Origin: a virus
Taxonomy: Duplodnaviria > Caudoviricetes
Reading direction: 5' to 3' (one strand)
IMG/VR virus record: IMGVR_UViG_3300043400_000016
Location: 1 to 55,589 of that record
Length of the DNA stretch: 55,589 nt
The position numbers were made by a program, and so were the translations under genes. Positions 1 through 55,589 of this stretch are shown piece by piece (within the stretch, counting starts at the first letter, position 1; each line of letters starts with the position of its first letter). A model generated the notes under the pieces. It did no database searches and was not told where the DNA came from. It saw only the letters and a list, made by a program, of their open reading frames with translations.

Positions 1-2
1 TT

Positions 3-161
3 CCAGAGGAAGAGGACTACAAGCTCAAGCTAAGTTTTGGTTTATCGCATATCATTCGCATGAAAATAAAAAGAGATGCGTATTATAACGGTGCCTTCCG
101 TGTGAAACAAGCAATAAGGGCATACATACTAAAGTCTACTCCAGCGTTTAGAGATTACTGA
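3..161 (+). CDS. 3' end of a gene entering from the left edge (hypothetical)
   Basis: Open frame PEEEDYKLKLSFGLSHIIRMKIKRDAYYNG...AFRDY* read manually, ending TGA 159-161. Confidence 0.35.
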   Translation, partial: PEEEDYKLKLSFGLSHIIRMKIKRDAYYNGAFRVKQAIRAYILKSTPAFRDY

Positions 162-667
162 CAGCTAGATCCGTTTCTACCGTATGCTCGTAGCCATTAA
201 ACCTAATATAATCAGGGTCCAAAAATGAGTAAACTTGGCACACCATTAGCAAAAGGCCGTTCTTTCATCTTGTTAAAGAAGGAGATACCACCATCACCGG
301 AATATTATGCATCACCTCTCGTATGGCTCAGCACCAATAGCACCGTAACCATCGCAGTAGATCTAAGAGCCCGTATACAAGTACGCCTATTCAGGGATAC
401 CAGATACCCGCCCAACATTATTAGATACCCGTTCAACATTAGGATATTATTAAGATAGAATTTCACATAAAAAAAAAAACAAAACACACCAAACATGAAC
501 AGTAAGCTAGGCGCAAGAGTACGCACATATAGTACATGCTTCAATATACACTTATTAGACTCTGTATTAGATAAAACCAGGAAGACAGGCACACTTACCG
601 TGTCTCTGGAAGGTAGGCTTATTATTACTAATAACGGAAAGATGGATCTGACTAGGATGGAGAGAAC

Positions 668-868
668 ATGCGCAAGCTCGGTGATAGTTTGAACATGCAC
701 ATACACAGCGATAAAGCGGAGGTTGCCTATACCATCTTACTCCGCTTATACGTGACTGTTCCAGGGGTACGAAATAAAGCGCAGCATCTTCCGGATCTCA
801 TTTTTCTTAATAGTAGCGAGATAAGGAATAAGATACCGGGGCTTGGATTCCGCTGGGCTGTAATTTGA
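668..868 (+). CDS. small hypothetical protein
   Basis: 66-aa ORF with GGAGAG upstream of ATG; no recognisable motif. Confidence 0.3.
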   Translation: MRKLGDSLNMHIHSDKAEVAYTILLRLYVTVPGVRNKAQHLPDLIFLNSSEIRNKIPGLGFRWAVI

Positions 869-1148
869 GTTAGTTTAAGGGAAATATCAGGGATAATTCA
901 AAAATACGTACTGTTTTCAAAAATTGGGACATTTAGGGTGGGAGTTGGTGGTGATTAAGTAGGTATAAATAACAAGCTCACCAACCCACTATAAATTATG
1001 AAGTAGGTACACTAATGCATCAGGTACCACCACATCATGTGCCAGGCACCCAGGTACAACCTACATCATCATCCGTGCTCATAATGCCATCAGTGTACCT
1101 GTACCTGCTCTTCAGTACTCAAACACTGTTTACTTCAAATCAGGCTAT

Positions 1149-1175
1149 TTGACATCCGAGTGTTTCTGTTAGTCT
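1149..1175 (+). promoter_or_regulatory. sigma70-like promoter of the ParB-like gene
   Basis: TTGACA 1149-1154, TAGTCT 1170-1175 (15-bp spacer), followed by AAGGA and ATG 1209. Confidence 0.5.
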
Positions 1176-1208
1176 GATAACTAACCCACAGTTCCAGAAA
1201 GGAACATC

Positions 1209-2045
1209 ATGCCCCACGCGTTACCCAAAGTGAAGACAGCGGAGGAAAGAGCTACCAATCCTTTCAAGACCGTGTTCAAAGAAATTGAACTCACAAAACT
1301 TATCCCGCATCCAAACAACCGGAAAGACGATTACACCGATGACGCTTTCAAAGAACTCGTAGCTTCAATAAAAGAAGTTGGCGTCCTTACTCCGATACTG
1401 GTACGTGAGGATCTTTCCGGTTATCAGATTATTGGTGGGCACCGCCGTTACTATGCTGCGGTGCAGTGCGGCATTAAAAAACTGATGTGCTCCATATCTT
1501 CTGCCTCCGAGCAAGAAGGGTTGATGTACAAGAGTGTTGATAACTCTAACCGGAAAGAGATGAGCGGCATGGAGTGGTACTCAGATTTCTTGTCCTACAA
1601 AAAGTTTGGCGGTACTAGGAAAGAACTCGCTGCTAAGATGGGCAAGAGTGAGGAGTGGCTTAAGAAGTTAATCCAGATTGGTAAGCTCCCCGAAGACATC
1701 CGTAAGCAGGCTCGAAAGGAACGCTGGTCATTAAACAAACTGACTACTTACAAGCCTCCCCATAATCCTACTAAATTAGTAGGGGATGGGGAGGATCCTC
1801 CCCAAGTAGAACAAAAAGATAAAGATATCCGGAATGCGGTACCCAAGGCTAAGGACAGCAAACAGCGTTTGCAGAAGTCGCCAGAAAAAGAAGTAGCCGA
1901 AGTGGCTGTGATACTAGCCATCGGTGACCGGCAGTTTGAGCTAACTGGCAAGTGGGAGTCTCTGGCCTTATCTAACACAGAGAAGTGGCTGAAGTCGCTG
2001 ATGGCGGGTAAACCGCTGGGGTTCACTGGCTACACTGAGCTATGA
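1209..2045 (+). CDS. ParB/Spo0J-family protein (ParB N-terminal domain plus HTH)
   Basis: LIPHPNNR, ELVASIKEVGVLTPILVR, YQIIGGHRRYYAA (ParB box II GxRR) and TRKELAAKMGKSEEWLKKL helix-turn-helix. Confidence 0.85.
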   Translation: MPHALPKVKTAEERATNPFKTVFKEIELTKLIPHPNNRKDDYTDDAFKELVASIKEVGVLTPILVREDLSGYQIIGGHRRYYAAVQCGIKKLMCSISSASEQEGLMYKSVDNSNRKEMSGMEWYSDFLSYKKFGGTRKELAAKMGKSEEWLKKLIQIGKLPEDIRKQARKERWSLNKLTTYKPPHNPTKLVGDGEDPPQVEQKDKDIRNAVPKAKDSKQRLQKSPEKEVAEVAVILAIGDRQFELTGKWESLALSNTEKWLKSLMAGKPLGFTGYTEL

Positions 2046-2057
2046 TCGCAGAGACTG

Positions 2058-2303
2058 GCCAAACTCGCCGCGATTAAGCAATAGGGCGGCGATAAATGCC
2101 ATTGCCGCCATTATTATATCTACCCCCTATAGATTACGCATAAAAGCTGAGATCTTAGTTCCAATGGCTTCTATTCCGGTTTGCTCTAGTGCAGCTATGC
2201 CAGTAGTTAATAACAAACAGTGTTTGAGTATAGGTCAGAATAAACTCTGCCACCAACTCGCCAAACTCGCTAACTGATGCAGGTGAAGTCGCCAAACTCG
2301 CCG
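2058..2303 (+). repeat. direct repeats GCCAAACTCGC in non-coding DNA
   Basis: Copies at 2058, 2260 and 2291 plus partial CAACTCGCC at 2254. Confidence 0.6.
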
Positions 2304-2584
2304 TGCGTTTATTTTTATTATGTGCGCCACGCCATACATTTATTATTATGGATCGGCTCCATGGCGGCAGCGGAGCAGAGGACCAACCAGTGGAACTACG
2401 GTACCTGGGTGTGGAGGTACGCGGTGCTCCAGGTGCAGCGCCCCACCTGCCTTAGTGTTCATATGAACTCCAACTAGTCCGTATTGACCCTACTAACAGG
2501 GTTGAAACAAACTCCTTGACCATGTTTTCCCTGGCCTATGGTTTGCCTCAACAAGCCCACAAGGCACAACAAGGAACCAATACC

Positions 2585-2932
2585 ATGACACCAGAGCAAA
2601 TCCTTCCAGGTTATCTTGAAGCCTGTGCATGGGCTGAATCAGGAGACGAGGGTTGCAGCCTCGGAATCAATGCTCCCGACTTCTCAGAGCCTGCAAAAGT
2701 GTATGCACTGGAACGGTGCGAATCCTTCCTACATGACAATCCGGACGTTGAGGGATTGGACCCGGAACAGGTGGGCCATGACTTGTGGCTTACTTCCCGG
2801 GGGCATGGTGCGGGCTTCTGGGATCGTGGTTTAGGGGAACGGGGTCACCGTCTGACCAAGCGAGCCAAGCTTGAGACTTGTGAGGTCTACGTCGGCGATG
2901 ATGGGTTGATCCATTTTGACGGTGAAAAATAA
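2585..2932 (+). CDS. hypothetical early protein (acidic, conserved phage-type GHDLWLT..GHGAGFWDR motif)
   Basis: ORF track 2516-2932; start moved to ATG 2585 behind AAGGA. Confidence 0.75.
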   Translation: MTPEQILPGYLEACAWAESGDEGCSLGINAPDFSEPAKVYALERCESFLHDNPDVEGLDPEQVGHDLWLTSRGHGAGFWDRGLGERGHRLTKRAKLETCEVYVGDDGLIHFDGEK

Positions 2933-3012
2933 CCTATTGACACCATCTCCCTGCCAGTAATCTCAAAGCATAACCAAGAGGGAATCACCCTCTACAAAAA
3001 CCGGAGTCAACC

Positions 3013-3315
3013 ATGCCCGCCACGAAGCCCACCATCCCCACCGGCAAGAAGTTTCACACGCATATCACCCGCATTGGTGCCTGCGATCATGTCACCCTGT
3101 ACGCAACTACGATTGCGATCCGTGACAACGAGAAGGGTACCATTACCCTGCGGACCGGAGGCTACAACACACCGACCACTATTCGGCGGATGAACGAATG
3201 CTTAAACCAGTGGGTGGGGCCGTGGAAGTGCCGCGTGAACAAGGCCACGTTCAAGAAGGCTGATGAGGTTGTGTTCGACATTGCCACTGCTAATCGTATC
3301 CATAAGAAAGGGTGA
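3013..3315 (+). CDS. hypothetical early protein, paralog of 3639-3914
   Basis: GGAG RBS; shares LY.T.IA..D...G.I.L.TGG..TPTT.RRMN..L with 3639-3914. Confidence 0.8.
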   Translation: MPATKPTIPTGKKFHTHITRIGACDHVTLYATTIAIRDNEKGTITLRTGGYNTPTTIRRMNECLNQWVGPWKCRVNKATFKKADEVVFDIATANRIHKKG

Positions 3316-3319
3316 TACC

Positions 3320-3556
3320 ATGGCCCAGGTTAAAATCTCGAATATTATCTACGACACGGATGAAGAAGGGGCTACCCAGGCCGTAGCCCCTAAGGAACTG
3401 ACCCTGGAAGTCTCGTTTGACGAGGATCCGGACGACATGGCACCGGGTGAGGTGGAGGAAGCCATCGCTGAGGCTATCAGTGAGCGGGTTGGTTGGTGTG
3501 CTTATAGCTTCTACTACACCATCACCAAGCCCATCGTTGTCCATGCCAGTGAATAA
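3320..3556 (+). CDS. small acidic hypothetical early protein
   Basis: ORF track 3263-3556; start moved to ATG 3320 just after the upstream stop. Confidence 0.7.
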   Translation: MAQVKISNIIYDTDEEGATQAVAPKELTLEVSFDEDPDDMAPGEVEEAIAEAISERVGWCAYSFYYTITKPIVVHASE

Positions 3557-3638
3557 ATAACTCCCTTGACATTTCCATACCTCGGTTAGTTTAAGCACAT
3601 AAATAAGGGCAGTAAGCCCTACAAACTCGGAGTCCATC

Positions 3639-3914
3639 GTGGCACGTCAACACACCAAGATCCCCACCAAGCCAGGTTACAACACTACTGTCCTGCGTGA
3701 TTCTAACGGACACATTATGGTGGTACTGTACAATACGTGCATTGCTCGCATCGACGACAGGGCAGGTATCATCAAGCTCAACACTGGGGGATTCAGCACC
3801 CCTACCACCATGCGCCGGATGAATGCGGCACTGATTGAGTACGGTTTTCCGCAACGGGTGTGCAAATCGGACTTCAAAGACACTCGCAACATCACCCTCC
3901 ACAAGGAGGGGTGA
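3639..3914 (+). CDS. hypothetical early protein, paralog of 3013-3315
   Basis: Own promoter, GGAG RBS, GTG start, shared TGG..TPTT.RRMN motif. Confidence 0.8.
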   Translation: MARQHTKIPTKPGYNTTVLRDSNGHIMVVLYNTCIARIDDRAGIIKLNTGGFSTPTTMRRMNAALIEYGFPQRVCKSDFKDTRNITLHKEG

Positions 3915-3997
3915 AATAACCTCTTGACGTATACTTGCCCTTGGTTAGACTCCACACATAACCAAGGGCTAAGCCCTACACTACAAGGAAAAGCATC

Positions 3998-4138
3998 ATG
4001 ACTTCCAGCATTATTGCCGTAAAAAATCCCAGCGGTTCTGGATGGATACTGGTTTATATTCACGGTAAGATGGTTGGTGGTAAGTATAGTGATAAGGTTT
4101 ACGCTTCTAAGCACGAGGCGGAAAACAACATCATATAA
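3998..4138 (+). CDS. 46-aa hypothetical early protein (not in ORF track)
   Basis: MTSSIIAVKNPSGSGWILVYIHGKMVGGKYSDKVYASKHEAENNII*, behind promoter 3924 and AAGGA. Confidence 0.7.
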   Translation: MTSSIIAVKNPSGSGWILVYIHGKMVGGKYSDKVYASKHEAENNII

Positions 4139-4174
4139 CAATCGGGCATGCCCTATAAACCAAGGAAAAGCATC

Positions 4175-4393
4175 ATGACTTCCACTAATCCCATCACGGT
4201 AGAGAATGGCAAAGCAACATGGACCCATCGAGCCGGTGACACGTATGCAGTTACGGGCACGGATCGCAACGGCGTACGGTTTAAACGTGTTTGTGGCTCA
4301 TTTGCCATGGCCAAAGGTATCAATACACAACAAGGAACCCGTTGGTTAGTCCGTGACGGACGTAAGTTCCGCATCCAACGCATCGGTCATTGA
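4175..4393 (+). CDS. small basic hypothetical early protein
   Basis: ORF track 4148-4393; start moved to ATG 4175 behind AAGGA. Confidence 0.7.
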   Translation: MTSTNPITVENGKATWTHRAGDTYAVTGTDRNGVRFKRVCGSFAMAKGINTQQGTRWLVRDGRKFRIQRIGH

Positions 4394-4449
4394 TTCGTAG
4401 TCCAACGATCACGGTTAATCATATAATCCTATCGACAAGGAATCAAACC

Positions 4450-4878
4450 ATGCCCCACATTTGCCTGGAACCCTACAAGCAGACTTTCAAGTGTGATGAT
4501 TGCGGCTCTGAAGGACCGTCATTCCCTAACGGCATGACCTCGGCTTATAGCATAACGCACAACCCTGATGGCTCGGAATTACTTCGTTGCCCCGCGTGCG
4601 CACATAAGCATGACATAGCGGAGTTCGAGAAGTGCGGAGACGAAGGCAAACCGTTTTATGGGTACTTCGACGAAGATCACAACCTGATTGGTTTACGCGG
4701 TAATATCTTGGCACGCAATGTGCATGCATTCCCTTGCAAACTAGCGCGACATAGCTTTATGCATCACGGCAGGCCATACAAGAGCGTGCATGTTATTGAC
4801 CCTCAAGGCCGTATCTGGTACGGTCGTGGGTCCGCTGGCATTTGCTGCACCATGCGAATGAATAAGGCCCGTAAATAA
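4450..4878 (+). CDS. hypothetical protein with Zn-ribbon (CxxC...CxxC)
   Basis: CDDC and CPAC motifs; AAGGA RBS before ATG 4450. Confidence 0.7.
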   Translation: MPHICLEPYKQTFKCDDCGSEGPSFPNGMTSAYSITHNPDGSELLRCPACAHKHDIAEFEKCGDEGKPFYGYFDEDHNLIGLRGNILARNVHAFPCKLARHSFMHHGRPYKSVHVIDPQGRIWYGRGSAGICCTMRMNKARK

Positions 4879-4918
4879 TCCTTTTCCCGTTCAACCCTTT
4901 CAACAAAGAATAAATATC

Positions 4919-5101
4919 ATGATCGAATCCCTTCCCGCTCCCATGGAACAAGTGTCACAAGCTCCAAGACATTCCACCCCGTTCCGCAGGGGTATTCAAG
5001 CCTTCAAGGCTGGAAAGGAACTGTCGGACTTCCACCCAATGGACAAGGACTACGAACAACTCAGAGCGGGTTGGTTGTACCAGGAAGGGATGGAGGCATG
5101 A
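4919..5101 (+). CDS. small hypothetical protein
   Basis: 60 aa, ATGA overlap with next gene. Confidence 0.6.
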   Translation: MIESLPAPMEQVSQAPRHSTPFRRGIQAFKAGKELSDFHPMDKDYEQLRAGWLYQEGMEA

Positions 5102-5337
5102 GTTGGGCCGCGCTAGATGCAACAGACATTCTGATTGCCCGTAAATTAAACCTAGACGGTCCTGGAGCTTTCGCCTTGCGCGAAGCCGGTGGTCGGCTAA
5201 TGGTGTGGGCCACGATCCCCGACAGTGAAAACGACGACGGAAGAAAAGCCGTATATCGTAGCACGAAGCCCATAACTGACCTGATGTGGCGGCGGGTGCA
5301 GCTACACCCATGGATTACGCAATGGGAAAGGCAGTAA
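5098..5337 (+). CDS. small hypothetical protein
   Basis: GGAGG RBS, ATGA coupling upstream and TAATG coupling downstream. Confidence 0.65.
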   Translation: MSWAALDATDILIARKLNLDGPGAFALREAGGRLMVWATIPDSENDDGRKAVYRSTKPITDLMWRRVQLHPWITQWERQ

Positions 5338-5507
5338 TGAACCAAGACGCGATAGATAGCCGCCGATATCAGTGTGAGGTTGCATATGAAGCGGGGAAGA
5401 AAGACGGGATCCGTGGAATATCAGAATCCAGAGCTATGACTAATTCTAAGCAGTACGAAGACAGCGACCAGTACCTGGAAGGGTATTACGACTTCTTAGC
5501 TCAGTGA
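5337..5507 (+). CDS. small hypothetical protein
   Basis: TAATG coupling with upstream stop; MNQDAIDSRRY... Confidence 0.55.
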   Translation: MNQDAIDSRRYQCEVAYEAGKKDGIRGISESRAMTNSKQYEDSDQYLEGYYDFLAQ

Positions 5508-5655
5508 GTAGTTGAGAATCATTCTCATCTAGTAAACAGTGTTTGCGCCGTAGGCTTGGGCATGGAAAGTCCCTCTTGACGTAGGCAAGCCGGGGTTGTA
5601 GACTCCACCCATAACAAGCCAGAAATGGCACAATCCCCACAAGGAAACCAGGATC

Positions 5656-6150
5656 ATGACTACCACCGTACACCCCCTTGTCGCAATTCTTAAAAAGTTG
5701 AACGTCACAGTAAACGTCATTAGCCGTCCAACCAGGCTGGTTAGAGATGCGGAAGGTTGGGAGTATTGGAATTGGGTTGTGCGCTTGGAACGTCGCAACG
5801 AACCAGCCAGTAATCTGTCTGACGGGTACACTACTGACATCACCTATAAGATGGGGTCGGGCCATGTGGAAGAGTTAAACCGACAGGACAAGATGCACCA
5901 AGAGAACCTGGCTGCGACGGTGATGCCCAAGCCCAAAGCTCCAGATGTTGCGACGGTCGTGCATTCACTTGTCCTTGATTCCAGCGCATGCGATAACAGC
6001 CATGCAGATTGGTGCGCAAATTTTGGCTATGATGAGGATTCAAGGAAGGCAATGGACATCTACTTAGCTTGCCAGCGGAATGGGACCACCCTTCGCAAAT
6101 TTTTTGGCAAGGACTTTGAAGCTGTCAAAGAAGCGGCACAAGACTATTGA
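5656..6150 (+). CDS. hypothetical early protein
   Basis: 164-aa ORF with own promoter and AGGA RBS; phage-type WC..FGYD.DSRKA..IY.AC motif. Confidence 0.8.
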   Translation: MTTTVHPLVAILKKLNVTVNVISRPTRLVRDAEGWEYWNWVVRLERRNEPASNLSDGYTTDITYKMGSGHVEELNRQDKMHQENLAATVMPKPKAPDVATVVHSLVLDSSACDNSHADWCANFGYDEDSRKAMDIYLACQRNGTTLRKFFGKDFEAVKEAAQDY

Positions 6151-6225
6151 CGCAGCCTTGCCCCTCTTGTATACTTTACCCATACAAGAGGGGCAACCCT
6201 CACAACCCCAGCAAAGGGAACCGTC

Positions 6226-6471
6226 ATGCTCACGTATGAAACCGACCACACCAAGATCATGGACGCTATGGACAAGCAGGAGATCCAGGTAATCCGGTTT
6301 GAAGCCAACGGCCACCGTGGTCCCGTGTTCGGAATCATCGGCACGCCGTACCGGTATCTTCACAATACGGCAGGGGATTGGAGAATATGGAAAAGTCCAG
6401 GTAGTGCTCAGCGCTGGATCCGTCAGAATTGCAAGCGCAACGAATCCGGCAAATGGGTTGCCAACTGGTAA
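6226..6471 (+). CDS. small hypothetical early protein
   Basis: Own promoter at 6147 and AAGGGA RBS. Confidence 0.7.
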   Translation: MLTYETDHTKIMDAMDKQEIQVIRFEANGHRGPVFGIIGTPYRYLHNTAGDWRIWKSPGSAQRWIRQNCKRNESGKWVANW

Positions 6472-6554
6472 AACAACCCTCTTGGCACTTTCAACCCCCT
6501 GGCTATATTCAACACATAACCAGGGGTTAAACCCCACAACAAGGAATCAAGATC

Positions 6555-6791
6555 ATGCAACTCACTCCATAAAACCACGAAGCGATCAACAAGAAGGTTG
6601 CAAATAAGCTTCGCAAATTCCTCAAGCAGATTGAGGAAAGAGGTATCGAAAGCCTGGGATTCAACTTCGAGAATATCGAAGCCTCGGAACTCTCGGACAA
6701 GGCTGCCGATGCTCTGGCTTCAGGTGACATCAACGGCTGCCTTGTGTTGGACACTTTGTCCAGCATGCATCATGATGGGGAGTTGGAGTAA
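6555..6791 (+). pseudogene. 78-codon early gene interrupted by in-frame TAA at codon 6
   Basis: Promoter 6482 and AAGGA RBS lead to MQLTP*NHEAINKKVANKLRKFLKQIEERG...GELE*; TAA at 6570-6572. Confidence 0.65.
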
Positions 6792-6880
6792 ACAACCCTA
6801 TTGACAGCATCCCTCCCCTTGTTATCCTGAAAACATAACAAGGGGACAACTAAGCCCCCACAACCACCGTAAGGTACATC

Positions 6881-7069
6881 ATGAACCAGTTCGTCTTCGC
6901 CGCTATCACGCTTTCCTTGATTGTTTCGGCTTTTGTTGTGGTCCGTGGCTGCGTTGCTGCCTACCACAACAACACACACAAGCGCCGTTGGTTGGCGCGG
7001 GCTGCGGCCACTAGGAATCGGAATGAGCAACAGTTTTGCAAGAAAACGGCTAACCGTGGGGCCTTATGA
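6881..7069 (+). CDS. small membrane protein
   Basis: N-terminal hydrophobic helix FVFAAITLSLIVSAFVVV, basic tail; own promoter at 6801. Confidence 0.65.
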   Translation: MNQFVFAAITLSLIVSAFVVVRGCVAAYHNNTHKRRWLARAAATRNRNEQQFCKKTANRGAL

Positions 7070-7296
7070 TTCAGACTATTAAACGCAAAGAATTTACTAT
7101 CCGCAAAGGGAAGGGTAATCCTCACGATAGAGAAGATAGCAGATATAATTGGGTCGTTGATAGGATTGCACCTGGCAGGATTACACAGGATTACTTTGCT
7201 TCTCGTGAACTAGCGCGTGAATGGGTCCGTGCCCAGAAGAAGATCAAGGGGTGCCACTCTGGTAAGACTGATAACCTGATCCTCATGCGCGCATGA
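7066..7296 (+). CDS. small basic hypothetical protein
   Basis: ATGA overlap with upstream gene. Confidence 0.6.
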   Translation: MIQTIKRKEFTIRKGKGNPHDREDSRYNWVVDRIAPGRITQDYFASRELAREWVRAQKKIKGCHSGKTDNLILMRA

Positions 7297-7607
7297 AAGG
7301 AGCAAGTATAGAGAATAGTTATACCTGACTAATCAGTGCAGGGGGTGAAATAAAGACCCCAAGAACTCGCCAAGAACCTGTATAGTGGGGAATAGTGCCG
7401 TAGTGACCTGAGTATCCCAGCCCCCTAATGGCCTACTACTTTTTCTCCCGACACAAATCTACTATTATAATTTTTTACTTTCTAAAAATTATCCCCTTAT
7501 TTTTCTAAAAATTATTCGCCTACAAGTTTAGTTCTTGACACACTCAGACACTAATCCACTATCTGACCATCACACCATCCAATAGAAACCCTTTCGGAGG
7601 ATTCCAT

Positions 7608-8222
7608 ATGCACGTCACGCTCAAAGATGCTCAGTCCAGTACGGTTAGCCTAGGCATCCTCGAAACGGGAACCAAATTTAAATACCCTGGTCATTCGGAT
7701 ATCTTCACGGTCTGTGCGGCAGGCTCGAACTGCTCGAGCAATGGATTTGTACCGGTCATGAACGAGGAGTTCATCGTATCGGGAACGCCTGGAACGGATA
7801 AAGTCATCCCTATCAACGTAAAGAAAGAGAACCCCCTCGTTGTCCCGGCCAAGAATATCCCTATTGGTGCGTGCTTCATGCGGACAGGAGCAGACAAAGA
7901 AGTAAGCAAACAAGTACTCATGCGTATTAGCGGAGTGACAAAGGTTGCTTCTTGGAACCATAAACCAACTATATGGGTCGGCGATGGTGGCGGTCTGCTC
8001 AAAGCAGCCTCCGCTCCACTCAGCGGTTATGCTAACAGTGGGGGCAGTTACATAGATCCCGATTCCCTGCCTACAGGCTGGGGGTTCTTTGTTGTGGACT
8101 ACGTGGATTTGGAGACTGGGAACACCGGGGTTGTTCAGGAGACCGAAGCAGTAATTCCTCTGATCGTGAAAGCTGAGGCAGAACTGACTATTGATCCGAG
8201 TAAAGATAAGAAGCAGGCATGA
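7608..8222 (+). CDS. hypothetical protein
   Basis: 204-aa ORF with GGAGG RBS. Confidence 0.75.
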   Translation: MHVTLKDAQSSTVSLGILETGTKFKYPGHSDIFTVCAAGSNCSSNGFVPVMNEEFIVSGTPGTDKVIPINVKKENPLVVPAKNIPIGACFMRTGADKEVSKQVLMRISGVTKVASWNHKPTIWVGDGGGLLKAASAPLSGYANSGGSYIDPDSLPTGWGFFVVDYVDLETGNTGVVQETEAVIPLIVKAEAELTIDPSKDKKQA

Positions 8223-8326
8223 AGTTCCTCTTCCAACGGTCCAAGACCAAAACTTGGTGGATTACGTCACAGTTAGACGGGTGCAGGAATTATTTGCTGT
8301 TCGCACTCGTTAAGGCCGAACGATGA
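8219..8326 (+). CDS. 35-aa hypothetical protein (not in ORF track)
   Basis: MKFLFQRSKTKTWWITSQLDGCRNYLLFALVKAER*, ATGA overlaps at both ends. Confidence 0.45.
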   Translation: MKFLFQRSKTKTWWITSQLDGCRNYLLFALVKAER

Positions 8327-8529
8327 CGAATAAAAATAAGCTTGGTAAGAGTCTTATTACACCCTGCCATAAAATAGTTGGTAGACTTATACATAAGTTA
8401 GAAGCGGAGCACATAAGAATTACAGATGACAATATTGAGTATGCTATGAATAGTTTTGAGGCCAGAATAGATCGCGCTACACATGGGGACGGAACTTTAG
8501 GCAGATGGTCACTTACGCTGGCAAAATAA
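8323..8529 (+). CDS. small hypothetical protein
   Basis: 68-aa ORF coupled to previous ORF. Confidence 0.45.
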   Translation: MTNKNKLGKSLITPCHKIVGRLIHKLEAEHIRITDDNIEYAMNSFEARIDRATHGDGTLGRWSLTLAK

Positions 8530-8681
8530 CGATTTGGTAAGTCTAATTTTATATGGCTATTGACGAGCACGTAGCAAACAGTTTTTGCTACCCACGTGAT
8601 ATTTACAGTGTCACAACCAGTTGCCGTAGCTAGGATTTGGTCATACCACTTCCGTAAACGCCACACGGCGGCGAGGCAACC

Positions 8682-9836
8682 ATGGCTTGTAACAAGCTAA
8701 CCGACTCCCAGTTAAAAAAGGCGTACGCTGCGTACGTAAAAGCCGGGAACAGCTACACTGTCGCTGCCGCAGGCTTGGGCATGAGCCGATCAGCGTTCAC
8801 TGAAAGGGTACGCACAGCCGTATTTCGCGGTCTAGCCAAGCCGGTGCCCAGCAAAGAATCTTCGGAAATTGAGACTAGTGTACGGGCCATAAAAGAAGCT
8901 AAAGAGAGTCAGAAGGCTCTGTCGGATCAGCTTACGGCAACTATAAAAGAGCGTGACGTAGCTCTTGCTCAGCTAGGCAGAGCCAGAGCAGGAGGCAAGC
9001 CTGACCCAATCCGAGTTTCCCCTCCTAAGACTACAAGCCGAACTGGAGAGAGCGTTAGAGTTATAATTCCGGACTCGCACGGGGCGCACATAGCTAGGAA
9101 CGCCGCAGCAGCTTTTTTATCAGATCTTAAAAATTTAGACCCTGCTGAAATAATCATGCTTGGGGACCACCTTGATTGTGGCGGATTTTTGGCGCAGCAC
9201 CACGTTATGGGATTTGTGGCCGAGACGGAAACTTCCTACGAGGAAGACGTACACTCCGCTAACGAGTTTTTAGACAAGATCCAGGAGATGGCTCCAAAGG
9301 CGTCTATAACATACATTGAAGGGAACCATGAGTCTCGGATTGAGAAGTGGTGTGTAACCCAGGCTTTGCGTAATAAGAGGGATTCCCAGTTCTTGCTAGA
9401 CGCTTTTGGACCGGTTGCTGTGCTTCGGCTAGCTGCTCGTGGTATAAAGTACATTCGTTCAAGTGGCCGGTACGACGATCTTCCCATACCCGGAACTATC
9501 CGTAGAGGACAGTGCTGTTTCACGCACGGTATAAGCTTCGGCACGCATGCCACGCATGACCATGTTCGACGATTCGGGTTCTCTGTTGTGCATGGGCACA
9601 CACACCGGGCACAGTCATCTATAATCCGTACCGTAGGCGGCGGTCTTATCGGCGGGTGGTCTCCCGGCTGTTTGTCCCAGTTACAGCCCTACTACATGGC
9701 GACCAGTCCTACTGATTGGTCGCACGGTTACGGCGTGCAACTTGTGGCTAAGTCAGGAAAGTTCCTGCATCTTAACGTTCCCATAATGGACGGTGAATCA
9801 ATGCTCTTACGTGGCGGGGCTTTCCTTGGGCGGTGA
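8682..9836 (+). CDS. calcineurin-like metallophosphoesterase with N-terminal HTH and coiled coil
   Basis: PDSHG, GDHLD, GNHE, THG, GHTH motifs; N-terminal SYTVAAAGLGMSRSAFTERV. Confidence 0.85.
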   Translation: MACNKLTDSQLKKAYAAYVKAGNSYTVAAAGLGMSRSAFTERVRTAVFRGLAKPVPSKESSEIETSVRAIKEAKESQKALSDQLTATIKERDVALAQLGRARAGGKPDPIRVSPPKTTSRTGESVRVIIPDSHGAHIARNAAAAFLSDLKNLDPAEIIMLGDHLDCGGFLAQHHVMGFVAETETSYEEDVHSANEFLDKIQEMAPKASITYIEGNHESRIEKWCVTQALRNKRDSQFLLDAFGPVAVLRLAARGIKYIRSSGRYDDLPIPGTIRRGQCCFTHGISFGTHATHDHVRRFGFSVVHGHTHRAQSSIIRTVGGGLIGGWSPGCLSQLQPYYMATSPTDWSHGYGVQLVAKSGKFLHLNVPIMDGESMLLRGGAFLGR

Positions 9837-9939
9837 TAAAATGACATTTCTTGAGAAAACAACAACCCAGAGATAGCGGGCGAATATAGCTGCGCAAAAC
9901 AAGACTTGAAGAACTGCAAAATGCAATATCTTCTCGGCT

Positions 9940-10230
9940 ATGCAAAACCCTTTTGATTTCTTTAGTATTGTTAACGACAGTAAAATACCAGTAGTTAGGA
10001 TAACTCGGGGGAGTGCCCGTTGGGATTTCCCCCTAGATGTCTTAAAAGAGATGTCAGTCAAAAAGGAATTTGGCATTGGTAGCAAGGCCGAACAAGCTCA
10101 GGCGCTGGCTATATTTTTATTTTCCAAAGTCACCAAACTTTCCGAGTTTGAAGATCTTCTTGACCCTGTTAATGAGACCGCTGTGGGGCAGTTCTTCATC
10201 GCGTTTACCGGATGGCTTAGAAATAAATAA
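9940..10230 (+). CDS. hypothetical protein
   Basis: 96-aa ORF directly before the lipase gene. Confidence 0.6.
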   Translation: MQNPFDFFSIVNDSKIPVVRITRGSARWDFPLDVLKEMSVKKEFGIGSKAEQAQALAIFLFSKVTKLSEFEDLLDPVNETAVGQFFIAFTGWLRNK

Positions 10231-10232
10231 TC

Positions 10233-10916
10233 ATGTATGTAGATTTTACTGAACTCAGGCCTGTGTGTGAAAAGTCCATGCTGGCTTACATTACTGGTGC
10301 TCGCCCGTATGTATGCGATCTCCCAGAATTAAAAGCCAAGGGGATATTTATAAAAGGAACAGATTCTCCTGATGACGCTTTGGACGATGCCGAAGCTTAT
10401 AAGTCATTAATTCCATTCCTGGGGGCTACCGGGGTAGACATAGGTGCCCGTGCCCATGACGGGTTCCTAGACGCTGCTTCCGGTATTGCTTTACAGATAT
10501 CAAACCAAATTAAATTTAACGAGCGCATTGTACTTGGAGGACATTCTTCCGGTGGTGCGATAGCATCCCTTGTGGCTTTTGAACTGGCCATGAGTGGCTA
10601 TCGGGATATATCCGTGTACACTTTCGGATCCCCTAGGGTATTCAATAAAGCCGCCGCTTCCGCCTATACCGCTTTGATACCCGCCACATACAGAATAGTA
10701 CATGGATACGATATAGTTCCATTTGTTCCTTGGTGGTGCTACCACCATGTCGGAGAATTGATCCGCATAGGCTCTACTGGTTGTGAATTCCCTAAGCGGT
10801 ATGGGCTATCCTGCATAGCCGGGTACTTCGTGGACCGTTTTAGAAGAACTATTAAAGACCACTCAACCGAACAGTATCTATCAGCTGTCAGTGCCTACTG
10901 TAATAACAACAAATGA
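10233..10916 (+). CDS. class-3 lipase (alpha/beta hydrolase)
   Basis: AHDGF, GHSSGG nucleophile elbow, TFGSPRV, DIVPFVP, Y.HVG and C-terminal DH. Confidence 0.85.
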   Translation: MYVDFTELRPVCEKSMLAYITGARPYVCDLPELKAKGIFIKGTDSPDDALDDAEAYKSLIPFLGATGVDIGARAHDGFLDAASGIALQISNQIKFNERIVLGGHSSGGAIASLVAFELAMSGYRDISVYTFGSPRVFNKAAASAYTALIPATYRIVHGYDIVPFVPWWCYHHVGELIRIGSTGCEFPKRYGLSCIAGYFVDRFRRTIKDHSTEQYLSAVSAYCNNNK

Positions 10917-11473
10917 TTAAAGATATTCTACTGGACATGGATGGTGTATGTACAGACTTTGTAGGATCTGTCCTCCGTGCCTTTGAACTTAGTACGGAGG
11001 AACAAGCTAGGCTATACAAAAACTGGCCGCATGGAGAGTACCACGTAAACCGCTTGATCGGTGTGTCCCGTAACGCTATGTGGAAGAAGATTGACTCTAA
11101 GGGTGTGGAATTCTGGTCAGAGATGCCAGAGTACCCCTGGTTTGATAAATTTTACGCAGATTTATCCGAGATAGCCCCGGTTACTTTTTGTACGTCACCC
11201 GGAAGATCGCACATGGCTGCTTCCGGGAAAATACAGTGGTTACAAAAGAAATTTGGCAGCGGGTTTGATAAGTACGTACTTACTCCGCATAAGCATCTTT
11301 TGTCAAAGCAGGACAGCGCACTTATTGACGACTCAAACGAAAATATAGATGGCTTTAACAACGGCCCTAGTTGTTTTGGTCTTGGATTACTGTTCCCGCG
11401 CCCATGGAATAATGCCACTCGTGAGGAGGCTCCAGAAGAGGCGTGTGACCGTATCTGCCGTATACTAATTTAG
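10913..11473 (+). CDS. HAD-family 5'(3')-deoxyribonucleotidase
   Basis: DMDGV, FCTSP, GKIQWL, LIDD, PWN motifs. Confidence 0.85.
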   Translation: MIKDILLDMDGVCTDFVGSVLRAFELSTEEQARLYKNWPHGEYHVNRLIGVSRNAMWKKIDSKGVEFWSEMPEYPWFDKFYADLSEIAPVTFCTSPGRSHMAASGKIQWLQKKFGSGFDKYVLTPHKHLLSKQDSALIDDSNENIDGFNNGPSCFGLGLLFPRPWNNATREEAPEEACDRICRILI

Positions 11474-11580
11474 CAAACCAACCGTGTTGGTACCAACACG
11501 GTGTTATTTTACATAGTTATTGACAAATCTACGGTAAACAGTGTTTGCTGGAAAATAGAGGGGCTGATAATAGCCCCTCT

Positions 11581-12171
11581 ATGCATACCCTTCCCATTCG
11601 CCCCCTAAAAAGTAAAACCAACGAATACGGAGATGACTGCGACTACAGTTACGCATGCCTAGCAGGGCTGCTAAATTTAGACTCAATTACAGAAGCTAAA
11701 AATGTCGTAAGGATGACCCTTGGAGAAGCAGTTGCGTTTACTCCTTATCATCTTAGAGATTTCCTTAACAAGGCCGGCACGCCATACCGAGAAATCTCGG
11801 CTGAATTCGATTACCGAAGAATAGGCACGCAAGGAACGCCTTGGAGCAATATTTTCTGGTACACCGCTGCACAATCAGAGATTAGTCTTGGTAATACGCT
11901 ATTTTGCTACATGCGGTTTGACCGCCGTGTACCCCCGGCCCCAGGGTTTAAATCAGAGGATAACAATACCCATAGCGTTCTTATAAATGGTTGGAAAAAA
12001 GAACTTATTCACGAGACTGACCCAGTAAAAGTCGCTGAAGGAATTATTGGCCATTACGAAGAGCAGCTGCGCGTCTCTTGCCCTATTCGTGGAGAGTATT
12101 GGATAAATTGGGCTGATCTGCTTTACTGGCACGGGCTGATAGCGATACCAGTAAAGCCTGCTCGTAGATAA
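11581..12171 (+). CDS. putative papain-fold (C39-like) peptidase
   Basis: DCDYSYACLAGLL (catalytic Cys context) and HSVLINGW; ATG 11581 preferred over TTG 11545. Confidence 0.45.
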   Translation: MHTLPIRPLKSKTNEYGDDCDYSYACLAGLLNLDSITEAKNVVRMTLGEAVAFTPYHLRDFLNKAGTPYREISAEFDYRRIGTQGTPWSNIFWYTAAQSEISLGNTLFCYMRFDRRVPPAPGFKSEDNNTHSVLINGWKKELIHETDPVKVAEGIIGHYEEQLRVSCPIRGEYWINWADLLYWHGLIAIPVKPARR

Positions 12172-12176
12172 ATATC

Positions 12177-12614
12177 TTGACATTATCTATCGTGGTTCAT
12201 TCTGCTGCGGTGAAGCGAAAGCAATTACAGCAATGTGCTACGATAGCTCGTGCCAATTTTTACAAACACCCAAGCCAGACATACCGCCTTTGGGCATTTG
12301 TCTGGCAGGGTGGAGAATTAGTCGATTGGTCTACGAACAAAAAAGCAACTGCTCGGCTTAGAAGATGCGGCTATGGTGTTCCTGGTAATAATTGCCACAG
12401 GGATACTTTACACGCGGAGCCGGAAGCTTTTAGGAAATCTTACGGATTACTAGATCACCGGAAGGCGTGGTCCATAGTCTGCATAAGAATTAGGAAAGAC
12501 ATGAGTTTCGGTATGGCCTGCCCGTGTGCCCTATGTAACAGTTTTATAAAAGCCCATGGTTGCAGCGAGGCGTACTTTACAGTTTACGGAAATGATTTTG
12601 CAAAGATTGTTTGA
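12177..12614 (+). CDS. Zn-dependent cytidine/dCMP-deaminase-superfamily protein
   Basis: LHAE and ACPCALC motifs. Confidence 0.75.
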   Translation: MTLSIVVHSAAVKRKQLQQCATIARANFYKHPSQTYRLWAFVWQGGELVDWSTNKKATARLRRCGYGVPGNNCHRDTLHAEPEAFRKSYGLLDHRKAWSIVCIRIRKDMSFGMACPCALCNSFIKAHGCSEAYFTVYGNDFAKIV

Positions 12615-13228
12615 GGGCCTTTAGTCATCTGGTCTATTATTTTCTTTGGTGCATTATTTATGTCATGATTTTCATTGAAGAGGGTCAGGAGAGTTGCCGC
12701 CTGTTCTCTGGTTAAGGGCCTTGAAAGAATGTGCTTGAGTCTGTTTTGAAGTTCAATAGGAAGCAGTTGAGAATAGGGAAGAAAAGGATTCCTATTTGCG
12801 CTTGTTCTTAACTTAGGAACAGGCCTATTGGACGCATTAAGATTAGATAGTGTGTGCCCCAACTTAACGTGTTTCTCTTTTTGAGCTTCCGATAATTTTT
12901 CCCATTTTGGGAAAATCTTAGGATAGCTAAATACGGTACTCGCCAGAATATCCGCTGGATATCCGTTGAGAGCCATGGCTAGCTCCACGGCCTCAATTTC
13001 CGTTATATCGTGGACTTCACACTCAATTTCGTCAACGTCAAGCCTAAGAGCCGCAGATAAGCGGGCGTGACCGTCTACTAGCACGTTATCTTTAGTTACA
13101 TGAATAGGCTGAAGCAGTCCAATGTTTTTTACACTGTTGTAGATCAGTGAGTCTCTAAGCTGGGTTTGTTTTCTTATTCTATTTGGGGTAATTTGTCCTG
13201 GATGAAGCGTGGTAGATGTAATAGCCAT
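12584..13228 (-). CDS. ParB-like N-terminal domain protein
   Basis: SVKNIGLLQPIHVT...LVDGHARLSAA; start probably MAITS at 13228. Confidence 0.75.
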   Translation of the reverse strand: MAITSTTLHPGQITPNRIRKQTQLRDSLIYNSVKNIGLLQPIHVTKDNVLVDGHARLSAALRLDVDEIECEVHDITEIEAVELAMALNGYPADILASTVFSYPKIFPKWEKLSEAQKEKHVKLGHTLSNLNASNRPVPKLRTSANRNPFLPYSQLLPIELQNRLKHILSRPLTREQAATLLTLFNENHDINNAPKKIIDQMTKGPQTIFAKSFP

Positions 13229-14073
13229 GTTCTTACAGTTTTGTTGTTGGGCTGAATAGAGGGTATCTTGCCGTATGCACAAAGTAGCGTAGCCACCGCC
13301 AACGCCTTGCCGCGAGTCATCTGATTTACTCTGACAAGCATGCTCATAAGCCCCGAACTACTTGGCATCTCCGGTTCGTTCATAAGTTCTTCTAATAGAT
13401 CCATCGGAACAACGGGAGGAACAGACTTCGGCCTACCCCGACTCTTGGCCATTGGGTCCGTTATTTTTTCTAACTGTGAAATGGTAATATGCTTATTTGC
13501 ATGTATGGCTTCTTGAAGCTCGGTCTCTGGGAGAGACTTTACTGCTTGGAAAGCTTCTGCTACGCGGGCATACGATATGTTGAGAGAAAAAGATATCTCG
13601 CCAATAGTCATTTTGGTTTGGAGTAATAACCATGCCGTGTACAGGGACAGCGGGTGTCGGTTCAACCGGTAATGCTGAAATACTGGTATGCTGCCGCTAG
13701 GGTACACTATACACTCAGCCGTATCTTTTACTCCCTTTAATGTTCTATAATACCACTGATTTCCGTCCAGAATTAAAAACTTATTTTCATTTATTTTTTC
13801 TACCACAAGAGGATAAGCCCTAGTACCGATTGGCAGTGACGCTCCTGGGACTGGTGGTACAAGGGGAAAAAGTTTAGACACCGGAACTACTTCTCTTAAG
13901 TGTATGCCTTTTTGCAAAGCCTCACACTCGTCAAGAGAAAGCTCTCTATCCCTCATCAATTTTTTCTGCAACGGTGTCGCCATAAGAATAAGACGATAAC
14001 GCTGGGTGTTCTTAACTGATTCTTTTACTTTACCCTGGGAGACTAATTCTGCCCTATCAATAGCGCACGTCAT
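13174..14073 (-). CDS. degenerate ParB-like protein with HTH
   Basis: YPLVVEK...FLILDGNQWYYR resembles ParB box II without the Arg finger; TIGEISFSLNISYARVAEA HTH. Confidence 0.5.
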   Translation of the reverse strand: MTCAIDRAELVSQGKVKESVKNTQRYRLILMATPLQKKLMRDRELSLDECEALQKGIHLREVVPVSKLFPLVPPVPGASLPIGTRAYPLVVEKINENKFLILDGNQWYYRTLKGVKDTAECIVYPSGSIPVFQHYRLNRHPLSLYTAWLLLQTKMTIGEISFSLNISYARVAEAFQAVKSLPETELQEAIHANKHITISQLEKITDPMAKSRGRPKSVPPVVPMDLLEELMNEPEMPSSSGLMSMLVRVNQMTRGKALAVATLLCAYGKIPSIQPNNKTVRTWLLHLPRFIQDKLPQIE

Positions 14074-14435
14074 GATGCCACCAATTTACCAGTGCCTTCA
14101 AGAGCAGTTATGATGTTATCCAGGTCTTGCCTCCACGATTCTTTATCCATGCACACGAGAAGTATTTTCTTATTCCAAGGCATGTTCTTGGCGTAGGCAA
14201 GGCTCTCAACTATTATAAAAGAGGCCGGCGGATACTTTTCATTACCGGCAGTCTGCGCTTGCTTGGTAACAAATTTTCTGGCTGTCTCAGGAGTGTAGTT
14301 GTATTTTTTGTTCTCTTCGTGGTACAAGCCCCTGAGCTTGGCGTACCGCTGATGAAGAGCTTGGAGATAAATGCGAAGATCTTGCCTATAGTCTGTACGA
14401 ATGTTGCCGAAAACCGAGTATGTAGTGAAGGCCAT
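14070..14435 (-). CDS. hypothetical protein, first gene of the leftward ParB-like operon
   Basis: 121-aa ORF, ATGA overlap with 13174-14073. Confidence 0.65.
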   Translation of the reverse strand: MAFTTYSVFGNIRTDYRQDLRIYLQALHQRYAKLRGLYHEENKKYNYTPETARKFVTKQAQTAGNEKYPPASFIIVESLAYAKNMPWNKKILLVCMDKESWRQDLDNIITALEGTGKLVAS

Positions 14436-14524
14436 GGCTATGGTTTATAGGACGCCCTAATAAGTCAAACACTGTTTGCGTGGTATTGTAGTTGGCCTAT
14501 TATTCGGGAACACTAGGAATTATC

Positions 14525-15544
14525 ATGAGCCAGATCAATGAGTCCCATGTCAAAGCTGTTGTCAACGGCCAGCGTCCAAAGGCTATCGCTGAAAAGATGG
14601 CTGACATTATGGTTCGCAAAGTAAAAACTAATCTCGTGGCAAAGCGCCAAAGTAAGACTCCCGACCGTGATTTCACCGAGATCCTGCCAAACCCGGTGCC
14701 CGGCTCGCCCCAGGCTAAGGAAAAGAACGGAATTAAGGAGAAGCTGGATAATTTACGTGAAGCGGTAAGCGGGTACAGCTATAAGAAGATAGCAGGCCCC
14801 GGTAAAAATGGTGTTGATGATCGGCACACTGTTACGCACATCGCCAGTGGCAAAGTCGTCTCAACCCGTGGGGCTACGGGGACTAAGCATAGTCCCGACG
14901 CTACCGAAAAAGATAAACAAGCTGCATACGATCTTTTTAAGGCACACGGCTTGCGCCCTAGCCCTTTTGAATCAGTAGAGGAGTCGCGTGCGTCAACCAA
15001 GCCCGCCCCAGTCACTGCCGCAATCGACAAGCTCGCAGCCAGGTATAGCCCCTTTTCAGTTAACCATCACACCCAGGCTACCGGCCATCAGCATACTGTG
15101 GTCGTGTTCAAGCCCGGTGCCAAGACGGAAGCAGAAAAGTTCCGCAAGGCAGTGGGCACAATGGGCTGGACTTCCAGTGAAGGCAAGGAACACGACAATG
15201 ACGTTACGGTCATCGTGAACCACAAGGGCATCAATGAAGCTCAGGCCATGTTCCTTCAAGGGTTCCTCCACGAGGGCACCGACAAGGAGCCTTTGGACTA
15301 TGCATATGCCATGGGTAAAGCTCTCGCCAATGGGCACGATCTCGAAGAAGCTTGGAAAAATGCCACGGGCAAGCGTAGTGGTGCATGGCATCCGTTCCTC
15401 ACTGTTCCGGCTCCCGGCGGTATGTGGATGAATATTGTTCGTAAGACTGGGCAGCATATTGGTGGTCTATTTCGGAATCGCTCTTTGGCCCGTCAGGCCG
15501 CTGACTCTATGGCTTCGCGAATGACTGCTAGTGCTGGGCGTTAA
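14525..15544 (+). CDS. putative internal head protein
   Basis: Repeated gp21-type cleavage motifs INES, LREA, VEES, INEA, LHEG, LEEA; lies upstream of head genes. Confidence 0.55.
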   Translation: MSQINESHVKAVVNGQRPKAIAEKMADIMVRKVKTNLVAKRQSKTPDRDFTEILPNPVPGSPQAKEKNGIKEKLDNLREAVSGYSYKKIAGPGKNGVDDRHTVTHIASGKVVSTRGATGTKHSPDATEKDKQAAYDLFKAHGLRPSPFESVEESRASTKPAPVTAAIDKLAARYSPFSVNHHTQATGHQHTVVVFKPGAKTEAEKFRKAVGTMGWTSSEGKEHDNDVTVIVNHKGINEAQAMFLQGFLHEGTDKEPLDYAYAMGKALANGHDLEEAWKNATGKRSGAWHPFLTVPAPGGMWMNIVRKTGQHIGGLFRNRSLARQAADSMASRMTASAGR

Positions 15545-15546
15545 TC

Positions 15547-16164
15547 GTGGGCGCTATTCCACCCTATAGTGAAGTTACCAGACAGAGAGACGGAGAAGAC
15601 TCCGGTTTTTCTGCTGGTAGTCAGCAGTCCAGAACAGACCCTAATTTCAAACGCGGAGTAGTTGTGTCTAATAACATAAGAAGCCAACTAAAACAGCGTT
15701 TGCAAGCTCTAAAGGAAATGGTTTCTTCCGGTAGCGTCGGTGGCTTCGTTGCTGGCGGGGTCGGCAAGAAGAAGTATAAGCCTACGATAAAAGATATGGG
15801 CGGTAGCAACCCGGTAATTACTCGTGACGGTACTGTAGCTGAGTCCAATCTTTTTAAACGCTTGGCAAATCTCCGCGAAGCCGTCTCTGGGGGCAATGTT
15901 GATCCTACCGGAAACTCATATCCAGCCGCTGGACAGTACCCAGGAACTGACGACCCTACCGGCACTAAGGATCCTGGTAATCTTCCGCAGAAGCCTAAGA
16001 AGCCAGCTAAGCGGTATAGTGGAAAGGAATATAAGCCTGACGGACAGATCAAGAGCACTTGGCGTCCTGTTGGTGTACAAAACCCTAGCGGTCGTGGCCG
16101 CGCCGGTAACACCACATCCGATTATTCAATCCCAAATGTTAATGCTGGCCAACGGTCCCCGTAA
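15547..16164 (+). CDS. putative internal head protein (low complexity)
   Basis: LKEM, VAES, LREA motifs; shares L.NLREAVSG with 14525-15544. Confidence 0.5.
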   Translation: MGAIPPYSEVTRQRDGEDSGFSAGSQQSRTDPNFKRGVVVSNNIRSQLKQRLQALKEMVSSGSVGGFVAGGVGKKKYKPTIKDMGGSNPVITRDGTVAESNLFKRLANLREAVSGGNVDPTGNSYPAAGQYPGTDDPTGTKDPGNLPQKPKKPAKRYSGKEYKPDGQIKSTWRPVGVQNPSGRGRAGNTTSDYSIPNVNAGQRSP

Positions 16165-16806
16165 CTAGTCTATGTTATCTCTCCTAGCCAAGAACGTAAT
16201 CTGACTGGGAGACCAAGATACTTTTCCGTGCTTGTTAAGTCTATTACCGCGGCAAAGCTCACGGCACACGGATGAAAGGCTTTGATTACGCGCAAGATAA
16301 GTTCTAATCAGAACCAGGGTCAATTGCTGTTCTTCATTCTTAGACCCGTCAGGATTGAAGCCAAACGGTACGCCGCCTCTAAAACTTCCAGGCTTCTGTC
16401 GAAGAGTTTTTAAACCAGGAACAGCGTGATCTTTAAGATCAGAAACTAGTCCAACCACAGGCTCACGGTCAAACAGTGTTTTCTTTCCAGACGCTATCCA
16501 AGTATTTGCTCCTCCAGATTTACGGTATTTGAAGAAAAGATCTCTTGTGATGTACGACTGTGCAAAATCGTTGCACACAGCACACAGTAGAAATCTCACA
16601 CCCTCTACTGTAAATATTTTGTGAGCGGGAACGCCGCAGCATACGCACAACTTATCCGGGTTATCCCGAGACGCTAATTTTAGATCTTTATTAGCTCCTC
16701 TGCGGGGGTTTATTCTTGTACCGCATTTGGTACACCCGTAGATCTTACGCGGAGCAGTATCAACGTAGCTATGATCGCAATCCGGACATCGGCGTAGTAC
16801 AGGCAT
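16165..16806 (-). CDS. Zn-finger protein with serine-recombinase-type DNA-binding (Recombinase) domain
   Basis: Four CxxC pairs; C-terminal GGVPFGF...NEEQQ..L..I......SLSSVCREL...WSPSQI; no catalytic resolvase domain visible. Confidence 0.55.
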   Translation of the reverse strand: MPVLRRCPDCDHSYVDTAPRKIYGCTKCGTRINPRRGANKDLKLASRDNPDKLCVCCGVPAHKIFTVEGVRFLLCAVCNDFAQSYITRDLFFKYRKSGGANTWIASGKKTLFDREPVVGLVSDLKDHAVPGLKTLRQKPGSFRGGVPFGFNPDGSKNEEQQLTLVLIRTYLARNQSLSSVCRELCRGNRLNKHGKVSWSPSQITFLARRDNID

Positions 16807-16884
16807 TCTGTAATAATCTGTTATTTTACGTAAAGTCCATAGCTGTCGGTTGCACCGCGCCGCCTAAAATAAAGATAGAGCACT

Positions 16885-18141
16885 ATGCCTACTCCATACG
16901 TCAAAAAAATTGCTAGTGATACCGGCATGGCGTTGGCCTCTGTGGAAGCTAAGTGGGAGCAGGCTAAAGAGGCTGCTTCTAAGCAATATCCAGGGCTAGA
17001 GACTAAGGACTCTGGAAAATTTTACTCAATAGTAACCAGCATCTTGAAAAAGATGACTCATCAAAAGGATGAAACTGTGGAAATTAAGCCTATCTCGGAA
17101 ATTCTTGCTGACATAAAAGCTGGAAAAATGACAACTGCCGAAGCTACTGACGTGTTAGCGAACGCTCTTGTTAGTGAGAATCTAAAGCCTTATGCCGATA
17201 GTGTTTTTAAGAACTGGGGAAAGCGAGGCTACGAGCGCCTTGGCCCAGCTCTTCTTCCTGGTGGAAAACCAGAAGACATAAAAAATACTAAGGGTCTTAA
17301 AGAATCGGAAGAAATTCTTGAGTCTACCGAGGAAGCCGGGCGTGCTGCCGGAAAGTCCCTAGCCAAACAGGCGCACCCGACAGTGGTTAAAGTAACCCAC
17401 GGCGACGGGTCTTCTGATGACGTTAAGATTAAAGTTTTACATAATAGTGCGAGCGACATGGAAAAAGCCGCGTATCATGCCACGGCTGCCGACCATTTTA
17501 AGAAAGAGGCTGGACAAGCCGCGCTGCTCAAGCACAAGGCGCATAAGAACGAACTACACAAGCTGCTTCGTAAGCACAGTGACCACGGACTCATAGATTC
17601 TGGGTATAGTTATGCTTATAGTCCTGTTCCAAATGACGCACATCCTGATGTGAAGGCCGGGATCCATGCCTGTAAGTGTGTACACGGCCTGACCAAGGAT
17701 GTCGTGGAATCAACTGAAGAATCCTTGGAAGAAACAGCCAAACCCTATGCTAACCCGGCTTTTGCCCGTACGCATAAGCGTGTCTATAATAAGCTGGTCG
17801 GACTCTACGTCCCGGATTTTAAAGAGAAGACAGAAGCTGCTACTAGGCCAGCCCTCATGCCGGAAGCTCTAATCTCCAGCATGAAGGAGTCTTCGGAGAA
17901 TATGGGGCACTCCTATATCTTTGAGGATATGGGCCTAGAACCCCGTGACATCATCATTGTTACTACTACCGATAGCTTCAAGGCTATCCGTGTCGGTGAC
18001 ATGGTTGAAATGGCCAAGGGGGCAGATGTCGAAGCCATCTGCAAGATTCTTGAGAAACAAGTCAAGGAACCCTGTACTGTCTTCGCTACCGGTGTTGACG
18101 CCAGTCTCAACAAGCTCATGGCTCTGATGCCATCCAAGTAA
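16885..18141 (+). CDS. putative internal head protein
   Basis: MPTPYVKKIA..TG.....VEAKWEQAK N-terminus typical of T4-like virion proteins; LKES, ILES, VVES, LEET, MKES motifs. Confidence 0.55.
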   Translation: MPTPYVKKIASDTGMALASVEAKWEQAKEAASKQYPGLETKDSGKFYSIVTSILKKMTHQKDETVEIKPISEILADIKAGKMTTAEATDVLANALVSENLKPYADSVFKNWGKRGYERLGPALLPGGKPEDIKNTKGLKESEEILESTEEAGRAAGKSLAKQAHPTVVKVTHGDGSSDDVKIKVLHNSASDMEKAAYHATAADHFKKEAGQAALLKHKAHKNELHKLLRKHSDHGLIDSGYSYAYSPVPNDAHPDVKAGIHACKCVHGLTKDVVESTEESLEETAKPYANPAFARTHKRVYNKLVGLYVPDFKEKTEAATRPALMPEALISSMKESSENMGHSYIFEDMGLEPRDIIIVTTTDSFKAIRVGDMVEMAKGADVEAICKILEKQVKEPCTVFATGVDASLNKLMALMPSK

Positions 18142-18509
18142 TGTGGATTCTTAAGAAAACGGTGCAGTTCACTGGGCTGCACCGACTTCCTGAAAACAGC
18201 GGCCCCTCGGGGGCATGGCACAAGCATAATTTTGTGTGTCATGCACTGGTAGCTTACAACTCTATCGGAAACAAAGGAGATTCAGCCGGATTAAGCATAG
18301 ATTTTTGCGTCATAGAAGAAGCTTTAAACGCAATAAAAGATAAGTATCTCCACGATAAGAATCTAAATGATACAACTGGTCTTAATAACCCTAGCTGTGA
18401 AGAACTGTCTCGCTGGATATTTAATAAGTTAAAAAACTATATTCCATGTTTGCACTCGGTTGAGTTAGAGGAATCATCTACAGCATCGTGCGTTTATTCC
18501 GAGGCGTAA
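18141..18509 (+). CDS. queD: QueD/PTPS-family (T-fold) protein, catalytically atypical
   Basis: F.G.HRLP, HKH, IDF, LND..GLNNPSCEE, VELEES..ASC.Y; canonical CxxxHGH reads SGAWHKH. Confidence 0.7.
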   Translation: MWILKKTVQFTGLHRLPENSGPSGAWHKHNFVCHALVAYNSIGNKGDSAGLSIDFCVIEEALNAIKDKYLHDKNLNDTTGLNNPSCEELSRWIFNKLKNYIPCLHSVELEESSTASCVYSEA

Positions 18510-18589
18510 TCGGATATGCGAATGATCGCAAACACTGTTTGCGATAACGGGCCGTGCCCACAAGCCGCTATGAGCGGTAGGAGATGTAG

Positions 18590-19360
18590 ATGCTTATTTC
18601 AGAATCGGCTCTTAAGAGCCTAAGAGCAAAGATTGCCGCTAGGAAGATCGGTTCGGGCAAGCCTGTAGCCGAAAGTCTTGCGACAATGGCCCGTAAAATG
18701 GTTCGCCAGAGCAAGCGCGAACAGCCCGTCAATAATACAGCGGACTCCGTAAAATCAGTTACGGTCGCCAACGGATCAGCTCACGCCAAGAACGTTTTTA
18801 AGTCTGGAAAGTCAAGTGCTGGTGCTAAGCACATGCGCGACTGCTGCAAAGTTGAATCAGCTACTGAACATGCCCGCAGTTACATTGAAAGTGTTGTTGA
18901 GGCTGTTGCGCTCCACGGCGTTGACGAAATTGACGCGGCCAAGCTATTTGAAGCTGCCCCAACCATGACTTCAACTGGTCTTGGTCAGTTTGCTGTTCAA
19001 GCTTTGTCCGCCATTGTTGAGAATGAAGTTCTCGCCAAGTCGTTCCTTGATATGGAACTGATTGAAAATACTGCCGTTATTTACTTCACCAAGCCCACTG
19101 TTGGGGCCAAGCTGAAGGACGAGATCGCCACTATCCTTGAATCGTTCGGAAAACCGGAAGTAATTGTCAATTTTGACGATGTCATCGGTGAAGGCCAGAA
19201 GTCTGAACTATTGGCTATTGGTCTCCCTCTCGTTGCTGAGAAGGCTGAATCTGTACTTGTTGGTGCCGCCGATGCTCTAGTTGAAGCAATGAAGAAGTCT
19301 AAGGAAAAGGAAGATAAGAAGGATAGTGACGACAAAGATGACACGAAAGCCTGCAAGTAA
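18590..19360 (+). CDS. putative prohead core/internal protein
   Basis: AGGAG RBS; ISES, VAES, YIES, VVEA, LFEA, ILES, LVEA motifs. Confidence 0.55.
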   Translation: MLISESALKSLRAKIAARKIGSGKPVAESLATMARKMVRQSKREQPVNNTADSVKSVTVANGSAHAKNVFKSGKSSAGAKHMRDCCKVESATEHARSYIESVVEAVALHGVDEIDAAKLFEAAPTMTSTGLGQFAVQALSAIVENEVLAKSFLDMELIENTAVIYFTKPTVGAKLKDEIATILESFGKPEVIVNFDDVIGEGQKSELLAIGLPLVAEKAESVLVGAADALVEAMKKSKEKEDKKDSDDKDDTKACK

Positions 19361-19421
19361 ACCTACCTGTTTGCACTAAAAGAATAAGCACAGACACTAA
19401 CCACAGATCAAGGATATCCCC

Positions 19422-20033
19422 ATGGGCACAGTCAATCACGCCATTCTAGAATCCTACGAGTTCTCGTATGGCTCCGCATTAAATCGAAATCCGCTATCGT
19501 TTGTCTTCGATAGCTCGAATGTAAATACCGTTCCGCTTCAGTTTGGTATTGAAAACATAGGCGTTGCTGGTGACTCCGCCTGCGCCGGACAGCTTGAAGA
19601 TTCAGCTGACGGTGTACTATGGACCACTGTCAGTAACTCGGCTTTCAACGTCGTTGTTGGTGGTACCGCGTCACTACAGCCAGTCGTACGCAAGTACGTG
19701 CGCCTATCGGCTACTGGTACGATCCTGACAACCGGCACTCTAGTCGGCGGTTCGCTCTACACCAATGGTACGTACACTAACGTCCCTCTTACCGGCGGCG
19801 TCGGTTCGGGTGCCCTGGCCACTATCGTTGTCTCTGGTGCCGCAGTTACTTCAGTTACTATTACCGCTGGTGGTTATGGATACGTTGCGGCCAATACTCT
19901 GTCAGCCGCTGCGTCAAGTATTGGTGGAACTGGTTCTGGTTTCTCGGTTAATGCCGCGACTGTAGCAGCTGGAGCCGGAGCGGGCACCATGATTGTTAAG
20001 CCGAAACCGAGCTTCGTACTGGTTCGCATCTAA
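19422..20033 (+). CDS. putative head decoration/virion protein with an inserted Gly/Thr-rich module
   Basis: QLEDSADGVLWT beta-sandwich motif; 73-aa module also present in the tail sheath. Confidence 0.6.
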   Translation: MGTVNHAILESYEFSYGSALNRNPLSFVFDSSNVNTVPLQFGIENIGVAGDSACAGQLEDSADGVLWTTVSNSAFNVVVGGTASLQPVVRKYVRLSATGTILTTGTLVGGSLYTNGTYTNVPLTGGVGSGALATIVVSGAAVTSVTITAGGYGYVAANTLSAAASSIGGTGSGFSVNAATVAAGAGAGTMIVKPKPSFVLVRI

Positions 20034-20043
20034 GATAGTGATC

Positions 20044-20316
20044 GTGAAAAACATCGCTGCCTTCTTGTTGGAGACTGTATCAACTCAAACAATGTTTGAG
20101 GCTGAAGGCAAGATCTCGGATAAGGCGGTGGCGATGTTCTATCCGCATCTCACAGCTCTTTCAAAACGTTTTGGAATAGAAGCTGAAAAAATCATACCCA
20201 TGTGGGAAATGATCTCTACGGAAGTGGAGCGGCTTTACCCAGATGACGCGGTAATGAAAAAGTTTATTCGGTCTACCATCATTATGATGTCTCATACTGG
20301 TGGGGCTAAAAAGTGA
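20044..20316 (+). CDS. hypothetical protein
   Basis: ORF track 19993-20316; GTG 20044 avoids overlap with the upstream gene. Confidence 0.55.
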   Translation: MKNIAAFLLETVSTQTMFEAEGKISDKAVAMFYPHLTALSKRFGIEAEKIIPMWEMISTEVERLYPDDAVMKKFIRSTIIMMSHTGGAKK

Positions 20317-20654
20317 GTAGAACGCTCCTGCTGCCGGAATCCCTTGACAATGAACCGGTGTTTGTTGTTACGTTTGACCGGTCTATGGATGAGTACTCTC
20401 TTGGTTTACGTAACGGTGCGACTTATCTACTCGGTAGCCATGATGACGCAGTTATGTACTTCACGAAGAAGCTAGCCAATTACAAGCTTCCACCATTCTG
20501 GGTAGACGATCTTGTTAACCGTGCCAACGCTTTCATTGCCGTACAAGCTGACCCAGAGTTCTTTTCTATAATCCAGTGCGATTTGCCGTCGTCAGTCACG
20601 GAATATGAAATTCTATTTCAGCGTACCAGTAAACTAACCGCAAACACTGTTTGA
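20313..20654 (+). CDS. hypothetical protein
   Basis: 113-aa ORF, GTGA overlap. Confidence 0.6.
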   Translation: MSRTLLLPESLDNEPVFVVTFDRSMDEYSLGLRNGATYLLGSHDDAVMYFTKKLANYKLPPFWVDDLVNRANAFIAVQADPEFFSIIQCDLPSSVTEYEILFQRTSKLTANTV

Positions 20655-20662
20655 GTTTCACT

Positions 20663-22135
20663 ATGTTTAATCCGATTCTGCTTATGGAAGGTCTTGACGC
20701 TGGCGATGCCGCTAGTCTTAAGTACATCACTGAATCGGGGGAGTCTCTTTCCCGTACTGTCCTTACTGACCGTGCTAAATTCATCAATGAGTCAGGCGAA
20801 GAGAAAAAAGATCCCAAAATCCTCTTCATAGAAGGCGTGTTCCAGCGTGCGGATACCAAGAATGCGAACGGACGCATCTATCCACGCAAATTGTGGGAAC
20901 GCATACTATCAGAAGACTCGTCTGCGATGCAGACCATGAAACAGGGGTCAATGGGGGGTCATATGGAGCACCCCGTAGACGGTATCCCTGATCTCAACAA
21001 GACAGCTATACGTATAGTGAGCATGAAGCTGGAAGAGGACGGCCGAGTTTTGGGGCGTGCCCAGATTATGGATACTCATTGTGGTAAGGATGCCCGCGCC
21101 CTTGTAGAAGGCGGATTCCTTGTCGGTATTTCCAGCCGTGGCCGTGGAAGCCTAGGGCCAGGGAACATAGTAAGTGACGACTACCAACTTGCTACCTTCG
21201 ACCTAGTAAGTAAACCAAGTACTTCTGGTGCTTACCCGACTAAACCGTCTGACGCCAAGAACGAATCAATAACAGAGTCAGCCCGGCAAAATACTGCCGT
21301 AAGTAAAACTCAGGAGCCAAGCATGTTCAATTTCGTAAAATTTGAGGCTTCTGCAAAGCCCCTCGTGGAACAGGATCTTACTGGTATTGCAGCCTACCAG
21401 ATTTCTGATCTGGAAGGGCGCATCCTTAACGCCATTGAGGAGGGTATCGCGGCGGTTAAATCCGACTCCAGCGTTACATCACTCGTCAATCCATTGATTG
21501 AATCTTTGAATAAGAAACGAGCAGAAATTAATGGCCGGGGTGCAGCGGAAGTTTCTGCCCTCAAGGAAGCGCTTGCAGATATGACCAAGCAGCGTGACGC
21601 AGCTATCGGTCTATGCGAATCGTTGACGGTAGAATTCTCTGCCCGTATTGAAGCTCTGATGGAATCAGTAACAGAGAAGGACACTTCTTCTACTGAGGGT
21701 AAGGACGACGAAACGAAAGAAGACTCTGCCGATATGGCAGAGGCGTTGGCAGAAGCTCTAGAGCTTGGCGAAGCCCTAAGAGAGGAGCGCGATTTTATTT
21801 CTGCTAAGTATGAATCATCTATTACTGTTATACAAAAACTGGTTGCCCCCAAGAAGACCACTGCCGTCCAGGAGTCGGTAGCCGGTCTGATTGCTAAGCA
21901 TCCAGTTCTCTCCGAGTCCAAGGATCTCCTTGAGTCTCAGGAGAGTGTCGAGAAGGCGCAGGAAGTGGCCGAGTCGATCATCAAGGCTAAGAAGACTGAC
22001 AATAAGGGCGAAACCCGTCCTCATGGTCTTGTCGTTGAAAGCACTGATGACGACTCCAGCAAGTCCGGCCTCTCAGAATCGGCTGAGAAGAAGAGCACCG
22101 GGCCGCTGCCCAAGTGCCTCCGCCTCCTAGCCTAA
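20663..22135 (+). CDS. prohead protease (T4 gp21-like) fused to scaffold (gp22-like)
   Basis: IEGVFQRAD.KNANGRIYP, G...HP, VGISSRG.GS, TFDLV..PST.GA; acidic coiled-coil C-terminal half. Confidence 0.9.
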   Translation: MFNPILLMEGLDAGDAASLKYITESGESLSRTVLTDRAKFINESGEEKKDPKILFIEGVFQRADTKNANGRIYPRKLWERILSEDSSAMQTMKQGSMGGHMEHPVDGIPDLNKTAIRIVSMKLEEDGRVLGRAQIMDTHCGKDARALVEGGFLVGISSRGRGSLGPGNIVSDDYQLATFDLVSKPSTSGAYPTKPSDAKNESITESARQNTAVSKTQEPSMFNFVKFEASAKPLVEQDLTGIAAYQISDLEGRILNAIEEGIAAVKSDSSVTSLVNPLIESLNKKRAEINGRGAAEVSALKEALADMTKQRDAAIGLCESLTVEFSARIEALMESVTEKDTSSTEGKDDETKEDSADMAEALAEALELGEALREERDFISAKYESSITVIQKLVAPKKTTAVQESVAGLIAKHPVLSESKDLLESQESVEKAQEVAESIIKAKKTDNKGETRPHGLVVESTDDDSSKSGLSESAEKKSTGPLPKCLRLLA

Positions 22136-22200
22136 TCTGATCGTCGGAAACCACTCCTAAACCAAAAAAGTAGGCAAAGACCTACAAGGACTATAAGATC

Positions 22201-23706
22201 ATGGATAAAGAAATTCTAGCAGAAGCTAAGCAAGAGTACCAGGGCAGTATCACCCGTGGTATGCAGCTTTGCCAAACCAAGATGGATGAGAGCCTTGGCG
22301 ATGACGCTGTGCTCAAGGCCAAAGGCTTTGCCCAGTTCTTCTCGGGCAAGCACTCGCTTGAAGAGGGCGTAGACTTTAAGAATTGGAAGCCAGCAAATCA
22401 GAAGAAGGCGGCTATCAGCGCCATCATCATGGAGAACACCCAAGAGTGGCTGCGCTCAATGGATGAAACTACCCGCGCACTCAATGTTGGCGGTTTCGTA
22501 GATTATCTCGTCCCGATGATTCGTGCTGCGTTCACTAATAATCCCATTATGGATCTTGTCTCGGTTCAGCCGATGACCCGCTCTTTGGGCCGAATTTTCT
22601 TCCTAAACTACGTCGTTGGGCAGACCAAGGGCAACCGTAACAAAGGCGACCGTGTGTTTGATGCGGTTCGTGGATACACTGGCGGTTCGACGTACACTGG
22701 CGAACAGATCACTGGCGAAAATGAGGCTGCAACTGTTAGCAGCACTACGTACACGGGACAGCTTAGCTATCTCCCTGCCCGTCGCGGTACGGTTACTATT
22801 TCCATTGATAATGGCACCAATCTAGTTGCTAGTGATAGTGGTAATGGCACGTTTACCAAGGTGTCCGGTACCAATACGATTTCTAGCAGCAGCATTGACT
22901 ACAACACCGGTACATACACCATTACCGTAGGAACTACTCTAGCCGCCGGCCTAGCTGTTACTGCTAACTATTCCTACGACAGCGAAGTCAGCACCAATAT
23001 CCCGCAGATTGATTTCCAGATCACTTCGACCGCCGTGCAGGCTATTCGCCGCGCTCTGCGCGTTCGCTACAGCACTGACGGCGCGTTTGACTACAAGCAG
23101 GAATTTGGCGAAGATGCTGACACCACTCTGACTCAGGGAGTTGCAGACCTTATCCGCGCTGAAGTTGCTCGTGAAGTTGTCGGTGATCTGTGGAGCGTGG
23201 CTGGTGCCCCGGTCACTACATTCTCGCTCGGTGTTCCAAGTGGTGTCAGTAAGGCTGAACACTTTGCGGATATTAAGCATGAGCTGTCGATTGCCGACAA
23301 TGCAATCTATGAGGCTACTCAGCGTGCCCACGGTAGCTGGATGATTTGCGACATTGCTGCCTCGTCAGTTATCCGCACTATCCCGGCCCCTGTGTTTGTC
23401 GAAGCTCCTATTGATAACCGTACTCAAGGTGTTCAGTACATCGGTAAGCTAAATGGGCTTGATGTTTATGTTGATCCAAAACTAACTGAGGGTGATGCAG
23501 CTGCTTCGACATACGGTAACATTCTCCTAGGTCACAAGGGCACTGAGTTCTGGGATGCCGGCTACGTCTATGCGCCGTACCAGCCGCTCATTTCGACGGT
23601 TGCTGTGACTCTGGATGACTTCGTTACCCGTAAGGGTCTTGCGACCAGATACGCGAAAAAGATAATTTCACCATCGATGTTTAAGAAAATCGCTCTTGGT
23701 GCGTAA
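22201..23706 (+). CDS. major capsid protein, T4 gp23-like
   Basis: AIIMEN, DLVSVQPMT...GRIFFL, AGYVYAPYQPL, F..RKGLATRYA. Confidence 0.95.
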   Translation: MDKEILAEAKQEYQGSITRGMQLCQTKMDESLGDDAVLKAKGFAQFFSGKHSLEEGVDFKNWKPANQKKAAISAIIMENTQEWLRSMDETTRALNVGGFVDYLVPMIRAAFTNNPIMDLVSVQPMTRSLGRIFFLNYVVGQTKGNRNKGDRVFDAVRGYTGGSTYTGEQITGENEAATVSSTTYTGQLSYLPARRGTVTISIDNGTNLVASDSGNGTFTKVSGTNTISSSSIDYNTGTYTITVGTTLAAGLAVTANYSYDSEVSTNIPQIDFQITSTAVQAIRRALRVRYSTDGAFDYKQEFGEDADTTLTQGVADLIRAEVAREVVGDLWSVAGAPVTTFSLGVPSGVSKAEHFADIKHELSIADNAIYEATQRAHGSWMICDIAASSVIRTIPAPVFVEAPIDNRTQGVQYIGKLNGLDVYVDPKLTEGDAAASTYGNILLGHKGTEFWDAGYVYAPYQPLISTVAVTLDDFVTRKGLATRYAKKIISPSMFKKIALGA

Positions 23707-23730
23707 TTTAAGTTACGTCTGAGTCGATTA

Positions 23731-23768
23731 AAGAGTCCAAGGTGTAACAGCCTTGGACTTTTTGTTTG
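23731..23768 (+). terminator. intrinsic terminator after MCP, possibly bidirectional
   Basis: AGTCCAAGG-TGTAACAG-CCTTGGACT followed by TTTTGTTT; A-rich flank on the other side. Confidence 0.8.
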
Positions 23769-23930
23769 GTAATTTGTGTAAGCAAACTCGCAAAATACTT
23801 ATTACATAGAAACTAACGTCGAACTTAGGCTTAGTTGGTATTGGGATTGCCCTGCGTGCGCCCACAGGAATATCGCAGGAGGCGATCACCTGGTTCCGGA
23901 GGATGAGTAGCTCTGCAAACAGTGTTTGAA

Positions 23931-24017
23931 TGGCGGAAACCAGTGGAGTTGAGCCACATCCCCGAAGGGACACTCCCGTTAGCAACGGGGTGCATACACC
24001 GGTATGCTTTGATTTCC
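23931..24017 (-). tRNA. tRNA-Ser(GCT)
   Basis: GGAAATC acceptor, loop TT-GCT-AA, long variable arm, GCCA end. Confidence 0.85.
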
Positions 24018-24022
24018 AAAAA

Positions 24023-24109
24023 TGGCGGAATGCGGAGTGATTGAAACCCTGGCCTAAGCCTCACCGCTTTTCAAGAGCGGGGCCACCTCCGGTGGTGACT
24101 ACACATTCC
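24023..24109 (-). tRNA. tRNA-Ser(TGA)
   Basis: CCGCT-CT TGA AA-AGCGG, long variable arm, GCCA end. Confidence 0.85.
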
Positions 24110-24119
24110 ATAAAATAAA

Positions 24120-24203
24120 TGCCCCTGGTCAGACTCGAACTGACACGATCTTTCGACCGGCGAGTTTTAAGCTCGCTGCGTGCTGCCTTTTCGCCACAGG
24201 GGC
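24120..24203 (-). tRNA. tRNA-Leu(TAA), no encoded CCA
   Basis: GCGAG-CT TAA AA-CTCGC, long variable arm, GTTCGAGTC T-loop. Confidence 0.9.
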
Positions 24204-24211
24204 ATTGGGCT

Positions 24212-24288
24212 TGGTACCCGAGGCGGGAATCGAACCCGCAAAATCCGATTTTTGAAATCGGCACATATACCAGTTCTGTTACTCGGGC
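24212..24288 (-). tRNA. tRNA-Leu(CAA), short variable loop
   Basis: CCGAT-TT CAA AA-ATCGG, GTTCGATTC, ACCA end; 77 nt. Confidence 0.85.
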
Positions 24289-24291
24289 AAA

Positions 24292-24373
24292 TGGTACCGC
24301 TGGCAAGACTCTAACTTGCACTGTATCTTCATGCTCAATGAAGCGACTCTACCGGGGTTTGGTCTACAGCGGC
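24292..24373 (-). tRNA. tRNA-Leu(GAG), atypical
   Basis: CTTCA-TT GAG CA-TGAAG; T-loop TTAGAGT; C at position 37; ACCA end. Confidence 0.75.
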
Positions 24374-24378
24374 ATAGA

Positions 24379-24463
24379 TGGTGAGAGATTATGGAATCGA
24401 ACCATGCGCCGTGAGGCAACGGGTTTACAGCCCGCCGAGCAACCACTGCTCTATGAATCTCCC
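24379..24463 (-). tRNA. tRNA-Tyr(GTA)
   Basis: GCGGG-CT GTA AA-CCCGT, long variable arm, ACCA end. Confidence 0.9.
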
Positions 24464-24466
24464 AAG

Positions 24467-24549
24467 TGGTACCGGTGACTGGACTCGAACCAGCACGTCT
24501 TTCGACGCTTGCTCCTAAAGCAAGTGTGTCTGCATTTCACCACACCGGC
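24467..24549 (-). tRNA. tRNA-Leu(TAG)
   Basis: CTTGC-TT TAG GA-GCAAG, long variable arm, ACCA end. Confidence 0.9.
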
Positions 24550-24593
24550 ATATCAACTTGAGCTACGCTATCGTGTTGTAAAGAACTCGGCTT

Positions 24594-24630
24594 AAACGAG
24601 AAGACCCCAGGCTTGTAGGCCCAGGGTCTT
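24594..24630 (-). terminator. attenuator terminator of the leftward tRNA operon
   Basis: Minus strand AAGACCCTGGGC-CTACAA-GCCTGGGGTCTT-CTCGTTT; 5' arm alternatively pairs with leader segment 24663-24677. Confidence 0.75.
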
Positions 24631-24657
24631 TCGATGAACATCAGATTACTCCAGATG

Positions 24658-24732
24658 CTAAGTCATCGAAAACCCTGTCGCCCGATAGAGCGAGGATAAC
24701 GACAGACTGAGCAATGAGAGCTTGCGGTTCAT
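24658..24732 (-). CDS. leader peptide of the Leu/Ser/Tyr tRNA operon (24 aa, not in ORF track)
   Basis: MNRKLSLLSLSLSSLYRATGFSMT*; 12 consecutive codons are Leu, Ser or Tyr. Confidence 0.85.
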   Translation of the reverse strand: MNRKLSLLSLSLSSLYRATGFSMT

Positions 24733-24742
24733 GGGAGAGCGA

Positions 24743-24770
24743 ACCGTAGCAGAGACTCGGCAACCGTCAA
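24743..24770 (-). promoter_or_regulatory. promoter of the leftward leader/tRNA operon
   Basis: TTGACG, 16 bp, TG-C-TACGGT (extended -10), ATG 10 nt downstream (near-leaderless). Confidence 0.65.
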
Positions 24771-24838
24771 CAACTTTTCCTAATAAGTGCTAAACACTCG
24801 TATTTTACCGTACTTTTAAGCAACTTCCAAGATTGTTG

Positions 24839-24867
24839 TTGACTCCTGTTTCCCGATCCGCTAGACA
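24839..24867 (+). promoter_or_regulatory. promoter of the rightward leader/tRNA operon
   Basis: TTGACT 24839-24844, 17 bp, TAGACA 24862-24867; ATG at 24882. Confidence 0.55.
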
Positions 24868-24881
24868 TAGTCTCATCAGCC

Positions 24882-25010
24882 ATGCGCCTTATCCCAGCCA
24901 CCACAGCGATCCACGCCGGTACGACCCAAAAAGTCGAACCCAAGGGTTTTGCATGCCAGCGCGGATTTGGGATTTGGAATCAGATGGATGAAGTGGGGCT
25001 TAACGTGTAA
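24882..25010 (+). CDS. leader peptide of the rightward tRNA operon (42 aa, not in ORF track)
   Basis: MRLIPATTAIHAGTTQKVEPKGFACQRGFGIWNQMDEVGLNV*; 18 amino-acid types, lacks only Ser and Tyr. Confidence 0.85.
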   Translation: MRLIPATTAIHAGTTQKVEPKGFACQRGFGIWNQMDEVGLNV

Positions 25011-25037
25011 GAGAGGACCATCCTCAAACCACACGTT

Positions 25038-25071
25038 AAGCCCTGGGCCAAAAGCCTAGGGCTTTTTCGTT
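25038..25071 (+). terminator. attenuator terminator of the rightward tRNA operon
   Basis: AAGCCCTGGGC-CAAAA-GCCTAGGGCTT-TTTCGTT; 25031-25043 is the exact complement of leader segment 24996-25008. Confidence 0.85.
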
Positions 25072-25210
25072 ATGGGCTGGAGATCGTGCAGACCCCAAGG
25101 GGCTAACCCGAGGCTTAACAGCCAGACCCAAGACGGTTGAAATTGCTTGTGATCTTGAAAAATCTATATTGTGGTTTGCCGGGGTTACCAAAAAGTTGGG
25201 ACCCCAACAT

Positions 25211-25285
25211 GTGTCCCTAGCTCAGCGGAAGAGCGTCTTCGTAACAGGGAGAGGGTCCGGGGTTCAATTCCCTGGGGACACACCA
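25211..25285 (+). tRNA. tRNA-Val(AAC), A34 anticodon
   Basis: GTGTCCC/GGGACAC acceptor, TCTTC-GT AAC AG-GGAGA, ACCA end. Confidence 0.8.
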
Positions 25286-25288
25286 GAA

Positions 25289-25359
25289 GTCAGAGATAGG
25301 AGTTCAAATCTCCTGTTACAAGCGAAAGCCGGTTTCTAGTTCAACGGTAGAACACTGAC
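25289..25359 (+). ncRNA. circularly permuted tRNA-like element (T arm before D arm)
   Basis: GTCAG-AGAT-AGGAG TTCAAAT CTCCT-...GC GAAA GC...-TA GTTC AACGGTA GAAC A-CTGAC. Confidence 0.6.
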
Positions 25360-25365
25360 GTTTAT

Positions 25366-25440
25366 TGCAGGATAGAGAAGCGGCATCTCAGGAGTTTCAT
25401 ACGCTCTAAGTCGTGGGTTCGAGTCCCACTCCTGCAACCA
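25366..25440 (+). tRNA. tRNA-Met(CAT), initiator-like D stem
   Basis: TGCAGGA/TCCTGCA, GGAGT-TT CAT AC-GCTCT, A11-T24 pair, ACCA end. Confidence 0.85.
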
Positions 25441-25483
25441 ATACTTTTCTTGACAGCGGGTCTCATAACCAGATACTCTGAGT

Positions 25484-25888
25484 ATGCCTATAAAAGACCC
25501 GATTGCCCGTCGTGAAAATCATAAACGGTATATGGTGCAGTATCTCTCGATTCCAAAAAATTATGCTAAGCACCTAGCCCGAGTAGCCCGGAACAAGAAG
25601 AGATACAGAAAGATTATAGATGATGCTTTAGACATCTTCAGGGCTACCGGTTGCTTAAATTGCGAAGAAAAAGAGCCGTGTGTTTTAGTAGCACACCACT
25701 TAGACCCTGATGAAAAGGAGTTTTCCATAGCTAAGATGAAGATGAGAAATATGTATAATGGTATCGCTGCTGAGCTAAAAAAGTGCGTGTGCTTATGTCA
25801 TAACTGCCACTTCAAGTACCATGCTGGAGTTATTGATATCCCGGGATTGCCGCCGGTAGTTGATAGAAAAATAGTTATGCCGAGTTAG
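25484..25888 (+). CDS. HNH endonuclease (free-standing homing type)
   Basis: CLNC...AHHLDP.EKEFSI...ELKKCVCLCHNCH. Confidence 0.85.
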   Translation: MPIKDPIARRENHKRYMVQYLSIPKNYAKHLARVARNKKRYRKIIDDALDIFRATGCLNCEEKEPCVLVAHHLDPDEKEFSIAKMKMRNMYNGIAAELKKCVCLCHNCHFKYHAGVIDIPGLPPVVDRKIVMPS

Positions 25889-25943
25889 TACAAGTGAAGA
25901 ACTTTATTGTTGATTGCTGCGGTTTTATGATTTACTTAATGCC

Positions 25944-26435
25944 ATGCAGCCGACATATCGTGAAAGACGCGCCAAAGTATTAGAATACTTAGGGACCGAG
26001 TGTGCCCATTGCGGTAGCACTTCACGCCTTGAGATAGACCACATAGACCCAAAATTAAAGTCTTATGATGTAGGCGCTAGACTAAAGTGGGCAAATTGGA
26101 ATGATCTTGTCCTTGAGCTAGCGAAGTGTCAAGCTTTATGCCATGAATGTCACAAACAAAAATCAATAAAATATCATGGGCATTCGCCGGTTAAAGGAAC
26201 TCACGGAACAACTTCGAGTTATAAATATTGCAAATGCCCTTTATGCAGAAAAGCAAAGTCAGACTACAACGCGGAGTACAAGACAAGGAAAGGATTGCGC
26301 ACCGGGACTAAGCCACGCACCGGACTTGTGCATGGGACATGTAACGCATATCAGTATTACGGCTGCCGCTGTGATTTATGTAAAACGGCAAAACATGAAG
26401 CGTATAAAGCTAAGCGAAATGGTATGTCTGTGTAG
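25944..26435 (+). CDS. HNH endonuclease with two HGT..Y..CxCxxC Zn ribbons
   Basis: CAHC...LEIDHIDP...KCQALCHECH; ORF track start 25914 (TTG), ATG 25944 more likely; stop overlaps tRNA-Phe. Confidence 0.85.
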   Translation: MQPTYRERRAKVLEYLGTECAHCGSTSRLEIDHIDPKLKSYDVGARLKWANWNDLVLELAKCQALCHECHKQKSIKYHGHSPVKGTHGTTSSYKYCKCPLCRKAKSDYNAEYKTRKGLRTGTKPRTGLVHGTCNAYQYYGCRCDLCKTAKHEAYKAKRNGMSV

Positions 26436-26502
26436 CTCAGTTGGTAGTAGCGCTGGTTTGAAAAACCAGAGGCCGTAAGTTCGACTCTTACCACAGACAC
26501 CA
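26426..26502 (+). tRNA. tRNA-Phe(GAA)
   Basis: CTGGT-TT GAA AA-ACCAG, GTTCGACTC, ACCA end. Confidence 0.9.
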
Positions 26503-26573
26503 CCCGACTACGAATGCTGTGTTGACTACATTTAAGGAAAACCGTCAATGCAATTTTTGTCGTAGTCTTTTAT

Positions 26574-26647
26574 GGGCCGTTCCTCCATTGGTAAGAGGCG
26601 TGATTTTCAATCACATAAAGAGGGTTCGATTCCCTCACGGTCTACCA
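26574..26647 (+). tRNA. tRNA-Glu(TTC)
   Basis: GTGA-TT TTC AA-TCAC, GTTCGATTC, ACCA end. Confidence 0.85.
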
Positions 26648-26678
26648 CATTACAAGGCAAACAGTGTTTGCTCAACAT

Positions 26679-26750
26679 GCTCGTATCGTCCAATGGTAGT
26701 GACGACTGATTCTCAGTCAGTAGACCGGGGTCCGATTCCCCGTACGAGTA
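26679..26750 (+). tRNA. tRNA-Glu(CTC), no encoded CCA
   Basis: ACTGA-TT CTC AG-TCAGT; T-loop TCCGATT. Confidence 0.85.
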
Positions 26751-26790
26751 AATATATTGACGGCGGTACTTGGTAGATTAGAACCAGCAT

Positions 26791-27309
26791 ATGGTTATAG
26801 ACTACTCCAGAAAATCAGCGCTCCTTCTAGCCGAATCTATTGGTTACATCATTAAAGAAGGCAACGTTTATCATCCGAAGAAAGTTACACCCGTAAAATT
26901 ATACCCTGTTGATGGGTACCCGACTTTTTCTGTCCGCTCTCGGACTCGTGGGATAAAGGGACTGGTGGCTGTACACCGCCTTTTAGCATACAGGAAGTAT
27001 GGTGACGCGGTATTTGACAATAACATAGAAGTTAGGCATCTTGACGCTGACCGATCAAATTTTAGCTACGAAAACATTGTTATAGGAACAGCTTTACAAA
27101 ACTCTTTAGATAAACCGACTTCTCTCAGACGGGCAGTAGCCATAATAGCGTCGTCGCATAAAAGAGTCCTATCCAATACCGACGTGGCTAGTATTCTTGA
27201 AATGAGAAAAAATAATAAAACTTATAAACAGATTGGCGCTATTTATGGCATATCTAAATCAACACTATCGTATCTTTTTAATAAATCTTATTACGCAAAA
27301 AATTTATAG
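26791..27309 (+). CDS. HNH homing endonuclease with C-terminal HTH
   Basis: VHRLLAY...EVRHLDADRSNFSYENI...QN; TYKQIGAIYGISKSTLSY. Confidence 0.85.
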   Translation: MVIDYSRKSALLLAESIGYIIKEGNVYHPKKVTPVKLYPVDGYPTFSVRSRTRGIKGLVAVHRLLAYRKYGDAVFDNNIEVRHLDADRSNFSYENIVIGTALQNSLDKPTSLRRAVAIIASSHKRVLSNTDVASILEMRKNNKTYKQIGAIYGISKSTLSYLFNKSYYAKNL

Positions 27310-27322
27310 TACTAATTAAGCT

Positions 27323-27396
27323 GTTCCCAGAGTCAGGCGGTACGACGACGCACTGTCACTGTGTAAGATCGGGTTCAACTCCCGATGGGGACGCCA
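27323..27396 (+). tRNA. tRNA-Asp(GTC)
   Basis: ACGCA-CT GTC AC-TGTGT, GCCA end. Confidence 0.85.
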
Positions 27397-27414
27397 CTTT
27401 TTAAGATTATTACT

Positions 27415-27489
27415 CGGCGGGTTGTCCGGTAGACACCACGCGCCTGATAAGCGCGTTGGAGGGTGGTCCGACTCCACTCCCGCCGACCA
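27415..27489 (+). tRNA. tRNA-Ile(GAT)
   Basis: CGGCGGG/CCCGCCG, CGCGC-CT GAT AA-GCGCG, T-loop TCCGACT, ACCA end. Confidence 0.8.
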
Positions 27490-27498
27490 TTTCAGTGT

Positions 27499-27572
27499 TG
27501 GCGGATCATATAATGGTATTATGGCCGATTGTTACTCGGTTCATCTCCGTTCGAGTCGGAGTCTGCCAGCCA
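27499..27572 (+). tRNA. tRNA-Asn(GTT)
   Basis: GCCGA-TT GTT AC-TCGGT, GCCA end. Confidence 0.9.
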
Positions 27573-27666
27573 GATGGCGTCTATGACGCCCGTGTGTCTC
27601 ACGTTAAACGGTCATCGGGTATGCTCCGCCCATAAGGATGACAGGGAGGAAAGACTCTCACGTTTT

Positions 27667-27739
27667 GGGCGCTACTGTCATGGTGACGGTCGAGCTTTGC
27701 AAGCTTGCTGACGGGTCCGATTCCCCCGAGTGTCCACCA
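27667..27739 (+). tRNA. tRNA-Ala(TGC)
   Basis: G3:U70 pair (GGGCGCT/AGTGTCC), CGAGC-TT TGC AA-GCTTG, ACCA end. Confidence 0.85.
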
Positions 27740-27742
27740 TTT

Positions 27743-27814
27743 ACGAGACATGGCAGCGCACAGCGAGAACTCCAAATCCTTGCATGTCCGAATCAACACC
27801 GGGGTCTCGTGCCA
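27743..27814 (+). tRNA. tRNA-Trp(CCA), atypical D and T arms
   Basis: ACGAGAC/GTCTCGT acceptor, G73, loop CT CCA AA; shrunken D arm, T-loop ATCAACA. Confidence 0.65.
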
Positions 27815-27823
27815 TGCTGTTAT

Positions 27824-27899
27824 TGAGGAATGGCCTAACTGGTAAGGCAGCGCTCTCTGAAAGCGAAGATTAGTGGTTCGAGTCCACTTTCCTCAACCA
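27824..27899 (+). tRNA. tRNA-Gln(CTG)
   Basis: T1-A72, CGCT-CT CTG AA-AGCG, ACCA end. Confidence 0.9.
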
Positions 27900-27906
27900 T
27901 TCACAT

Positions 27907-27980
27907 TGACCCATTGCATAACGGTAGTGCCTCGGATTTTGGCTCCGATGGTCGGGATTCGATTTCCTGTGGGTCAACCA
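27907..27980 (+). tRNA. tRNA-Gln(TTG)
   Basis: T1-A72, TCGGA-TT TTG GC-TCCGA, ACCA end. Confidence 0.9.
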
Positions 27981-27986
27981 TTTCAT

Positions 27987-28062
27987 CTGAACGTAGCGTA
28001 ACTTGGCAGCGTACGAGTCTTGGGCACTCGCGGTGCGGGTTCAAATCCCGCCGTTCAGACCA
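27987..28062 (+). tRNA. tRNA-Pro(TGG)
   Basis: C1-G72, CGAGT-CT TGG GC-ACTCG, ACCA end. Confidence 0.9.
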
Positions 28063-28066
28063 TTTT

Positions 28067-28151
28067 GACAGAATAGCCTAGCGGCGAAGGCACTGGATTG
28101 CAAACCCAGCGGAGCAACCCCACATGAGTTCGAGTCTCATTTCTGTCTCCA
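28067..28151 (+). tRNA. tRNA-Cys(GCA) with long variable region
   Basis: Loop TT GCA AA, U73 (TCCA end), 14-nt variable region CGGAGCAACCCCAC. Confidence 0.85.
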
Positions 28152-28156
28152 GTTAT

Positions 28157-28220
28157 GTGTCTATAACTCAATCTGGTAGAGCGGTGCCGCAGGGCACATT
28201 GCGCGGCAGCTAGAGCGTCA
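28157..28220 (+). pseudogene. degenerate tRNA, probably a tRNA-His remnant
   Basis: 5' half GTGTCTA-TA-ACTCAATCTGGTAGAGC resembles tRNA-His; anticodon arm GTGCC-GCAG-GGCAC has a 4-nt loop; no T arm or CCA. Confidence 0.5.
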
Positions 28221-28240
28221 AAGATAAGAAAAGAAAATAA

Positions 28241-28315
28241 GCGTGTATAAGTCAACAGCTAGACCGGCAGTCTTCCAAACTGCAAACCCCGGGGCAGCAC
28301 CGGGTACACGCTCCA
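28241..28315 (+). tRNA. tRNA-Gly(TCC), atypical elbow
   Basis: GCG..CGC-TCCA identity, GCAGT-CT TCC AA-ACTGC; D-loop lacks GG, T-loop GGCAGCA. Confidence 0.8.
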
Positions 28316-28319
28316 TAAT

Positions 28320-28395
28320 GCTCCTGTAGGCTAATTGGAAAAACCGGTGGACTACGAATCCGTCATTCCACGTTCAAGTCGTGGCGGGAGCGCCA
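28320..28395 (+). tRNA. tRNA-Arg(ACG)
   Basis: GTGGA-CT ACG AA-TCCGT, GCCA end. Confidence 0.9.
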
Positions 28396-28398
28396 TAT

Positions 28399-28473
28399 GC
28401 CACCAAACCTTAGATAGCGAAGGACCGCACTTGTAATGCGGAAAGCGGGGTGCATGTCCTCGTGGTGGCTCCA
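28399..28473 (+). tRNA. tRNA-Thr(TGT), atypical elbow
   Basis: CCGCA-CT TGT AA-TGCGG; T-loop TGCATGT; TCCA end. Confidence 0.8.
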
Positions 28474-28478
28474 TTGAT

Positions 28479-28566
28479 GCTGACTTACCCAAGAGACCGA
28501 AGGGAACTCATTCGTAACGAGGCGAGAGAAATCTCCGCGTTGGTTTAAATCCAACAGTCAGCTCCA
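28479..28566 (+). tRNA. tRNA-Thr(CGT) with long variable arm
   Basis: GCTGACT/AGTCAGC, loop TT CGT AA, variable hairpin GAGA-GAAA-TCTC, TCCA end. Confidence 0.75.
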
Positions 28567-28569
28567 TAC

Positions 28570-28601
28570 GCACATCAGGCTTGCGCCCGAGATGTGCTCC
28601 A
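28570..28601 (+). ncRNA. acceptor-stem minihelix ending in UCCA
   Basis: GCACATC-AGGCTTGCGCCCGA-GATGTGC-T-CCA, spaced like a tRNA gene in the array. Confidence 0.55.
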
Positions 28602-28604
28602 AAA

Positions 28605-28678
28605 GGGTTGCGAGTATTCCGGCCATACATCCCGCTTTTAACGGGAGGAACCGTGTTCGATTCACGGGCGACCCACCA
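28605..28678 (+). tRNA. tRNA-Lys(TTT)
   Basis: TCCCG-CT TTT AA-CGGGA, ACCA end. Confidence 0.9.
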
Positions 28679-28679
28679 C

Positions 28680-28754
28680 GCTCTGCAAGCATACACGGAG
28701 ATGCATTGGTTTCTTAAACCAGGGAATTCGGTTCAAGTCCGAAGCGGAGCACCA
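28680..28754 (+). tRNA. tRNA-Lys(CTT)
   Basis: TTGGT-TT CTT AA-ACCAG, ACCA end. Confidence 0.9.
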
Positions 28755-28757
28755 CAT

Positions 28758-28831
28758 GCGAGATTATTTAAGCGGTAGAAAGCCTCTTTTACACTGAAGA
28801 AGTCGGGGTTCGATTCCCTCATCTCGCACCA
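28758..28831 (+). tRNA. tRNA-Val(TAC), weak anticodon stem
   Basis: GCGAGAT/ATCTCGC, loop TT TAC AC, ACCA end; two mismatches in anticodon stem. Confidence 0.75.
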
Positions 28832-28866
28832 CCACACCACCCGGCAAACCACAGAAAGATAAAATC

Positions 28867-29418
28867 ATGCCAGTCGGAAGTACAATAGTTCTCAACTGTG
28901 ACTACTCCTATCTTAGTATAAATGGATGGTATTCAGCCATCGGACTAATCCTCCGTGGTCGTGCTGCTCCACTGGCATCCTACGACTCCAAGATCCGCTC
29001 AGAGAAGTGGGAGATTCCTGCTCCCGCTGTTATCCAACTCAAGGAGATGGCTAATACTCGAAGGCGAAGGCAACCATTCACTTTACCCAGCCACAAGAAT
29101 GTGTGGGTGAGAGAGAAAGGACGCTGTGCCTACTGCGGAGTGAAAATGTCTCTGCGGGCAGCCACGAAGGAGCACGTACATCCTCGTGGTCTTGGCGGTC
29201 AGGATACTCTGCTCAACGTTGTGGCTGCTTGTGAGCCTTGCAACGGAAAGAAGGGTTGCAGGACTCCTGCTCAAGCAGGCATGAAGTTCCGTGAGGGCGT
29301 CGAGCTACGCCATCTGACTGATGAAGAGAAGTTGGAAGTCATCATGAAGACTTCTAAAAGCCACGAGCGTAATGCTTGGCTTAGCTTCTTGAAAAAGGAA
29401 GGACTGTCTTTATTCTGA
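28867..29418 (+). CDS. HNH endonuclease (McrA-like)
   Basis: IVLN.DY..L, NVWVREKGRCAYCG, TKEHVHPR..GG.DT..NVVAACEPCN.KKG.RTP. Confidence 0.9.
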   Translation: MPVGSTIVLNCDYSYLSINGWYSAIGLILRGRAAPLASYDSKIRSEKWEIPAPAVIQLKEMANTRRRRQPFTLPSHKNVWVREKGRCAYCGVKMSLRAATKEHVHPRGLGGQDTLLNVVAACEPCNGKKGCRTPAQAGMKFREGVELRHLTDEEKLEVIMKTSKSHERNAWLSFLKKEGLSLF

Positions 29419-29521
29419 CACTATGTCAGTGGGTTGCCAAGCGAGGCTGCCCGGTTATTAAGGCCGAATAAATTTGGGTTTTGTCACCCAGGCTAGATTA
29501 CCCTCTCGACTGACGAGACTT

Positions 29522-29558
29522 AAACACCCAGACTGATACTCTGGGTGTTTTCGTTATT
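29522..29558 (+). terminator. intrinsic terminator
   Basis: AAACACCCAGA-CTGATAC-TCTGGGTGTTT-TCGTTATT. Confidence 0.7.
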
Positions 29559-29759
29559 ATGAGAGGGTGGTGAAACGTGGTACGGTAGTGCGGTAGTGCG
29601 GCTGCACTCTATGAGTGCCCTACGGCCAATTGCCCAAGTGGGTGCGCTAGTATACGCGGGAACTAGACTCTCCGTTAGACACTGCCAACCAACCGCTAGC
29701 GATTGGCGCTGAGACAGTTGGCTTTCGTAACTGCGGTCATTATGCCCGAGCAACAGTTC

Positions 29760-29790
29760 ACCCTGGGAAACCCCAGGGTCTTTTGTTTTC
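29760..29790 (+). terminator. intrinsic terminator closing the tRNA/ncRNA region
   Basis: ACCCTGGG-AAAC-CCCAGGGT followed by CTTTTGTTTT. Confidence 0.8.
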
Positions 29791-29877
29791 TACGCAAACA
29801 CTGTTTGCATTCTAAGCCCTCAGAACGGTTGCACGCTGTGCTAATCAGGTACATTTAATGTTACCAAGGAATATGCC

Positions 29878-30030
29878 ATGGCCTTAGCCTCTACGCTTGC
29901 AACAAATCTAACTACTGGCTCAGGTGTCGTGGTTTTCGCTGGTGAGGCAACCAGCGTCGTTGTGTGGGATGTTACTAGTGGCGTCGGACGCGCCAACTTT
30001 AGCGTCAGTTTCTTCATCACTGAGGAGTAA
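29878..30030 (+). CDS. 50-aa hypothetical, possibly virion protein (not in ORF track)
   Basis: AAGGA RBS; MALASTLATNLTTGSGVVVFAGEATSVVVWDVTSGVGRANFSVSFFITEE*. Confidence 0.5.
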   Translation: MALASTLATNLTTGSGVVVFAGEATSVVVWDVTSGVGRANFSVSFFITEE

Positions 30031-30176
30031 CAATAGTAATGGGGGTGTCTGTGCGCCTTACTACTTATCAGGGGCTACCATGGCTTTATACATTTACCAA
30101 TCAACAGGCTTTCAAAACTTTATAACAAGTGTTCTACATCATCTTGATAGTTTTTCTGGTATCACTGCGGTAGTAA

Positions 30177-31013
30177 TTGACGGAGAACATCGTGGCAGAT
30201 CCCACTGAAGCTGTAACGGCACTGCTTGAACAACTTGGACAATGGAAATTACAAACCATTATTGCCGTGGCTATTGCTTCTCTTGGTGGTTATGTTCTTT
30301 TCTTGGCGCACCGCGTTGTCGAAAAATACATTGACATGCGAGCTACCGAAAGATCGGAAAAAACTAAAATTGAGCGGGCCAAGCTCTACGCCAAGAGTCA
30401 TGAAGATCTTACTATTGCAGTCAACAAGTTGGTAGAAGCACAAGAGCAGAATAATGCCCTTGTTGCTGATCTAGGAACAACCAACAAGGCTGTGCTGGCA
30501 ACCATGCGTGGGGTCATAAATCCGGCGGATAGCAGGAAGATAATAGAAGCTGAGTTGTGGTCAGTGGCCAAAGAATGTGTTCGTGCGTTCCAAGTCAGTT
30601 TAAGGGACAATCACTTCAAGGGCCGTGAAGATGCAATTGAAAAAAAGATGCGGCGTAGTGTGACTAAACTTTTGGATAGAGCTTTGAAGAAATTGCAGGG
30701 GTTTGACATGGCTGTCAAACCACACCATTTCTTTTCCCGCATGCCTGACCCACTGACATACTATTTAGAGGAGTCTATATGGAAAAGCATGGTAACGTTG
30801 TACCAGACTCCTATTAACTATAGTAAAGAAAAAGATGCAGAGTTTAGAGATCGTGTTGTTTACGACAGCATTATGTCTATAGTTCGCAATGAGCTTGTGC
30901 GTGCGCATAGCCGAGCCGACGACAAAGATTATATTGAAGACAGCGGATTCTACGATCCAGACCCTGTGTCCGACGAAGATACCGTGTCAGGATTCCATAA
31001 GTCTATTAAATAA
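30177..31013 (+). CDS. membrane-anchored coiled-coil protein
   Basis: TM helix IIAVAIASLGGYVLFLA then coiled coil; true start may be GTG 30192 behind GGAG. Confidence 0.7.
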   Translation: MTENIVADPTEAVTALLEQLGQWKLQTIIAVAIASLGGYVLFLAHRVVEKYIDMRATERSEKTKIERAKLYAKSHEDLTIAVNKLVEAQEQNNALVADLGTTNKAVLATMRGVINPADSRKIIEAELWSVAKECVRAFQVSLRDNHFKGREDAIEKKMRRSVTKLLDRALKKLQGFDMAVKPHHFFSRMPDPLTYYLEESIWKSMVTLYQTPINYSKEKDAEFRDRVVYDSIMSIVRNELVRAHSRADDKDYIEDSGFYDPDPVSDEDTVSGFHKSIK

Positions 31014-31061
31014 CCGCAAACATTGTTTGCAATAACTCGTGAATACACGAAAAAGGCTAAT

Positions 31062-31562
31062 ATGAAAGTCCTTATCAATCCAAACTCTCACCCGGTGTAC
31101 GTTCCTAATCTGGAAAATATAACCATTAATGTGTGCGTTTATCCTTGTAACTTTGGGTATGTCGCTCCGCCATTTGGGGTCACAGAGATAGAAATAACTT
31201 CGGACAAAGTTATAAATTTCTACAAACTTTGTGTCGCGACGGGCATGCTTGCCGTGCTGGACAAGGCCGAAGCTAAAGCCGAGGACATCAAGCCGCTGCA
31301 CGATCCCGTAACCAATCCTAACGATGAAACTAGTATTAAAGACACCGCAGTCGAGCCAACCACTGAGGCGAATCCCTCTGCTGAGCAATCTATTGTCGGT
31401 ACCCGTAATGTGATCTCTGAGGAAGACCCAGAGGTGCGCCAAGAAGAGACTACTGAATCGCATAAAACTGTTCCGGTGACTGGAACTGTGCAGGAAGAAA
31501 AAAAGAACGAGCCGGTTGTTAAGCAGGACAATAAGCGTAGGCTCGTAATCAAGCGTAAGTAA
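31062..31562 (+). CDS. hypothetical protein with acidic disordered tail
   Basis: ORF track 31023-31562; ATG 31062 behind AAGG. Confidence 0.65.
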   Translation: MKVLINPNSHPVYVPNLENITINVCVYPCNFGYVAPPFGVTEIEITSDKVINFYKLCVATGMLAVLDKAEAKAEDIKPLHDPVTNPNDETSIKDTAVEPTTEANPSAEQSIVGTRNVISEEDPEVRQEETTESHKTVPVTGTVQEEKKNEPVVKQDNKRRLVIKRK

Positions 31563-31581
31563 CTCAACAATGGAATAGCAG

Positions 31582-32385
31582 ATGAGTTCTGACTTCACTT
31601 CAATAGCGACTCTCAAGACTTCCATAAATGTTGAACTTGGTGGCTTAAGTGTAAACGTAGAACTACAGGATATTCATTACGTACGAGCTATCAGAGACGC
31701 TTGTGATGTTTTGACTCGGTTTAAACCCAGAACTAACGCTATCTATCAGCCGTACTCATTTGGGCAGCATAAATATATTTTTGATCTTACTCAGATGCCT
31801 GGGTTCATTGACATTGCTCATGTAGACTTCGTTAAACCGGAACTAACTGGTTCCGGTATTCTGTTGGAAAATCCTTTCCGTTTAGACACCGTTATCGGTA
31901 TGGGAATGGGCACTGTTACCCTAGCCTACGGTGACTTCGCTCTGTCTCTTGCTAGAATCAAAGAGGCCCGCAGAGTTTTTTCTATTGAGCCCCAATGGAC
32001 AGGGCAATGGGAAGTTGATAACTCAACTGGCACTCCTCGGCGCATCTATGCCTTGTATTTAAGAATGCCTGACCCAGCACTAGCCCTAGCATACGATGTT
32101 ACTGTATTCTATAATGCCCGGTATGAGGCTTCCGACGATCTGATAATGGGCATCCCAGCTATTCCCTACCAACATCAAATTTGGTTTAAGAAGTACGCTA
32201 TTGCACGGGCTAAAATTATGCTTGGGCGTATTCGTAATAAGTTCAAGGGCATCCCAGGCGCTGAAGAGGGATCCTCGTACGATCTAGACGGTGAAGATCT
32301 CCTAAAAGAAGGAAAAGAAGAAACTGAAGAGATTGAGCAAATGCTGATGGAAACTAGAGCGCAGATCGCGCCAGTAATGGGATAA
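31582..32385 (+). CDS. neck/head-tail adaptor protein (T4 gp13-like)
   Basis: LGG..VNVEL and WFKKYAIARAK..LGRIR.KF..IPG......LDG..L..EG.EE. Confidence 0.8.
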   Translation: MSSDFTSIATLKTSINVELGGLSVNVELQDIHYVRAIRDACDVLTRFKPRTNAIYQPYSFGQHKYIFDLTQMPGFIDIAHVDFVKPELTGSGILLENPFRLDTVIGMGMGTVTLAYGDFALSLARIKEARRVFSIEPQWTGQWEVDNSTGTPRRIYALYLRMPDPALALAYDVTVFYNARYEASDDLIMGIPAIPYQHQIWFKKYAIARAKIMLGRIRNKFKGIPGAEEGSSYDLDGEDLLKEGKEETEEIEQMLMETRAQIAPVMG

Positions 32386-32389
32386 TATT

Positions 32390-33085
32390 GTGCGCCTAGC
32401 CGATATATTAACGTTACACTACGTTGACGCTCAAAACTATCTCCGCGAGGAAATAAAAAGGTCCATTGTAGATAAAAGTGTTTCCAGACTGTTTGATTCA
32501 AAACGCAATTCACGTATAGCTGATATAGTTACAGACCATGGGTTAAAAGTCGATTCCATAAGCAACATATCCGAAACTACAGAAGCTGAGGGACCAGTAA
32601 AGATACTTCAGTATTATGTAGAATACGGATCAACTGCCGGCATGTCTTCCATTGGTATACGGGCGTTATCATGTCCTGAAAGTGCTGGCAGGGACTGCCA
32701 AGCCATTCCGCTTAAGAACGTTATGCTAGGGCGTACATCTAGCATAGTTGAATCATTGAACGCCAAGGGCAGAACGCCTTGGGTGTTATCTGGTAAGTCC
32801 CTAATTAGTGGCGATCAAGTCCTTTATTTGGATCCTCGGTATGGCTGGTACCATTCTGAAATTGGTTCTGCGGCAGCAATCATTGAAAATAGGATTCTTC
32901 CATTAGTTAACGACTACTGGGATGTTTTGACAAAAAATGATTGGCAAACAGTGTTTGAGGGATCTCTTCGCCCAGCTACAAAAGTCAAAAGGACAAACGG
33001 CTATGGCTTTGAAGTTAGGACTAAAAACGAGTCTTCAGTTGGACCGGCTTCGTCCTCGCGTCAATCGCGTGGAAATCGTAGCTAA
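32390..33085 (+). CDS. hypothetical protein
   Basis: 231-aa ORF in neck cluster. Confidence 0.6.
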   Translation: MRLADILTLHYVDAQNYLREEIKRSIVDKSVSRLFDSKRNSRIADIVTDHGLKVDSISNISETTEAEGPVKILQYYVEYGSTAGMSSIGIRALSCPESAGRDCQAIPLKNVMLGRTSSIVESLNAKGRTPWVLSGKSLISGDQVLYLDPRYGWYHSEIGSAAAIIENRILPLVNDYWDVLTKNDWQTVFEGSLRPATKVKRTNGYGFEVRTKNESSVGPASSSRQSRGNRS

Positions 33086-33144
33086 GTTAATAAAAGTTCT
33101 TCGTACAGAACTCACGCCAGAAGAACTGAAAAAAGTAATAACCA

Positions 33145-33537
33145 ATGTTGAACCGCGAAAAACTAGAAAAGAAGATTCTGGAGAATATAAAAAACGCGGA
33201 TATGACGAAAGCGGTAAAACCGATATTCGACCGACTAAAAAACGATTTGAGGACGTTCGCCCATACAGCCCCGACAAGTGAACGGGATAAGATGCGGCAT
33301 TACGCCGAGTCCTTGGAACTTGTAAAAACTGACGATGGATTTGTCATACGCTCTAATTACTTAGTGCATTCTGAGGAAGAAGATAATAAGGCCCGGGATT
33401 TAATGGAGTACGGTAGTGCTAGCGGAGGCATCCCAGCTACCAACGCCTGGGCAAATTTCCGCAATCAATTAATCGCAGCTAAGAACGATATCGCTGAGAC
33501 TGTAGGTAAAAAACTATTTGAAGGATTGTTTTTATGA
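33145..33537 (+). CDS. hypothetical (possible tail-completion/neck) protein
   Basis: ARDLMEYGSASGGIPA..W resembles the EYG....P motif of HK97 gp10-like proteins. Confidence 0.5.
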   Translation: MLNREKLEKKILENIKNADMTKAVKPIFDRLKNDLRTFAHTAPTSERDKMRHYAESLELVKTDDGFVIRSNYLVHSEEEDNKARDLMEYGSASGGIPATNAWANFRNQLIAAKNDIAETVGKKLFEGLFL

Positions 33538-33932
33538 GCAGTAGAACTATCCTTAGTGGCACCACTAGAAGCGTTGTGGCTTGTAACTCTGCGATCATAG
33601 ATTTATCTCTTGGATTTGACAACCTATTCGTTCGCCGCCGAATAGTGCTAAAAAGTGTAGATGTTCCGGATGTTCTCATGGAGGCCTGCAAGCATGCTCT
33701 CATAGTTCTTATTGGCGGGCAAAAAAGCGTCGTAGCAGATCTAGACGGTACAAGTGGAGAAGTTTTGTTTGGTGAAATTTATCTTCGTGAAAAACTACGC
33801 GGAGAGCCTATGGTAGAACTTCGAGATATTGGTAATGGTCACGGACACGGGTTGCCAATGTCTCCTATTCTCCGTGGCATTATCTCAGGAGACATCAACA
33901 TGGTGGATATCCGGCAAACCCTGAACGGTTAG
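33534..33932 (+). CDS. hypothetical protein
   Basis: 132-aa ORF, ATGA overlap. Confidence 0.55.
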   Translation: MSSRTILSGTTRSVVACNSAIIDLSLGFDNLFVRRRIVLKSVDVPDVLMEACKHALIVLIGGQKSVVADLDGTSGEVLFGEIYLREKLRGEPMVELRDIGNGHGHGLPMSPILRGIISGDINMVDIRQTLNG

Positions 33933-33945
33933 GAGCCCCTAGGCC

Positions 33946-34536
33946 ATGCCTTATCTGCCTCCTAATTTTCTCAATGAAACAGTCATGCCGACTGCTCAAG
34001 GGTATGATCTAAACTTAGCAATTAGTTTTATTGAGGAACGGTGGCAGCGTTTCTATACGTCCGTCCAGTACTACACTATTATCAAGCCGTTCACTGCTAC
34101 CCCGACAGATAGTTTTATCGTCCACAAGTCTGGTTCGACCGCCTTTGACTCACTGTATGGCGAGGCCGTAGATGTGTCTATGGCGACGACTGGTTGGAAA
34201 CAGGCTCATGGAAATAGCGGATTAGCTACTGTTGACGTTGAAAGATATGATGAGCCTGTCGGTATTAGCGCCAGGGTTCCGCGTAGAGACCCAGATACGG
34301 GACTTTACCAGTATGGGTTTGACCGGGTTCGCAAAATGGATATAGGCGCTGAGGTTGTTATTCCAGCGTCACTTCTTGATCGTTTTGGTATTACTTGCCA
34401 GGCTGGTGACAAATTGGTATGGGATGGTGACGAGTACATAGTAAAACAAGAAACTTCGTGCGGGTATTGGAAAAACACAAATATTCGGCTTTACGTGAAG
34501 ATCATGTGCGAACACCGCCGTAGGCAGAGTTCATAA
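33946..34536 (+). CDS. head-closure protein (T4 gp14-like)
   Basis: DSLYGEA, YGFD, GDKLVWDG.EY.V; position in neck cluster. Confidence 0.65.
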   Translation: MPYLPPNFLNETVMPTAQGYDLNLAISFIEERWQRFYTSVQYYTIIKPFTATPTDSFIVHKSGSTAFDSLYGEAVDVSMATTGWKQAHGNSGLATVDVERYDEPVGISARVPRRDPDTGLYQYGFDRVRKMDIGAEVVIPASLLDRFGITCQAGDKLVWDGDEYIVKQETSCGYWKNTNIRLYVKIMCEHRRRQSS

Positions 34537-36161
34537 TGAGCGCCCCTTATTCAGTCGAAAACAGCATCCGTGTTCATGATGAAGCAATTTATAACTGGCT
34601 TCAGGGTCTGCACGTTGACTACGGAATAATAAACGGACAGGATAAGACTAACGCTTCTATTTTGACAGTCTTCGCATCGCCCGACCGGGCATTTGCTACT
34701 ATCTATGACATGGTAACAAAGAACGGGTTCGTTGCTCCTAGTACTAATGACTCTGAAACTCGTGCCAACATTGACAGTATTCTAAAAGTTTTGCCGCTAC
34801 CAGTCGCCACGATTGAGCGTTTGGAGCCGGTTCCTTTGCGTGAGCTAAACCATGCTCCCGCTAAAGATCCAAGATCATATTTTGATCCTACTACAGGGCA
34901 GTGGATATCGTGGAGCGCTCCAACTACTTACCAATGTGATTATGCCGTAACATTTTGGTCACTGAAGCAAAGCACCGATGTATTCATACGTGACTGGGTT
35001 TACGGGCAGCTCGGTATTATCGGTAGCGGTAACTACGAAACATTCATTCCGGTTCAGCACAACCCTGCGATAGGGATATCTAACCAATCGTTAAAACTTG
35101 TAAGCTCAACCAATCTATCGTACCTTGAAGGCTTGAGCCAGCGTTATATACGCACTCGGTTTGTCTTCTCGTTACGTATGCTGATATTTAAGAATCTTCC
35201 AAGTGATATCGCCCCCGGTTCAGAATTCCTCGGTAACGCTACTGGCGCTTTTGCGGGCATGAACGCTGCTCAGCCAATTTTTAATGTCGGGGTTAACGTC
35301 GTGGTCCCCAAAGGTGACGGGGTTGTTACGTACAGCGAAGATGCAATTGACGCGCTGCGATTAACCGGAAGTTACACCGGCAATCTATACCGGTACAATA
35401 ATAATTTGTATTACCCGTGGAATCTCTACGGTAACGCTACAGCGGGCTATTCGCAACTGTATCCTAGCGGCGTAGCTGTTACTCCGGATGCCCGGTACTC
35501 TTTGCGAGGCACGCTGAGTGCTGAATCTGACGCAGTAGAGATCATAACGACCCCAGTTTTACAAGAGGCTGACGGGTCTGCTTTAGTACTATTCTACATG
35601 TACTATACGTCAGACCAGCCAGTGCTGTTCAACGTTAATAACGTAGACCCGACTTCATTAGTTAGAACCGTGGCACTATCGACGGCACTTCCGGCTACTG
35701 GTGGGGCATGGCAGAGAATGCGTGTATACGCTGTCGTCACCAGTTCATTGATGTCTGCGGGCTTTTACGGGTCAGCCACGCAAACAGTGTTTGCGATAGC
35801 TAAAGGCGATGTCAGGCAGAAGGCATGGTATTCAGTGTCCCCTAGTTATACGCCGGTTATTACGACCGCTGGCTCTAATACAGTCTACACATTCACGGTG
35901 CCCGCCGGCACCACGTATCTAGCGACCATTAAGCTATCCTCTGCTGCTAGCGCAGACTTCGCAGTAGCGGTGAACAATTCTATAAGTGGCGCTACTTACT
36001 CTAAGACTAATATTGTAAAATCTGGAACCGGTGTAGGGGCTGTTTTCTTAGTGCAGCCTGTTGCTACCACTTTTACGATAACCATTCCTGCCTCCGTCAC
36101 GGTTGCATCAGTCACCGCCAAAGGATACTCAGGACCGTACTACCCTAGCGACTTGGGCTAA
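34536..36161 (+). CDS. tail terminator/completion protein (gp15-like) with C-terminal beta-rich extension
   Basis: LPLPVATIER, P.TYQ.DY.VTFWS, RYIRTRF.F.L; upstream of sheath. Confidence 0.6.
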   Translation: MSAPYSVENSIRVHDEAIYNWLQGLHVDYGIINGQDKTNASILTVFASPDRAFATIYDMVTKNGFVAPSTNDSETRANIDSILKVLPLPVATIERLEPVPLRELNHAPAKDPRSYFDPTTGQWISWSAPTTYQCDYAVTFWSLKQSTDVFIRDWVYGQLGIIGSGNYETFIPVQHNPAIGISNQSLKLVSSTNLSYLEGLSQRYIRTRFVFSLRMLIFKNLPSDIAPGSEFLGNATGAFAGMNAAQPIFNVGVNVVVPKGDGVVTYSEDAIDALRLTGSYTGNLYRYNNNLYYPWNLYGNATAGYSQLYPSGVAVTPDARYSLRGTLSAESDAVEIITTPVLQEADGSALVLFYMYYTSDQPVLFNVNNVDPTSLVRTVALSTALPATGGAWQRMRVYAVVTSSLMSAGFYGSATQTVFAIAKGDVRQKAWYSVSPSYTPVITTAGSNTVYTFTVPAGTTYLATIKLSSAASADFAVAVNNSISGATYSKTNIVKSGTGVGAVFLVQPVATTFTITIPASVTVASVTAKGYSGPYYPSDLG

Positions 36162-36166
36162 TCACT

Positions 36167-36370
36167 ATGAAGATCATCCTGCATAACCCAGAAGCTCACG
36201 GGATATGTGTATCCTACTTTGATAGCGAGGAGCCGACAAAACTTCACTCCCTGTTCGTTCCCGGTAACGGTAATAGCGAGCCTGTCGAGCGGTCAAATCT
36301 TACCGATCATGCCAACGGCCTGATCGCCACCGGAACTCTCTCAATTGTTCCGGTTCCAGAAGCTGAATAA
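36167..36370 (+). CDS. small hypothetical protein preceding the sheath
   Basis: 67-aa ORF filling the gap. Confidence 0.6.
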   Translation: MKIILHNPEAHGICVSYFDSEEPTKLHSLFVPGNGNSEPVERSNLTDHANGLIATGTLSIVPVPEAE

Positions 36371-36390
36371 TCTTTTACAAGGCGTGTATC

Positions 36391-38499
36391 ATGGCCGTTT
36401 CAACCCCAGTCTCTGCTGGCATATACGTGCGTGAGTTTGACTACTCCGACTATGCTACACTTCTTAGCACTACTATTCTTGCTGTCGTTGGCGGTGCGAC
36501 CAAAGGGCCTATAAACACCCCGACAGTAATTAATAGCGAACAGCAGCTTGTTCAGATTTTCGGTGCGCCAACTCTCGGCCTGTACAATGCCAGTGACTAC
36601 GGCTTGCTCTCAGCTATCCGCTTCTTGAAGCAGGGGAACCGGCTTCTATATACTCGTATATCCTCCGTGGCAACCCCAGCCGTTTCCGCGACGTGTACTA
36701 TCTCCGGTGGAAACGGGGCCGTAACTAGTCTGGGGACTGTTACTGGCGGTAATCTGTATACTAACGGAACGTATAATAACGTCCCGCTCACTGGTGGGTC
36801 TGGTACGGGCGCTACTGCAAATATTGTCGTAGCACTAGGAGCAGTGACAACTGTAACCCTTACCGCTGGTGGCATAAATTACGCAGTTGGAAATACGCTA
36901 TCTGCTGCTGCTTCTAGCATCGGAGGTACCGGAACGGGCTTTACTGTTCCGGTGGCTACTATCGGGATTGCTTCTTCTGGAAGTGCCGGCCTTGTTATAT
37001 CGGCTATCAGCCCTGGTAGTTGGGGAAACAGCCTGCGATACCAGATACTCCCTTATGGCGTAATAAACGGTCAGTATGGGGCAACCACAACTGACTTCGT
37101 CGGTAGAATGACCGGGGCCACGGGCACTCCTGGTAATATTTCTGCAATTGCTTCCTCAGCATCAGTTGTTCCAAATAGCCCGTACTACAGTGCGTCCTAT
37201 TTTGATCTTATTGTCTATTCTTACGATACCGCTAGCGCAACGTATACTCAGGTTGAGCGGTTTAATAATTTATCAACCGACAGCAATAATGAACGGTATA
37301 TCGTAAATATCCTGGCCTTTGGCAAGAGTGGCGAGACAGCTGGATCGCAGTATGTTTCCGCTAGGATAACCAATACCAACGGTGGTACGGTTTCCCAGGC
37401 TTTTACCGGTACAAACGGTACTAATTGGCAACCGTTGTACTACGGGGTATCCGCACAGGGCAGTCCCGTTTCGGGGTCTGACGGTATTCCGGTTTATAAT
37501 TCTGCTGACTACCTTGCTTCGTATATCGGTGTCACAGCCCCGACCCCTACCGGACTCCAGGCACTGTCAAATCCGGAAACCACTGAGTTCAACGTACTCA
37601 TGGCTCCCGGCGCAGCTTTTGCTTCGGTCATCGGTACCGGTGCCGCTGGCGGCTCTGGTATGTTAGATATTGCCACGAAGCGGGGTGACTGTTTTGTTCT
37701 TGTTGACCCTCCGTTCGGTCTTGCCGGTACGAATCCGAGCAATGCATCGTTAAATTATGCTTCGTATGTCACGGCGTGGCATAACGGTACCATAAATGGC
37801 CAGCCGTTCTCCACTTCTGCTTATCCAAATGCCCCCAGTGCTCCGCTAGATTCCAGTTACGGAGCCGTATTTGCTCCGTGGGTCCAAGTTTTTGATAGCT
37901 ACATCAAGCAGACCATCTGGCTCCCGCCTTCGGCATTCGTTGCTGCGGCTCTCGCATACAACGATTCCGTCAACGGCCCTTGGGCTATTCCGGCTGGATA
38001 TACCCGCGGCAAGATTGCCGGTATCAAGGGCGAAGTTACCCCCAGCCAAGCTGACCGTGATCTGATGTGCGGTATAAACACGACTAACCGTGCTAACCCT
38101 ATCACTCAATTCTATAACTCCGGTCTTCTCGTATGGGGTAATCGCACTCTCCAGCGTAAACAGACTGCACTGACCAATATCCATACTCGCCGTATGCTCC
38201 TCTATGCCGAGAAACTGGTCGCGACAACCACCCAGTATCTGACGTTTGAGCCTAATGATACGACAACGTGGCGTAAGTTCACCGCGCTGGTAAACCCTAT
38301 CCTCGCTCGTATTGCTTCGGCGCGGGGCCTAGAAACATTCAAAGTTATCTGTGACGCCACAACCAACCCGCCTGCCCAGCGCCAGAATAAGACGATGAAC
38401 GGCAAGATACTCATTGCCGCTATGGAAGGTGCTGAGATCATTACTGAGGATTTCGTTATCTTCGGTGCAGGCACCACGTTCGGCAATACGTCGGTCTAA
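36391..38499 (+). CDS. contractile tail sheath protein (gp18-like)
   Basis: SAGIYVREFD, KGPINTP, PWAIPAG.TRG, VWGNRTL, I.TRRMLL, FEPND..TW, FKVICD..TNP. Confidence 0.95.
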   Translation: MAVSTPVSAGIYVREFDYSDYATLLSTTILAVVGGATKGPINTPTVINSEQQLVQIFGAPTLGLYNASDYGLLSAIRFLKQGNRLLYTRISSVATPAVSATCTISGGNGAVTSLGTVTGGNLYTNGTYNNVPLTGGSGTGATANIVVALGAVTTVTLTAGGINYAVGNTLSAAASSIGGTGTGFTVPVATIGIASSGSAGLVISAISPGSWGNSLRYQILPYGVINGQYGATTTDFVGRMTGATGTPGNISAIASSASVVPNSPYYSASYFDLIVYSYDTASATYTQVERFNNLSTDSNNERYIVNILAFGKSGETAGSQYVSARITNTNGGTVSQAFTGTNGTNWQPLYYGVSAQGSPVSGSDGIPVYNSADYLASYIGVTAPTPTGLQALSNPETTEFNVLMAPGAAFASVIGTGAAGGSGMLDIATKRGDCFVLVDPPFGLAGTNPSNASLNYASYVTAWHNGTINGQPFSTSAYPNAPSAPLDSSYGAVFAPWVQVFDSYIKQTIWLPPSAFVAAALAYNDSVNGPWAIPAGYTRGKIAGIKGEVTPSQADRDLMCGINTTNRANPITQFYNSGLLVWGNRTLQRKQTALTNIHTRRMLLYAEKLVATTTQYLTFEPNDTTTWRKFTALVNPILARIASARGLETFKVICDATTNPPAQRQNKTMNGKILIAAMEGAEIITEDFVIFGAGTTFGNTSV

Positions 38500-38515
38500 A
38501 AAGTAGGAATACACC

Positions 38516-39097
38516 ATGGCTTATCCAAATGATTTGACCGCTAATCACGTTGGCGCTGCTGGAACGAGTAATAGCTATGAACCGCAGCGTCAGAATAACG
38601 CTACATTATACATTTATAATGTAACTGGCGGTACCGGCGGTGGTGACGACGTTCTTCAGCTTTCGCTGAAATCGTTTACTGGCCCTACCGTAAGTAATGA
38701 TGTGAAGCAAGTTCGCTACATGAACGAGGCGCGAAAGTTTGCTGGAGTTCCTAACTTCGGTGACATGGACGTAATGTACCACGACTACGTAGACGTAGCT
38801 ATTGTTCCCCTGTTGCTGAATTGGCGTGCCCAAGTGTACGACCCGACTAACGGTAAGATCGGTTTCAAGAAGAACTACGCCAAACGTGCCGATGTTATTA
38901 TGTTTGCGCCAGACAGCACACTATCTCGAACATACAATATTCTCGGTATCTGGCCAGCCTCGTTCAACCACGCCCCGTTTGACCAAGACTCAGATGATCT
39001 CGTTATGATCTCTATGCGCCTATGTGTTGATAAATGGGTTGCGGGTGACGGTTTTGGTTCTCTAGCTACCAACATCAGCGGGCAATTTGGATCTTAA
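38516..39097 (+). CDS. tail tube protein (gp19-like)
   Basis: YEPQRQN, RKFAG, W...VYDP.NGKIG.K.NY.K, GIWP. Confidence 0.9.
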   Translation: MAYPNDLTANHVGAAGTSNSYEPQRQNNATLYIYNVTGGTGGGDDVLQLSLKSFTGPTVSNDVKQVRYMNEARKFAGVPNFGDMDVMYHDYVDVAIVPLLLNWRAQVYDPTNGKIGFKKNYAKRADVIMFAPDSTLSRTYNILGIWPASFNHAPFDQDSDDLVMISMRLCVDKWVAGDGFGSLATNISGQFGS

Positions 39098-39152
39098 CTT
39101 TGCAAGAACATAATAACTGCAAACAGCGTTTGCAGGCATAGGAAATATAACC

Positions 39153-39875
39153 ATGGCTAACGCCACGACTAAAAAATTTACTCTTCCGTCTTTGGGTAAG
39201 TTCTATGGCGACCGTCTTCCAGGCGGCACCGTAGAAGTCCGTAAGATGACTATTTCAGAACTTTCAATACTTGAACAGGGCCACATTGACGTTCGTATGG
39301 AGGAGGTCATTAAGCGTTGCTCTCTGCTTCCTGACGGGCTTTCGCCTAACGAGCTGCTATCGTCTGACCGTATGTATCTCCTCTTCGCTATTCGCTCGTA
39401 CTCGTTCAGTGCTCAATATATGTATGATTACAAGTGCCCAAGCTGTGGTGCCCGCAATGATAAAGTCTGTGATTTGCTGACTGATCTTACCATCAAGAAC
39501 CCAGACGAGAACTGTGTAGAGCCTATCACGGTACACTTGGCAGACGCGGAGTGTTCGGTTGATCTGCGCTTCCTGCGAGGGTCTGACGAGGAAGCTATTC
39601 GCAAGGCCAAACTTACCCAGCTTAACACTAGCGAGCACATTCTTACCCTGGAGCGCCAGATCATCGCCAAGGATGGAAATCCGTTGACCGCCGCTGAGAA
39701 AGCTATCTTCGTGCGTCAGCTTACTGCTGCGGATGTTATTCGCATAAAGAACAGGCTTGAAGCTTTGGAATCTGGAATGTCCACTAATGTAAAGCCTGTA
39801 TGCGTAAAGTGTAGCGAGGAGACCGAAATGGGGTTGCCGATTGGGCGTGAATTCTTTCGCCCTTCCAATCTATGA
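39153..39875 (+). CDS. baseplate hub assembly chaperone (gp26-like)
   Basis: LPS.GKFY, DR.YLLFAIR..S, CPSC and CVKC, C-terminal FF. Confidence 0.75.
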   Translation: MANATTKKFTLPSLGKFYGDRLPGGTVEVRKMTISELSILEQGHIDVRMEEVIKRCSLLPDGLSPNELLSSDRMYLLFAIRSYSFSAQYMYDYKCPSCGARNDKVCDLLTDLTIKNPDENCVEPITVHLADAECSVDLRFLRGSDEEAIRKAKLTQLNTSEHILTLERQIIAKDGNPLTAAEKAIFVRQLTAADVIRIKNRLEALESGMSTNVKPVCVKCSEETEMGLPIGREFFRPSNL

Positions 39876-40047
39876 TCTTGAAACAGTAAGAGAGAACACG
39901 TTCTTTTTATGTTACGCCGGTAAGGGTGGCTATAATACTGATGCAATTGGGCGTATGTTCGTTGAGGACTTCAACTGGCATGTACAGCGCTTGATTAAAC
40001 AATTAAAGCAGGAAACCGACGCAATAAAGAACAGCCGTAAACGCTAG
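39841..40047 (+). CDS. gp51-like small tail/hub assembly protein, start uncertain
   Basis: F.L.Y..KGG.....I.RM...F.W...RL..Q...E pattern; lies between gp26-like and tape measure. Confidence 0.55.
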   Translation: MGVNSFALPIYDLETVRENTFFLCYAGKGGYNTDAIGRMFVEDFNWHVQRLIKQLKQETDAIKNSRKR

Positions 40048-40062
40048 CTAGAGGAAGTTGCC

Positions 40063-42096
40063 GTGTCTAACATCGTGGATTTTGTAGCCAAGTTAAACAC
40101 GGCAGGATTCTTTTCTTCATCTCGGGATATCCTTAAAGAATCTAACAAGATTCGTGAAGAGTTAAACAAGGCCTCGCAGTCATTTCTAAATACAAATGAC
40201 CAAAAAAGAATTGTTGATTCTTTAGATAAGATCCGTGACGTAATTGGCCGCGACAAATCGTCTGGAATGCAGAGCGCATTTCAAAATATCGCTGCTGGTG
40301 TTAATGCTGCTAGTTTGGCTCAAACTAAGTTGGCTCTTGGGGTCGGTAAAGCTTCGGAGAACGCCAAAGAGTTAAATAAGTGGAACACGTACATCAAGAA
40401 CAACATGCAAGATGTTGCTCAGATATACGGTACTCTTAACACGCAAGGGCAATTGATGACCGGTAATGCGGTCATGTACAATTTAGAGCTATCTAGAAGC
40501 CTCCAGCAACTAGAAAAAATGAATGAGAAGGCTAATTCTATAACGGCCAAATTCGCCGTTCTTCGTGGTGCTGGTGATGCCGTTCGTGATGTATTTAACA
40601 CTGGCGCTATTGGTTCCATGAACAATTCGGTGATGAGCAGCATAGGCGACGAGATGGCTCTTACTTCCCAAATTGGAAGAAGCGGCGTGGCGAGTATACT
40701 ACAGGGCGCTCAGGGTATGAACGCCGGACAACCGTGGTGGAAGAATAAATATAACGTCAGCGGTGGTCTGAGCATTGGTGCGATGCTTATGCAACAGCAT
40801 GCTGACCAGGGAACGATTATGAAGTCAGCTAATGCCGGGGGTCTCGGTGTTCAGGCCGGTATTAGTACAGACTCTGAAATGGTTCAGCTAATGATGGCTC
40901 TGTCAGCGTACGGGCCAGAGCTATCGGCTAGTGATAGAATGACTATCCTTGCGCAGATTCAGGCGGCTTCTAAGGCCGGTGGTGCAACCACGGGGTCAAC
41001 CACGACAGCCCTAACAAGTTTTCTTTCGACAAACGCTGGTTTTATGTCGGGAATGGGGGCTGCTACCGGCGCTACTAGTCTGCTGGCCGCTGCTTCCGGC
41101 ACAGGCGCTGGTCCGCAATTAGCCAACGTAATATCTACCCTCATAACAAAGGGTCGGAAGAACGCCGGGTCTGACGAGGCTAGAGCTTTGGAGATTCTTT
41201 TCAAGAAAAGCTCAGGGGAAATCGACAAGATGGTCGATACCGGTGATTACTCTGGTCTTCGGTTAAATTCAAACTTCCTTGGAGCTATTGGCAAAGACAA
41301 GAAAGCTTCTGTTCTTCTGAATGAGTTGCTAAAGTCTGTCGGACTTGATACCAATGCCTTGTCTGTGGCTCTTCCAGCTTTCAACGCAAGTATGGAAAGA
41401 ACAGAGAGGCTGCGAGTTCGCCCAGAAGACGCCCAGCAGCAATTGCTTAAGAGTCTTGAGGATTCCCGTGACGCTTTTACAAATTTAACCGAGTCCCTAA
41501 AAGCAACGGTAACTCAGAGTGAGAATTTTAGAAATATCTTCCTAGGAATAAACGGGATCGGCAACATGCTGTCCGGGGTGGCTACTTCTCTAATTTCTAT
41601 AATTACTCTTCTAAATAGCTGGAAAGTACTTAAAGAACTTAAGACTCTTAAGGATGGGGCGACGGCCGCGACGATCGCTAAGGACGCAGCCTCTGTCGGG
41701 GGCATAACTGCTGGCAGCGCACTGGCCGTCGCTGGGGGTACAGCCATAGTCGCTACAGTAGCTAGTGGCATCTACAGCATGATTGACGACCAAATAAATA
41801 ATGGTGGTAAGGGTGCGTGGGGCGCTACACAGGCTATGGGCGGTGGTTGGGCTAACCCAGCACTGTTTAAGTCGAACGCGCCACCGGTCTCTCAGCCTAC
41901 AATGCCAAGCGACGAAGAACTTAAGAAAGCTGCCCCAGGACTTGGCAGTACTCCGGCCCAGGGTGGAGCTTTGCATGCACATCGACCATCAATGTCGCCA
42001 ACTTCCCAATTGGCAGACAGAGTAGCAGTAGTTACTGGCGATCCACATGCCGTAGCCATCGCTAACTTTAATCGTATTCCTGGATCTAATAACTAA
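40063..42096 (+). CDS. tape measure protein
   Basis: 677 aa, Ala/Gly/Ser-rich helical with hydrophobic segments; canonical position. Confidence 0.75.
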   Translation: MSNIVDFVAKLNTAGFFSSSRDILKESNKIREELNKASQSFLNTNDQKRIVDSLDKIRDVIGRDKSSGMQSAFQNIAAGVNAASLAQTKLALGVGKASENAKELNKWNTYIKNNMQDVAQIYGTLNTQGQLMTGNAVMYNLELSRSLQQLEKMNEKANSITAKFAVLRGAGDAVRDVFNTGAIGSMNNSVMSSIGDEMALTSQIGRSGVASILQGAQGMNAGQPWWKNKYNVSGGLSIGAMLMQQHADQGTIMKSANAGGLGVQAGISTDSEMVQLMMALSAYGPELSASDRMTILAQIQAASKAGGATTGSTTTALTSFLSTNAGFMSGMGAATGATSLLAAASGTGAGPQLANVISTLITKGRKNAGSDEARALEILFKKSSGEIDKMVDTGDYSGLRLNSNFLGAIGKDKKASVLLNELLKSVGLDTNALSVALPAFNASMERTERLRVRPEDAQQQLLKSLEDSRDAFTNLTESLKATVTQSENFRNIFLGINGIGNMLSGVATSLISIITLLNSWKVLKELKTLKDGATAATIAKDAASVGGITAGSALAVAGGTAIVATVASGIYSMIDDQINNGGKGAWGATQAMGGGWANPALFKSNAPPVSQPTMPSDEELKKAAPGLGSTPAQGGALHAHRPSMSPTSQLADRVAVVTGDPHAVAIANFNRIPGSNN

Positions 42097-42120
42097 CTGC
42101 AAACACTGTTTGAGTAAACT

Positions 42121-42747
42121 ATGGCACTTCGCTCTATTGGTGACACTACGATTGTAGCCACGGACACGCAGGATTCGTCTATCCGTATAGACATTGACCC
42201 TGACTGGGTTGGCTACGGTCCTACAATTCTTAGTAATGTCCTGGATTCTCTGTACACTCAAAACTCACTCAATGTTCCGTTCTTCGATACTAGCCGTGGT
42301 ATAAGCGAAAGTTCAAAACCATCGTATTCTAACGTGTCAATACTTGGGCGATTAGAAGATATTATGGTATACACTGGGGCAACCAATAGAACTGTTCCTA
42401 TGCAATTCCATTTCCAAGTTCAGGGAACCCAATTCACCGACATTGAAGACGCCTGTATGCATGAAGTTATATCCCCGGCTAGATGGCTGGACGCTTTGAA
42501 ATACACCGTAACTTCTCCGGAGGGAGTAGTCTACAACCCGCCTTCGGTTATCCTAATGATCGGGCAACTGTTAACTATGCGTGCTCTTGTGACATCATGT
42601 AACATAACTTGGGAAGCCCCATTCACACCGGAAAAATTGTACCCCACATCGGCGGTTGTTGATATTGTATTCTCTTCAAGCTCACTTAATCCTAAGCGCT
42701 ACTCTGGGACTAACACCGGTAACGGCTCCCTGAGATTCCGTAGCTAA
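42121..42747 (+). CDS. tail tube initiator/baseplate protein
   Basis: ISES..PSY...ILGR.E..MVY.G..NR and PP...L.IG motifs. Confidence 0.7.
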   Translation: MALRSIGDTTIVATDTQDSSIRIDIDPDWVGYGPTILSNVLDSLYTQNSLNVPFFDTSRGISESSKPSYSNVSILGRLEDIMVYTGATNRTVPMQFHFQVQGTQFTDIEDACMHEVISPARWLDALKYTVTSPEGVVYNPPSVILMIGQLLTMRALVTSCNITWEAPFTPEKLYPTSAVVDIVFSSSSLNPKRYSGTNTGNGSLRFRS

Positions 42748-42758
42748 AGGAAGTAATT

Positions 42759-43103
42759 ATGGTTACTATATCTCTGCCAAAGAACACGCGGTATAAAGAC
42801 ACTTCTGTATTCTCTGAAGTAGTCTACAATAATACGTCATTCGGCCTGTGGCAGCCACCCACTGAATTTCAGTCACCGGATAACTCGTGGAACATCTATA
42901 CGGTTACGAGGGCGGATGTTGGTTTTTTGGATAGGGTAGCATTTCTTACGTATGGTGACGGCTATGAATTTATGTGGTGGGCTATAGCTCAGGCTAACAA
43001 GATACTTGACCCCGAGGTGGATATGTACGTCGGGCAAAGCCTAACTATACCGCCGCTACAGACTGTTCTAACTTTTGTAGCAAGGGCACCAGTAAATGCC
43101 TAA
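42759..43103 (+). CDS. LysM-like baseplate wedge protein (gp53/gpX-like)
   Basis: LDRVAF.TYGD....WWAIAQAN.I.DP......GQ.L.IP. Confidence 0.8.
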   Translation: MVTISLPKNTRYKDTSVFSEVVYNNTSFGLWQPPTEFQSPDNSWNIYTVTRADVGFLDRVAFLTYGDGYEFMWWAIAQANKILDPEVDMYVGQSLTIPPLQTVLTFVARAPVNA

Positions 43104-44466
43104 TCTACTTGGTGGATCGGCCCGTAGTGAGAGAGATCTCGCGTTCAGTGTAAAGTTCAATGTAGCCGACAGTCCGGATACAGTTCTTGATTTTACTAGA
43201 TTTTTTCAGTCTGCTAAAGCAGAAGTAAGTGATATGGGGTCATACCACGTCATAATAGAATTATTCGACGGTGAGGGGTCAGATCTAGAATCAAGTTTAG
43301 TAATGGCCGGTCAGAATAGTGCTCTAACTTTATCTTTTGGCTGGAAAGAAGACTCCAACCCCGTAATGGAGTTGAGTGTAGTAAGTTTTTCACCAAAATT
43401 CTTGCCTGACGGTTTTGGAACTTCTATAAATTGTGTAGTTGAGCATTCGTACGAAGCCGGGACCAACAAGTTACCGGCTAATACTTTTTCCTTCCCCGGC
43501 TACAAGTATACTGCGTCTCAAATGGTTTCTCATATAGCAGCCAAAGAGATAGTCGTACCGGCAAAACAATCTAGTAACGGTACACCGACCAAATTACTTA
43601 CCAACAACGTTATAAAGACGGTATGGAAAGACCCTATAATAGAAGAGTCTAGCGGCATAATTGAAGCCGATCTTGCTACCGAATTAAACGACACTACATG
43701 TGGATTTATCCTAAAAAAGATAATGCCACTTGCTGTAAACCGCGAGGGTAAACCATTTGATTTTTATTTTGACCAAAGTGGAGTAATGCACTTCCACTCC
43801 AAAGGATACGACTCGTCTTCTACAAACGACAATAGGGAAGCTATAGTTGCATCGTACGAGTACGCCCGTGATTCTGCCGGTGACGTATTCCAGTTCGAGC
43901 CGGAATACTCTGGCGTTGGCGCGGCCATGCTTGGAGGTAGTGCTGCCGTATACAAGAGTGTAAATTCAGTTGACGGCTCAACGACTACAGTAACCACGTC
44001 CCCGTCGAGCAATGGCGTATCACTTGACATATCTGTGCAGTCAGATGCTAAAAATGTTATGCCTGTCAGTGCAGGCACACAGAGCTACACGACGCTTCAA
44101 GATAGAACTCCCGGAGACGCTGCTCTTAGAGCACAAGCCGTATACGGCTATCTTCGATCCGCCTACGTAACCGCTACCCTTACGGTCCTTGGTAACTGGT
44201 CTTTGAAGATGGGGCAGCTTGTAGAAGTTAGATACAGAAGGCGTGATGGTACCAACCATCCCATGGGCGGGCTGTTCCGTATTTCTCGTTTAGCTCATAC
44301 TATAGACAGTTCTCGCGGATTTATGACTGGGTGTAATCTATTCAAGGAAGGAATAGGGGACACTCTTCCTGGTCTGGTTAATCTTCCTGGAGTTACACAA
44401 GCAACTTCGGATCTTGGTACTCCGACAAACGATGATAGTACAACTATAACTAAGCAAGTTAGCTGA
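43096..44466 (+). CDS. baseplate hub protein (gp27/gpD-like)
   Basis: LSFGW, FYFDQSG.MHF, ATLTVLGN..L..GQ.V, GLF.I..L.H.I. Confidence 0.75.
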   Translation: MPNLLGGSARSERDLAFSVKFNVADSPDTVLDFTRFFQSAKAEVSDMGSYHVIIELFDGEGSDLESSLVMAGQNSALTLSFGWKEDSNPVMELSVVSFSPKFLPDGFGTSINCVVEHSYEAGTNKLPANTFSFPGYKYTASQMVSHIAAKEIVVPAKQSSNGTPTKLLTNNVIKTVWKDPIIEESSGIIEADLATELNDTTCGFILKKIMPLAVNREGKPFDFYFDQSGVMHFHSKGYDSSSTNDNREAIVASYEYARDSAGDVFQFEPEYSGVGAAMLGGSAAVYKSVNSVDGSTTTVTTSPSSNGVSLDISVQSDAKNVMPVSAGTQSYTTLQDRTPGDAALRAQAVYGYLRSAYVTATLTVLGNWSLKMGQLVEVRYRRRDGTNHPMGGLFRISRLAHTIDSSRGFMTGCNLFKEGIGDTLPGLVNLPGVTQATSDLGTPTNDDSTTITKQVS

Positions 44467-44472
44467 GATAAT

Positions 44473-45555
44473 ATGTCATACTCCGGTATACACCGCGCCA
44501 CGATAACAAACGTCAATGACCCAAAGCGCCTGCACAGGGTTCAAGTGCGCGTGGTCGGTGTCCACGACGAGACATCCCCGACTGATACTCTGCCATGGGC
44601 TGAGAACGGCAATGCTCCTGCTACGTTCATGTCAGGAGACTACTTTCCATATAACGAGGGCGATAAAGTCTGGGTTATGTTTGAGGGCGGGCAGTCAAAT
44701 TACCCCGTCTATCTGGGTGGTTGGCAGAGCAATTCTCAGGGTGTGAATTCAACTCCAGCTGAGCTTGTTCAGGATCTGGAGAATAACGGCGTATCCCACA
44801 AATGGGTGCGCGTTGACCGTAAGGGTAACCAACTTGTATTTAATGAACTTCCGGAAGACGCTGGCATTGCTTTAATTAGCGGATCTTGTGAGTTGGAAGT
44901 CCTCCAGTCTGAGAATTCTATTAACGTAAAAGTGCCTACTGGTTCCATAAATATGGAAACAGGCTCTGTGCGCTCCACAAGTAGAGTCTTCGTTATTGAT
45001 TCAAGCAGCCTCGTCATAACCGGTGATAGTGTTTCTAGTCTCGGTTTCGCGGATGCCCTTTTTGACATCATAAATAATAACCGGGTTTCGCTATCTGGAG
45101 ATAATGAATTAATTCTAGGCTCCTACGTTCCGACACTCCTTGGAGTGTCTATGTGCCCTGGTACTGGTGTAGGCTCGAACAGGGGCACGTCAGTTCGACC
45201 AGCTTTAGTGTCCTATTTAGTAGCTTCGCAGAAAGTTGTTGTTGGCGCTAAGAGCGTGGCTTCTGGATCGCCAACTAACTCTTTGGCGACACCATTGGTA
45301 CCGCTTGGTACTGCTCTTGTGGAAGTAAATGGCGTAGCGATAAATCTTACCGGCGTTACTAGCCTGAACGTAACGGTGGGTGGCACTACTATGACTATTA
45401 CTCCTGTTGGGGTATCGGTTCAGGGGAACTTATCAGTAACGGGGAATATAACGGCCACTGGCGATATCGTAGCCGGTACTATCAGTCTCCGCAGCCACAC
45501 TCATCTTTACAGCCCCGGTCCTGGTGGTCCTACCCCCAGCGCTCCACCAGCGTAA
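44473..45555 (+). CDS. baseplate central spike (gp5 OB-fold with gpV/gp138-type tip)
   Basis: NVNDP.R..RVQVRV.G.H, LPWA, GDKVWVMFEGG...YPV.LG; C-terminal G.ISL.SHTH metal-binding tip. Confidence 0.85.
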   Translation: MSYSGIHRATITNVNDPKRLHRVQVRVVGVHDETSPTDTLPWAENGNAPATFMSGDYFPYNEGDKVWVMFEGGQSNYPVYLGGWQSNSQGVNSTPAELVQDLENNGVSHKWVRVDRKGNQLVFNELPEDAGIALISGSCELEVLQSENSINVKVPTGSINMETGSVRSTSRVFVIDSSSLVITGDSVSSLGFADALFDIINNNRVSLSGDNELILGSYVPTLLGVSMCPGTGVGSNRGTSVRPALVSYLVASQKVVVGAKSVASGSPTNSLATPLVPLGTALVEVNGVAINLTGVTSLNVTVGGTTMTITPVGVSVQGNLSVTGNITATGDIVAGTISLRSHTHLYSPGPGGPTPSAPPA

Positions 45556-45564
45556 GGAACCAGC

Positions 45565-46833
45565 ATGCCTATCTCAGTTGCTTCTATCGGGTGCAGTTCA
45601 TGCCCTGACTACGTTATTCAGGCGGTGTCAGCTAAGTCGTGGGAAGTTCTGGATAAGATCCAGCGCCTTAAGTATCTCACGTCGATCTTCAATCGTCTTA
45701 TCAAGGACATCGCTAATCAGATTTTAGGCGATCTGCAAGCTCTAGTGGATCTCATCCCAGATCCGCCTGTGTTCAATGTTACCGAGTACGTTAATCTCAT
45801 TACGTGCCCATTGACTCCTTTGGCTATTCTGAAGGACATTGACATCCGCGATAAGAACTCGCCTAACGATCCTACGAAATTCAATTTTGCCTATAATCTC
45901 AATCAGAGCATCATAGATAAGCTTGATCCTAGAAAAGTATACGAGAACAATCTCAAGCCAACGTTCATTAATAAGAAGAAACAAGTAGAAGCACTCTACG
46001 ACGAAGCTCTTGCTCGTATTGGCAGCTACGATCTTCGTGAGTTGAAGAACGAGATGGACTTTACTCAACGTTATCAGAACGGCCCAAGTAACCCGTCAAC
46101 AAATCCGGCTTTGAATACAGTTGTTACTCTTATCGGAACAACTGGTACCGGAGAATACATCTACAATGTCAGTGGTACCGGAGCCGCCACAACTGCTATG
46201 CAGTCGGCCTACGTATCTCCTGGGTCGGTACAGCTTACTGTAAATGCCTCAAGCCCTATAGTGTTTAATGACGATGGTCCTAACTTTAGGCTTTCAACTG
46301 GGGACAGCGGATCCATGTACGTGGACACCGCTAATTCATACATCTTATATAACACCGCCAATCCTCCGGTGAACGACTATACCCCGTTCAATCTTAGATT
46401 TATAAGTCAGAACGGCAATCTTACCGGAGCCTTGGTTACTGTGCAGTTCAAGGATAGCTCCAGCAGTCCTTTGTCTATTGAAGGCGCTGTTCAAAAACTT
46501 CGTAGCTCACCGCAACCAAAATCCCCAGTTGCCCAGATTGTCCGAAGATACTTGCAGGAGCTTTACAGAGCACTTTCTGGAAATCCTGCCCAGTTCGCCT
46601 TGGACATTGCATTCTGCATGGCCCAGGGTGCGTATGTTCAGGCGGCTTGCCCATCCATATATAACAACCCTAACAATCCGTTCATAAAACTGGCCAATGA
46701 GCTTTCTACGTGGAGCTTCGACGGACTTCTACCGTCCGGTATGGATGCCGAAGTTCAGCGTTTTATGACTATCGTAGCTCAGGCTTGGCAGAAAGTGAAG
46801 CGCTGGGAAGACTTGGTTTACATTATAGTTTAG
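45565..46833 (+). CDS. hypothetical baseplate-region protein
   Basis: 422-aa ORF, AAGGA RBS; contains a beta module similar to the MCP insertion. Confidence 0.65.
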   Translation: MPISVASIGCSSCPDYVIQAVSAKSWEVLDKIQRLKYLTSIFNRLIKDIANQILGDLQALVDLIPDPPVFNVTEYVNLITCPLTPLAILKDIDIRDKNSPNDPTKFNFAYNLNQSIIDKLDPRKVYENNLKPTFINKKKQVEALYDEALARIGSYDLRELKNEMDFTQRYQNGPSNPSTNPALNTVVTLIGTTGTGEYIYNVSGTGAATTAMQSAYVSPGSVQLTVNASSPIVFNDDGPNFRLSTGDSGSMYVDTANSYILYNTANPPVNDYTPFNLRFISQNGNLTGALVTVQFKDSSSSPLSIEGAVQKLRSSPQPKSPVAQIVRRYLQELYRALSGNPAQFALDIAFCMAQGAYVQAACPSIYNNPNNPFIKLANELSTWSFDGLLPSGMDAEVQRFMTIVAQAWQKVKRWEDLVYIIV

Positions 46834-46876
46834 CCCCACCATAAATGTACACTAACTAAATCTTCTAGGAGTCACT

Positions 46877-47173
46877 GTGAGTAGCTGCTTCACCTCTACC
46901 GCAAACAGTGTTTGCACTGATACTGTCTGCTCGTGTGGGGTTGAAATGGACCCTACAGAACTGGCGTTAGTCTGGCAGAAAAGAGCACTTCCGATTATGG
47001 TCAGACTCATGAGACACGGGCACATGGTTGATCGTTCTAGGATAAATAAAACCATGGAGCTTTTGCTCGGTATAGAGCGAGGGTCAGTTAATTCCCCTGA
47101 ATCTTATGAGCTAACAGCAAGCAGCCATCACTTGCCGCCCTGCACTTGGCGCAAGCGCTTCCGTTCTGCCTAA
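46877..47173 (+). CDS. hypothetical protein
   Basis: 98-aa ORF with AGGAG RBS. Confidence 0.45.
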   Translation: MSSCFTSTANSVCTDTVCSCGVEMDPTELALVWQKRALPIMVRLMRHGHMVDRSRINKTMELLLGIERGSVNSPESYELTASSHHLPPCTWRKRFRSA

Positions 47174-47192
47174 CTGACCATATCTTTTGCCC

Positions 47193-47591
47193 ATGGCTAC
47201 TGCATCCTTAACCGGCTTGGCATTACCCGCCGCCAAACGGTCGGGGTCTAACTATCTAGATTCAAAGTCTAATGCTCAAGTAGCCTGGGGTGATCTTCTG
47301 ATGGCGCTTATTGTGCCAGCCGGCACCCGTCCACTGAGCAGATCATTCGGCAGTAATATTCACCGTTACATATTTGAGCCAAATGACAATCGTACGCAGA
47401 CCATGATTCGGTACATCATAGAACAGGCTGCGGCAAAATACGCTCCTATGGTTAAAGTTGCTAACGTGGCAATCACCAGTAGCGCTCAGACACTAAACTT
47501 CGTTATCACGTTCAAGATGGCCAACGATACTACCACGTACCAAGACTCAGTATCTTTCCCTCAATCTGCATTCTTCTCAACAACGCGGTGA
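47193..47591 (+). CDS. baseplate wedge/sheath initiator (gp25-like)
   Basis: G.RP....FGS.I..YIFEPND, I..A...Y.P.V.V. Confidence 0.85.
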   Translation: MATASLTGLALPAAKRSGSNYLDSKSNAQVAWGDLLMALIVPAGTRPLSRSFGSNIHRYIFEPNDNRTQTMIRYIIEQAAAKYAPMVKVANVAITSSAQTLNFVITFKMANDTTTYQDSVSFPQSAFFSTTR

Positions 47592-47595
47592 CGCT

Positions 47596-50091
47596 ATGCC
47601 CGACACAATCAACTATACGGCCAGAGACGCCACGACTATCCGCGCTGAGTTGCAGAGGGCTATAAAAGAAACCGCTCCGGATCTATGGAATGATTTTAAT
47701 ACTTCAAATCTTGGAAGTGTACTCATTGATCTTATCGCGTTGACCGGCGACACTCTTTCATTTGGGCAGGATGTAATTGCCCAAGAAATGTTTTTGAGTA
47801 CTGCACAGCGCTACGATTCAGCTATCCGTAAAGCTCGTGATGTTGGCTATAAACCTCGTGCCGCTGTCGCTGCCACCGTCACCGTTCGTTCAACTAGCAT
47901 GCCGGGTCAACTTACGACTTACGGGGGAACAATTAAATCCGGAAGCAGTATCACCGGGGCTAACGGCCTAAATTATGAAGTCGTATCAGATACGGTCATA
48001 TCCCCCGGCGCGGGATACATCCGAGTACCGCTTAAAGAGGGAAAGTCGTATCAGGAAATATTCAGGACTTCCAGTCAACCAAGAATGGCTATCACGTTGA
48101 CCAACGCGAATGTTGAAGAGTTGTCTTGGGGAGTAACCGTCAACGTCTCCGGTACTCCGGTTACGTGGTCTCAAGTTGATAATGTCGCTCTGGAGTTATC
48201 CGCAACCAATACATATCAAGTATTCCTAGACGGCAGCAATAAAGCAATTTTCACTTTCGGTGACGGTGTGGCTGGAGCTATCCCCTCTGGCGATATTACA
48301 ATTGCGTATCGGACAACAAACGGGGCCTCCGGTAACTCCGGTATTGGAACCATCAGGGGTACCCTCCAAGCGATAATTAACGTAGACGGATCTACGGTAC
48401 CCGTACCAGTTGAAAACACTGACACAGTAAATGCTGACACTGGCGGCTCCCTGTTTATATCTGGCGAACCGCAGGCATTAACTAATACCGGAAGCGCGGA
48501 TAAGTCATTTACTCAAATACTTCAGAATAGTCCGTTAGTTCCCGGATCTTTGACGCTTACTATTTACCCCACCGGTAACGTCAGTGATGGTTCTTTGATT
48601 TTGAAAGACACGGCAAACGCAACTTTCACGATCCTACTTAATAGTACCGTTACAACATATATTATCGGATCTACAAATTCTATAAATTATGCCAACGGCA
48701 CTTGGGCATTCAATCTTTCTCCCGCGTCAGGGTCTCTAAATTTCTCCGGTACAGTTAAGCCTTCGTTTCTTGCGGGGTATTATGCGTCAGCAGCACCAGC
48801 CGTATCTGCGGTAATAACGACTGGTGCTGCTTCTGGCGGTCAAGACCGTGAGACTATTGCTGAGCTGCGTGTAAATATTCCAGCGTATGTTCGTTCTCGC
48901 GGAACTCTCGTCACGCTCCAAGATTACAAGGACGCCCTAACGAATGTCGCTGGGGCCGGCCTAGTTGTTCCCGATCTATGGATTGGGTCACACGTAGCTA
49001 ACACTATTCGTTTGAGTCTATGGAGCAAAGAAAGCGTATCGTTCGCTTCTGAATCACCTACCACGGCTCTTAGCTCGTCTGACCAGAGCACGATTTACTA
49101 TTCCCGGTATGTCAGGGCTACAAGTTCAACTGTTTACAACGTAGCTAAGGCTATGCGTAACCGGAATCAGATAACTGTGCGTCCTGCTATTACGGTCAAC
49201 GGTATGCGGTGGGTCGATCTTTACTTGGAGACTATCAAGTACGACTCAACGTACCCAAAAAACCAGATCAGAACCGCGATTACATCGGCTATCGTTGACG
49301 TATTTCAGAATGCTGACGGTTTGTCAGTTTACACGTCAGATATCTACAACGCCGTTAACTCGGTAGATGGTGTTAGCTACTTTAAATTATCTCGGCTGGC
49401 ATACGGCGACTATAACGCTACTTCAGCTGATTCGGAAAACATCGGGGCTACGTCTACTAGTGCTACGATTTCTGGTGCGGTGGCTAACCCGACTGTAGTT
49501 CCTGGGACTTTGACTATAACGGTTAATCAGCCAAGCGGTAATACTACGGTTCTTCAGGATACTAACGGCGACGGAATCCTATACGTTACTTCAGGCCCAA
49601 TGGTTCTTACCACACCGTCTTATGGTGCGGTCAATTATATAGACTATAATAGCGGTATCTGGAACATAACTTTCACTGCTAGCTCTTTGGTGGCCAATCA
49701 GATTGTATCAGCTACGTACAGAGACGTTATTACTGATTTGCGTGCTACCCAAGTGGTAAAATTTGGTGTTACGAACGACAATGTGTACGCAGGTGACGCC
49801 TACCCACCGCCTACGGTCAATAGCATCCCTGGCTACCCGTCTTCAATGCCTCCGTTTAAGGACGGTCGCCCCCTGTATCCCGCAGTCCCGACAAATAGTT
49901 CACTGTCAATTGGGTCGCTGCTAACATATGGGGTGTTGCAGGACATCATAACTCCGCTGGCTTCACGGCAGAACTACTACGACGACTCGTATCTTTACAA
50001 TGGCGAGATATTCTATGACTCGCAATTGGTAAGTCAGGCTCCGCGTGCGATAAATCTTCGCCGCCTTGTTTTTGATCTGGCCCCCAAGTAA
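47596..50091 (+). CDS. baseplate wedge protein (gp6/gpJ-like)
   Basis: INYT.RD..TI, WNDFN.SN.G..LI.L.A..GD.LSF, FGDG..G.IP, GGQD.ET, VT.QDY. Confidence 0.9.
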   Translation: MPDTINYTARDATTIRAELQRAIKETAPDLWNDFNTSNLGSVLIDLIALTGDTLSFGQDVIAQEMFLSTAQRYDSAIRKARDVGYKPRAAVAATVTVRSTSMPGQLTTYGGTIKSGSSITGANGLNYEVVSDTVISPGAGYIRVPLKEGKSYQEIFRTSSQPRMAITLTNANVEELSWGVTVNVSGTPVTWSQVDNVALELSATNTYQVFLDGSNKAIFTFGDGVAGAIPSGDITIAYRTTNGASGNSGIGTIRGTLQAIINVDGSTVPVPVENTDTVNADTGGSLFISGEPQALTNTGSADKSFTQILQNSPLVPGSLTLTIYPTGNVSDGSLILKDTANATFTILLNSTVTTYIIGSTNSINYANGTWAFNLSPASGSLNFSGTVKPSFLAGYYASAAPAVSAVITTGAASGGQDRETIAELRVNIPAYVRSRGTLVTLQDYKDALTNVAGAGLVVPDLWIGSHVANTIRLSLWSKESVSFASESPTTALSSSDQSTIYYSRYVRATSSTVYNVAKAMRNRNQITVRPAITVNGMRWVDLYLETIKYDSTYPKNQIRTAITSAIVDVFQNADGLSVYTSDIYNAVNSVDGVSYFKLSRLAYGDYNATSADSENIGATSTSATISGAVANPTVVPGTLTITVNQPSGNTTVLQDTNGDGILYVTSGPMVLTTPSYGAVNYIDYNSGIWNITFTASSLVANQIVSATYRDVITDLRATQVVKFGVTNDNVYAGDAYPPPTVNSIPGYPSSMPPFKDGRPLYPAVPTNSSLSIGSLLTYGVLQDIITPLASRQNYYDDSYLYNGEIFYDSQLVSQAPRAINLRRLVFDLAPK

Positions 50092-50123
50092 CCGCAAACA
50101 CTGTTTGCTAAGCGAGTCTGGTT

Positions 50124-50849
50124 ATGGCTAACAATAATATGCCACTAGTTGATGGGATGCCGTATAATAAGTGGGCCGCTGGCATCCGACCATCTGATGC
50201 GGAGTATCAGACACGTATTACGGGTATCCGCCCTAGCTTTACTACTGTGATATACGGAACTATCGCGCTAGCTAAAATTAAAGAATGGTATGACGCTGGT
50301 GTGATTCTTACGTCAGCTTTTGTCGGTGGTAGTGGATATACTGACGGAACGTACACAGTACCGCTAGTCGGCGGCTCTGGTCACGGAGCCCGAGTATCAG
50401 TTTCTGTTGTTGGTGGCGCGGTGCAGACTCCGACGTACGTTTCTCAAGGATACGGCTATGTTGTGGGCAACAACCTAACCCCTTCTGATATTCCGGGAGG
50501 TGCCGGGGCCGTTATAACTGTAGCTACCGTCTCCTCCGGGCATCCACTTACTACCCCAATACCAGACGTACCACCAGGAGCTTACTTTATTGTGTCTGAC
50601 GACGCTAGCGGGATGCTAAGCGGTGGAGTCAGTACCATTGCCCCGGTTAATTATATTGGCCGCAACGCGCACACAGACTATTTGAAAGATCCAGTTACCG
50701 GTGTTACCGTGCAGGCTGTGACCGTGCCTACGTCTTTTAGAGCGCCAATTAAAAATGAAATATTAAATGACGTAATTAATGGGACATTAAAAAAGTGGTT
50801 TAACAATTCTCCAGTAGGCTTGCTAGATACAGTGAGTGCCGGGGTTTAG
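50124..50849 (+). CDS. virion structural protein with Gly-rich GxGY module
   Basis: GGSGYTDGTY.VPL.GGSG.GA...G.GY. Confidence 0.65.
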   Translation: MANNNMPLVDGMPYNKWAAGIRPSDAEYQTRITGIRPSFTTVIYGTIALAKIKEWYDAGVILTSAFVGGSGYTDGTYTVPLVGGSGHGARVSVSVVGGAVQTPTYVSQGYGYVVGNNLTPSDIPGGAGAVITVATVSSGHPLTTPIPDVPPGAYFIVSDDASGMLSGGVSTIAPVNYIGRNAHTDYLKDPVTGVTVQAVTVPTSFRAPIKNEILNDVINGTLKKWFNNSPVGLLDTVSAGV

Positions 50850-51052
50850 GCCCTGCTCATTGAATACTATTGGGCATGGTCGTGGCGCTCCTTTGCCGGA
50901 TTTAAAATTGTACCCGCTAAAATCATGCCTGGTAAATGAAGACAGGCGATGTTTCTGTGTACGCATCGTTGGTGCTCACCAAGGGATGCTTACGTAATCC
51001 CGGCATTGTTTGTTTTATTAACAATATATGCTGCGCTAACTAGGGTACCAGC

Positions 51053-54000
51053 ATGCCGTACAGTGAAACAAATAATGGGTCGGGATACTTAGATGGAGTT
51101 TACCCGAGGGTACCTTTATTCGGAGGATCGGGGAGAGGCATTGAGGCCGCTGTAACAATAACTAGTGGTGCTGTTTCGCATTTATCTTACGTGACTCTGG
51201 GTACCGGTTACAGAATAGGGGACATTCTTGATTTTAGTTTAACTAACATCGCTGGGCTAGCTCAGGGTACTGGTTTTAGAACCAAAATAACAAGTATTCC
51301 GTACACTGAGAATATAAATGGGTGGGAGGACTACCAGTCGATGCCCGAAAGAGCCATTGATGGAATGGCCATCTTCTCCGCATTAGACCCCGCTGGTATT
51401 TATACACTTATTGCGCGATTACTCGGAAGCATGTCTGCTAGATTCCAGTACGACGCAAAATTTATTGAAGCGCAATCATCGGCTGTCACGGCTGAAGTTC
51501 CCGCACAAGCCACTACAACGGTCGGTTCTCCTCCTTACACGTATGACGTATCAACGCTAAAAAAGATTGGTCACGAATACGGCTACGAAATAAATGCTAC
51601 AGACCCCGTTTCAAGGATAAGGGCAGGCCTACTTACGTCCGTGTCTAGTACTAAACGTAAGGGTACAAGCCTTGGTGTAACGGATCGTCTGCGCACGATG
51701 GGGTACAGCGGGTATGCAACTGAAATATGGGGAACGCCCGGTGCCAACCGTATAATCCTAGCGCCGTCTACTAGCGCTACTGACACGACGCTGCCGCTTC
51801 TTAAATTTGACCCTTACTCGTCAACTCCTGGGATAAGAATATCTAAATGGAGCAACAGTTACCCAGTTTCTTACACTGGTGGTGTCATAACACATGCAAA
51901 TGTTTGTGTTGTGGAAGTTTCAGGAGGCAGAGACGCAGCTAACCACCCGAGCGGAATACCAGACACTGACGATTATTTTGAAATTTATGACGGTGTAACA
52001 CGTTGGCGTTTCGTGTATATGCCATACGTAAAAACCACGGATACATTTGCGTACGACACAAGTAAAAGTGGCCCATGCGAGTATGCAGCCGGTTCCACCA
52101 CACGTACTGGGTACAATATCGGCGGCTACCCTGCTCTGACCGAGGCCCCGGTGGTCACGAGTTATGTTTACCGTGACGCAGCTAGTGTTTATGCTTACGG
52201 CGTAACATATAACCGGTGCCTAGACGTTCGTGGAATTCCTAATTGTTTGATAAAAGATGCTGCTGATAATCAGTTATATCTTCCTGCCGGTGTCGTCGGC
52301 TATGCATGGGATTCGACAAATAAAGTATCAATCGGATTCACTATTGGGTCCGATGGTGCCTTAGTAACTGTCAACAGCATATTAAATGAGTCTGGACACG
52401 CTAGCTTCGCATGTGGGCAGACCATTCGTATCCCAGTCTCAATCGCTAGTAATCTCAGTACGGGGGCGGGGTACGTCACCACAAGCGGATTGTTAGCGGG
52501 GTCATTCACAAACGTAGCTTTAACCGGGGGGTCGGGCACGGGTGCTCTGGCGACTGTAATAATTTCTGGTGGCTCTGTTACGTCAATTGTACTTACATAT
52601 CTTGGCTACGGTTATCATGTAGGAGAAACTTTAACAGTTCCATACACAAGTATTCCGGGGGCTACAGGCGTAACTACACAGGCTTCGATAACACTTGTTT
52701 CTAAATCCGGATATTTTTTTACAGCGACTATCACAAGTCCGTCAGCTAGCAATCTTATTGCTGCGCCGACGTATGCCGGATTGTCAACTGCTAAAGCCGT
52801 TGCCGTGCCAGTATGGATAGATAATTCTTTGCCGATACTAAATATTCCTAACTTACAAAACGCTATCTCGCTTTGGAATGCGTCTACCGGAAGTAATTAT
52901 GTTCCTGGAATTGGTATTCTTCTTACGATAGTAAGTACAGACTACGGCTATCAGCCGCCGGGGGCGTCGTACGGCTATCAGACAATAAATAACAGAAAAA
53001 TACTGGCCCCTCCAAGGCCCCCATTAACGGGTGCGGTAGACCCTATGGGAATTATTGTACTCAATGGAGGAGCCGGGTACACGTACAGAGACCCTACTAC
53101 CGGGCTGTGCTACGATACTTATAGACAGTACAGTTATATGCACGGCGGGCACGGGAAGGCCCTGTACGGGTATATAACAGTAACTAATGGAGTAGTTACT
53201 GCCGTAAACGCGGACCCTTTAGCTCCTGGTTATGAGTTTCGTTCGGGAGATATCCTTGTCCCTGGGGCAGCCATATCTTACGACAATCTCGGAACCCCAA
53301 TAGCTTCTTCAGCCATGACAGTTGGAACTGGCTTATCGTGCGCGATTAGAGGACAAGCCTCGTTAGAAACCATTACAAGTTTAACCGGTGGCTCTGGGTA
53401 CCAGAATTCGGCTAATGGTAAAATATTTGAACTTGTTTCTGCTAATGGGTCTGGTGCCCTAGCTGTATTTACAATATCTGGCGGTATAGTAATTGCGGTC
53501 TCTCTCACTGCTTCTCGCGGCCAGGGGTACCATTATCTTGATATTCTAACGGCCCCTGATCTGCCAGGAGGGACTAATTTTCAATGCGCCGTTTCTGGTG
53601 TCACTAGCGGTCTTGGCCTCGGCCTAGTAGACGGGCTTACCTCGGAAAGTTCTGCTAGATATGCTAAGAAACCATCAAACGGGGCGGAGACTGACCCTTG
53701 GTTTTGCCGTGGAGCCGCAGCTAACTACGTTGAATTGCCTCAGTCATATTCCTACGATGTACCGGGTATATTCTTACCACTGTCTCAAATTGTCGTACAC
53801 ATTAATCATGCTGATGGGACATACGTAGATTTTACAGACCCAGATGATACTGGCACTTATTCCTTAGTCGGCGGTCCTGGTGCGGACGGCAATGCCCCGT
53901 GGCATCGTATTAACAGAGAACTTACAACAGATGTACTACCGGCATGCATAGCTATAAAATATTTTGCTACTGATTTTCATTTGGGGAAATACTCAGACAA

Positions 54001-54136
54001 GATAAATTCTGACGGGGTTAGGCTTAACAGCCCGCCGGATAGTTTTAATACGTCGGAAAGTACGGATTTTAGACAAGCATTACCGAGTACTGATAACACC
54101 GCGTATAGTTACGGTCTAGCTTTAGGCTTGTGGTAG
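51053..54136 (+). CDS. baseplate/tail protein (gp7/gpI-like core) with four GxGY modules
   Basis: L..IG.EYG......R.R.......KRKGT..G....LR..GY core; repeated Gly-rich modules. Confidence 0.7.
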   Translation: MPYSETNNGSGYLDGVYPRVPLFGGSGRGIEAAVTITSGAVSHLSYVTLGTGYRIGDILDFSLTNIAGLAQGTGFRTKITSIPYTENINGWEDYQSMPERAIDGMAIFSALDPAGIYTLIARLLGSMSARFQYDAKFIEAQSSAVTAEVPAQATTTVGSPPYTYDVSTLKKIGHEYGYEINATDPVSRIRAGLLTSVSSTKRKGTSLGVTDRLRTMGYSGYATEIWGTPGANRIILAPSTSATDTTLPLLKFDPYSSTPGIRISKWSNSYPVSYTGGVITHANVCVVEVSGGRDAANHPSGIPDTDDYFEIYDGVTRWRFVYMPYVKTTDTFAYDTSKSGPCEYAAGSTTRTGYNIGGYPALTEAPVVTSYVYRDAASVYAYGVTYNRCLDVRGIPNCLIKDAADNQLYLPAGVVGYAWDSTNKVSIGFTIGSDGALVTVNSILNESGHASFACGQTIRIPVSIASNLSTGAGYVTTSGLLAGSFTNVALTGGSGTGALATVIISGGSVTSIVLTYLGYGYHVGETLTVPYTSIPGATGVTTQASITLVSKSGYFFTATITSPSASNLIAAPTYAGLSTAKAVAVPVWIDNSLPILNIPNLQNAISLWNASTGSNYVPGIGILLTIVSTDYGYQPPGASYGYQTINNRKILAPPRPPLTGAVDPMGIIVLNGGAGYTYRDPTTGLCYDTYRQYSYMHGGHGKALYGYITVTNGVVTAVNADPLAPGYEFRSGDILVPGAAISYDNLGTPIASSAMTVGTGLSCAIRGQASLETITSLTGGSGYQNSANGKIFELVSANGSGALAVFTISGGIVIAVSLTASRGQGYHYLDILTAPDLPGGTNFQCAVSGVTSGLGLGLVDGLTSESSARYAKKPSNGAETDPWFCRGAAANYVELPQSYSYDVPGIFLPLSQIVVHINHADGTYVDFTDPDDTGTYSLVGGPGADGNAPWHRINRELTTDVLPACIAIKYFATDFHLGKYSDKINSDGVRLNSPPDSFNTSESTDFRQALPSTDNTAYSYGLALGLW

Positions 54137-54253
54137 TCTATTTAGCTACTTGAAGTCACAGCCCTCAATACCGAGTAATTAGGCTACGCTAGGAGTCATC
54201 CAATTTACATAACTGCGCGTTTGCAACAAACCAGCTAAGAGTAGGATGTAGTC

Positions 54254-54817
54254 ATGCCAAATAATAGTTTTTCCGTACGTGGCTGCATCACAGTATGCGA
54301 ATGCGACTATCATAACCCGGATTTTTCTCGTATCGCTGCGTCGGTACGTGGTGAATCAGATTATGTTTTACAGAAGTCAAACATAATCCTTGACGGTGGG
54401 CTTAGCTGCATGGCTGTACTACTTGGCGGGGCAAAAGGAGCACCCTATGGCTCAGGCACCAATACAAACCAGCCTATAATTCAGAGTAAAACTATTGGAA
54501 CACAATCCGACGTTACTCCGGTAGTCATGGAGATCGGTAACTCTAATAGTCCAACATCATTGAATGCCACTGATACCAACGGCTGCACTAATGTTGTTCT
54601 GTTGCCCCATGTGTATGTCATTTACCCAACCGCTACTTCAGTTTCTTACGTTGGGTTAATTCCACCAACAGTATTAGCTTCAAACACTCTAACAGAAGAA
54701 GCACTAAGAGTTGGAAACGGCGTAGTATTTGCCAAAACAAATTTTAGTATCGCAATTATGCCAACGCTGACTGTTGGTTATGCGTTTGCTCACACATTCT
54801 CTTTTTCTCGTGGATGA
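54254..54817 (+). CDS. tail-fibre attachment/baseplate protein
   Basis: N.I.D.G...A.LL.G, EIGN, L.EEAL....G..FA, F.HTF.F pattern seen before phage fibre genes. Confidence 0.6.
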   Translation: MPNNSFSVRGCITVCECDYHNPDFSRIAASVRGESDYVLQKSNIILDGGLSCMAVLLGGAKGAPYGSGTNTNQPIIQSKTIGTQSDVTPVVMEIGNSNSPTSLNATDTNGCTNVVLLPHVYVIYPTATSVSYVGLIPPTVLASNTLTEEALRVGNGVVFAKTNFSIAIMPTLTVGYAFAHTFSFSRG

Positions 54818-54823
54818 TGTGTA

Positions 54824-55589
54824 ATGCCAAATATTAATGAATTTCCTACGTTTGTAAGTAACAAGGATCTTCCGTCTGAAGAATTCCCAACGCTATCACG
54901 TACGGTTAGACCGGATTTAGTCGCACCGCAAGCTGCGGATAGGCAAGCTAGGGCTCTGGAAAAACGCGACATAACCATTGTTAAATGGCTGCGTTCAATA
55001 ATAGCATATATAAATAATATTAATACTATATTGGGAGATTTTTTTGTCCGTCGAGATGGCGGTAACTTTATGCAAGGACATCTGCCAGTCGGAGATGGCA
55101 CATCAAATTTTAAAGTAATTAATATGGCCACTGGCTCGGCAGCTACAGACGCAGCCGCAGTCGGGCAAGTACTGCTACGCAATGGCGCGAATTCAGCAAC
55201 TGGTTCGCTGAATATGGGTAATCAGTACATAGGTAACATGCATGACCCGGCCAGCCCGCAAGACGCTGCTACAAAAAATTATGTCGATTCGTTGACCACT
55301 GGATTCCTTGGTAGAAATGTATGTATTACAACTCCAGGGGCTGGTAGTTGGACATTCCCGGCTCTTGTAACTCGTGTACTGGTTGTAGTCCAGGGTGGCC
55401 AAGGGGGCGGTGGTGGCGCGTCTGCTGCTGGGTCTTTTGCGGTTGGGTACGCCGGGGCTATGGGAGGCATTGTAGCATTTTGGTTAAATGGATCACCGGG
55501 TAGTACTATAAGCTACTTCGTTGGTGGAGGCGGTGGGGGTGGTAACACTGTTGATGACGGTGGCGGTGGAAATGACGCTGGCGGTGGCG
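54824..55589 (+). CDS. tail fibre protein, truncated by window end (not in ORF track)
   Basis: MPNINEFP...; G.LNMG...I.N..DP..PQDAATKNYVD stalk motif then W.FP..V....V...GG.GGGG Gly-rich domain; open to the edge. Confidence 0.75.
   Translation, partial: MPNINEFPTFVSNKDLPSEEFPTLSRTVRPDLVAPQAADRQARALEKRDITIVKWLRSIIAYINNINTILGDFFVRRDGGNFMQGHLPVGDGTSNFKVINMATGSAATDAAAVGQVLLRNGANSATGSLNMGNQYIGNMHDPASPQDAATKNYVDSLTTGFLGRNVCITTPGAGSWTFPALVTRVLVVVQGGQGGGGGASAAGSFAVGYAGAMGGIVAFWLNGSPGSTISYFVGGGGGGGNTVDDGGGGNDAGGG

What the first reader, a model, noticed from the sequence alone, without database searches (positions are those of the whole stretch)
1120..50107. A 13-15-bp palindrome tiles the genome at about 3-kb intervals; candidate binding site for the phage ParB-like proteins
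Seen: (G)CAAACASTGTTTG(C) or 1-nt variants at about 22 sites. A backbone at 2215, 5534, 8576, 11536, 14467, 18530, 20642, 23917, 26659, 29796, 32946, 35782, 39121, 42101, 46903, 50096 has gaps mostly of 2.7-3.3 kb (exceptions 4.1, 2.1, 4.8 kb). Some copies sit inside coding sequence (32946, 35782) at the expected interval, and sites occur in early, late and tRNA regions alike. Others flank or overlap promoters (1121 before the ParB gene; 14467 on a TTGAC -35 of the second ParB-like operon; 8576; 11536). Established: the ParB-family protein KorB of IncP-1 plasmids binds dispersed 13-bp palindromes with a central S (TTTAGCSGCTAAA) and both partitions and silences. Inference: regular spacing points to a genome-wide architectural role (clamp loading and spreading, compaction, shielding, segregation or packaging) rather than simple operators.
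Basis: partly seen in the sequence, partly recalled or inferred. Interest (0 to 1): 0.82.

Follow-up and report, generated by a model that had tools for sequence, protein, structure and literature searches.

The report
Evenly spaced ParB-type palindromes in phage
A 13-15-bp palindrome recurs about every 3 kb along the DNA of an uncultivated T4-like freshwater phage, most likely as the docking site of the phage's own ParB-type DNA clamp, and a distant relative has the same layout with a different palindrome.

Summary
CAAACASTGTTTG occurs 12 times exactly and 21 times with at most one mismatch; 0 and 0.04 are expected. The 20 gaps are far more even than random placement gives (CV 0.447, p = 7e-5; 11 of 20 gaps are 2.7-3.4 kb). 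Spacing follows base pairs, not gene number.

The window is a fragment, about 38% of a T4-like myovirus genome. A second contig (G001) from the same sample carries the same palindrome.

A syntenic relative, G006, shares 27-40% protein identity with G001. It has nine perfect copies of a different 13-bp palindrome, TAAACGWCGTTTA. These are also evenly spaced (p = 0.0018), and three lie inside the DNA polymerase and two helicase genes. No other locus among 145 control viral loci shows such a repeat.

Each record encodes a canonical ParB (N-terminal domain plus helix-turn-helix, above the TIGR00180 cut-off). Palindromes lie next to that gene, and the recognition helix differs where the palindrome differs.

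The best reading is a set of ParB/KorB-like loading sites tiling a lytic phage chromosome. Binding is not shown. I rate it a new variant of a known kind, interest 0.8.

The parts
1120..1132 (.). palindrome copy, 1 mismatch (last base A); 76 nt upstream of the ParB gene and 16 nt upstream of a TTGACA hexamer
1209..2045 (+). canonical ParB (P0001, 278 aa): N-terminal ParB domain with GGHRRYYAA motif plus helix-turn-helix
   Evidence: Pfam ParB_N 4.4e-14; TIGR00180 86.2 bits vs cut-off 58.45; Spo0J 1vz0 5.3e-19 over residues 26-165, KorB 8qa8 4e-7
1859..1871 (.). palindrome copy, 1 mismatch (CAAACAGCGTTTG), inside the ParB coding sequence
2214..2226 (.). exact palindrome copy, 168 nt downstream of the ParB gene
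5533..5545 (.). palindrome copy, 1 mismatch (first base T), intergenic, about 30 nt upstream of a sigma-70-like early promoter (TTGACG-17-TAGACT)
8575..8587 (.). palindrome copy, 1 mismatch, intergenic; starts 9 nt after a TTGACG hexamer; extended dyad GTAGCAAACAGTTTTTGCTAC
11535..11547 (.). palindrome copy, 1 mismatch (first base T), starts 9 nt after a TTGACA hexamer and follows a terminator-like hairpin (11481-11502)
12584..13282 (-). second ParB-fold ORF (232 aa), N-terminal domain only
   Evidence: Pfam ParB_N 24.5 bits / 26.4 bits in six-frame search vs cut-off 26.3; PDB ParB 7bnr 3.2e-5; TIGR00180 21.5 bits, below cut-off
13174..14073 (-). orphan ORF (299 aa) in the same minus-strand operon; ParB/HTH_ParB-like only by language-model features and a weak predicted-structure match (a lead, not a finding)
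   Evidence: TM 0.37-0.44, pLDDT 0.57; no Pfam, PHROG, NCBIfam or PDB sequence hit; no homologue among 1.84 billion representatives
14466..14478 (.). exact copy between the divergent minus-strand operon (first ORF ends at 14435) and the plus-strand gene; TTGAC reads on the minus strand across its left edge
16470..16482 (.). copy with 1 mismatch inside minus-strand ORF 16165-16806
18529..18541 (.). exact copy (17-bp dyad CGCAAACACTGTTTGCG), intergenic after the QueD-like gene
20086..20098 (.). copy with central A, inside ORF 19993-20316
20641..20653 (.). exact copy at the junction before the prohead protease gene (start 20651)
23916..23928 (.). exact copy between the major capsid gene and the tRNA cluster
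26658..26670 (.). exact copy in the 30-nt spacer between two tRNA-Glu genes
29795..29807 (.). exact copy, intergenic
31017..31029 (.). copy with central T, 3 nt after a stop codon
32945..32957 (.). exact copy inside ORF 32390-33085
35781..35793 (.). exact copy (17-bp dyad) inside the 541-aa ORF 34536-36161
39120..39132 (.). copy with 1 mismatch (CAAACAGCGTTTG) before the baseplate hub gene
42100..42112 (.). exact copy filling most of a 24-nt intergenic spacer
46902..46914 (.). exact copy, 68 nt after the stop at 46833 (inside the doubtful GTG-started ORF 46877-47173)
50095..50107 (.). exact copy in a 32-nt spacer after the baseplate wedge gene
54210..54224 (.). degenerate remnant (one good half-site with the usual TAACTG flank), about 4.1 kb after the last full site

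Best explanation
The palindrome is a dyad-symmetric site on double-stranded DNA. It most likely serves as the loading or binding site, analogous to parS or KorB's O_B, for one of the phage's own canonical ParB/KorB-type proteins (nucleotide-binding N-terminal domain plus helix-turn-helix). The sites are kept 2-5 kb apart, most often about 3 kb, along the chromosome of an uncultivated T4-like freshwater myovirus.

The proposed mechanism is inferred from what is known of ParB and KorB. A ParB dimer recognises the palindrome, closes as a nucleotide-gated clamp and slides away. Because a site lies within about 1.5-2.5 kb of every position, clamps from neighbouring sites would cover the whole phage DNA. 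Where a site overlaps an early sigma-70-like promoter (8575, 11535, 14466, and 1120 before the ParB gene) it would also act as an operator, which would include autoregulation.

What is shown: the sites exist, their spacing is even, ParB genes co-occur with and lie next to sites, and palindrome and ParB differ together in a second lineage. What is inferred: binding, clamp behaviour, sliding range, and the purpose of the coat.
For: **The motif is real and evenly spaced**
- 12 exact and 21 near-exact copies, against 0 and 0.04 expected.
- Gap CV 0.447, p = 7e-5 under uniform placement and 2.5e-4 under the gene-boundary null.
- Distance CV is 0.18 for the backbone and 0.45 for all sites. Feature-count CV is 0.58 and 0.80, so spacing follows base pairs.

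**It acts on duplex DNA**
- The dyad is perfect and the flanks are symmetric (G before, C after).
- The central base follows no consistent strand.
- A stable RNA hairpin is predicted for only some copies: -10.6 and -9.2 kcal/mol at two sites, -4.1 at a third, and none at the G006 site.

**Canonical ParB genes are present**
- TIGR00180 cut-off is 58.45 bits. P0001 scores 86.2, G001's P0003 107, and G006's ParB 74.6.
- PDB sequence matches to Spo0J, ParB, Noc and KorB span the N-terminal domain plus HTH.

**Sites lie next to the ParB genes**
- Within 200 bp of the HTH ParB gene: 3 of 21 in the window, 2 of 6 in G001, 1 of 9 in G006. Combined p = 0.0075.
- In both G001 and G006 one site lies roughly 10-25 nt past the ParB stop codon.

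**A second lineage repeats the pattern**
- G006 is syntenic with G001: portal, a terminase-like gene (40% identity), gp46/47-like genes, exonuclease, ParB (31%) and UvsX.
- It has nine perfect copies of TAAACGWCGTTTA with gap CV 0.317, p = 0.0018.
- Three copies lie inside the DNA polymerase, DnaB-like helicase and helicase genes.
- The ParB recognition-helix stretch differs between lineages: GYSGQHVRNRL against GCSAMKVRKSV.

**The pattern is rare**
- Of 145 other viral loci of at least 9 kb (2.24 Mb), only the G006 locus has three or more dispersed copies of any perfect 6+0-2+6 palindrome.
- Among 2.9 million viral contigs, only G001 holds several copies of the window's motif.

**There is precedent**
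Against:
- If the window and G001 belong to one genome, it encodes two HTH ParBs with different recognition helices (P0001 GKSEEWLKKLI, P0003 GYSGQHVRNRL). Both are flanked by the same palindrome, so which one binds is open. No second dispersed motif exists for the other.
- The parallel change of ParB and palindrome rests on two lineages only.
- G006 has just one site near its ParB gene (p = 0.36 alone).
- G001's six sites with at most one mismatch are not significantly regular on their own (p = 0.19). They become regular only when two 2-mismatch sites are added after the fact (p = 0.0075), and about 0.7 such sites are expected by chance.
- The P0003 family has no recognised ParB C-terminal dimerisation domain.
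- The stretch of P0003 that aligns with the second nucleotide-binding box departs from that of P0001, so nucleotide gating is uncertain.
- 12 of 21 window sites and 6 of 9 G006 sites are intergenic (p = 5e-7 and 9e-6). That also fits a transcriptional role.
- The sliding range is borrowed from KorB.
Confidence: 0.55

Rival explanations
1. The palindrome binds some other dimeric phage protein, not a ParB: a transcription factor, a nucleoid-organising protein or a replication factor, perhaps encoded in the roughly 45% of the genome not in hand. The closeness to ParB genes would then reflect only regulation of those genes.
For: More than half of the ORFs scanned have no family assignment. The records are 38%, 17% and 23% complete. 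Two different HTH ParBs are flanked by the same motif, which would be natural if a third protein regulates both.
Against: No other DNA-binding domain turned up in the ORFs scanned. The 6+1+6 build matches KorB's operator. ParB is the one sequence-specific DNA-binding family found in all three records, and it diverges together with the motif.
Confidence: 0.2
2. The palindrome is a transcription signal, such as a middle or late promoter element, an activator site or a transcription-unit boundary. The spacing would then merely reflect operon lengths.
For: 12 of 21 window sites and 6 of 9 G006 sites are intergenic. Many lie just after a stop codon and 8-50 nt before the next start. Several overlap sigma-70-like hexamers. 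The T4 late-promoter octamer (recalled motif) is not enriched, 5 found against 2.3 expected, so the late promoter of this phage is unknown.
Against: Sites lie inside the DNA polymerase and two helicase genes in G006, inside five window ORFs, and between two tRNA genes. The number of genes between sites varies from 2 to 14 while distance stays near 3 kb. The major capsid and tail sheath genes have no site directly upstream. The element is symmetric with no fixed downstream box.
Confidence: 0.1
3. The palindrome is the target of a DNA-modifying or DNA-cutting enzyme. It could be a sparse, site-specific 7-deazaguanine insertion by the DpdA-like transglycosylase helped by a ParB-fold partner, or a site-specific nick.
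For: The lineage carries 7-deazaguanine genes: a QueD-like ORF at 18141-18509, and in G001 a queuine-tRNA-ribosyltransferase-like ORF next to a ParB N-domain-only ORF plus two QueC-like ORFs. ParB-fold proteins without a DNA-binding domain activate phage thymine dioxygenases on duplex DNA (PMC13229309, abstract and discussion). DpdB of the bacterial Dpd system is ParB-like (PMC10164549, passages). Some phages carry only a few hundred 7-deazaguanines per million nucleotides (Vibrio phage nt-1: 232 + 72 + 44; PMC6884629, Table 2). That is close to the density of these sites.
Against: No guanine of the motif is invariant across the 1-mismatch copies. The ParB-fold proteins match no DpdB model in PADLOC. 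Phage nt-1 has neither a ParB domain nor any recurrent palindrome. Nothing in modification or nicking explains even spacing.
Confidence: 0.1
4. The element works as an RNA hairpin, for processing or stability.
For: Copies with extended flanks fold well as RNA: -10.6 kcal/mol at 18529 (z = -5.0) and -9.2 at 35781.
Against: Other copies do not: -4.1 at 42100 (z = -1.25), and the G006 copy forms no hairpin. The conserved core leaves only a 3-nt loop on an A/T-rich stem. Copies occur inside genes and between tRNAs.
Confidence: 0.03

Closest known systems
KorB and its O_B operators on IncP-1 plasmid RK2
   Same: KorB is a ParB-family protein with an N-terminal nucleotide-binding domain and an HTH. 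Its target is a 13-bp palindrome with a central base pair (the O_B oligonucleotide is printed in PMC11790492). Its sites are dispersed over the replicon, some at promoters and some far from them. The clamp slides up to 1.5 kb to act at a distance (abstract). P0001 and P0003 match the KorB structure 8qa8 by sequence (4e-7 and 1.5e-9).
   Different: RK2 is a plasmid with a partition ATPase and the KorA and TrbA lock proteins. Here the host is a lytic-type T4-like phage, and no ParA-type ATPase was found in the three fragments. Even spacing and sites inside essential genes are not, to my recollection, features of O_B. The number of O_B sites (12) is also recalled, not from a call.
Noc and its binding sites scattered over the Bacillus subtilis chromosome
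   Same: Noc is a ParB paralogue that binds many palindromic sites spread along a chromosome rather than one centromere. The phage ParBs match Noc structures 7ol9 and 7nfu by sequence.
   Different: The phage proteins score 69-96 bits on the Noc model TIGR04285, whose cut-off is 315. Noc's membrane-tethering role and the layout of its sites are recalled, not tested. There are no division sites to protect in a phage.
Chromosomal and plasmid ParB-parS centromeres, including phage P1 ParB
   Same: The protein family is the same (TIGR00180 met). The cognate palindromes lie next to the parB gene.
   Different: Centromeres are one or a few clustered sites used with ParA for segregation. Here there are tens of sites tiling the DNA, and no ParA was found.
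BisD-CTP clamp of ICEclc (PMC12409273; search listing and start of abstract only)
   Same: BisD is a ParB-like clamp on a mobile element that regulates genes at long distance. This shows ParB clamps can activate as well as silence.
   Different: It works on an integrative conjugative element with few sites. I did not read the body of the paper.
ParB-fold activators of phage DNA-modifying enzymes (5mYOX-associated ParB, PMC13229309; DpdB, PMC10164549)
   Same: These are phage or defence-island ParB-fold proteins without a DNA-binding domain that sit beside a DNA-modifying enzyme. G001's P0004 beside the DpdA-like ORF and window ORF 12584-13282 look like this class.
   Different: They are not sequence-specific binders, and no dispersed palindrome is described for them in the parts I read (abstract and discussion of the first paper, passages of the second).

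Membership tests
ParB/KorB-type DNA clamp with cognate palindrome | ParB N-terminal (nucleotide-binding) domain | tested here: met
   PF02195: P0001 52.7 bits, P0003 58.3 bits, G006 ParB 44.1 bits; cut-off 26.3
ParB/KorB-type DNA clamp with cognate palindrome | Helix-turn-helix DNA-binding domain directly after the N-terminal domain (canonical architecture, TIGR00180) | tested here: met
   TIGR00180: 86.2, 107 and 74.6 bits against cut-off 58.45. PF17762 is above cut-off for P0003 and the G006 ParB. It is not listed for P0001, whose HTH is covered by the Spo0J alignment to residue 165.
ParB/KorB-type DNA clamp with cognate palindrome | GxxRxxA nucleotide-binding motif | tested here: met
   GGHRRYYAA (P0001), DGHRRYAAA (P0003), CGYRRKASA (G006 ParB). 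One close homologue, P0140, has C in place of the first R.
ParB/KorB-type DNA clamp with cognate palindrome | Second nucleotide-binding/hydrolysis box (E/D-N-x-x-R) | tested here: inconclusive
   P0001 has DNSNR aligned to ENLQR of Spo0J. P0003 has SDVTR at the aligned place.
ParB/KorB-type DNA clamp with cognate palindrome | C-terminal dimerisation domain | tested here: inconclusive
   PF23552 is absent from P0003 and its five closest homologues but present in most bacterial hits. No Pfam hit in the C-terminal parts. The region may be a different dimerisation module.
ParB/KorB-type DNA clamp with cognate palindrome | Palindromic site(s) next to the parB gene | tested here: met
   Window sites 1120, 1859 and 2214 around gene 1209-2045. 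G001 sites 24121 and 25344 around gene 24142-25302. G006 site 13198 below gene 13223-14335.
ParB/KorB-type DNA clamp with cognate palindrome | Specific binding of the protein to the palindrome; CTP-dependent clamp closure and sliding | not testable with these tools
   No protein-DNA modelling or experiment was available.
ParABS partition system | ParA-type ATPase partner | tested here: not met
   PF13614 gave no match in G000, G001 or G006, although it was found in all 14 control genomes. The records are fragments, so absence from the whole genome is not proven.
Noc (nucleoid occlusion protein) | Score above the Noc model cut-off | tested here: not met
   TIGR04285: 78.8, 96.3 and 69.5 bits against cut-off 315
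DpdB of the Dpd 7-deazaguanine system | Match to a DpdB model | tested here: not met
   No Dpd model in PADLOC matched any of the ParB-fold proteins; only ParB-fused methyltransferase models matched.
Promoter or transcription-unit boundary element | Confined to the upstream regions of genes, with a fixed orientation | tested here: not met
   5 window sites and 3 G006 sites lie inside ORFs, including DNA polymerase and helicases. One lies between two tRNA genes. The element is symmetric.

The most novel reading that the evidence does not exclude
A lytic T4-like phage keeps a lattice of clamp-loading sites about every 3 kb so that a nucleotide-gated ParB clamp coats its entire chromosome. The sites are written even into its DNA polymerase and helicase genes. 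The coat would be a genome-wide device rather than a centromere or an operator set. It could mark or shield phage DNA against nucleases and host defences, gather the replicating DNA into a ParB condensate, carry the 7-deazaguanine modification enzymes along the DNA, or serve as a mobile activator of late transcription in the way T4's sliding clamp does (recalled).
Probability: 0.3. Interest if true: 0.9.

Novelty: new variant of a known kind. Interest (0 to 1): 0.8.

Why it matters
ParB proteins are known as centromere binders and, in KorB, BisD and Noc, as regulators or organisers that act from a handful or a scatter of sites. A virulent-type phage that spaces such sites evenly along its whole chromosome, and pays for it by embedding them in essential genes, would point to a whole-genome use of a sliding DNA clamp.

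The spacing would then be a natural read-out of the clamp's range in vivo. The two lineages, with different palindromes and different recognition helices, offer a ready specificity-swap experiment.

It would also give a function to the orphan ParB genes that surveys find widely on mobile elements (PMC12704722, passages).

Three full-text searches found no paper describing evenly spaced ParB-type sites in a lytic phage. The library lacks most subscription journals.

Tried and rejected
**Searches for close relatives**
- Megablast of window 1-20000 against phages found nothing.
- The capsid protein reached at best 33% identity in phages.
- The single-protein capsid search of viral contigs found nothing. 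The capsid alignment found only relatives at 38% identity or less, and none of them carries the window's motif or a recurrent palindrome.
- Metagenome contigs gave two short loci. Genome contigs gave nothing.
- ParB P0001 has no close homologue.
- The terminase-like alignment found only G001 and G006.
- Proteins 55-85% identical to the capsid, and 79% identical to P0003, exist on contigs of 60-95 kb. I could not fetch those contigs, because the tool that would do so is closed.

**Vibrio phage nt-1 lead**
- It has sparse 7-deazaguanine, but no ParB domain and no recurrent palindrome in 247,511 bp. Dropped.

**Other checks that led nowhere**
- DpdB identity of the N-domain-only ParB proteins: no PADLOC match.
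- T4 late-promoter octamer (recalled motif): 5 found against 2.3 expected, not enriched.
- A second dispersed motif for a second ParB: none.
- RNA hairpin: not conserved.
- ORF 14492-15544 as a ParB: no family hit and no similarity.
- ORF 13174-14073: ParB-like only in the protein atlas. No sequence support and no homologue. Left open.
- The G006 17-mer in viral contigs: two other contigs hold single copies, which is chance level.
- Sequencing runs: no RNA holder is listed, so nothing can be said about transcripts.
- Supplementary files of the papers were not consulted.

Full report
**1. The observation**

The pattern CAAACASTGTTTG is present 12 times exactly (0.00 expected). With at most one mismatch it is present 21 times (0.04 expected).

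Most copies extend to a 15-bp palindrome. G precedes the core in 21 of 27 copies and C follows it in 19 of 27 (window plus G001). It is the only highly recurrent dispersed motif in the sequence.

- The CV of the 20 gaps is 0.447. This gives p = 7e-5 against uniform placement and p = 2.5e-4 against placement on the 86 predicted gene boundaries.
- The largest gap is 4.8 kb (p = 0.004-0.007).
- 11 of 20 gaps are 2.7-3.4 kb, against a null mean of 1.7. That bin was chosen after seeing the data.
- The 12 exact copies alone are not significantly regular by CV (p = 0.09).
- Between the backbone sites the distance varies little (CV 0.18), while the number of genes and tRNAs varies from 2 to 14 (CV 0.58). 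Spacing therefore tracks base pairs, not genes.
- By my ORF list, 12 of 21 sites are fully intergenic in a sequence that is 88.6% covered by features (p = 5e-7). Five lie clearly inside ORFs: 1859, 16470, 20086, 32945 and 35781.

**2. What the sequence is**

The window is a whole virus record, but it is linear and CheckV rates it 38% complete. Its last ORF runs off the end.

Its annotated genes are:

| Feature | Coordinates |
|---|---|
| T4-type major capsid protein | 22201-23706 |
| gp21-like prohead protease | 20651-22135 |
| Tail sheath, tail tube, baseplate proteins | late region |
| 20 tRNA genes | 24119-28831 |
| QueD-like enzyme | 18141-18509 |
| Early region with sigma-70-like promoters followed by stem-loops | about 2.9-7 kb |

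No terminase, portal or DNA polymerase was found in it. No cultured phage is close; the capsid reaches at most 33% identity.

**3. A second piece of the same phage**

I scanned 2.9 million viral contigs for the extended palindrome. The two scans returned 20 and 70 stretches, nearly all with single copies as chance predicts. One contig, G001 (28.2 kb, 17% complete), has five exact copies and one with a single mismatch.

G001 shares no DNA similarity with the window, and only the ParB domain matches at protein level. Several things link it to the window all the same:
- Its G+C content is 48.0%, against 47.7% for the window.
- Its tetranucleotide usage correlates with the window's at r = 0.78. 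The best of 63 control loci reaches 0.54.
- Contigs of the same freshwater metagenome sample that holds the window also cover G001's second half with no differences.
- Its genes complement the window's: portal, a terminase-like ORF, gp46/47-like nuclease, UvsX, Holliday-junction resolvase, a DpdA-like transglycosylase and two QueC-like ORFs.

The two are probably fragments of one genome of roughly 150-165 kb. Equal read depth was not tested.

All six G001 sites are intergenic. Taken alone they are too few to show regular spacing (p = 0.19). Adding two 2-mismatch sites gives gaps of 4035, 2148, 3361, 2670, 2928, 4565 and 1223 (p = 0.0075). That addition is post hoc, and about 0.7 such sites are expected by chance.

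**4. A second lineage with its own palindrome**

I took the homologues of G001's ParB and fetched 69 ParB-encoding viral loci. I then scanned them blind for recurrent perfect palindromes.

Apart from G001 itself, only the closest relative scored. This is G006: 31.1 kb, G+C 55%, 23% complete.
- It has nine perfect copies of TAAACGWCGTTTA, mostly inside a 17-19-bp dyad. They lie at 2167, 7230, 11357, 13198, 17322, 20466, 25323, 28081 and 30366.
- The gap CV is 0.317 (p = 0.0018). The largest gap including the ends has p = 0.006.
- G006 is syntenic with G001 at 27-40% protein identity.
- Three of its nine sites lie inside the genes for DNA polymerase, a DnaB-like helicase and another helicase.

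Across 145 control loci of at least 9 kb (2.24 Mb: 53 capsid-related, 64 ParB-related, 28 chance motif hits), no locus other than G006's has three or more dispersed copies of any such palindrome.

The phenomenon is therefore rare and replicated. It has the same 6+1+6 build and the same spacing in both lineages, but a different sequence.

**5. The link to ParB**

Each record encodes a canonical ParB.

| Protein | Record | TIGR00180 score (cut-off 58.45) |
|---|---|---|
| P0001 | window 1209-2045 | 86.2 bits |
| P0003 | G001 | 107 bits |
| ParB | G006 | 74.6 bits |

- Sequence matches to solved Spo0J, ParB, Noc and KorB structures cover the N-terminal domain and the helix-turn-helix.
- All three carry a GxxRxxA-type motif.
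- The tightest site clusters in the window and in G001 are at these genes. Three of 21 window sites and two of 6 G001 sites lie within 200 bp of the gene. G006 has one of 9, just past the stop codon as in G001. The combined p is 0.0075.
- The recognition-helix stretch differs between the G001 and G006 orthologues, as the palindromes do.
- No ParA-type ATPase was found in the three fragments.
- In the early region the sites overlap or abut sigma-70-like hexamers, at 8575, 11535, 14466 and upstream of the ParB promoter at 1120. This is as expected for operators.

It is the N-domain-only ORF 12584-13282 on the minus strand. Its neighbour, 13174-14073, is an orphan with only a weak ParB-like lead.

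N-domain-only ParB proteins are known activators of phage DNA-modifying enzymes (PMC13229309, abstract and discussion). One such protein sits beside the DpdA-like gene in G001.

**6. Mechanism**

The best-supported reading is that the palindromes are loading or binding sites of a phage ParB/KorB-type clamp. KorB loads at a 13-bp palindrome and slides up to 1.5 kb (PMC11790492). Sites about 3 kb apart would let clamps from neighbouring sites meet, so the whole chromosome would be covered.

This step is inferred, as are binding itself and the purpose of the coat. That purpose could be silencing, shielding, condensation, carrying modification enzymes, or activating late genes.

Weaknesses:
- There are no binding data.
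- There are only two lineages.
- In what is probably one genome, two HTH ParBs with unlike recognition helices are flanked by the same motif.
- The C-terminal region is atypical and one nucleotide-binding box is atypical in the P0003 family.
- The strong intergenic bias also fits a transcriptional role.

**7. Rivals**

- **Another DNA-binding protein (0.2).** It cannot be excluded with half the genome missing.
- **A pure promoter or boundary element (0.1).** Sites inside replication genes, a site between tRNAs, symmetry and bp-based spacing all speak against it.
- **A modification or nick target (0.1).** The lineage's 7-deazaguanine genes and the density of modifications in phage nt-1 suggest it. 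But nt-1 has neither ParB nor palindromes, no DpdB model matches, and even spacing would remain unexplained.
- **An RNA hairpin (0.03).** It is not conserved.

**8. Novelty**

The parts are known kinds: a ParB-family protein and a palindromic cognate site, with KorB, Noc and BisD as precedents for dispersed or long-range action.

What is new is the layout. The lattice is evenly spaced, extends as far as the sequence reaches, sits in a lytic-type T4-like phage, is imposed even on essential coding sequence, and is conserved in principle across two diverged lineages.

Three full-text searches found no description of this. The library lacks most subscription journals, and I did not see supplements.

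My verdict is a new variant of a known kind, with interest 0.8.

Noticed in passing
window 18141-18509; L021 7910-10240 (G001): The lineage carries 7-deazaguanine pathway genes: a QueD/PTPS-like ORF in the window, and in G001 a queuine-tRNA-ribosyltransferase (DpdA)-like ORF next to a ParB N-domain-only ORF plus two QueC-like ORFs. The phage DNA is probably modified.
   Followed up: partly
window 2900-7000 (for example 3920-3980, 5576-5604, 6147-6175, 6478-6538): Repeated early-region cassettes: a sigma-70-like promoter (TTGAC-N16-17-TAnAcT) followed by a conserved stem-loop. They resemble the promoter-plus-stem-loop cassettes described in T4-type phages (recalled).
   Followed up: no
window 24119-28831: A cluster of 20 tRNA genes, four on the minus strand, interspersed with two HNH endonuclease ORFs (25914-26435 and 28867-29418).
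   Followed up: no
window 13174-14073 (minus strand): An orphan 299-aa ORF with no homologue among 1.84 billion representative proteins. Its language-model features and weak predicted structure point to a ParB/HTH_ParB-like fold. If real, the window would hold three ParB-fold genes.
   Followed up: partly
L022 13962-14093 (G001 28062-28193): Eleven tandem copies of a 12-bp unit at the end of G001. Read depth rises there and many contigs break there in the laid runs.
   Followed up: no
L022 11296-13632 (G001 25396-27732, minus strand): A UvsX-like recombinase of 778 aa with an internal match to a LAGLIDADG homing endonuclease family, which suggests an intein or an inserted endonuclease.
   Followed up: no
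window 1859, 39120, 15690; G001 19556: A recurring variant half-site, CGTTTG instead of TGTTTG. It is the half-site change that separates the G006 palindrome from the window's. It might mark a sub-class of sites or tolerance at that position.
   Followed up: no
L239 7374-8606 (G006 23374-24606, minus strand): G006 encodes a DNA methyltransferase between its primase and helicase genes.
   Followed up: no
window 1-55589: Cumulative GC skew rises steadily to about 42-46 kb and then falls, although nearly all genes there are on the plus strand.
   Followed up: no

Follow-up and report, generated by a model that had tools for sequence, protein, structure and literature searches.

In classical leader-peptide attenuators of amino-acid operons, such as trpL, hisL, leuL and pheL (the pheL model, PMC3082878), a short ORF with control codons is followed by a 1:2 / 2:3 / 3:4 helix set, in which the antiterminator overlaps the 5' arm of the terminator and the stop codon lies next to segment 2. 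T-box leaders also tie the expression of translation-related genes to tRNA status through terminator/antiterminator competition, but they bind one uncharged tRNA directly and need no translation. In addition, leaderless polycysteine short ORFs act as attenuators in mycobacteria (bioRxiv 10.1101/834739), where a regulatory short ORF is translated without a 5' UTR or Shine-Dalgarno sequence and senses the supply of an amino acid. Phages with large tRNA sets are common, but how they time and dose tRNA production is largely unknown. Here, we describe a locus in which an uncultured phage, possibly of freshwater origin, seems to place each of its two divergent tRNA gene arrays behind a short leader peptide and a terminator/antiterminator switch.

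The window, meaning the whole stretch of DNA analysed, is the IMG/VR virus record IMGVR_UViG_3300043400_000016 with a length of 55,589 nt, estimated at about 38% complete. It encodes a T4-type major capsid protein, a prohead protease, a tail sheath and HNH endonucleases, and the nearest cultured phages share only about 33% capsid identity. Just after the capsid gene lie two divergent tRNA arrays, separated by a 660-nt spacer (24550-25210). The first-pass annotation proposed a leftward attenuator in the left half of this spacer, with control codons for each of seven Leu/Ser/Tyr tRNAs, and all the features that it described were confirmed.

Specifically, the left leader ORF runs on the minus strand from the ATG at 24732 to the TAG at 24660-24658 and encodes MNRKLSLLSLSLSSLYRATGFSMT in 24 codons. 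Codons 5-16 (24720-24685) are all Leu/Ser/Tyr. This run of 12 is the longest in the six frames of the window, in which only 4 runs of 8 or more exist and the next longest is 8, and 1 of 300 Markov-1 simulated windows reached 12. Only the frame that carries the ATG and the stop next to segment 2 gives this run. The leftward tRNA array (23931-24549, minus strand) follows on the same strand. Default ARAGORN found Leu(tag), Tyr(gta), Leu(caa) and Leu(taa), and a relaxed threshold added Leu(gag) at 24292-24373, Ser(tga) at 24023-24109 and Ser(gct) at 23931-24016. The two Ser genes fold as long-arm cloverleaves. Leu(gag) does not fold cleanly, but in a relative from another metagenome three of its stem pairs (24372/24297, 24339/24331 and 24341/24329) change on both sides while its anticodon stays the same.

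Next, we examined the helices of the left leader. Segment 2 (CAGGGTTTTCGATGA, 24677-24663), formed by the last codons of the ORF, pairs over 15 bp with one bulged G to segment 3 (TCATCGAAAGACCCTG, 24637-24622), which shares 9 nt with the 5' arm of a 12-bp terminator-like hairpin (24630-24619 / 24612-24601, including 2 G-U pairs, loop CTACAA; 24591-24630 with its tail). All of these pairs passed explicit pairing checks, with energies of -27.6 kcal/mol for the 2:3 helix and -23.0 kcal/mol for the hairpin. The best duplex between the terminator-arm region and the 92 nt upstream was matched by 6 of 2000 dinucleotide shuffles, and the 226-nt leader folds better than shuffles (z = -3.7). However, the U-tract is weak (CTCGTTTAAG), and a terminator scan did not flag this hairpin. 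The 1:2 helix CTGTCG/CGACAG noted in the first-pass annotation exists as complementarity, but the minimum-energy fold instead pairs segment 2 with control codons 9-13 in a longer imperfect hairpin. In this ribosome-free fold, the 1:2 + 3:4 state scores -58.4 kcal/mol, 10.6 kcal/mol below the 2:3 state (-47.8 kcal/mol), as in classical three-helix attenuators.

Interestingly, we found a mirror-image element on the plus strand of the same spacer. The right leader ORF (24882-25010) encodes MRLIPATTAIHAGTTQKVEPKGFACQRGFGIWNQMDEVGLNV in 42 codons, and contains all 17 amino acids other than Leu, Ser and Tyr, with no Ser, no Tyr and two Leu. Its last codons plus the first base of the TAA stop codon form segment 2 (GGGGCTTAACGTGT, 24995-25008), which pairs perfectly over 14 bp with segment 3 (ACACGTTAAGCCCT, 25031-25044). 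Segment 3 shares 7 nt with the 5' arm of a strong predicted intrinsic terminator (25038-25064; 11-bp stem, 5-nt loop, tail TTTCGTT to 25072), which was flagged by the terminator scan. The antiterminator scores -29.3 kcal/mol and the terminator -20.5 kcal/mol, 9 of 2000 shuffles reached the observed duplex, and this leader also folds better than shuffles (z = -3.3). Unlike on the left, the two states of the right transcript are close (-72.7 kcal/mol for the antiterminator and -70.3 kcal/mol for the terminator). Without any translation, the left element should accordingly terminate, while the right element sits near balance and slightly favours read-through, and completed translation should be what triggers termination on the right.

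Downstream of the right element lies an array of about 20 recognised tRNA genes (25211-28831, plus strand), interrupted by HNH genes: Val(aac), Met, Phe, Glu x2, Asp, Ile, Asn, Ala(tgc), Gln x2, Pro, Cys, Gly(tcc), Arg(acg), Thr x2, Lys x2 and Val(tac). All serve amino acids other than Leu, Ser and Tyr. No His or Trp tRNA gene was recognised in the arrays, although both amino acids are present in the right leader; a Trp-like stretch at 27743-27819 and the other tRNA-sized gaps do not fold as tRNAs.

To evaluate whether the composition of the leaders could arise by chance, we compared it with other sequences of the window. Among 177 ATG ORFs of 30-60 residues in six frames, 2 contain all 17 other amino acids, 2 have at most two Leu/Ser/Tyr, and only the right leader has both. 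Among 6617 42-residue windows in 13 long proteins of the phage, 33 contain all 17, 70 have at most two Leu/Ser/Tyr, and none has both. Leu/Ser/Tyr account for 13 of 23 codons in the left leader (codons 2-24) and for 2 of 41 in the right leader (codons 2-42) (Fisher P = 6e-6). The two leaders therefore divide the amino acids in the same way as the two arrays divide the tRNA genes, which is the strongest single argument that the ORFs are sensors tuned to their own operons. Although the pattern was noticed after the fact in a scan of many windows, several independent low probabilities coincide at one 480-nt spacer, and substitutions in relatives follow codon periodicity, making a chance coincidence of ORFs and hairpins very improbable.

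The first-pass annotation had further inferred that the use of different synonymous codons means that isoacceptors are sensed individually. This inference is not supported. All 7 left tRNAs and 19 of 20 right tRNAs have a cognate codon in their leader, but with the amino-acid sequence kept and synonymous codons redrawn from the phage's own usage, full coverage of the 7 left tRNAs still arose in 35% of 20000 trials, and the observed right coverage in 36%. With 12 random Leu/Ser/Tyr codons, the left figure is 16%. By strict wobble, only 12 of 23 left-leader and 30 of 41 right-leader codons are read by the tRNAs of their own array, and Glu(ctc) has no codon in the right leader. The signal lies in which amino acids are present, not in which codons.

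These observations bear on the possibility that both elements are translation-coupled attenuators reporting general elongation capacity, such as ribosome speed, coupling to RNA polymerase, global starvation or translation inhibitors, with the match between composition and array being a by-product of history. In favour of this view, the right leader has one to five copies of each of 17 amino acids and no tandem runs, includes His and Trp, and shows no tuning of codon choice to the anticodons. However, a general sensor has no need to exclude Ser and Tyr from 42 codons, or to pack 12 Leu/Ser/Tyr codons in a row on the other side. We consider this alternative unlikely.

We also searched for signals of transcription and translation at both ORFs. 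The exact 9-mer GTTGTTGAC occurs only twice in the window, 38 nt before the left ATG and 43 nt before the right ATG, and each copy contains a TTGAC -35-like box. The putative leftward promoter (24743-24770, minus strand) comprises TTGACG (24770-24765), a 16-nt spacer and TACGGT (24748-24743), and leaves only 10 nt before the ATG. The putative rightward promoter (24839-24867, plus strand) comprises TTGACT (24839-24844), a 17-nt spacer and TAGACA (24862-24867), followed by 14 nt before the ATG. Both are weak matches that the promoter scan did not flag, and their assignment is inference only. Neither leader ORF has a Shine-Dalgarno sequence, as is the case for many genes of this phage, so that translation would need short-leader or leaderless initiation, which is inferred only and for which the mycobacterial short ORFs set a precedent.

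We then examined natural variation in contigs from three other studies, which cover parts of the spacer at roughly 90-93% identity over the left leader and promoter spacer and 94-96% (98% in one case) over the right element. Of 10 visible substitutions in the right ORF, 8 fall at codon position 3 (P = 0.0034 for this frame), 6 are synonymous, and the four replacements are A6T, I10M, H11N and Q26H. An independent search of the protein collection returned one 42-residue homologue (P0060) at 90% identity with exactly these four changes. A profile search of 1.84 billion representative proteins found only that one, and tblastn against cultured phages found none. The only His codon is thus lost at position 11 and regained at position 26, so all 17 amino acids remain, still with no Ser or Tyr, which suggests that the set of amino acids itself is kept. 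The predicted structure of the 5' part of the right ORF is not maintained, as 4 of 6 paired variant sites break their pair, so conservation there is of the reading frame and not of RNA folding. No substitution was resolved in 24963-25057, which covers segment 2, its loop, segment 3 and the terminator 5' arm, although up to 2 of 14 differences in one piece and 5 of 22 in another were not resolved. The one resolved change in the terminator (25058 A>G) turns an A-U pair into G-U. Indels occur only between the two -35 boxes, with a net length of zero in each relative. For the left leader, a 265-nt contig spans 24593-24845 with 18 substitutions and no indel inside the ORF or the attenuator, but the individual substitutions were not resolved. 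These comparative data come from one closely related lineage only, and the coding-type evolution, and with it the suggestion of translation, applies to the right ORF only.

Relatives with genomic context were not obtained. The capsid protein has homologues at 85%, 77% and 59% identity, but capsid queries recovered none of them among viral contigs or metagenome contigs (only hits of 38% identity or less in the latter). DNA patterns were no more successful: the 3' end of tRNA-Leu(tag) matched 4 loci over only 30 nt, a loose terminator pattern found 5 unrelated hairpins with no tRNA genes, and right segment 3 plus the terminator, the right terminator alone and tRNA-Leu(caa) also failed. Among the 164 loci retrieved there is no tRNA array, and none holds more than 3 tRNA genes. 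None of the window's own small ORFs is in the protein collection, and the alternative-frame 40-aa ORF over the left leader has no homologue.

Two further alternatives can be weighed. In the first, there is no leader-peptide control: the right ORF is a small protein gene with its own terminator, the left ORF is a chance frame, and the hairpins are ordinary terminators, RNA processing signals or stabilising structures at the 5' ends of tRNA precursors. The lack of Shine-Dalgarno sequences, the weak left U-tract and the purifying selection on the right ORF (dN/dS of roughly 0.2) would suit this view, and a CCCTGGG-type hairpin is also used at 29761-29778, at the end of the right array. However, it does not explain the stable alternative helices that overlap both terminators and end at both stop codons, the complementary compositions that mirror the arrays, or why a protein gene's terminator would sit between a promoter and a co-oriented tRNA operon on both sides. 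We therefore regard it as unlikely. In the second, the switch is set by a phage or host RNA-binding protein, direct tRNA binding or a small molecule, with the ORFs being incidental. The terminator/antiterminator competition is clear, and the structured part is invariant in relatives as far as resolved. On the other hand, cmscan of 22500-30000 at E up to 1 returned tRNA models and four weak non-tRNA matches that all lie over tRNA genes or inside the right-hand array, and no Rfam family, T-box included, matched in 24550-25210. The third-position bias points to translation of the right ORF, the composition signal is specific to the reading frame, and one binding site could not read 7 or 20 tRNA species. 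This possibility appears very unlikely.

Taken together, our best reading, to which we assign a probability of about 0.6, is that two back-to-back, ribosome-mediated transcription attenuators each gate one phage tRNA operon. Each leader ORF ends in segment 2 of an antiterminator whose segment 3 overlaps the 5' arm of a terminator (a terminator-like hairpin on the left) lying 45 nt (left) or about 140 nt (right) before the first tRNA gene. The two terminators are related in sequence, with 29 of the last 43 aligned columns identical and a CCCTGGG core shared with the hairpin at the far end of the right array. A MAFFT alignment of the two attenuators was not in structural register and gave no pair counts. 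Segment 2 ends 2 nt before the TAG on the left and includes the first base of the TAA on the right, and the last left control codon lies 8 nt before segment 2. Assuming a typical ribosome footprint, a ribosome that translates smoothly to the stop codon would occupy segment 2, so the terminator forms and the array stays off. A ribosome held up earlier for lack of an aminoacyl-tRNA would leave segment 2 free to pair with segment 3, so RNA polymerase reads on into the tRNA genes; this is inferred from the geometry and from the trp/his/leu mechanism, and termination at the hairpins is also inferred. The left leader would query Leu, Ser and Tyr, the only amino acids served by the left array, and the right leader the other 17. 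The inferred result is negative feedback, in which the arrays are transcribed when charged tRNAs are short, for example after tRNA loss during infection, and shut down once supply is restored. Host tRNAs also read these codons, so the sensed quantity is total supply and not phage tRNA alone.

We further speculate, more tentatively and at slightly less than even odds, that the phage carries a self-regulating tRNA-on-demand circuit. In this view, a shortage of any charged tRNA, for instance after host anticodon-nuclease defence or infection-induced tRNA decay, stalls the ribosome on the matching leader and switches on only the operon that can resupply that tRNA. This would be the first attenuator whose output is tRNA itself, and the first leader peptide to act as a near-complete sampler of the genetic code. 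Searches of the literature, including one aimed at the E. coli tRNA-Phe genes, returned no report of a leader peptide or attenuator before tRNA genes, although they largely excluded subscription journals and older work. Such a switch would close the loop directly, since the ribosome waiting for a tRNA would control synthesis of the very molecule it waits for, and it would show that one leader can poll many amino acids at once and that a genome can divide this polling between two operons. A small ORF whose composition mirrors the downstream tRNA set and whose stop codon sits in an antiterminator would also give a sequence signature for finding regulated tRNA operons in metagenomes. In addition, the locus would offer a compact natural sensor of tRNA availability, and a testable link between phage tRNA arrays and host defences that destroy tRNAs.

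Compared with the tRNA gene arrays of cultured phages, as annotated for Streptomyces phage BillNye and Aeromonas phage TSW001, the present arrays similarly contain many clustered tRNA genes, often with HNH endonuclease genes among them, but in those two records Leu/Ser/Tyr tRNAs are mixed with the others. The stretch of Tunturiibacter phage Tunturi_5 lists no tRNA features, and the 630-nt spacer before the TSW001 array, the only upstream spacer examined, holds no terminator-like site. A T-box leader would have to serve 7 or 20 tRNAs here, and the mycobacterial polycysteine ORFs sense one amino acid and control protein-coding operons. Multivalent attenuation in the thr and ilv leaders, where a shortage of any of several amino acids probably relieves termination, is likely at most three-valent with repeated codons, whereas the present right leader would be 17-valent, with mostly one to four codons per amino acid. 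The pheST attenuator likewise appears to place a gene of the translation apparatus under leader-peptide control, but with a protein as the product. The proposed mechanism is that of the trp/his/leu/pheL leaders, from which this element departs in that the regulated genes are tRNA genes and not biosynthetic enzymes, the control codons cover three or seventeen amino acids and not a tandem run of one, no Shine-Dalgarno sequence is present, no Rfam leader family matches, and the elements come as a divergent pair that divides the 20 amino acids between them.

We also found a second ORF of 34 codons on the minus strand (24537-24641), which starts in the loop of the left antiterminator, with GGAG located 7 nt before its ATG. 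This ORF runs through the terminator hairpin into tRNA-Leu(tag), and in the ribosome-free fold the GGAG is paired to codons 5-6 of the leader. At the other end of the leftward array, about 170 nt between the last tRNA gene and the capsid gene (23760-23930, minus strand) have no assignment, and a relative's contig carries about 128 extra letters here. On the rightward side, contigs of two relatives stop matching at 25207, four bases before tRNA-Val(aac), and continue with other sequence, indicating that the first tRNA gene of the right array differs between close relatives.

The rightward tRNA genes are interspersed with three HNH endonuclease-like genes (25914-26435, 26791-27309 and 28867-29418), although the first of these is only a weak match below the Pfam cut-off. 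In addition, the gaps at 25286-25365, 27573-27666, 27740-27823 and 28152-28240 in the right array are the size of a tRNA gene. Some of them have tRNA-like pieces, including a T-arm-like GGAGTTCAAATCTCC, and a 7-bp acceptor-like stem followed by GCCA and a CCA triplet in the middle. However, these gaps do not fold as cloverleaves, and we speculated that they may be decayed tRNA genes or other small RNAs.

In the window, the 13-nt near-palindrome CAAACACTGTTTG gave 35 strand-matches at up to 1 mismatch, against 0.06 expected. These matches fall at about 22 sites, for example 2214, 14466, 18529, 20641, 23916, 26658, 29795, 42100 and 50095. Most sites lie just upstream of or at gene starts, and two lie inside the tRNA arrays. 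The near-palindrome is a candidate phage promoter, operator or RNA-processing motif.

Several of the tRNA genes themselves are unusual, with the loop features read by eye. Leu(gag) (24292-24373, minus strand) has C at position 37 and an odd T-loop, and was missed by both default ARAGORN and Rfam, while Gly(tcc) (28241-28312, plus strand) has the T-loop GCAGCAC. Ala(tgc) (27667-27739, plus strand) carries G3:U70. Leu(caa) (24212-24288, minus strand) is only 77 nt, without a long arm. Cys(gca) (28067-28151, plus strand) at 85 nt and Thr(cgt) (28479-28566, plus strand) at 88 nt are unusually long for these amino acids.

Follow-up and report, generated by a model that had tools for sequence, protein, structure and literature searches.

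In transcription attenuators of the trpL, hisL, leuL, thrL, ilvL and pheL type, a short frame with consecutive regulatory codons precedes an antiterminator, which is blocked when a ribosome sits on the stop codon, and an intrinsic terminator that overlaps this antiterminator. The pheM leader of pheST is an attenuator whose output belongs to the translation apparatus and serves the codons that are tested. T-box leader RNAs use a codon-like specifier to read the status of a tRNA, and they form either a terminator or an antiterminator accordingly. Translation of pheL controls the attenuation of pheA, according to one abstract (PMC3082878). The uORF attenuator of whiB7 is described as sensing ribosome stalling in general, and the tRNA-cleaving toxin VapC is reported to induce whiB7 strongly (PMC10287673).

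The purpose of the tRNA banks carried by phages is an old question that has become active again. According to the abstracts of three recent papers, tRNAs encoded by phages take the place of host tRNAs lost to defence nucleases, and they can substitute for those cut by anticodon nucleases, retron effectors or PARIS AriB (PMC10264068, PMC11555353, PMC12409363). Such host defences would be a reason for regulating the phage banks. The text of PMC10264068 contains none of the terms attenuat-, leader, terminator or promoter. In the literature searched we found neither leader-peptide control of tRNA genes, phage or bacterial, nor a description of the regulation of phage tRNA banks. The remark in a preliminary description of this DNA that its author knew of no codon-matched attenuator of tRNA genes agrees with that search.

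Here we analysed a window of 55.6 kb (the whole stretch of DNA considered), which is a fragment of an uncultured freshwater myovirus with a gp23-type capsid. It carries two back-to-back clusters of tRNA genes, and the spacer between them holds two short reading frames and terminator-like hairpins. We give about an even chance to the proposal that this spacer consists of two ribosome-mediated (leader-peptide) transcription attenuators, each gating one tRNA operon in a feedback on tRNA supply. The anatomy of the spacer, its statistics and its partial conservation in one relative are direct observations, and these sequence features are genuine and go far beyond what chance would give.

Two divergent tRNA operons and their predicted terminators

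The left operon (23931..24549, minus strand) was delimited with ARAGORN in default and relaxed modes and by Rfam tRNA matches. In the order of transcription it encodes Leu tag, Tyr gta, Leu gag, Leu caa, Leu taa, Ser tga and Ser gct. These seven tRNAs, all with a long variable arm, serve Leu, Ser and Tyr only, as had been described. Default ARAGORN found four of them (Leu taa, Leu caa, Tyr gta, Leu tag), and the relaxed mode added Ser gct at 23931-24016, Ser tga at 24023-24109 and Leu gag at 24292-24373. The relaxed mode gave 32 calls in all, six of which were discarded because they overlap with stronger calls.

The right operon (25211..28831, plus strand; ARAGORN, Rfam) contains 20 tRNAs for 15 amino acids. 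Nineteen were detected by ARAGORN (default and relaxed) and Rfam; the twentieth is an Rfam tRNA match at 28241-28312, the anticodon of which was read from the sequence as Gly tcc. The number of 16 amino acids given in the preliminary description is therefore too high: the stretch around 27743-27815, which by eye resembles a tRNA for Trp, was rejected for want of support from the tool (Rfam). Three HNH endonuclease genes interrupt this operon and a fourth (28867-29418) adjoins its end.

The terminator scan shows few strong terminators in the window, and these cluster near the tRNA operons. A strong hairpin flanked on either side by T runs (23730..23768; sequence and fold) likely ends the capsid transcript, on the plus strand, as well as the left tRNA operon, on the minus strand. 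Past the right operon, the scan gave two strong plus-strand terminators at TTTTCGTT sites, 29522-29550 and 29760-29779 (together 29522..29779), and their tail and stem resemble those of both leader terminators.

Putative leader frames, antiterminators and terminators in the spacer

Each side of the spacer shows promoter-like hexamers, then a short frame opened by ATG, then a strong helix. The right leader frame in the list of open reading frames (24882..25010, plus strand) has 42 codons and a TAA stop, MRLIPATTAIHAGTTQKVEPKGFACQRGFGIWNQMDEVGLNV. An antiterminator helix of 13 perfect pairs (24996..25043, plus strand; arms 24996-25008 and 25031-25043, -28.5 kcal/mol) was found as an inverted repeat and in the folds. 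Its 5′ arm lies over the final codons and the stop codon, while its 3′ arm shares six nucleotides with the 5′ arm of an intrinsic terminator (25038..25072, plus strand). The terminator hairpin, at 25038-25064, has an 11-bp stem with seven G-C pairs and a loop of five, is followed by the tail TTTTTCGTT and is the top-ranked candidate of the terminator scan. A structured spacer (25073..25210, plus strand, read from the sequence) then leads to tRNA-Val, the first tRNA of the right operon. No 1:2-type hairpin was found in the right leader, which would therefore default to read-through if it were not translated.

The left leader frame, from the same list (24658..24732, minus strand), has 24 codons and a TAG stop, MNRKLSLLSLSLSSLYRATGFSMT. 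Twelve straight Leu/Ser/Tyr codons, already noticed in the preliminary description, occupy 24685..24720 on the minus strand (CTC TCA TTG CTC AGT CTG TCG TTA TCC TCG CTC TAT). The antiterminator helix (24623..24676, minus strand; 5′ arm 24676..24663, 3′ arm 24637..24623, -23.7 kcal/mol) appeared in nascent-chain and masked folds; its 5′ arm spans the final leader codons and its 3′ arm shares eight nucleotides with the 5′ arm of the terminator. This terminator-like hairpin (24589..24630, minus strand; inverted repeat, folds) has a 12-bp stem (24630..24601, -20.6 kcal/mol) with arms at 24601-24612 and 24619-24630. Its tail, CTCGTTTAAGCC, is a weak and U-poor tract that fails the rule of the terminator scan, and the hairpin is absent from the list of that scan. 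In the fold of the naked left leader, the codon run pairs with the 5′ arm of the antiterminator in a 1:2-type arrangement and a 15-bp terminator forms.

The antiterminators had thus been rightly placed over the last leader codons on both sides, and the two terminators, said to be alike, do align closely. The earlier claim of an intrinsic terminator on each side is borne out by the scan for the right one; on the left the stem is confirmed but the U tract is poor. The back-to-back promoters proposed at the same time are best called consensus-like. Two candidates precede the left frame on the minus strand (24743..24830, consensus matches only): TTGGAA-17-TAAAAT (24830..24802), which passes the promoter scan, and TTGACG-16-TACGGT (24770..24743), which ends 10 nt ahead of the left ATG. 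On the plus strand, the candidate TTGACT-17-TAGACA (24839..24867, pattern search) ends 14 nt ahead of the right ATG but does not pass the scan; the pattern TTGAC-N17-19-TAGAC occurs three times, against 0.31 expected. No good promoter was found in the 51 nt from the left terminator to the first left tRNA, so that the left operon must be transcribed through the left hairpin. Nor is this hairpin needed to end the capsid transcript, for which a separate terminator is present at 23730-23768.

The distance from the stop codon to the terminator is 27 nt in both devices, and in both the 5′ arm of the antiterminator ends at the stop codon or 2 nt before it. The antiterminator helices themselves differ in sequence between the two devices, and it is the geometry that is common. 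Both leaders fold better than shuffled sequences (z -2.9 and -3.1). Masking a ribosome footprint on the left codon run (A site 24720-24687) freed the 5′ arm of the antiterminator, which then paired with its 3′ partner, and masking a footprint at the stop codon abolished the antiterminator on both sides. Both terminators persisted in the minimum-energy folds of every masked state. This last result, from the folding check recommended in the preliminary description, speaks against the details given there. Since the predicted equilibrium folds keep both terminators throughout, any switch must be kinetic. The switches of classical attenuators are kinetic as well.

An explanation in which no attenuation takes place has to be weighed against these data. 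The frames would then be untranslated and due to chance, and the hairpins would be structures of the tRNA precursors (processing or stability) or terminators that insulate the operons or stop antisense transcription. The equal spacing and the placement of the arms relative to the stop codons, in helices unlike in sequence, argue against this, as do the codon statistics on both sides, the third-position bias and kept frame in the relative (see below) and the separate terminator of the capsid gene. It would nevertheless fit the persistence of the terminators at equilibrium, the weak left U tract and the similar terminators elsewhere near the operons, and the left hairpin might function on the plus strand too. 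Neither leader ATG has a Shine-Dalgarno match, which is weak evidence since most of the phage's own genes also lack a clear one. The region is in addition young, because the distant relatives of the phage that were scanned carry no tRNA arrays at all, and this also counts in its favor. On balance we hold the absence of attenuation to be unlikely. The attenuator architecture of the preliminary description stands in silico, by geometry, masked folds, codon statistics and the relative, with the reservation that equilibrium folds retain the terminators.

Codon content of the leaders and conservation in a relative

The left run touches all seven anticodons of the left operon. It is the longest Leu/Ser/Tyr run in the six frames of the 55.6 kb, where 15 runs reach at least 6 codons and the next longest has 8. 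None of 20000 dinucleotide shuffles of the frame and none of 20000 of the 201-nt leader reached a run of 12, and two of 20000 did so when the 36-nt run alone was shuffled. Among 24-codon windows of phage genes, 51 of 9872 touch all seven left anticodons; given twelve Leu/Ser/Tyr codons, touching all seven is not rare (p 0.17).

The right frame contains 18 kinds of amino acids within its 42 residues, only Ser and Tyr being missing, as first described, and it touches 19 of the 20 anticodons of the right operon. The exception is Glu ctc, for which the frame has no codon; conversely, two Leu, one His and one Trp codons have no detected tRNA in the right operon. The codon-to-anticodon match proposed earlier is thus complete on the left and holds on the right apart from these cases. 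Nineteen right anticodons are reached by 38 of 9332 42-codon gene windows, and the combination of 19 right with at most one left anticodon by none of these 9332 and by 10 of 25766 windows taken from all six frames. At least 18 kinds of amino acids without Ser and without Tyr, a property noticed post hoc, occur in none of 6771 42-residue windows from 12 large genes and in one of 120 background frames of 38-46 aa, presumably the right leader itself. The Val tac codons are confined to the last five codons of the frame, and a stall on them would place the ribosome over the antiterminator arm.

The breadth of the right frame also bears on the idea that the attenuators are real but read the general status of translation or the amino-acid supply (starvation, infection stage, ribosome-targeting stress) rather than the supply of tRNAs, the tRNA operons being merely among the genes raised when translation slows. 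A frame that samples 18 amino acids, including Leu, His and Trp with no tRNA detected in its operon, would suit such a gauge, and the whiB7 uORF attenuator is described in these terms (PMC10287673). A general sensor would, however, have no need of the observed partition, in which the left run is restricted to the three amino acids of its own operon and touches each of its anticodons while the right frame avoids Ser and Tyr. Moreover, extra tRNA cannot relieve amino-acid starvation, and the output would therefore not fit the input. We consider this explanation distinctly improbable.

A homologue of the right leader was found in one protein (P0121, 90% identical), from a relative in another study (run X3), in which the right frame has an equal length; the frame has also been called as a gene. 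Seven changes are known in this frame, five at third and none at second codon positions (binomial p 0.045), and three of the seven are synonymous. The sole His of the frame disappears from codon 11 and reappears at codon 26. No indel affects either leader frame, and 22 substitutions fall within 24658-24889. No change is listed in 24963-25057, which comprises both arms of the right antiterminator and the 5′ arm of the terminator, and the change of A to G at 25058 converts a U-A pair of the terminator into U.G, so that the pair is preserved. Between 24963 and 25207 two changes are listed, in a listing that excludes letters less than 30 nt from the end at 25207; this near-identity could reflect recent recombination, homing endonuclease genes lying nearby, rather than constraint. 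The comparison covers the spacer without the left terminator and antiterminator (24540-24633 had no cover and 24634-24657 lay in no listed piece). An assignment of seven unlisted differences to codons 1-10, as mostly synonymous changes, was dropped because they may equally lie at 25178-25207. The runs X1 and X2 are likely the source sample and are not independent, and none of the runs listed as containing the sequence is an RNA sequencing run.

The same comparison touches on another possibility, that each frame is a small gene in its own right (a micropeptide or a short transcript) with its own terminator and that the tRNA operons start from promoters further downstream. In the relative, hardly anything differs in the 143 nt past the right terminator, the only change listed in 25073..25210 being at 25094, which suggests a further function. 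A promoter-like TTGCTT-16-TATATT (25143-25170) lies there, between the right terminator and tRNA-Val, and could on its own drive the right operon. No convincing counterpart exists in the 51 nt past the left terminator. The left peptide resembles a charged N-terminus followed by a hydrophobic stretch, as a small protein might; yet with lengths of 24 and 42 residues, and with homologues confined to one close relative, the two peptides make poor candidates for genes, and their composition, which mirrors the tRNA sets, would be left unexplained. Independent genes therefore appear very unlikely to us.

Searches beyond this relative were made with the capsid and with the locus itself. As a single query the capsid protein had no match in viral_contigs; an alignment of 15 capsid sequences (A1) retrieved two loci from viral_contigs, 24 from metagenome_contigs and five from genome_contigs, the best being 59% identical on a 1.9-kb contig. 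The close capsid relatives are P0002 (85%) and P0003 (77%), and the closest cultured capsid is 33% identical. ARAGORN detected no tRNA in 15 (L002-L016) of the 26 loci retrieved from viral_contigs and metagenome_contigs, nor did two capsid-relative records searched whole, a 150-kb complete genome and a 41-kb fragment, contain a tRNA match. Cultured phages gave only short tRNA matches to 23700-29000 and no match to the spacer or to the right leader peptide. In viral_contigs there were no leader homologues (alignment A2), no matches to the tRNA-Leu stretch in a DNA pattern scan and none to the terminator-plus-tail pattern; the terminator stem alone matched 78 loci, none with a tRNA and only two with hairpin-sized similarity. 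An out-of-frame ORF over the left leader had no homologues. In Aeromonas phage TSW001 (L033), no comparable frame was seen by eye ahead of either tRNA cluster, a result of little weight since this is a single unrelated phage.

A proposed feedback on decoding capacity and its relation to known attenuators

Returning to the two proposed attenuators, leader translation, termination, the switch and its trigger are what we infer from this anatomy. RNA polymerase would start at the back-to-back promoters and a ribosome would translate the short frame. With fast decoding, the ribosome would reach the stop codon and cover the antiterminator's 5′ arm, leaving the terminator to fold and transcription to end before the tRNA genes. 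A shortage of an aminoacyl-tRNA would stall the ribosome earlier; the antiterminator would then fold first and take the base of the terminator stem, allowing read-through into the tRNA genes. The left frame would test Leu, Ser and Tyr codons only, with at least one for each of the seven tRNAs, and the right frame would sample 18 amino acids and 19 of the 20 tRNAs of its operon. Because the tRNAs produced would speed the decoding of the same codons, each device would act as a negative feedback loop on decoding capacity. Candidate triggers are a loss of host tRNAs through host shut-off or anticodon nucleases, the latter being put forward in the preliminary description, or any other shortage. We regard as slightly short of an even chance the more specific reading as a closed-loop controller, in which the codon sets are partitioned exactly like the tRNA genes (long-arm Leu/Ser/Tyr tRNAs against all others) and the transcription of each bank requires a stall of ribosomes that lack its tRNAs, as might follow host shut-off or attack by an anticodon nuclease.

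If this is true, tRNA genes would for the first time be seen under leader-peptide attenuation, and a multi-amino-acid leader would for the first time be found to serve as a register of the anticodons of an operon. Phages would then be able to gauge decoding capacity for individual codons and to respond with the tRNAs that read them, and textbook attenuation would gain a new class of targets. Short frames ahead of tRNA arrays would constitute a signature that can be searched in metagenomes, and laboratories would gain a compact and portable device for sensing the availability of tRNAs.

Among known systems, T-boxes bind uncharged tRNA directly through a conserved fold that works free of ribosomes, whereas the phage codons lie inside ATG-started frames, and no Rfam match to the T-box fold was found in 23600-29600 or 24550-25370. 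The spacer likewise resembles the enterobacterial leaders neither in sequence nor by model, since leader families in Rfam (His, Leu, Thr, Trp etc.) gave no match at E<=1 over 23600-29600 or at E<=10 over 24550-25370. The uORF of whiB7/wblC is described as a longer frame in which translation slowed anywhere lifts termination, and in this the 42-codon right leader resembles it; the induction of whiB7 by VapC is likewise akin to the idea that such a device can read tRNA cleavage. The output there is an actinobacterial transcription factor for antibiotic resistance, with no codon-to-gene match and no homology to the phage device. In pheM/pheST the output is the synthetase for one amino acid and charged tRNA-Phe alone is sensed, where the phage locus has a bank of tRNA genes. 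The phage devices have in common with the enterobacterial leader-peptide attenuators the short frame with its codon run, the occludable antiterminator and the terminator that shares a few bases with it, and in the left one the codon run also pairs with the arm of the antiterminator in a 1:2-type helix. They differ from these attenuators in that the device resides in a phage and the genes under control are tRNAs instead of biosynthetic enzymes, and in that one leader mixes three amino acids set by the tRNAs and the other samples 18.

Two divergent tRNA operons next to the capsid gene

The tRNA region lies within the structural gene block, immediately after the gene of a gp23-type major capsid protein (22201-23706, PF07068) and its own strong two-way terminator (23730-23768). 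A prohead protease gene is also present, and the tail sheath and baseplate proteins encoded in the window assign it to an uncultured myovirus; its closest cultured capsid shares 33% identity. The IMG/VR virus record, of 55,589 bases, is estimated to represent 38% of the genome. The sequence was found only in the sequencing runs X1 and X2 (labelled freshwater metagenome) and X3 (labelled metagenome). The longest X3 record matched to the stretch measures 146,919 bases, near the full size implied by this completeness, and may be the complete genome of a related phage. We also observed a palindromic 13-mer, CAAACA(S)TGTTTG, at 21 sites of the window with at most one mismatch (0.04 expected), including 14466, 18529, 20641, 23916, 26658, 29795, 31017, 42100 and 50095. 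The sites are mostly just upstream of plus-strand genes, with one past the left tRNA operon and one between the two tRNA-Glu genes; the motif probably is a phage regulator binding site or part of a phage promoter.

ARAGORN called 20 tRNAs by default and 32 in relaxed mode, six of which were discarded because they overlapped stronger calls, mostly on the opposite strand; Rfam gave 20 tRNA-clan matches in 23600-29600. The left operon, on the minus strand from 24549 down to 23931, encodes Leu tag, Tyr gta, Leu gag, Leu caa, Leu taa, Ser tga and Ser gct. In agreement with the preliminary description, both ARAGORN modes thus found only Leu, Ser and Tyr tRNAs there. These are the bacterial tRNAs with a long variable arm, and the genes are sorted by structural class: all seven such tRNAs stand in one operon (23931-24549), on the strand opposite to the rest.

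The right operon (25211-28831, plus strand) holds 19 ARAGORN tRNAs and one Rfam tRNA at 28241-28312, missed by ARAGORN, which has a non-standard T loop and, by our own reading, a Gly tcc anticodon loop. None belongs to the Leu/Ser/Tyr set, as proposed, but the 20 tRNAs serve 15 amino acids and not 16. A Trp-like tRNA seen by eye at about 27743-27815 was dropped as no tool supported it. Three gaps of the array (25286-25365, 27743-27815, 28152-28240) carry partial tRNA features (T-arm-like, D-arm-like, CCA end) uncalled by any tool. The tRNA-Cys (28067-28151) is unusually long at 85 nt, and tRNA-Val (25211-25285 and 28320-28395) is called with anticodon AAC, that is with A at the wobble position, alongside the usual tRNA-Arg ACG. 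Such an A34 Val tRNA is unusual in bacteria, and would have to be deaminated before it could read codons beyond a single one. Three HNH endonuclease genes (25484-25888, 25914-26435, 26791-27309) lie between right tRNAs and a fourth (28867-29418) just past the last one, an interleaving which suggests that related phages swap segments of the array through homing. The operon is closed by two strong terminators (29522-29550 and 29760-29779), one sharing its TTTTCGTTAT tail with the terminator of the right leader and the other resembling that of the left leader in its ACCCTGGG/CCCAGGGT stem.

Predicted leader devices in the spacer

In the spacer (24550-25210), each operon is preceded by a short leader frame, an antiterminator and a terminator-like hairpin. 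Our favored reading, made from sequence and given an even chance, is that these are a pair of ribosome-mediated attenuators, which would gate both tRNA operons in a feedback loop on decoding capacity; leader translation, termination and the response to tRNA supply are all predicted. The left frame (24732..24658, minus strand) starts with ATG and encodes MNRKLSLLSLSLSSLYRATGFSMT. Over its last codons lies the 5′ arm (24676..24663) of a 14-pair antiterminator with one bulge, whose 3′ arm (24637..24623) shares eight bases with the 5′ arm of the hairpin (24630..24601; 12 pairs, then CTCGTTTAAGCC). The right frame (24882..25010, plus strand) starts with ATG and encodes 42 residues. Its antiterminator (24996-25008/25031-25043) is a perfect 13-pair helix; the 5′ arm reaches as far as the stop codon's first base and the 3′ arm shares six bases with the 5′ arm of the terminator (25038-25064; 11 pairs, then TTTTTCGTT). 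On both sides, exactly 27 bases separate stop codon and terminator. The reported resemblance of the two terminators was borne out by a close alignment, while the antiterminator arms are unlike in sequence and pair in both devices, the pattern that a conserved structure would be expected to give, whether the pair of devices arose by duplication or independently.

The proposed back-to-back promoters stand as candidate sites for both directions, all of them consensus matches only. The minus strand carries TTGGAA-17-TAAAAT and TTGACG-16-TACGGT, the latter ending 10 bases before the left ATG, and the plus strand TTGACT-17-TAGACA (24839-24866), ending 14 bases before the right ATG. No Shine-Dalgarno match was found at either ATG; we conjecture that the last two promoters yield almost leaderless messages, which would fit. 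The motif TTGAC-N17-19-TAGAC occurs three times in the window (3924-3950, 5576-5603, 24839-24866) vs 0.31 expected, a number reached in 0 of 100 shuffles, and may represent a promoter type of this phage, one copy being the candidate promoter of the right leader. If instead the leaders were small independent transcripts, the tRNA operons would have separate promoters. A promoter-like site at 25143-25170 speaks for this very unlikely arrangement; however, the left hairpin lies just 51 bases from the first left tRNA, an interval that holds no convincing promoter, so that transcription of the left operon must pass through the hairpin.

Each leader is more stably folded than its shuffles (z of -2.9 and -3.1). 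In the naked left leader, the codon run pairs with the antiterminator 5′ arm and an extended 15-pair terminator forms. When a 30-base footprint is placed with its A site at any position between 24720 and 24687, this arm becomes free and pairs with its 3′ partner; placed at 24681, at 24672 or over the stop codon, the footprint abolishes the antiterminator. The modeled folds thus reproduce the classical 1:2, 2:3, 3:4 logic. The 1:2 pairing is absent from the right leader, where the antiterminator is complete in a nascent chain to 25045 and is lost when a footprint covers the stop codon. Speaking against a simple switch, the terminator stems on both sides were kept, only shortened, in the minimum-energy folds of every state. 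The choice would hence have to be kinetic, as it is in trp attenuation.

Codon content of the leaders

The 12 straight Leu/Ser/Tyr codons noticed in the left leader are present and form the longest such run in six frames of the window (15 runs of at least six; second longest, eight). Local pyrimidine richness is no explanation, because dinucleotide-preserving shuffles gave such a run in 0/20000 cases for the frame, 0/20000 for the 201-base leader and 2/20000 for the 36-base run alone. Under simple wobble rules, codons of the left frame touch 7/7 left anticodons, as do those of 51/9872 24-codon windows of phage genes and 335/41995 six-frame windows; this match adds little once the 12 codons are given (p 0.17). 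The right frame touches 19/20 right anticodons (Glu ctc is missed) and 1/7 left ones. Among 42-codon gene windows, 38/9332 reach 19 right anticodons, all of them touching two or more left ones; 19 right anticodons together with no more than one left anticodon are seen in 10/25766 six-frame windows. The right leader was rightly said to contain every amino acid except Ser and Tyr. At least 18 kinds with neither Ser nor Tyr occurred in 0/6771 42-residue windows of 12 large genes, and in one of 120 background frames of 38-46 residues, presumably the right leader itself. This property deserves some discount since it was noticed after the fact; the left run is what attenuation would directly predict. 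That chance frames adjoin ordinary hairpins appears rather improbable, and it is unlikely that attenuators at these sites read general translation or amino-acid status.

For attenuators gating the tRNA operons, host tRNA depletion by anticodon nucleases would be a plausible trigger in view of published work. Phage tRNAs are reported to be able to replace host tRNAs cut by anticodon nucleases, retron effectors or PARIS AriB (PMC10264068, PMC11555353, PMC12409363), and a tRNA-cleaving toxin reportedly induces the uORF-attenuated whiB7 (PMC10287673), which fits such a trigger.

Relatives and known attenuation systems

The distant capsid relatives examined have no tRNA arrays, so the region appears young. 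Comparative evidence on the leaders is thin and points in the same direction as attenuation. The protein database holds one right-leader homologue, P0121 (42 residues, 90% identity; A6T, I10M, H11N, Q26H), and this variant is also on contigs of X3, a different study. One X3 contig (record 18) aligns over 24882-25207 with no gaps and 14 differences. Seven are listed: 24912 (H11N), the synonymous third positions 24947, 24953 and 24962, 24959 (Q26H, third position), 25058 and 25094; the others, which cannot be placed, lie no more than 30 bases from one or the other end of the alignment. The seven known right-frame changes, including two only from P0121, affect five third, two first and no second positions (p 0.045), and three are synonymous. 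The frame's single His codon disappears from one site and reappears elsewhere. Between 24963 and 25057 no change is listed, and 25058 A>G converts a terminator U-A pair to U.G.

A second contig (record 17) covers 24658-24889 with 22 substitutions. Its four gaps all lie between the promoters (24782-24820), leaving the left frame without indel in the relative; the left terminator lies outside the X3 coverage. Homology breaks off abruptly at 25207, four bases short of tRNA-Val; the relative thus retains the leader but has a different first right tRNA, and its letters beyond this point resemble the window stretch preceding tRNA-Met. The 245-base block from the right leader end to just before tRNA-Val (24963-25207) has two listed changes vs X3, and the left tRNA genes show 27 differences and four gaps in 226 bases (about 12% differing). 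The likeness of the block may reflect constraint or, equally, recent exchange, a plausible event given the homing endonuclease genes nearby.

No leader family or T-box was among the Rfam matches (E up to 1 over 23600-29600 and up to 10 over 24550-25370), and the devices belong to none of its curated leader families. As the preliminary description supposed, the literature searched yielded no leader-peptide control of tRNA genes, nor register-like codon sets, and a key phage-tRNA paper, PMC10264068, mentions neither attenuation nor leaders, terminators or promoters. Both devices would work like the trp, his, leu and phe leaders and pheM of pheST, and the right one also like the whiB7 uORF; relative to these attenuators, the putative novelty would be tRNA genes as the target, together with the register-like codon sets.

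What the first reader, a model, noticed from the sequence alone, without database searches (positions are those of the whole stretch)
24839..25071. Rightward attenuator: a near-pangram 42-codon leader peptide
Seen: MRLIPATTAIHAGTTQKVEPKGFACQRGFGIWNQMDEVGLNV* uses 18 amino-acid types, including single Cys, Trp, His, Asp and internal Met, and both codons where two isoacceptors are encoded (CAA/CAG, AAA/AAG, ACA/ACG, GTC/GTG). GGGCTTAACGTGT (24996-25008, last codons and first base of the stop) is the exact 13-bp complement of ACACGTTAAGCCC (25031-25043), which overlaps the terminator 5' arm. Inference: a stall at any of roughly the first 35 codons allows antitermination, making a many-input OR gate. 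Imperfections: there is no GAG codon for Glu(CTC), two CTT Leu codons are present, and Asp36 is so close to segment 2 that sensing may be partial.
Basis: partly seen in the sequence, partly recalled or inferred. Interest (0 to 1): 0.9.

Follow-up and report, generated by a model that had tools for sequence, protein, structure and literature searches.

The report
Codon-sampling attenuator before phage tRNA genes
A freshwater phage appears to gate each of its two back-to-back tRNA gene clusters with a short translated leader and a stop signal, and each leader is spelled in the codons read by the tRNAs behind it, which would let the phage make more tRNA when decoding slows.

Summary
The sequence facts hold. 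There is a 42-codon ORF (24882-25010), a perfect 13-bp inverted repeat (24996-25008 / 25031-25043) covering the stop codon, and a strong intrinsic terminator (25038-25064) ahead of a 20-tRNA array.

"Near-pangram" alone is not unusual: 11% of 42-residue windows of this phage's proteins reach 18 residue types. The specific match is unusual. The ORF holds a cognate codon for 19 of the 20 tRNAs downstream and for only 1 of the 6 tRNAs in the opposite array (0 of 8561 real 42-codon windows; about 5e-4 for random codons).

The strongest support lies outside the given coordinates. A mirror-image leader sits on the minus strand (24732-24658, MNRKLSLLSLSLSSLYRATGFSMT). Its codons 5-16 are only Leu/Ser/Tyr, exactly the amino acids of the leftward array, and it has the same promoter 9-mer, stop-codon repeat and hairpin layout.

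A related phage keeps the 42-codon frame, and 24882-25207 is 95.7% identical in it, against about 81% in the capsid gene.

Best reading (about 0.5): paired ribosome-mediated attenuators on phage tRNA operons, a new variant of a known mechanism.

Weak points: no Shine-Dalgarno sequence, poor -10 boxes, no codon runs in the right leader, a weak left terminator, one relative only, and no RNA data.

The parts
24835..24867 (+). Promoter-like site of the rightward leader: GTTGTTGAC 9-mer containing the -35 TTGACT (24839-24844), a 17-nt spacer, and a weak -10 candidate TAGACA (24862-24867). This implies a 5' UTR of only about 5-8 nt.
   Evidence: The exact 9-mer occurs only twice in the window, once before each leader and on the matching strand. 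The composite pattern gave 2 matches against 0.08 expected. The sigma-70 scan did not call it, because the -10 lacks the final T.
24882..25010 (+). Rightward leader ORF: 42 codons plus TAA, 18 residue types, no Ser or Tyr. It has cognate codons for 19 of the 20 rightward tRNAs.
   Evidence: The homologue P0060 keeps the 42-codon frame. No Shine-Dalgarno sequence lies upstream.
24996..25008 (+). Antiterminator 5' arm (GGGCTTAACGTGT). It spans the last codons and the first base of the stop codon.
   Evidence: (I2).
25013..25025 (+). Small inner hairpin GAGGA-CCA-TCCTC in the loop of the antiterminator.
   Evidence: Present in every predicted fold. Its role is unknown.
25031..25043 (+). Antiterminator 3' arm (ACACGTTAAGCCC). 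Its last 6 nt are the base of the terminator's 5' arm.
25038..25073 (+). Intrinsic terminator: an 11-bp stem (25038-25048 / 25054-25064), a 5-nt loop and a T-rich tail.
   Evidence: It forms fully when 24993-25023 is masked.
25074..25210 (+). Spacer between the terminator and the first tRNA. It is conserved in the relative. By eye it holds a weak promoter-like TTGCTT-16-TATATT (25143-25170).
   Evidence: It is part of the 326 nt that are 95.7% identical in run X3. No site passed the scan threshold here on the + strand.
25211..28831 (+). Rightward tRNA array of 20 tRNAs (Val, Met, Phe, Glu x2, Asp, Ile, Asn, Ala, Gln x2, Pro, Cys, Gly, Arg, Thr x2, Lys x2, Val), interrupted by three ORFs.
   Evidence: 16 by ARAGORN at its default threshold. 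3 more by Rfam; two of these were typed Thr by relaxed ARAGORN, and the third (28241-28312) was read by eye as Gly(tcc). Ala(tgc) was found only at ARAGORN's 90% threshold, but it has G3:U70 and an encoded CCA.
24743..24774 (-). Promoter-like site of the leftward leader: the same GTTGTTGAC 9-mer (-35 TTGACG 24770-24765), a 16-nt spacer, and -10 candidate TACGGT (24748-24743).
24658..24732 (-). Leftward leader ORF: 24 codons plus TAG, MNRKLSLLSLSLSSLYRATGFSMT. Codons 5-16 are only Leu, Ser or Tyr, and all 6 leftward tRNAs have a cognate codon.
   Evidence: The run of 12 is the longest Leu/Ser/Tyr run in all six frames of the window; the next longest is 8.
24628..24672 (-). Leftward antiterminator candidate: TTTTCGATGA (24672-24663) pairs with TCATCGAAAG (24637-24628), 9 Watson-Crick pairs plus 1 G-U. 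The 25-nt loop holds the stop codon TAG 24660-24658.
   Evidence: Read. A perfect 9-mer overlapping the hairpin arm was reached in 0.36% of 5000 shuffles. It is energetically weaker than the hairpin: -49.0 against -57.8 kcal/mol.
24597..24633 (-). Leftward terminator-like hairpin (core AAGACCCTGGGC / GCCTGGGGTCTT). It resembles the rightward terminator in sequence. Its tail CTCGTTTAAG is T-poor.
   Evidence: (I5). The terminator scan did not call it. Only 47 nt separate it from tRNA-Leu(tag).
24023..24549 (-). Leftward tRNA array: Leu(tag), Tyr(gta), Leu(gag), Leu(caa), Leu(taa), Ser(tga).
   Evidence: 4 by ARAGORN at its default threshold. Leu(gag) scored 38.4 bits in Rfam. Ser(tga) was found only at ARAGORN's 95% threshold and not by Rfam.

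Best explanation
The finding is the rightward half of a pair of divergent ribosome-mediated transcription attenuators that gate the phage's two tRNA operons.

Proposed mechanism, in steps:
1. Each operon starts at a promoter-like site carrying the same GTTGTTGAC element. This gives an almost leaderless transcript that opens with a short ORF.
2. In the rightward unit the last codons and the stop codon lie in the 5' arm of a 13-bp hairpin. The 3' arm of that hairpin takes 6 nt from the base of the terminator stem.
3. If the ribosome reads all 42 codons without delay, it sits on the stop codon and masks that arm. The 11-bp terminator then forms and the tRNA array is not transcribed.
4. If the ribosome is held up anywhere in roughly codons 2-33, because some tRNA is scarce or uncharged, the arm is free. 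The antiterminator forms first and RNA polymerase runs on into the 20-tRNA array.
5. The leader contains a codon for nearly every tRNA behind it. The leftward leader is a run of Leu/Ser/Tyr codons ahead of the Ser/Leu/Tyr array. Each operon would therefore be switched on by a shortage of the decoding capacity that it supplies.

Shown here: the sequence elements, their geometry, the near-equal energies of the two folds, the codon-to-tRNA match on both sides, and nucleotide conservation in one relative.

Inferred: that the promoters fire, that the ORFs are translated, that the terminator works, and that a single slow codon is enough.
For: 1. Layout and geometry. The ORF, the stop codon in the hairpin arm, and the terminator overlapped by 6 nt are all present. 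A 13-bp repeat so placed arose in 0 of 5000 shuffles.
2. Bistability. Energies are -70.8 kcal/mol (antiterminator forced), -70.0 (terminator forced) and -71.1 (minimum free energy). Without a ribosome, the six overlapped terminator pairs have probabilities of 0.07-0.63. With 24993-25023 masked the full terminator forms.
3. Codon match, right side. 19 of 20 rightward tRNAs have a cognate codon, against 1 of 6 leftward tRNAs. Both codons are present for 4 of the 5 isoacceptor pairs. This combination was found in 0 of 8561 real 42-codon windows and at 5e-4 under phage codon usage. Of the 16 ORFs of 20 codons or more in 24550-25210, only this one combines 19/20 with 1/6.
4. Mirror partner. The left leader has 12 consecutive Leu/Ser/Tyr codons, which use TTA, TTG, CTC and CTG, so all four Leu tRNAs are sampled. 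The per-position probability is about 1e-8, and it is the longest such run in the window. The same 9-mer lies upstream and occurs only at these two places. The stop codon lies 3 nt after a repeat arm, the hairpin is similar, and only 47 nt remain before the first tRNA, so the left array must be read through that hairpin.
5. Conservation. In run X3, from another study, one contig lies on 24882-25207 with 14 differences in 326 nt (95.7% identity). The capsid-gene piece has 97 in 525 (81.5%), and 31 of its 39 listed differences fall at third codon positions. P0060 keeps a 42-residue frame, and residues 27-42, which include the hairpin arm, are identical.
6. No known RNA family matches the region, and the peptide belongs to no protein family. 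In 1.84 billion representative proteins, P0060 was the only hit.
Against: - There is no Shine-Dalgarno sequence before either ATG, although about half of the phage's long ORFs show AGGA or GGAG.
- Both -10 candidates are poor, and the promoter scan called neither site.
- The right leader has no run of regulatory codons. By recalled knowledge, single codons give weak attenuation.
- The only Asp codon (codon 36) lies too close to the arm to be sensed. GAG, the codon for Glu(ctc), is missing. CTT (twice), CAC and TGG have no tRNA in the right array.
- The hairpin and terminator are not strictly exclusive. In the minimum-free-energy fold, 8 bp of the hairpin coexist with a 10-bp terminator.
- The 146-nt spacer after the terminator could hold a second promoter (TTGCTT-16-TATATT, by eye), which would bypass the gate.
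- The left antiterminator is 8.8 kcal/mol weaker than its hairpin, and the left tail is T-poor.
- Two tRNAs that matter for the match, Ser(tga) and Ala(tgc), pass only relaxed ARAGORN thresholds.
- The high identity in X3 could come from recent recombination. The adjoining tRNA-Phe piece has 0 differences in 151 nt.
- The positions of the 14 differences were not shown, so covariation could not be tested.
- The statistics are post hoc.
Confidence: 0.5

Rival explanations
1. The two leaders are independent short transcription units (small RNAs or mRNAs for small peptides), each ended by its own terminator. The tRNA arrays are made from other promoters, and the codon match is a coincidence.
For: The rightward terminator is strong. 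A 146-nt conserved spacer follows it, with a by-eye promoter-like TTGCTT-16-TATATT. The fold z-scores of -3.5 to -3.9 fit a structured RNA. Conservation at the nucleotide level rather than the peptide level suits an RNA gene.
Against: On the left only 47 nt separate the hairpin from the first tRNA, and no promoter-like site was seen there. Coincidence would have to explain both the run of 12 Leu/Ser/Tyr codons and the 19/20 against 1/6 coverage. It would also have to explain a stop codon sitting in or next to a hairpin arm on both sides. No Rfam family matches.
Confidence: 0.2
2. The element is an untranslated structured leader: a leaky terminator or insulator, or a processing site for the tRNA precursor. 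The ORFs are incidental and read-through is set by RNA folding or by a protein, not by ribosome position.
For: There is no Shine-Dalgarno sequence. The two folds are isoenergetic, so partial read-through needs no ribosome. A third copy of GGCTTAAC at 25112-25119 can also pair with 25035-25047 (I4), which hints at further RNA-only alternatives.
Against: It does not explain why the codon content of each ORF matches the tRNAs downstream. It also does not explain why the relative keeps the 42-codon frame despite at least 4 base changes.
Confidence: 0.17
3. ORF 24882-25010 encodes a functional 42-residue protein with its own promoter and terminator.
For: A homologue of the same length and 90% identity exists. 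Its four replacements (A6T, I10M, H11N, Q26H) are mild. A gene caller called it in the relative's contigs.
Against: A search of 1,835,955,588 representative proteins found no other relative. The predicted structure has mean pLDDT 43.9 and no secondary structure, although the alignment had only two rows. At least 4 of at most 14 differences in 326 nt are replacements, while the region is far more conserved than the capsid gene's silent sites, which is not the pattern of a protein under purifying selection. It also does not explain the stop codon in the hairpin arm or the mirror partner.
Confidence: 0.08

Closest known systems
Leader-peptide (ribosome-mediated) transcription attenuators of amino-acid operons: trpL, hisL, leuL, pheL (recalled knowledge; general description in the abstract start of PMC1183508, seen in the listing)
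   Same: A short ORF lies between promoter and genes. An intrinsic terminator follows it, and an alternative hairpin takes part of the terminator stem. Ribosome position on the ORF would choose between the two folds, and the codons in the ORF relate to what the operon supplies.
   Different: The controlled genes are tRNAs, not biosynthetic enzymes. The right leader has no run of regulatory codons and instead carries about one codon per tRNA. No upstream 1:2 (pause or anti-antiterminator) hairpin is supported. There is no Shine-Dalgarno sequence and the 5' UTR is probably very short. The element is in a phage.
Multivalent attenuators: ilvGMEDA leader (Leu, Val, Ile) and thr leader (Thr, Ile) (recalled knowledge)
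   Same: One leader reports on more than one amino acid.
   Different: Those leaders sense two or three amino acids, each with several codons. Here 15-18 residue types would be sensed, mostly with 1-3 codons each, and the set is split between two divergent leaders according to where the tRNA genes lie.
pheM leader of pheST (attenuation of an aminoacyl-tRNA synthetase operon; recalled knowledge)
   Same: A leader-peptide attenuator controls a component of the decoding machinery rather than a biosynthetic pathway.
   Different: The target there is a synthetase and the leader holds a single amino acid's codon run. Here the targets are the tRNAs themselves.
T-box riboswitches (recalled knowledge)
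   Same: They use a terminator/antiterminator choice that reports on tRNA status.
   Different: T-boxes bind uncharged tRNA directly and need no translation. No T-box or other Rfam family matches here, even at E <= 10.

Membership tests
Leader-peptide transcription attenuator | Short ORF between the promoter and the regulated genes | tested here: met
   42-codon ORF at 24882-25010, 201 nt before tRNA-Val. The left partner has 24 codons.
Leader-peptide transcription attenuator | Signals for efficient translation start on the leader ORF | tested here: not met
   No AGGA or GGAG lies within 20 nt upstream of either ATG. A near-leaderless start is possible but is only inferred from the position of the -35 site.
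Leader-peptide transcription attenuator | Regulatory codons cognate to what the operon supplies | tested here: met
   Right: codons for 19 of 20 downstream tRNAs and 1 of 6 opposite ones. Left: 12 consecutive Leu/Ser/Tyr codons before the Ser/Leu/Tyr tRNAs.
Leader-peptide transcription attenuator | Regulatory codons clustered in runs | tested here: not met
   The right leader has at most two like codons side by side (Thr-Thr, twice). The left leader does have a run.
Leader-peptide transcription attenuator | Intrinsic terminator between the ORF and the genes | tested here: met
   11-bp stem, 7 G-C pairs, T-rich tail at 25038-25073. The left hairpin has a T-poor tail and was not called.
Leader-peptide transcription attenuator | Antiterminator that competes with the terminator stem | tested here: met
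   The 13-bp repeat overlaps the terminator arm by 6 nt and the two folds lie within 1 kcal/mol. Exclusion is only partial, since 8 bp and 10 bp can coexist.
Leader-peptide transcription attenuator | A ribosome at the stop codon blocks the antiterminator | tested here: met
   The stop codon 25008-25010 is the 3' end of the 5' arm. Masking 24993-25023 gives the full terminator. This is geometry only, not an experiment.
Leader-peptide transcription attenuator | Upstream 1:2 pause or anti-antiterminator hairpin | tested here: inconclusive
   The minimum-free-energy fold pairs 24908-24912 with 24963-24967. If each replacement in P0060 is a single-base change (my inference), two of those pairs would break with no compensation at Gly28. 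No supported segment 1 was found.
Leader-peptide transcription attenuator | Read-through responds to the supply of charged tRNA | not testable with these tools
   No listed holder run is on record as RNA.
T-box riboswitch | Match to the T-box covariance model (specifier loop, T-box sequence) | tested here: not met
   No Rfam match in 24550-25210 above 16.3 bits at E <= 10.

The most novel reading that the evidence does not exclude
The phage runs a two-channel, closed-loop sensor of decoding capacity. It has sorted its tRNA genes into two divergent operons. Each operon is gated by a leader ORF that samples the codons read by the tRNAs in that operon, with Leu/Ser/Tyr on one side and nearly everything else on the other. 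A shortfall of any one tRNA would stall the ribosome in the matching leader and switch on exactly the operon that can make good the loss. Such a shortfall could come from codon-usage mismatch, from decay of host tRNA during infection, or from host anticodon nucleases. This would be the first leader-peptide attenuator known to control tRNA genes, and the first with a many-input leader.
Probability: 0.4. Interest if true: 0.9.

Novelty: new variant of a known kind. Interest (0 to 1): 0.8.

Why it matters
Phage tRNA genes are now seen as a way to keep translation going when host tRNAs are cut or depleted. The listings and abstract starts of PMC10264068 and PMC11555353 say this; I read nothing further in them. 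How phages control these genes is largely unknown.

If this reading is right, the phage measures decoding directly, with a ribosome on a test message, and feeds the result back to tRNA synthesis. That would extend leader-peptide attenuation from amino-acid supply to tRNA supply. It would explain why the tRNA genes are split into two divergent arrays. It would also give a compact natural part that reports slow decoding of almost any codon.

Seven full-text searches found no report of a leader-peptide attenuator ahead of a tRNA operon or a phage tRNA array. The library lacks most subscription journals, so an older report cannot be excluded.

Tried and rejected
Searches for relatives' DNA:
- The capsid protein alone found nothing in viral contigs.
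- An 11-sequence capsid alignment in viral contigs returned 80 loci, all at 31% identity or less.
- The 3 closest capsid sequences aligned found none.
- In metagenome contigs, 5 loci came back at 59% identity or less, and none carries a tRNA.
- In genome contigs, none.
- An exact 19-mer of the switch and a degenerate back-translation of residues 31-39 both found 0 in viral contigs.
- blastn of 24550-25210 against 50,697 phage records gave no match.
- The left array gave only single tRNA-Leu hits in 13 records. Two of these were inspected. Their tRNAs sit inside long same-strand operons and are not comparable.
- The closest cultured capsid relative, Listeria phage LIS04 at 33%, has no tRNA array after its capsid gene.
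- Capsid relatives at 85%, 77% and 59% identity exist (P0002, P0003, P0006), but their contigs could not be fetched.

Other negative or closed steps:
- The 40-codon ORF overlapping the left leader has no homologue on record.
- No RNA holder was listed among the sequencing runs. Run X4, labelled metatranscriptomic but probably DNA, does not cover the leader.
- The AlphaFold2 model of the peptide has pLDDT 43.9.
- I recalled that E. coli tRNA-Phe genes carry an attenuator-like leader. I checked pheV in K-12 and found a promoter directly upstream and no Phe-rich ORF, so I dropped that claim.
- The 80 distant loci hold only one other small tRNA array, in L006, so generality could not be tested.
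- Supplementary files were not consulted.

Full report
**Setting.** The window is a 55,589-base virus contig from a freshwater metagenome, estimated to be 38% complete. It carries a T4-type major capsid gene at 22201-23706, whose best cultured match is 33% identical. Just after that gene lie two divergent tRNA arrays separated by 661 bases (24550-25210). The finding lies in the right half of this gap.

**Checking the observation.**
So are the 18 residue types and the codon details.
- The 13-nt inverted repeat 24996-25008 / 25031-25043 is perfect. Its 5' arm ends on the first base of the stop codon.
- The terminator 25038-25064 has 11 pairs, 7 of them G-C, and a T-rich tail.
- With the upstream 152 nt shuffled, 0 of 5000 shuffles gave a repeat of 13 nt overlapping the terminator arm; the longest was 11.
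- The "near-pangram" count is ordinary. At least 18 types occur in 1185 of 10811 (11%) 42-residue windows of this phage's long ORFs and in 30% of random-DNA ORFs.

**The tRNA content.**
- ARAGORN at its default threshold finds 4 leftward and 16 rightward tRNAs.
- Rfam adds three on the right. Two of these were typed Thr(tgt) and Thr(cgt) by relaxed ARAGORN. I read the third, 28241-28312, by eye as Gly(tcc).
- Rfam also adds Leu(gag) on the left, at 38.4 bits.
- Relaxed ARAGORN adds Ser(tga) on the left, at the 95% threshold, with discriminator G plus an encoded CCA. It also adds Ala(tgc) on the right, at the 90% threshold, with G3:U70 and an encoded CCA. These two are probable, not certain.
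- The left array is therefore Ser, Leu x4 and Tyr. The right array holds 20 tRNAs for 15 amino acids: V, M, F, E, D, I, N, A, Q, P, C, G, R, T, K.

**Match of the right leader to its array.**
- The leader contains all 15 of those residue types and lacks Ser and Tyr. This holds for 15 of 8561 real windows, and at 3.3e-4 to 4.9e-4 under random models.
- At codon level, using standard wobble rules, 19 of the 20 rightward tRNAs have a cognate codon in the leader; only Glu(ctc), which reads GAG, is missed. Only 1 of the 6 leftward tRNAs has one (Leu(gag), through CTT).
- Among real 42-codon windows, 38 of 8561 reach 19 of 20. None combines that with at most 1 of 6. Random draws from phage codon usage give 5e-4.
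- Of the 16 ORFs of 20 codons or more in the gap, only this one shows the combination.
- These tests were framed after the ORF was seen.

**The mirror partner.** On the minus strand, ATG 24732 opens a 24-codon ORF, MNRKLSLLSLSLSSLYRATGFSMT.
- Codons 5-16 are twelve consecutive Leu/Ser/Tyr codons. These are the amino acids of the leftward array.
- The Leu codons are CTC, TTG, CTC, CTG, TTA and CTC, so all four Leu tRNAs are sampled. All 6 leftward tRNAs have a cognate codon.
- This is the longest Leu/Ser/Tyr run in all six frames of the window (the next is 8), with a per-position chance of about 1e-8.
- The layout repeats that of the right side. The stop codon TAG 24660-24658 lies 3 nt after TTTTCGATGA (24672-24663). 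That segment pairs with TCATCGAAAG (24637-24628), whose last 6 nt belong to a long hairpin (24633-24597) similar in sequence to the rightward terminator. A 9-nt perfect match so placed was reached in 0.36% of shuffles.
- Only 47 nt separate this hairpin from tRNA-Leu(tag), so the left array must be transcribed through it.
- Each leader is preceded by the 9-mer GTTGTTGAC. It occurs exactly twice in the window, at these two places and on the matching strands. The -35 position implies a 5' UTR of only a few bases on each side.

**Energetics.** For the right transcript up to the end of the terminator stem:
- The energies are -70.8 kcal/mol with the full antiterminator forced, -70.0 with the full terminator forced, and -71.1 for the minimum free energy.
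- In the minimum-free-energy fold, an 8-bp remnant of the hairpin coexists with a 10-bp terminator, so exclusion is partial.
- Masking 24993-25023, a ribosome on the stop codon, gives the full 11-bp terminator.
- On the left, the hairpin is favoured by 8.8 kcal/mol over the antiterminator, and its tail is T-poor. The left switch is the weaker of the two in structure, although its codon run is the stronger evidence.

**Relatives.**
- Run X3, from a different study, holds a related phage. One contig lies on 24882-25207 with 14 differences in 326 nt (95.7% identity). It then skips 25208-26422, with 156 other letters in between, and resumes on tRNA-Phe with 0 differences in 151 nt.
- The piece on 24658-24889 has 22 differences and 4 gaps in 232 nt. 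The capsid-gene piece has 97 differences in 525 nt. Of the 39 capsid differences listed, 31 are at third codon positions.
- The leader, switch and spacer are therefore held much more tightly than silent sites of an essential gene. Recent recombination could give the same picture.
- The positions of the 14 differences were not shown, so covariation could not be tested.
- A protein search found one homologue, P0060: 42 residues, 38 of 42 identical (A6T, I10M, H11N, Q26H), with residues 27-42 unchanged. It has the same 18 types, with His lost at position 11 and regained at 26. Four random replacements keep the set about 40% of the time, so this decides nothing.
- I cannot show that P0060 comes from the X3 contig.
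- No further homologue exists among 1,835,955,588 representative proteins. The predicted structure is unfolded, with pLDDT 43.9 from a two-row alignment.

**Against the attenuator reading.**
- Neither ATG has a Shine-Dalgarno sequence, while about half of the phage's long ORFs do.
- Both -10 candidates are poor and the scan called neither promoter.
- The right leader has no codon runs.
- Asp36 lies too close to the arm to be sensed, GAG is missing, and CTT, CAC and TGG have no tRNA in the right array.
- The 146-nt spacer could hold a bypass promoter (TTGCTT-16-TATATT at 25143-25170, by eye).
- There are no RNA data.

**What it is like, and what it is a member of.** The element works like the leader-peptide attenuators of amino-acid operons. 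It meets five defining features: a short ORF, cognate codons, a terminator, a competing antiterminator, and a stop codon placed to block it. It fails two (translation start signals, codon runs). The 1:2 hairpin is inconclusive, and regulation could not be tested.

It is not a T-box or any other Rfam family. The multivalent ilv and thr leaders and the pheM-pheST leader are the nearest relatives in logic; this comparison is from recalled knowledge. Seven literature searches found no attenuator described ahead of tRNA genes. My recollection of one at E. coli pheV was checked and not borne out.

**Verdict.** Its headline statistic is ordinary. The specific codon-to-tRNA match, the geometry, the conservation and above all the mirror-image partner make a pair of ribosome-mediated attenuators on phage tRNA operons the best reading, at about 0.5. 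It would be a new variant of a known mechanism. The many-input "OR gate" behaviour remains an inference.

Noticed in passing
window, about 24 sites, e.g. 14466-14478, 18529-18541, 20641-20653, 23916-23928, 26658-26670, 29795-29807, 42100-42112, 50095-50107: The palindrome CAAACA(C/G)TGTTTG recurs across the contig, mostly between genes and twice inside the tRNA region. It gave 46 strand-matches with up to 2 mismatches, against 1.76 expected. It is probably an operator or a phage-specific promoter or terminator element. No copy lies in 24550-25210.
   Followed up: partly
window 25484-25888, 25914-26435, 26791-27309: Three ORFs interrupt the rightward tRNA array. By eye their Cys/His motifs look like homing (HNH-type) endonucleases; no family search was run. 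The X3 relative lacks 25208-26422 (tRNA-Val, tRNA-Met and the first two ORFs) and has 156 other letters there.
   Followed up: no
window 28067-28151, 28479-28566, 24023-24109, 27667-27739: Several tRNAs are atypical. Cys is 85 nt long, and Thr(cgt) is 88 nt with a long variable arm. Ser(tga) and Ala(tgc) pass only relaxed ARAGORN thresholds and are not found by Rfam.
   Followed up: partly
window 25286-25365: An 80-nt gap between tRNA-Val and tRNA-Met contains a T-arm-like GGAGTTCAAATCTCC. No tRNA was called there, even at relaxed thresholds. It may be a tRNA remnant.
   Followed up: partly
window 25107-25119: A third copy of GGCTTAAC lies downstream of the terminator. It is 85% complementary over 13 nt to 25035-25047 (I4), so read-through transcripts have a further possible pairing partner for the terminator arm.
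   Followed up: no
window 24830-24802 (minus strand): This is the best sigma-70-like promoter match in the gap: TTGGAA-17-TAAAAT, 9 of 12. It lies upstream of the leftward GTTGTTGAC site, so the left leader may have two promoters.
   Followed up: no
window 23733-23768: By eye, a hairpin GTCCAAGG-N8-CCTTGGAC followed by TTTTTGTTT lies just after the capsid gene. It is a likely capsid-gene terminator, though the scan did not list it.
   Followed up: no
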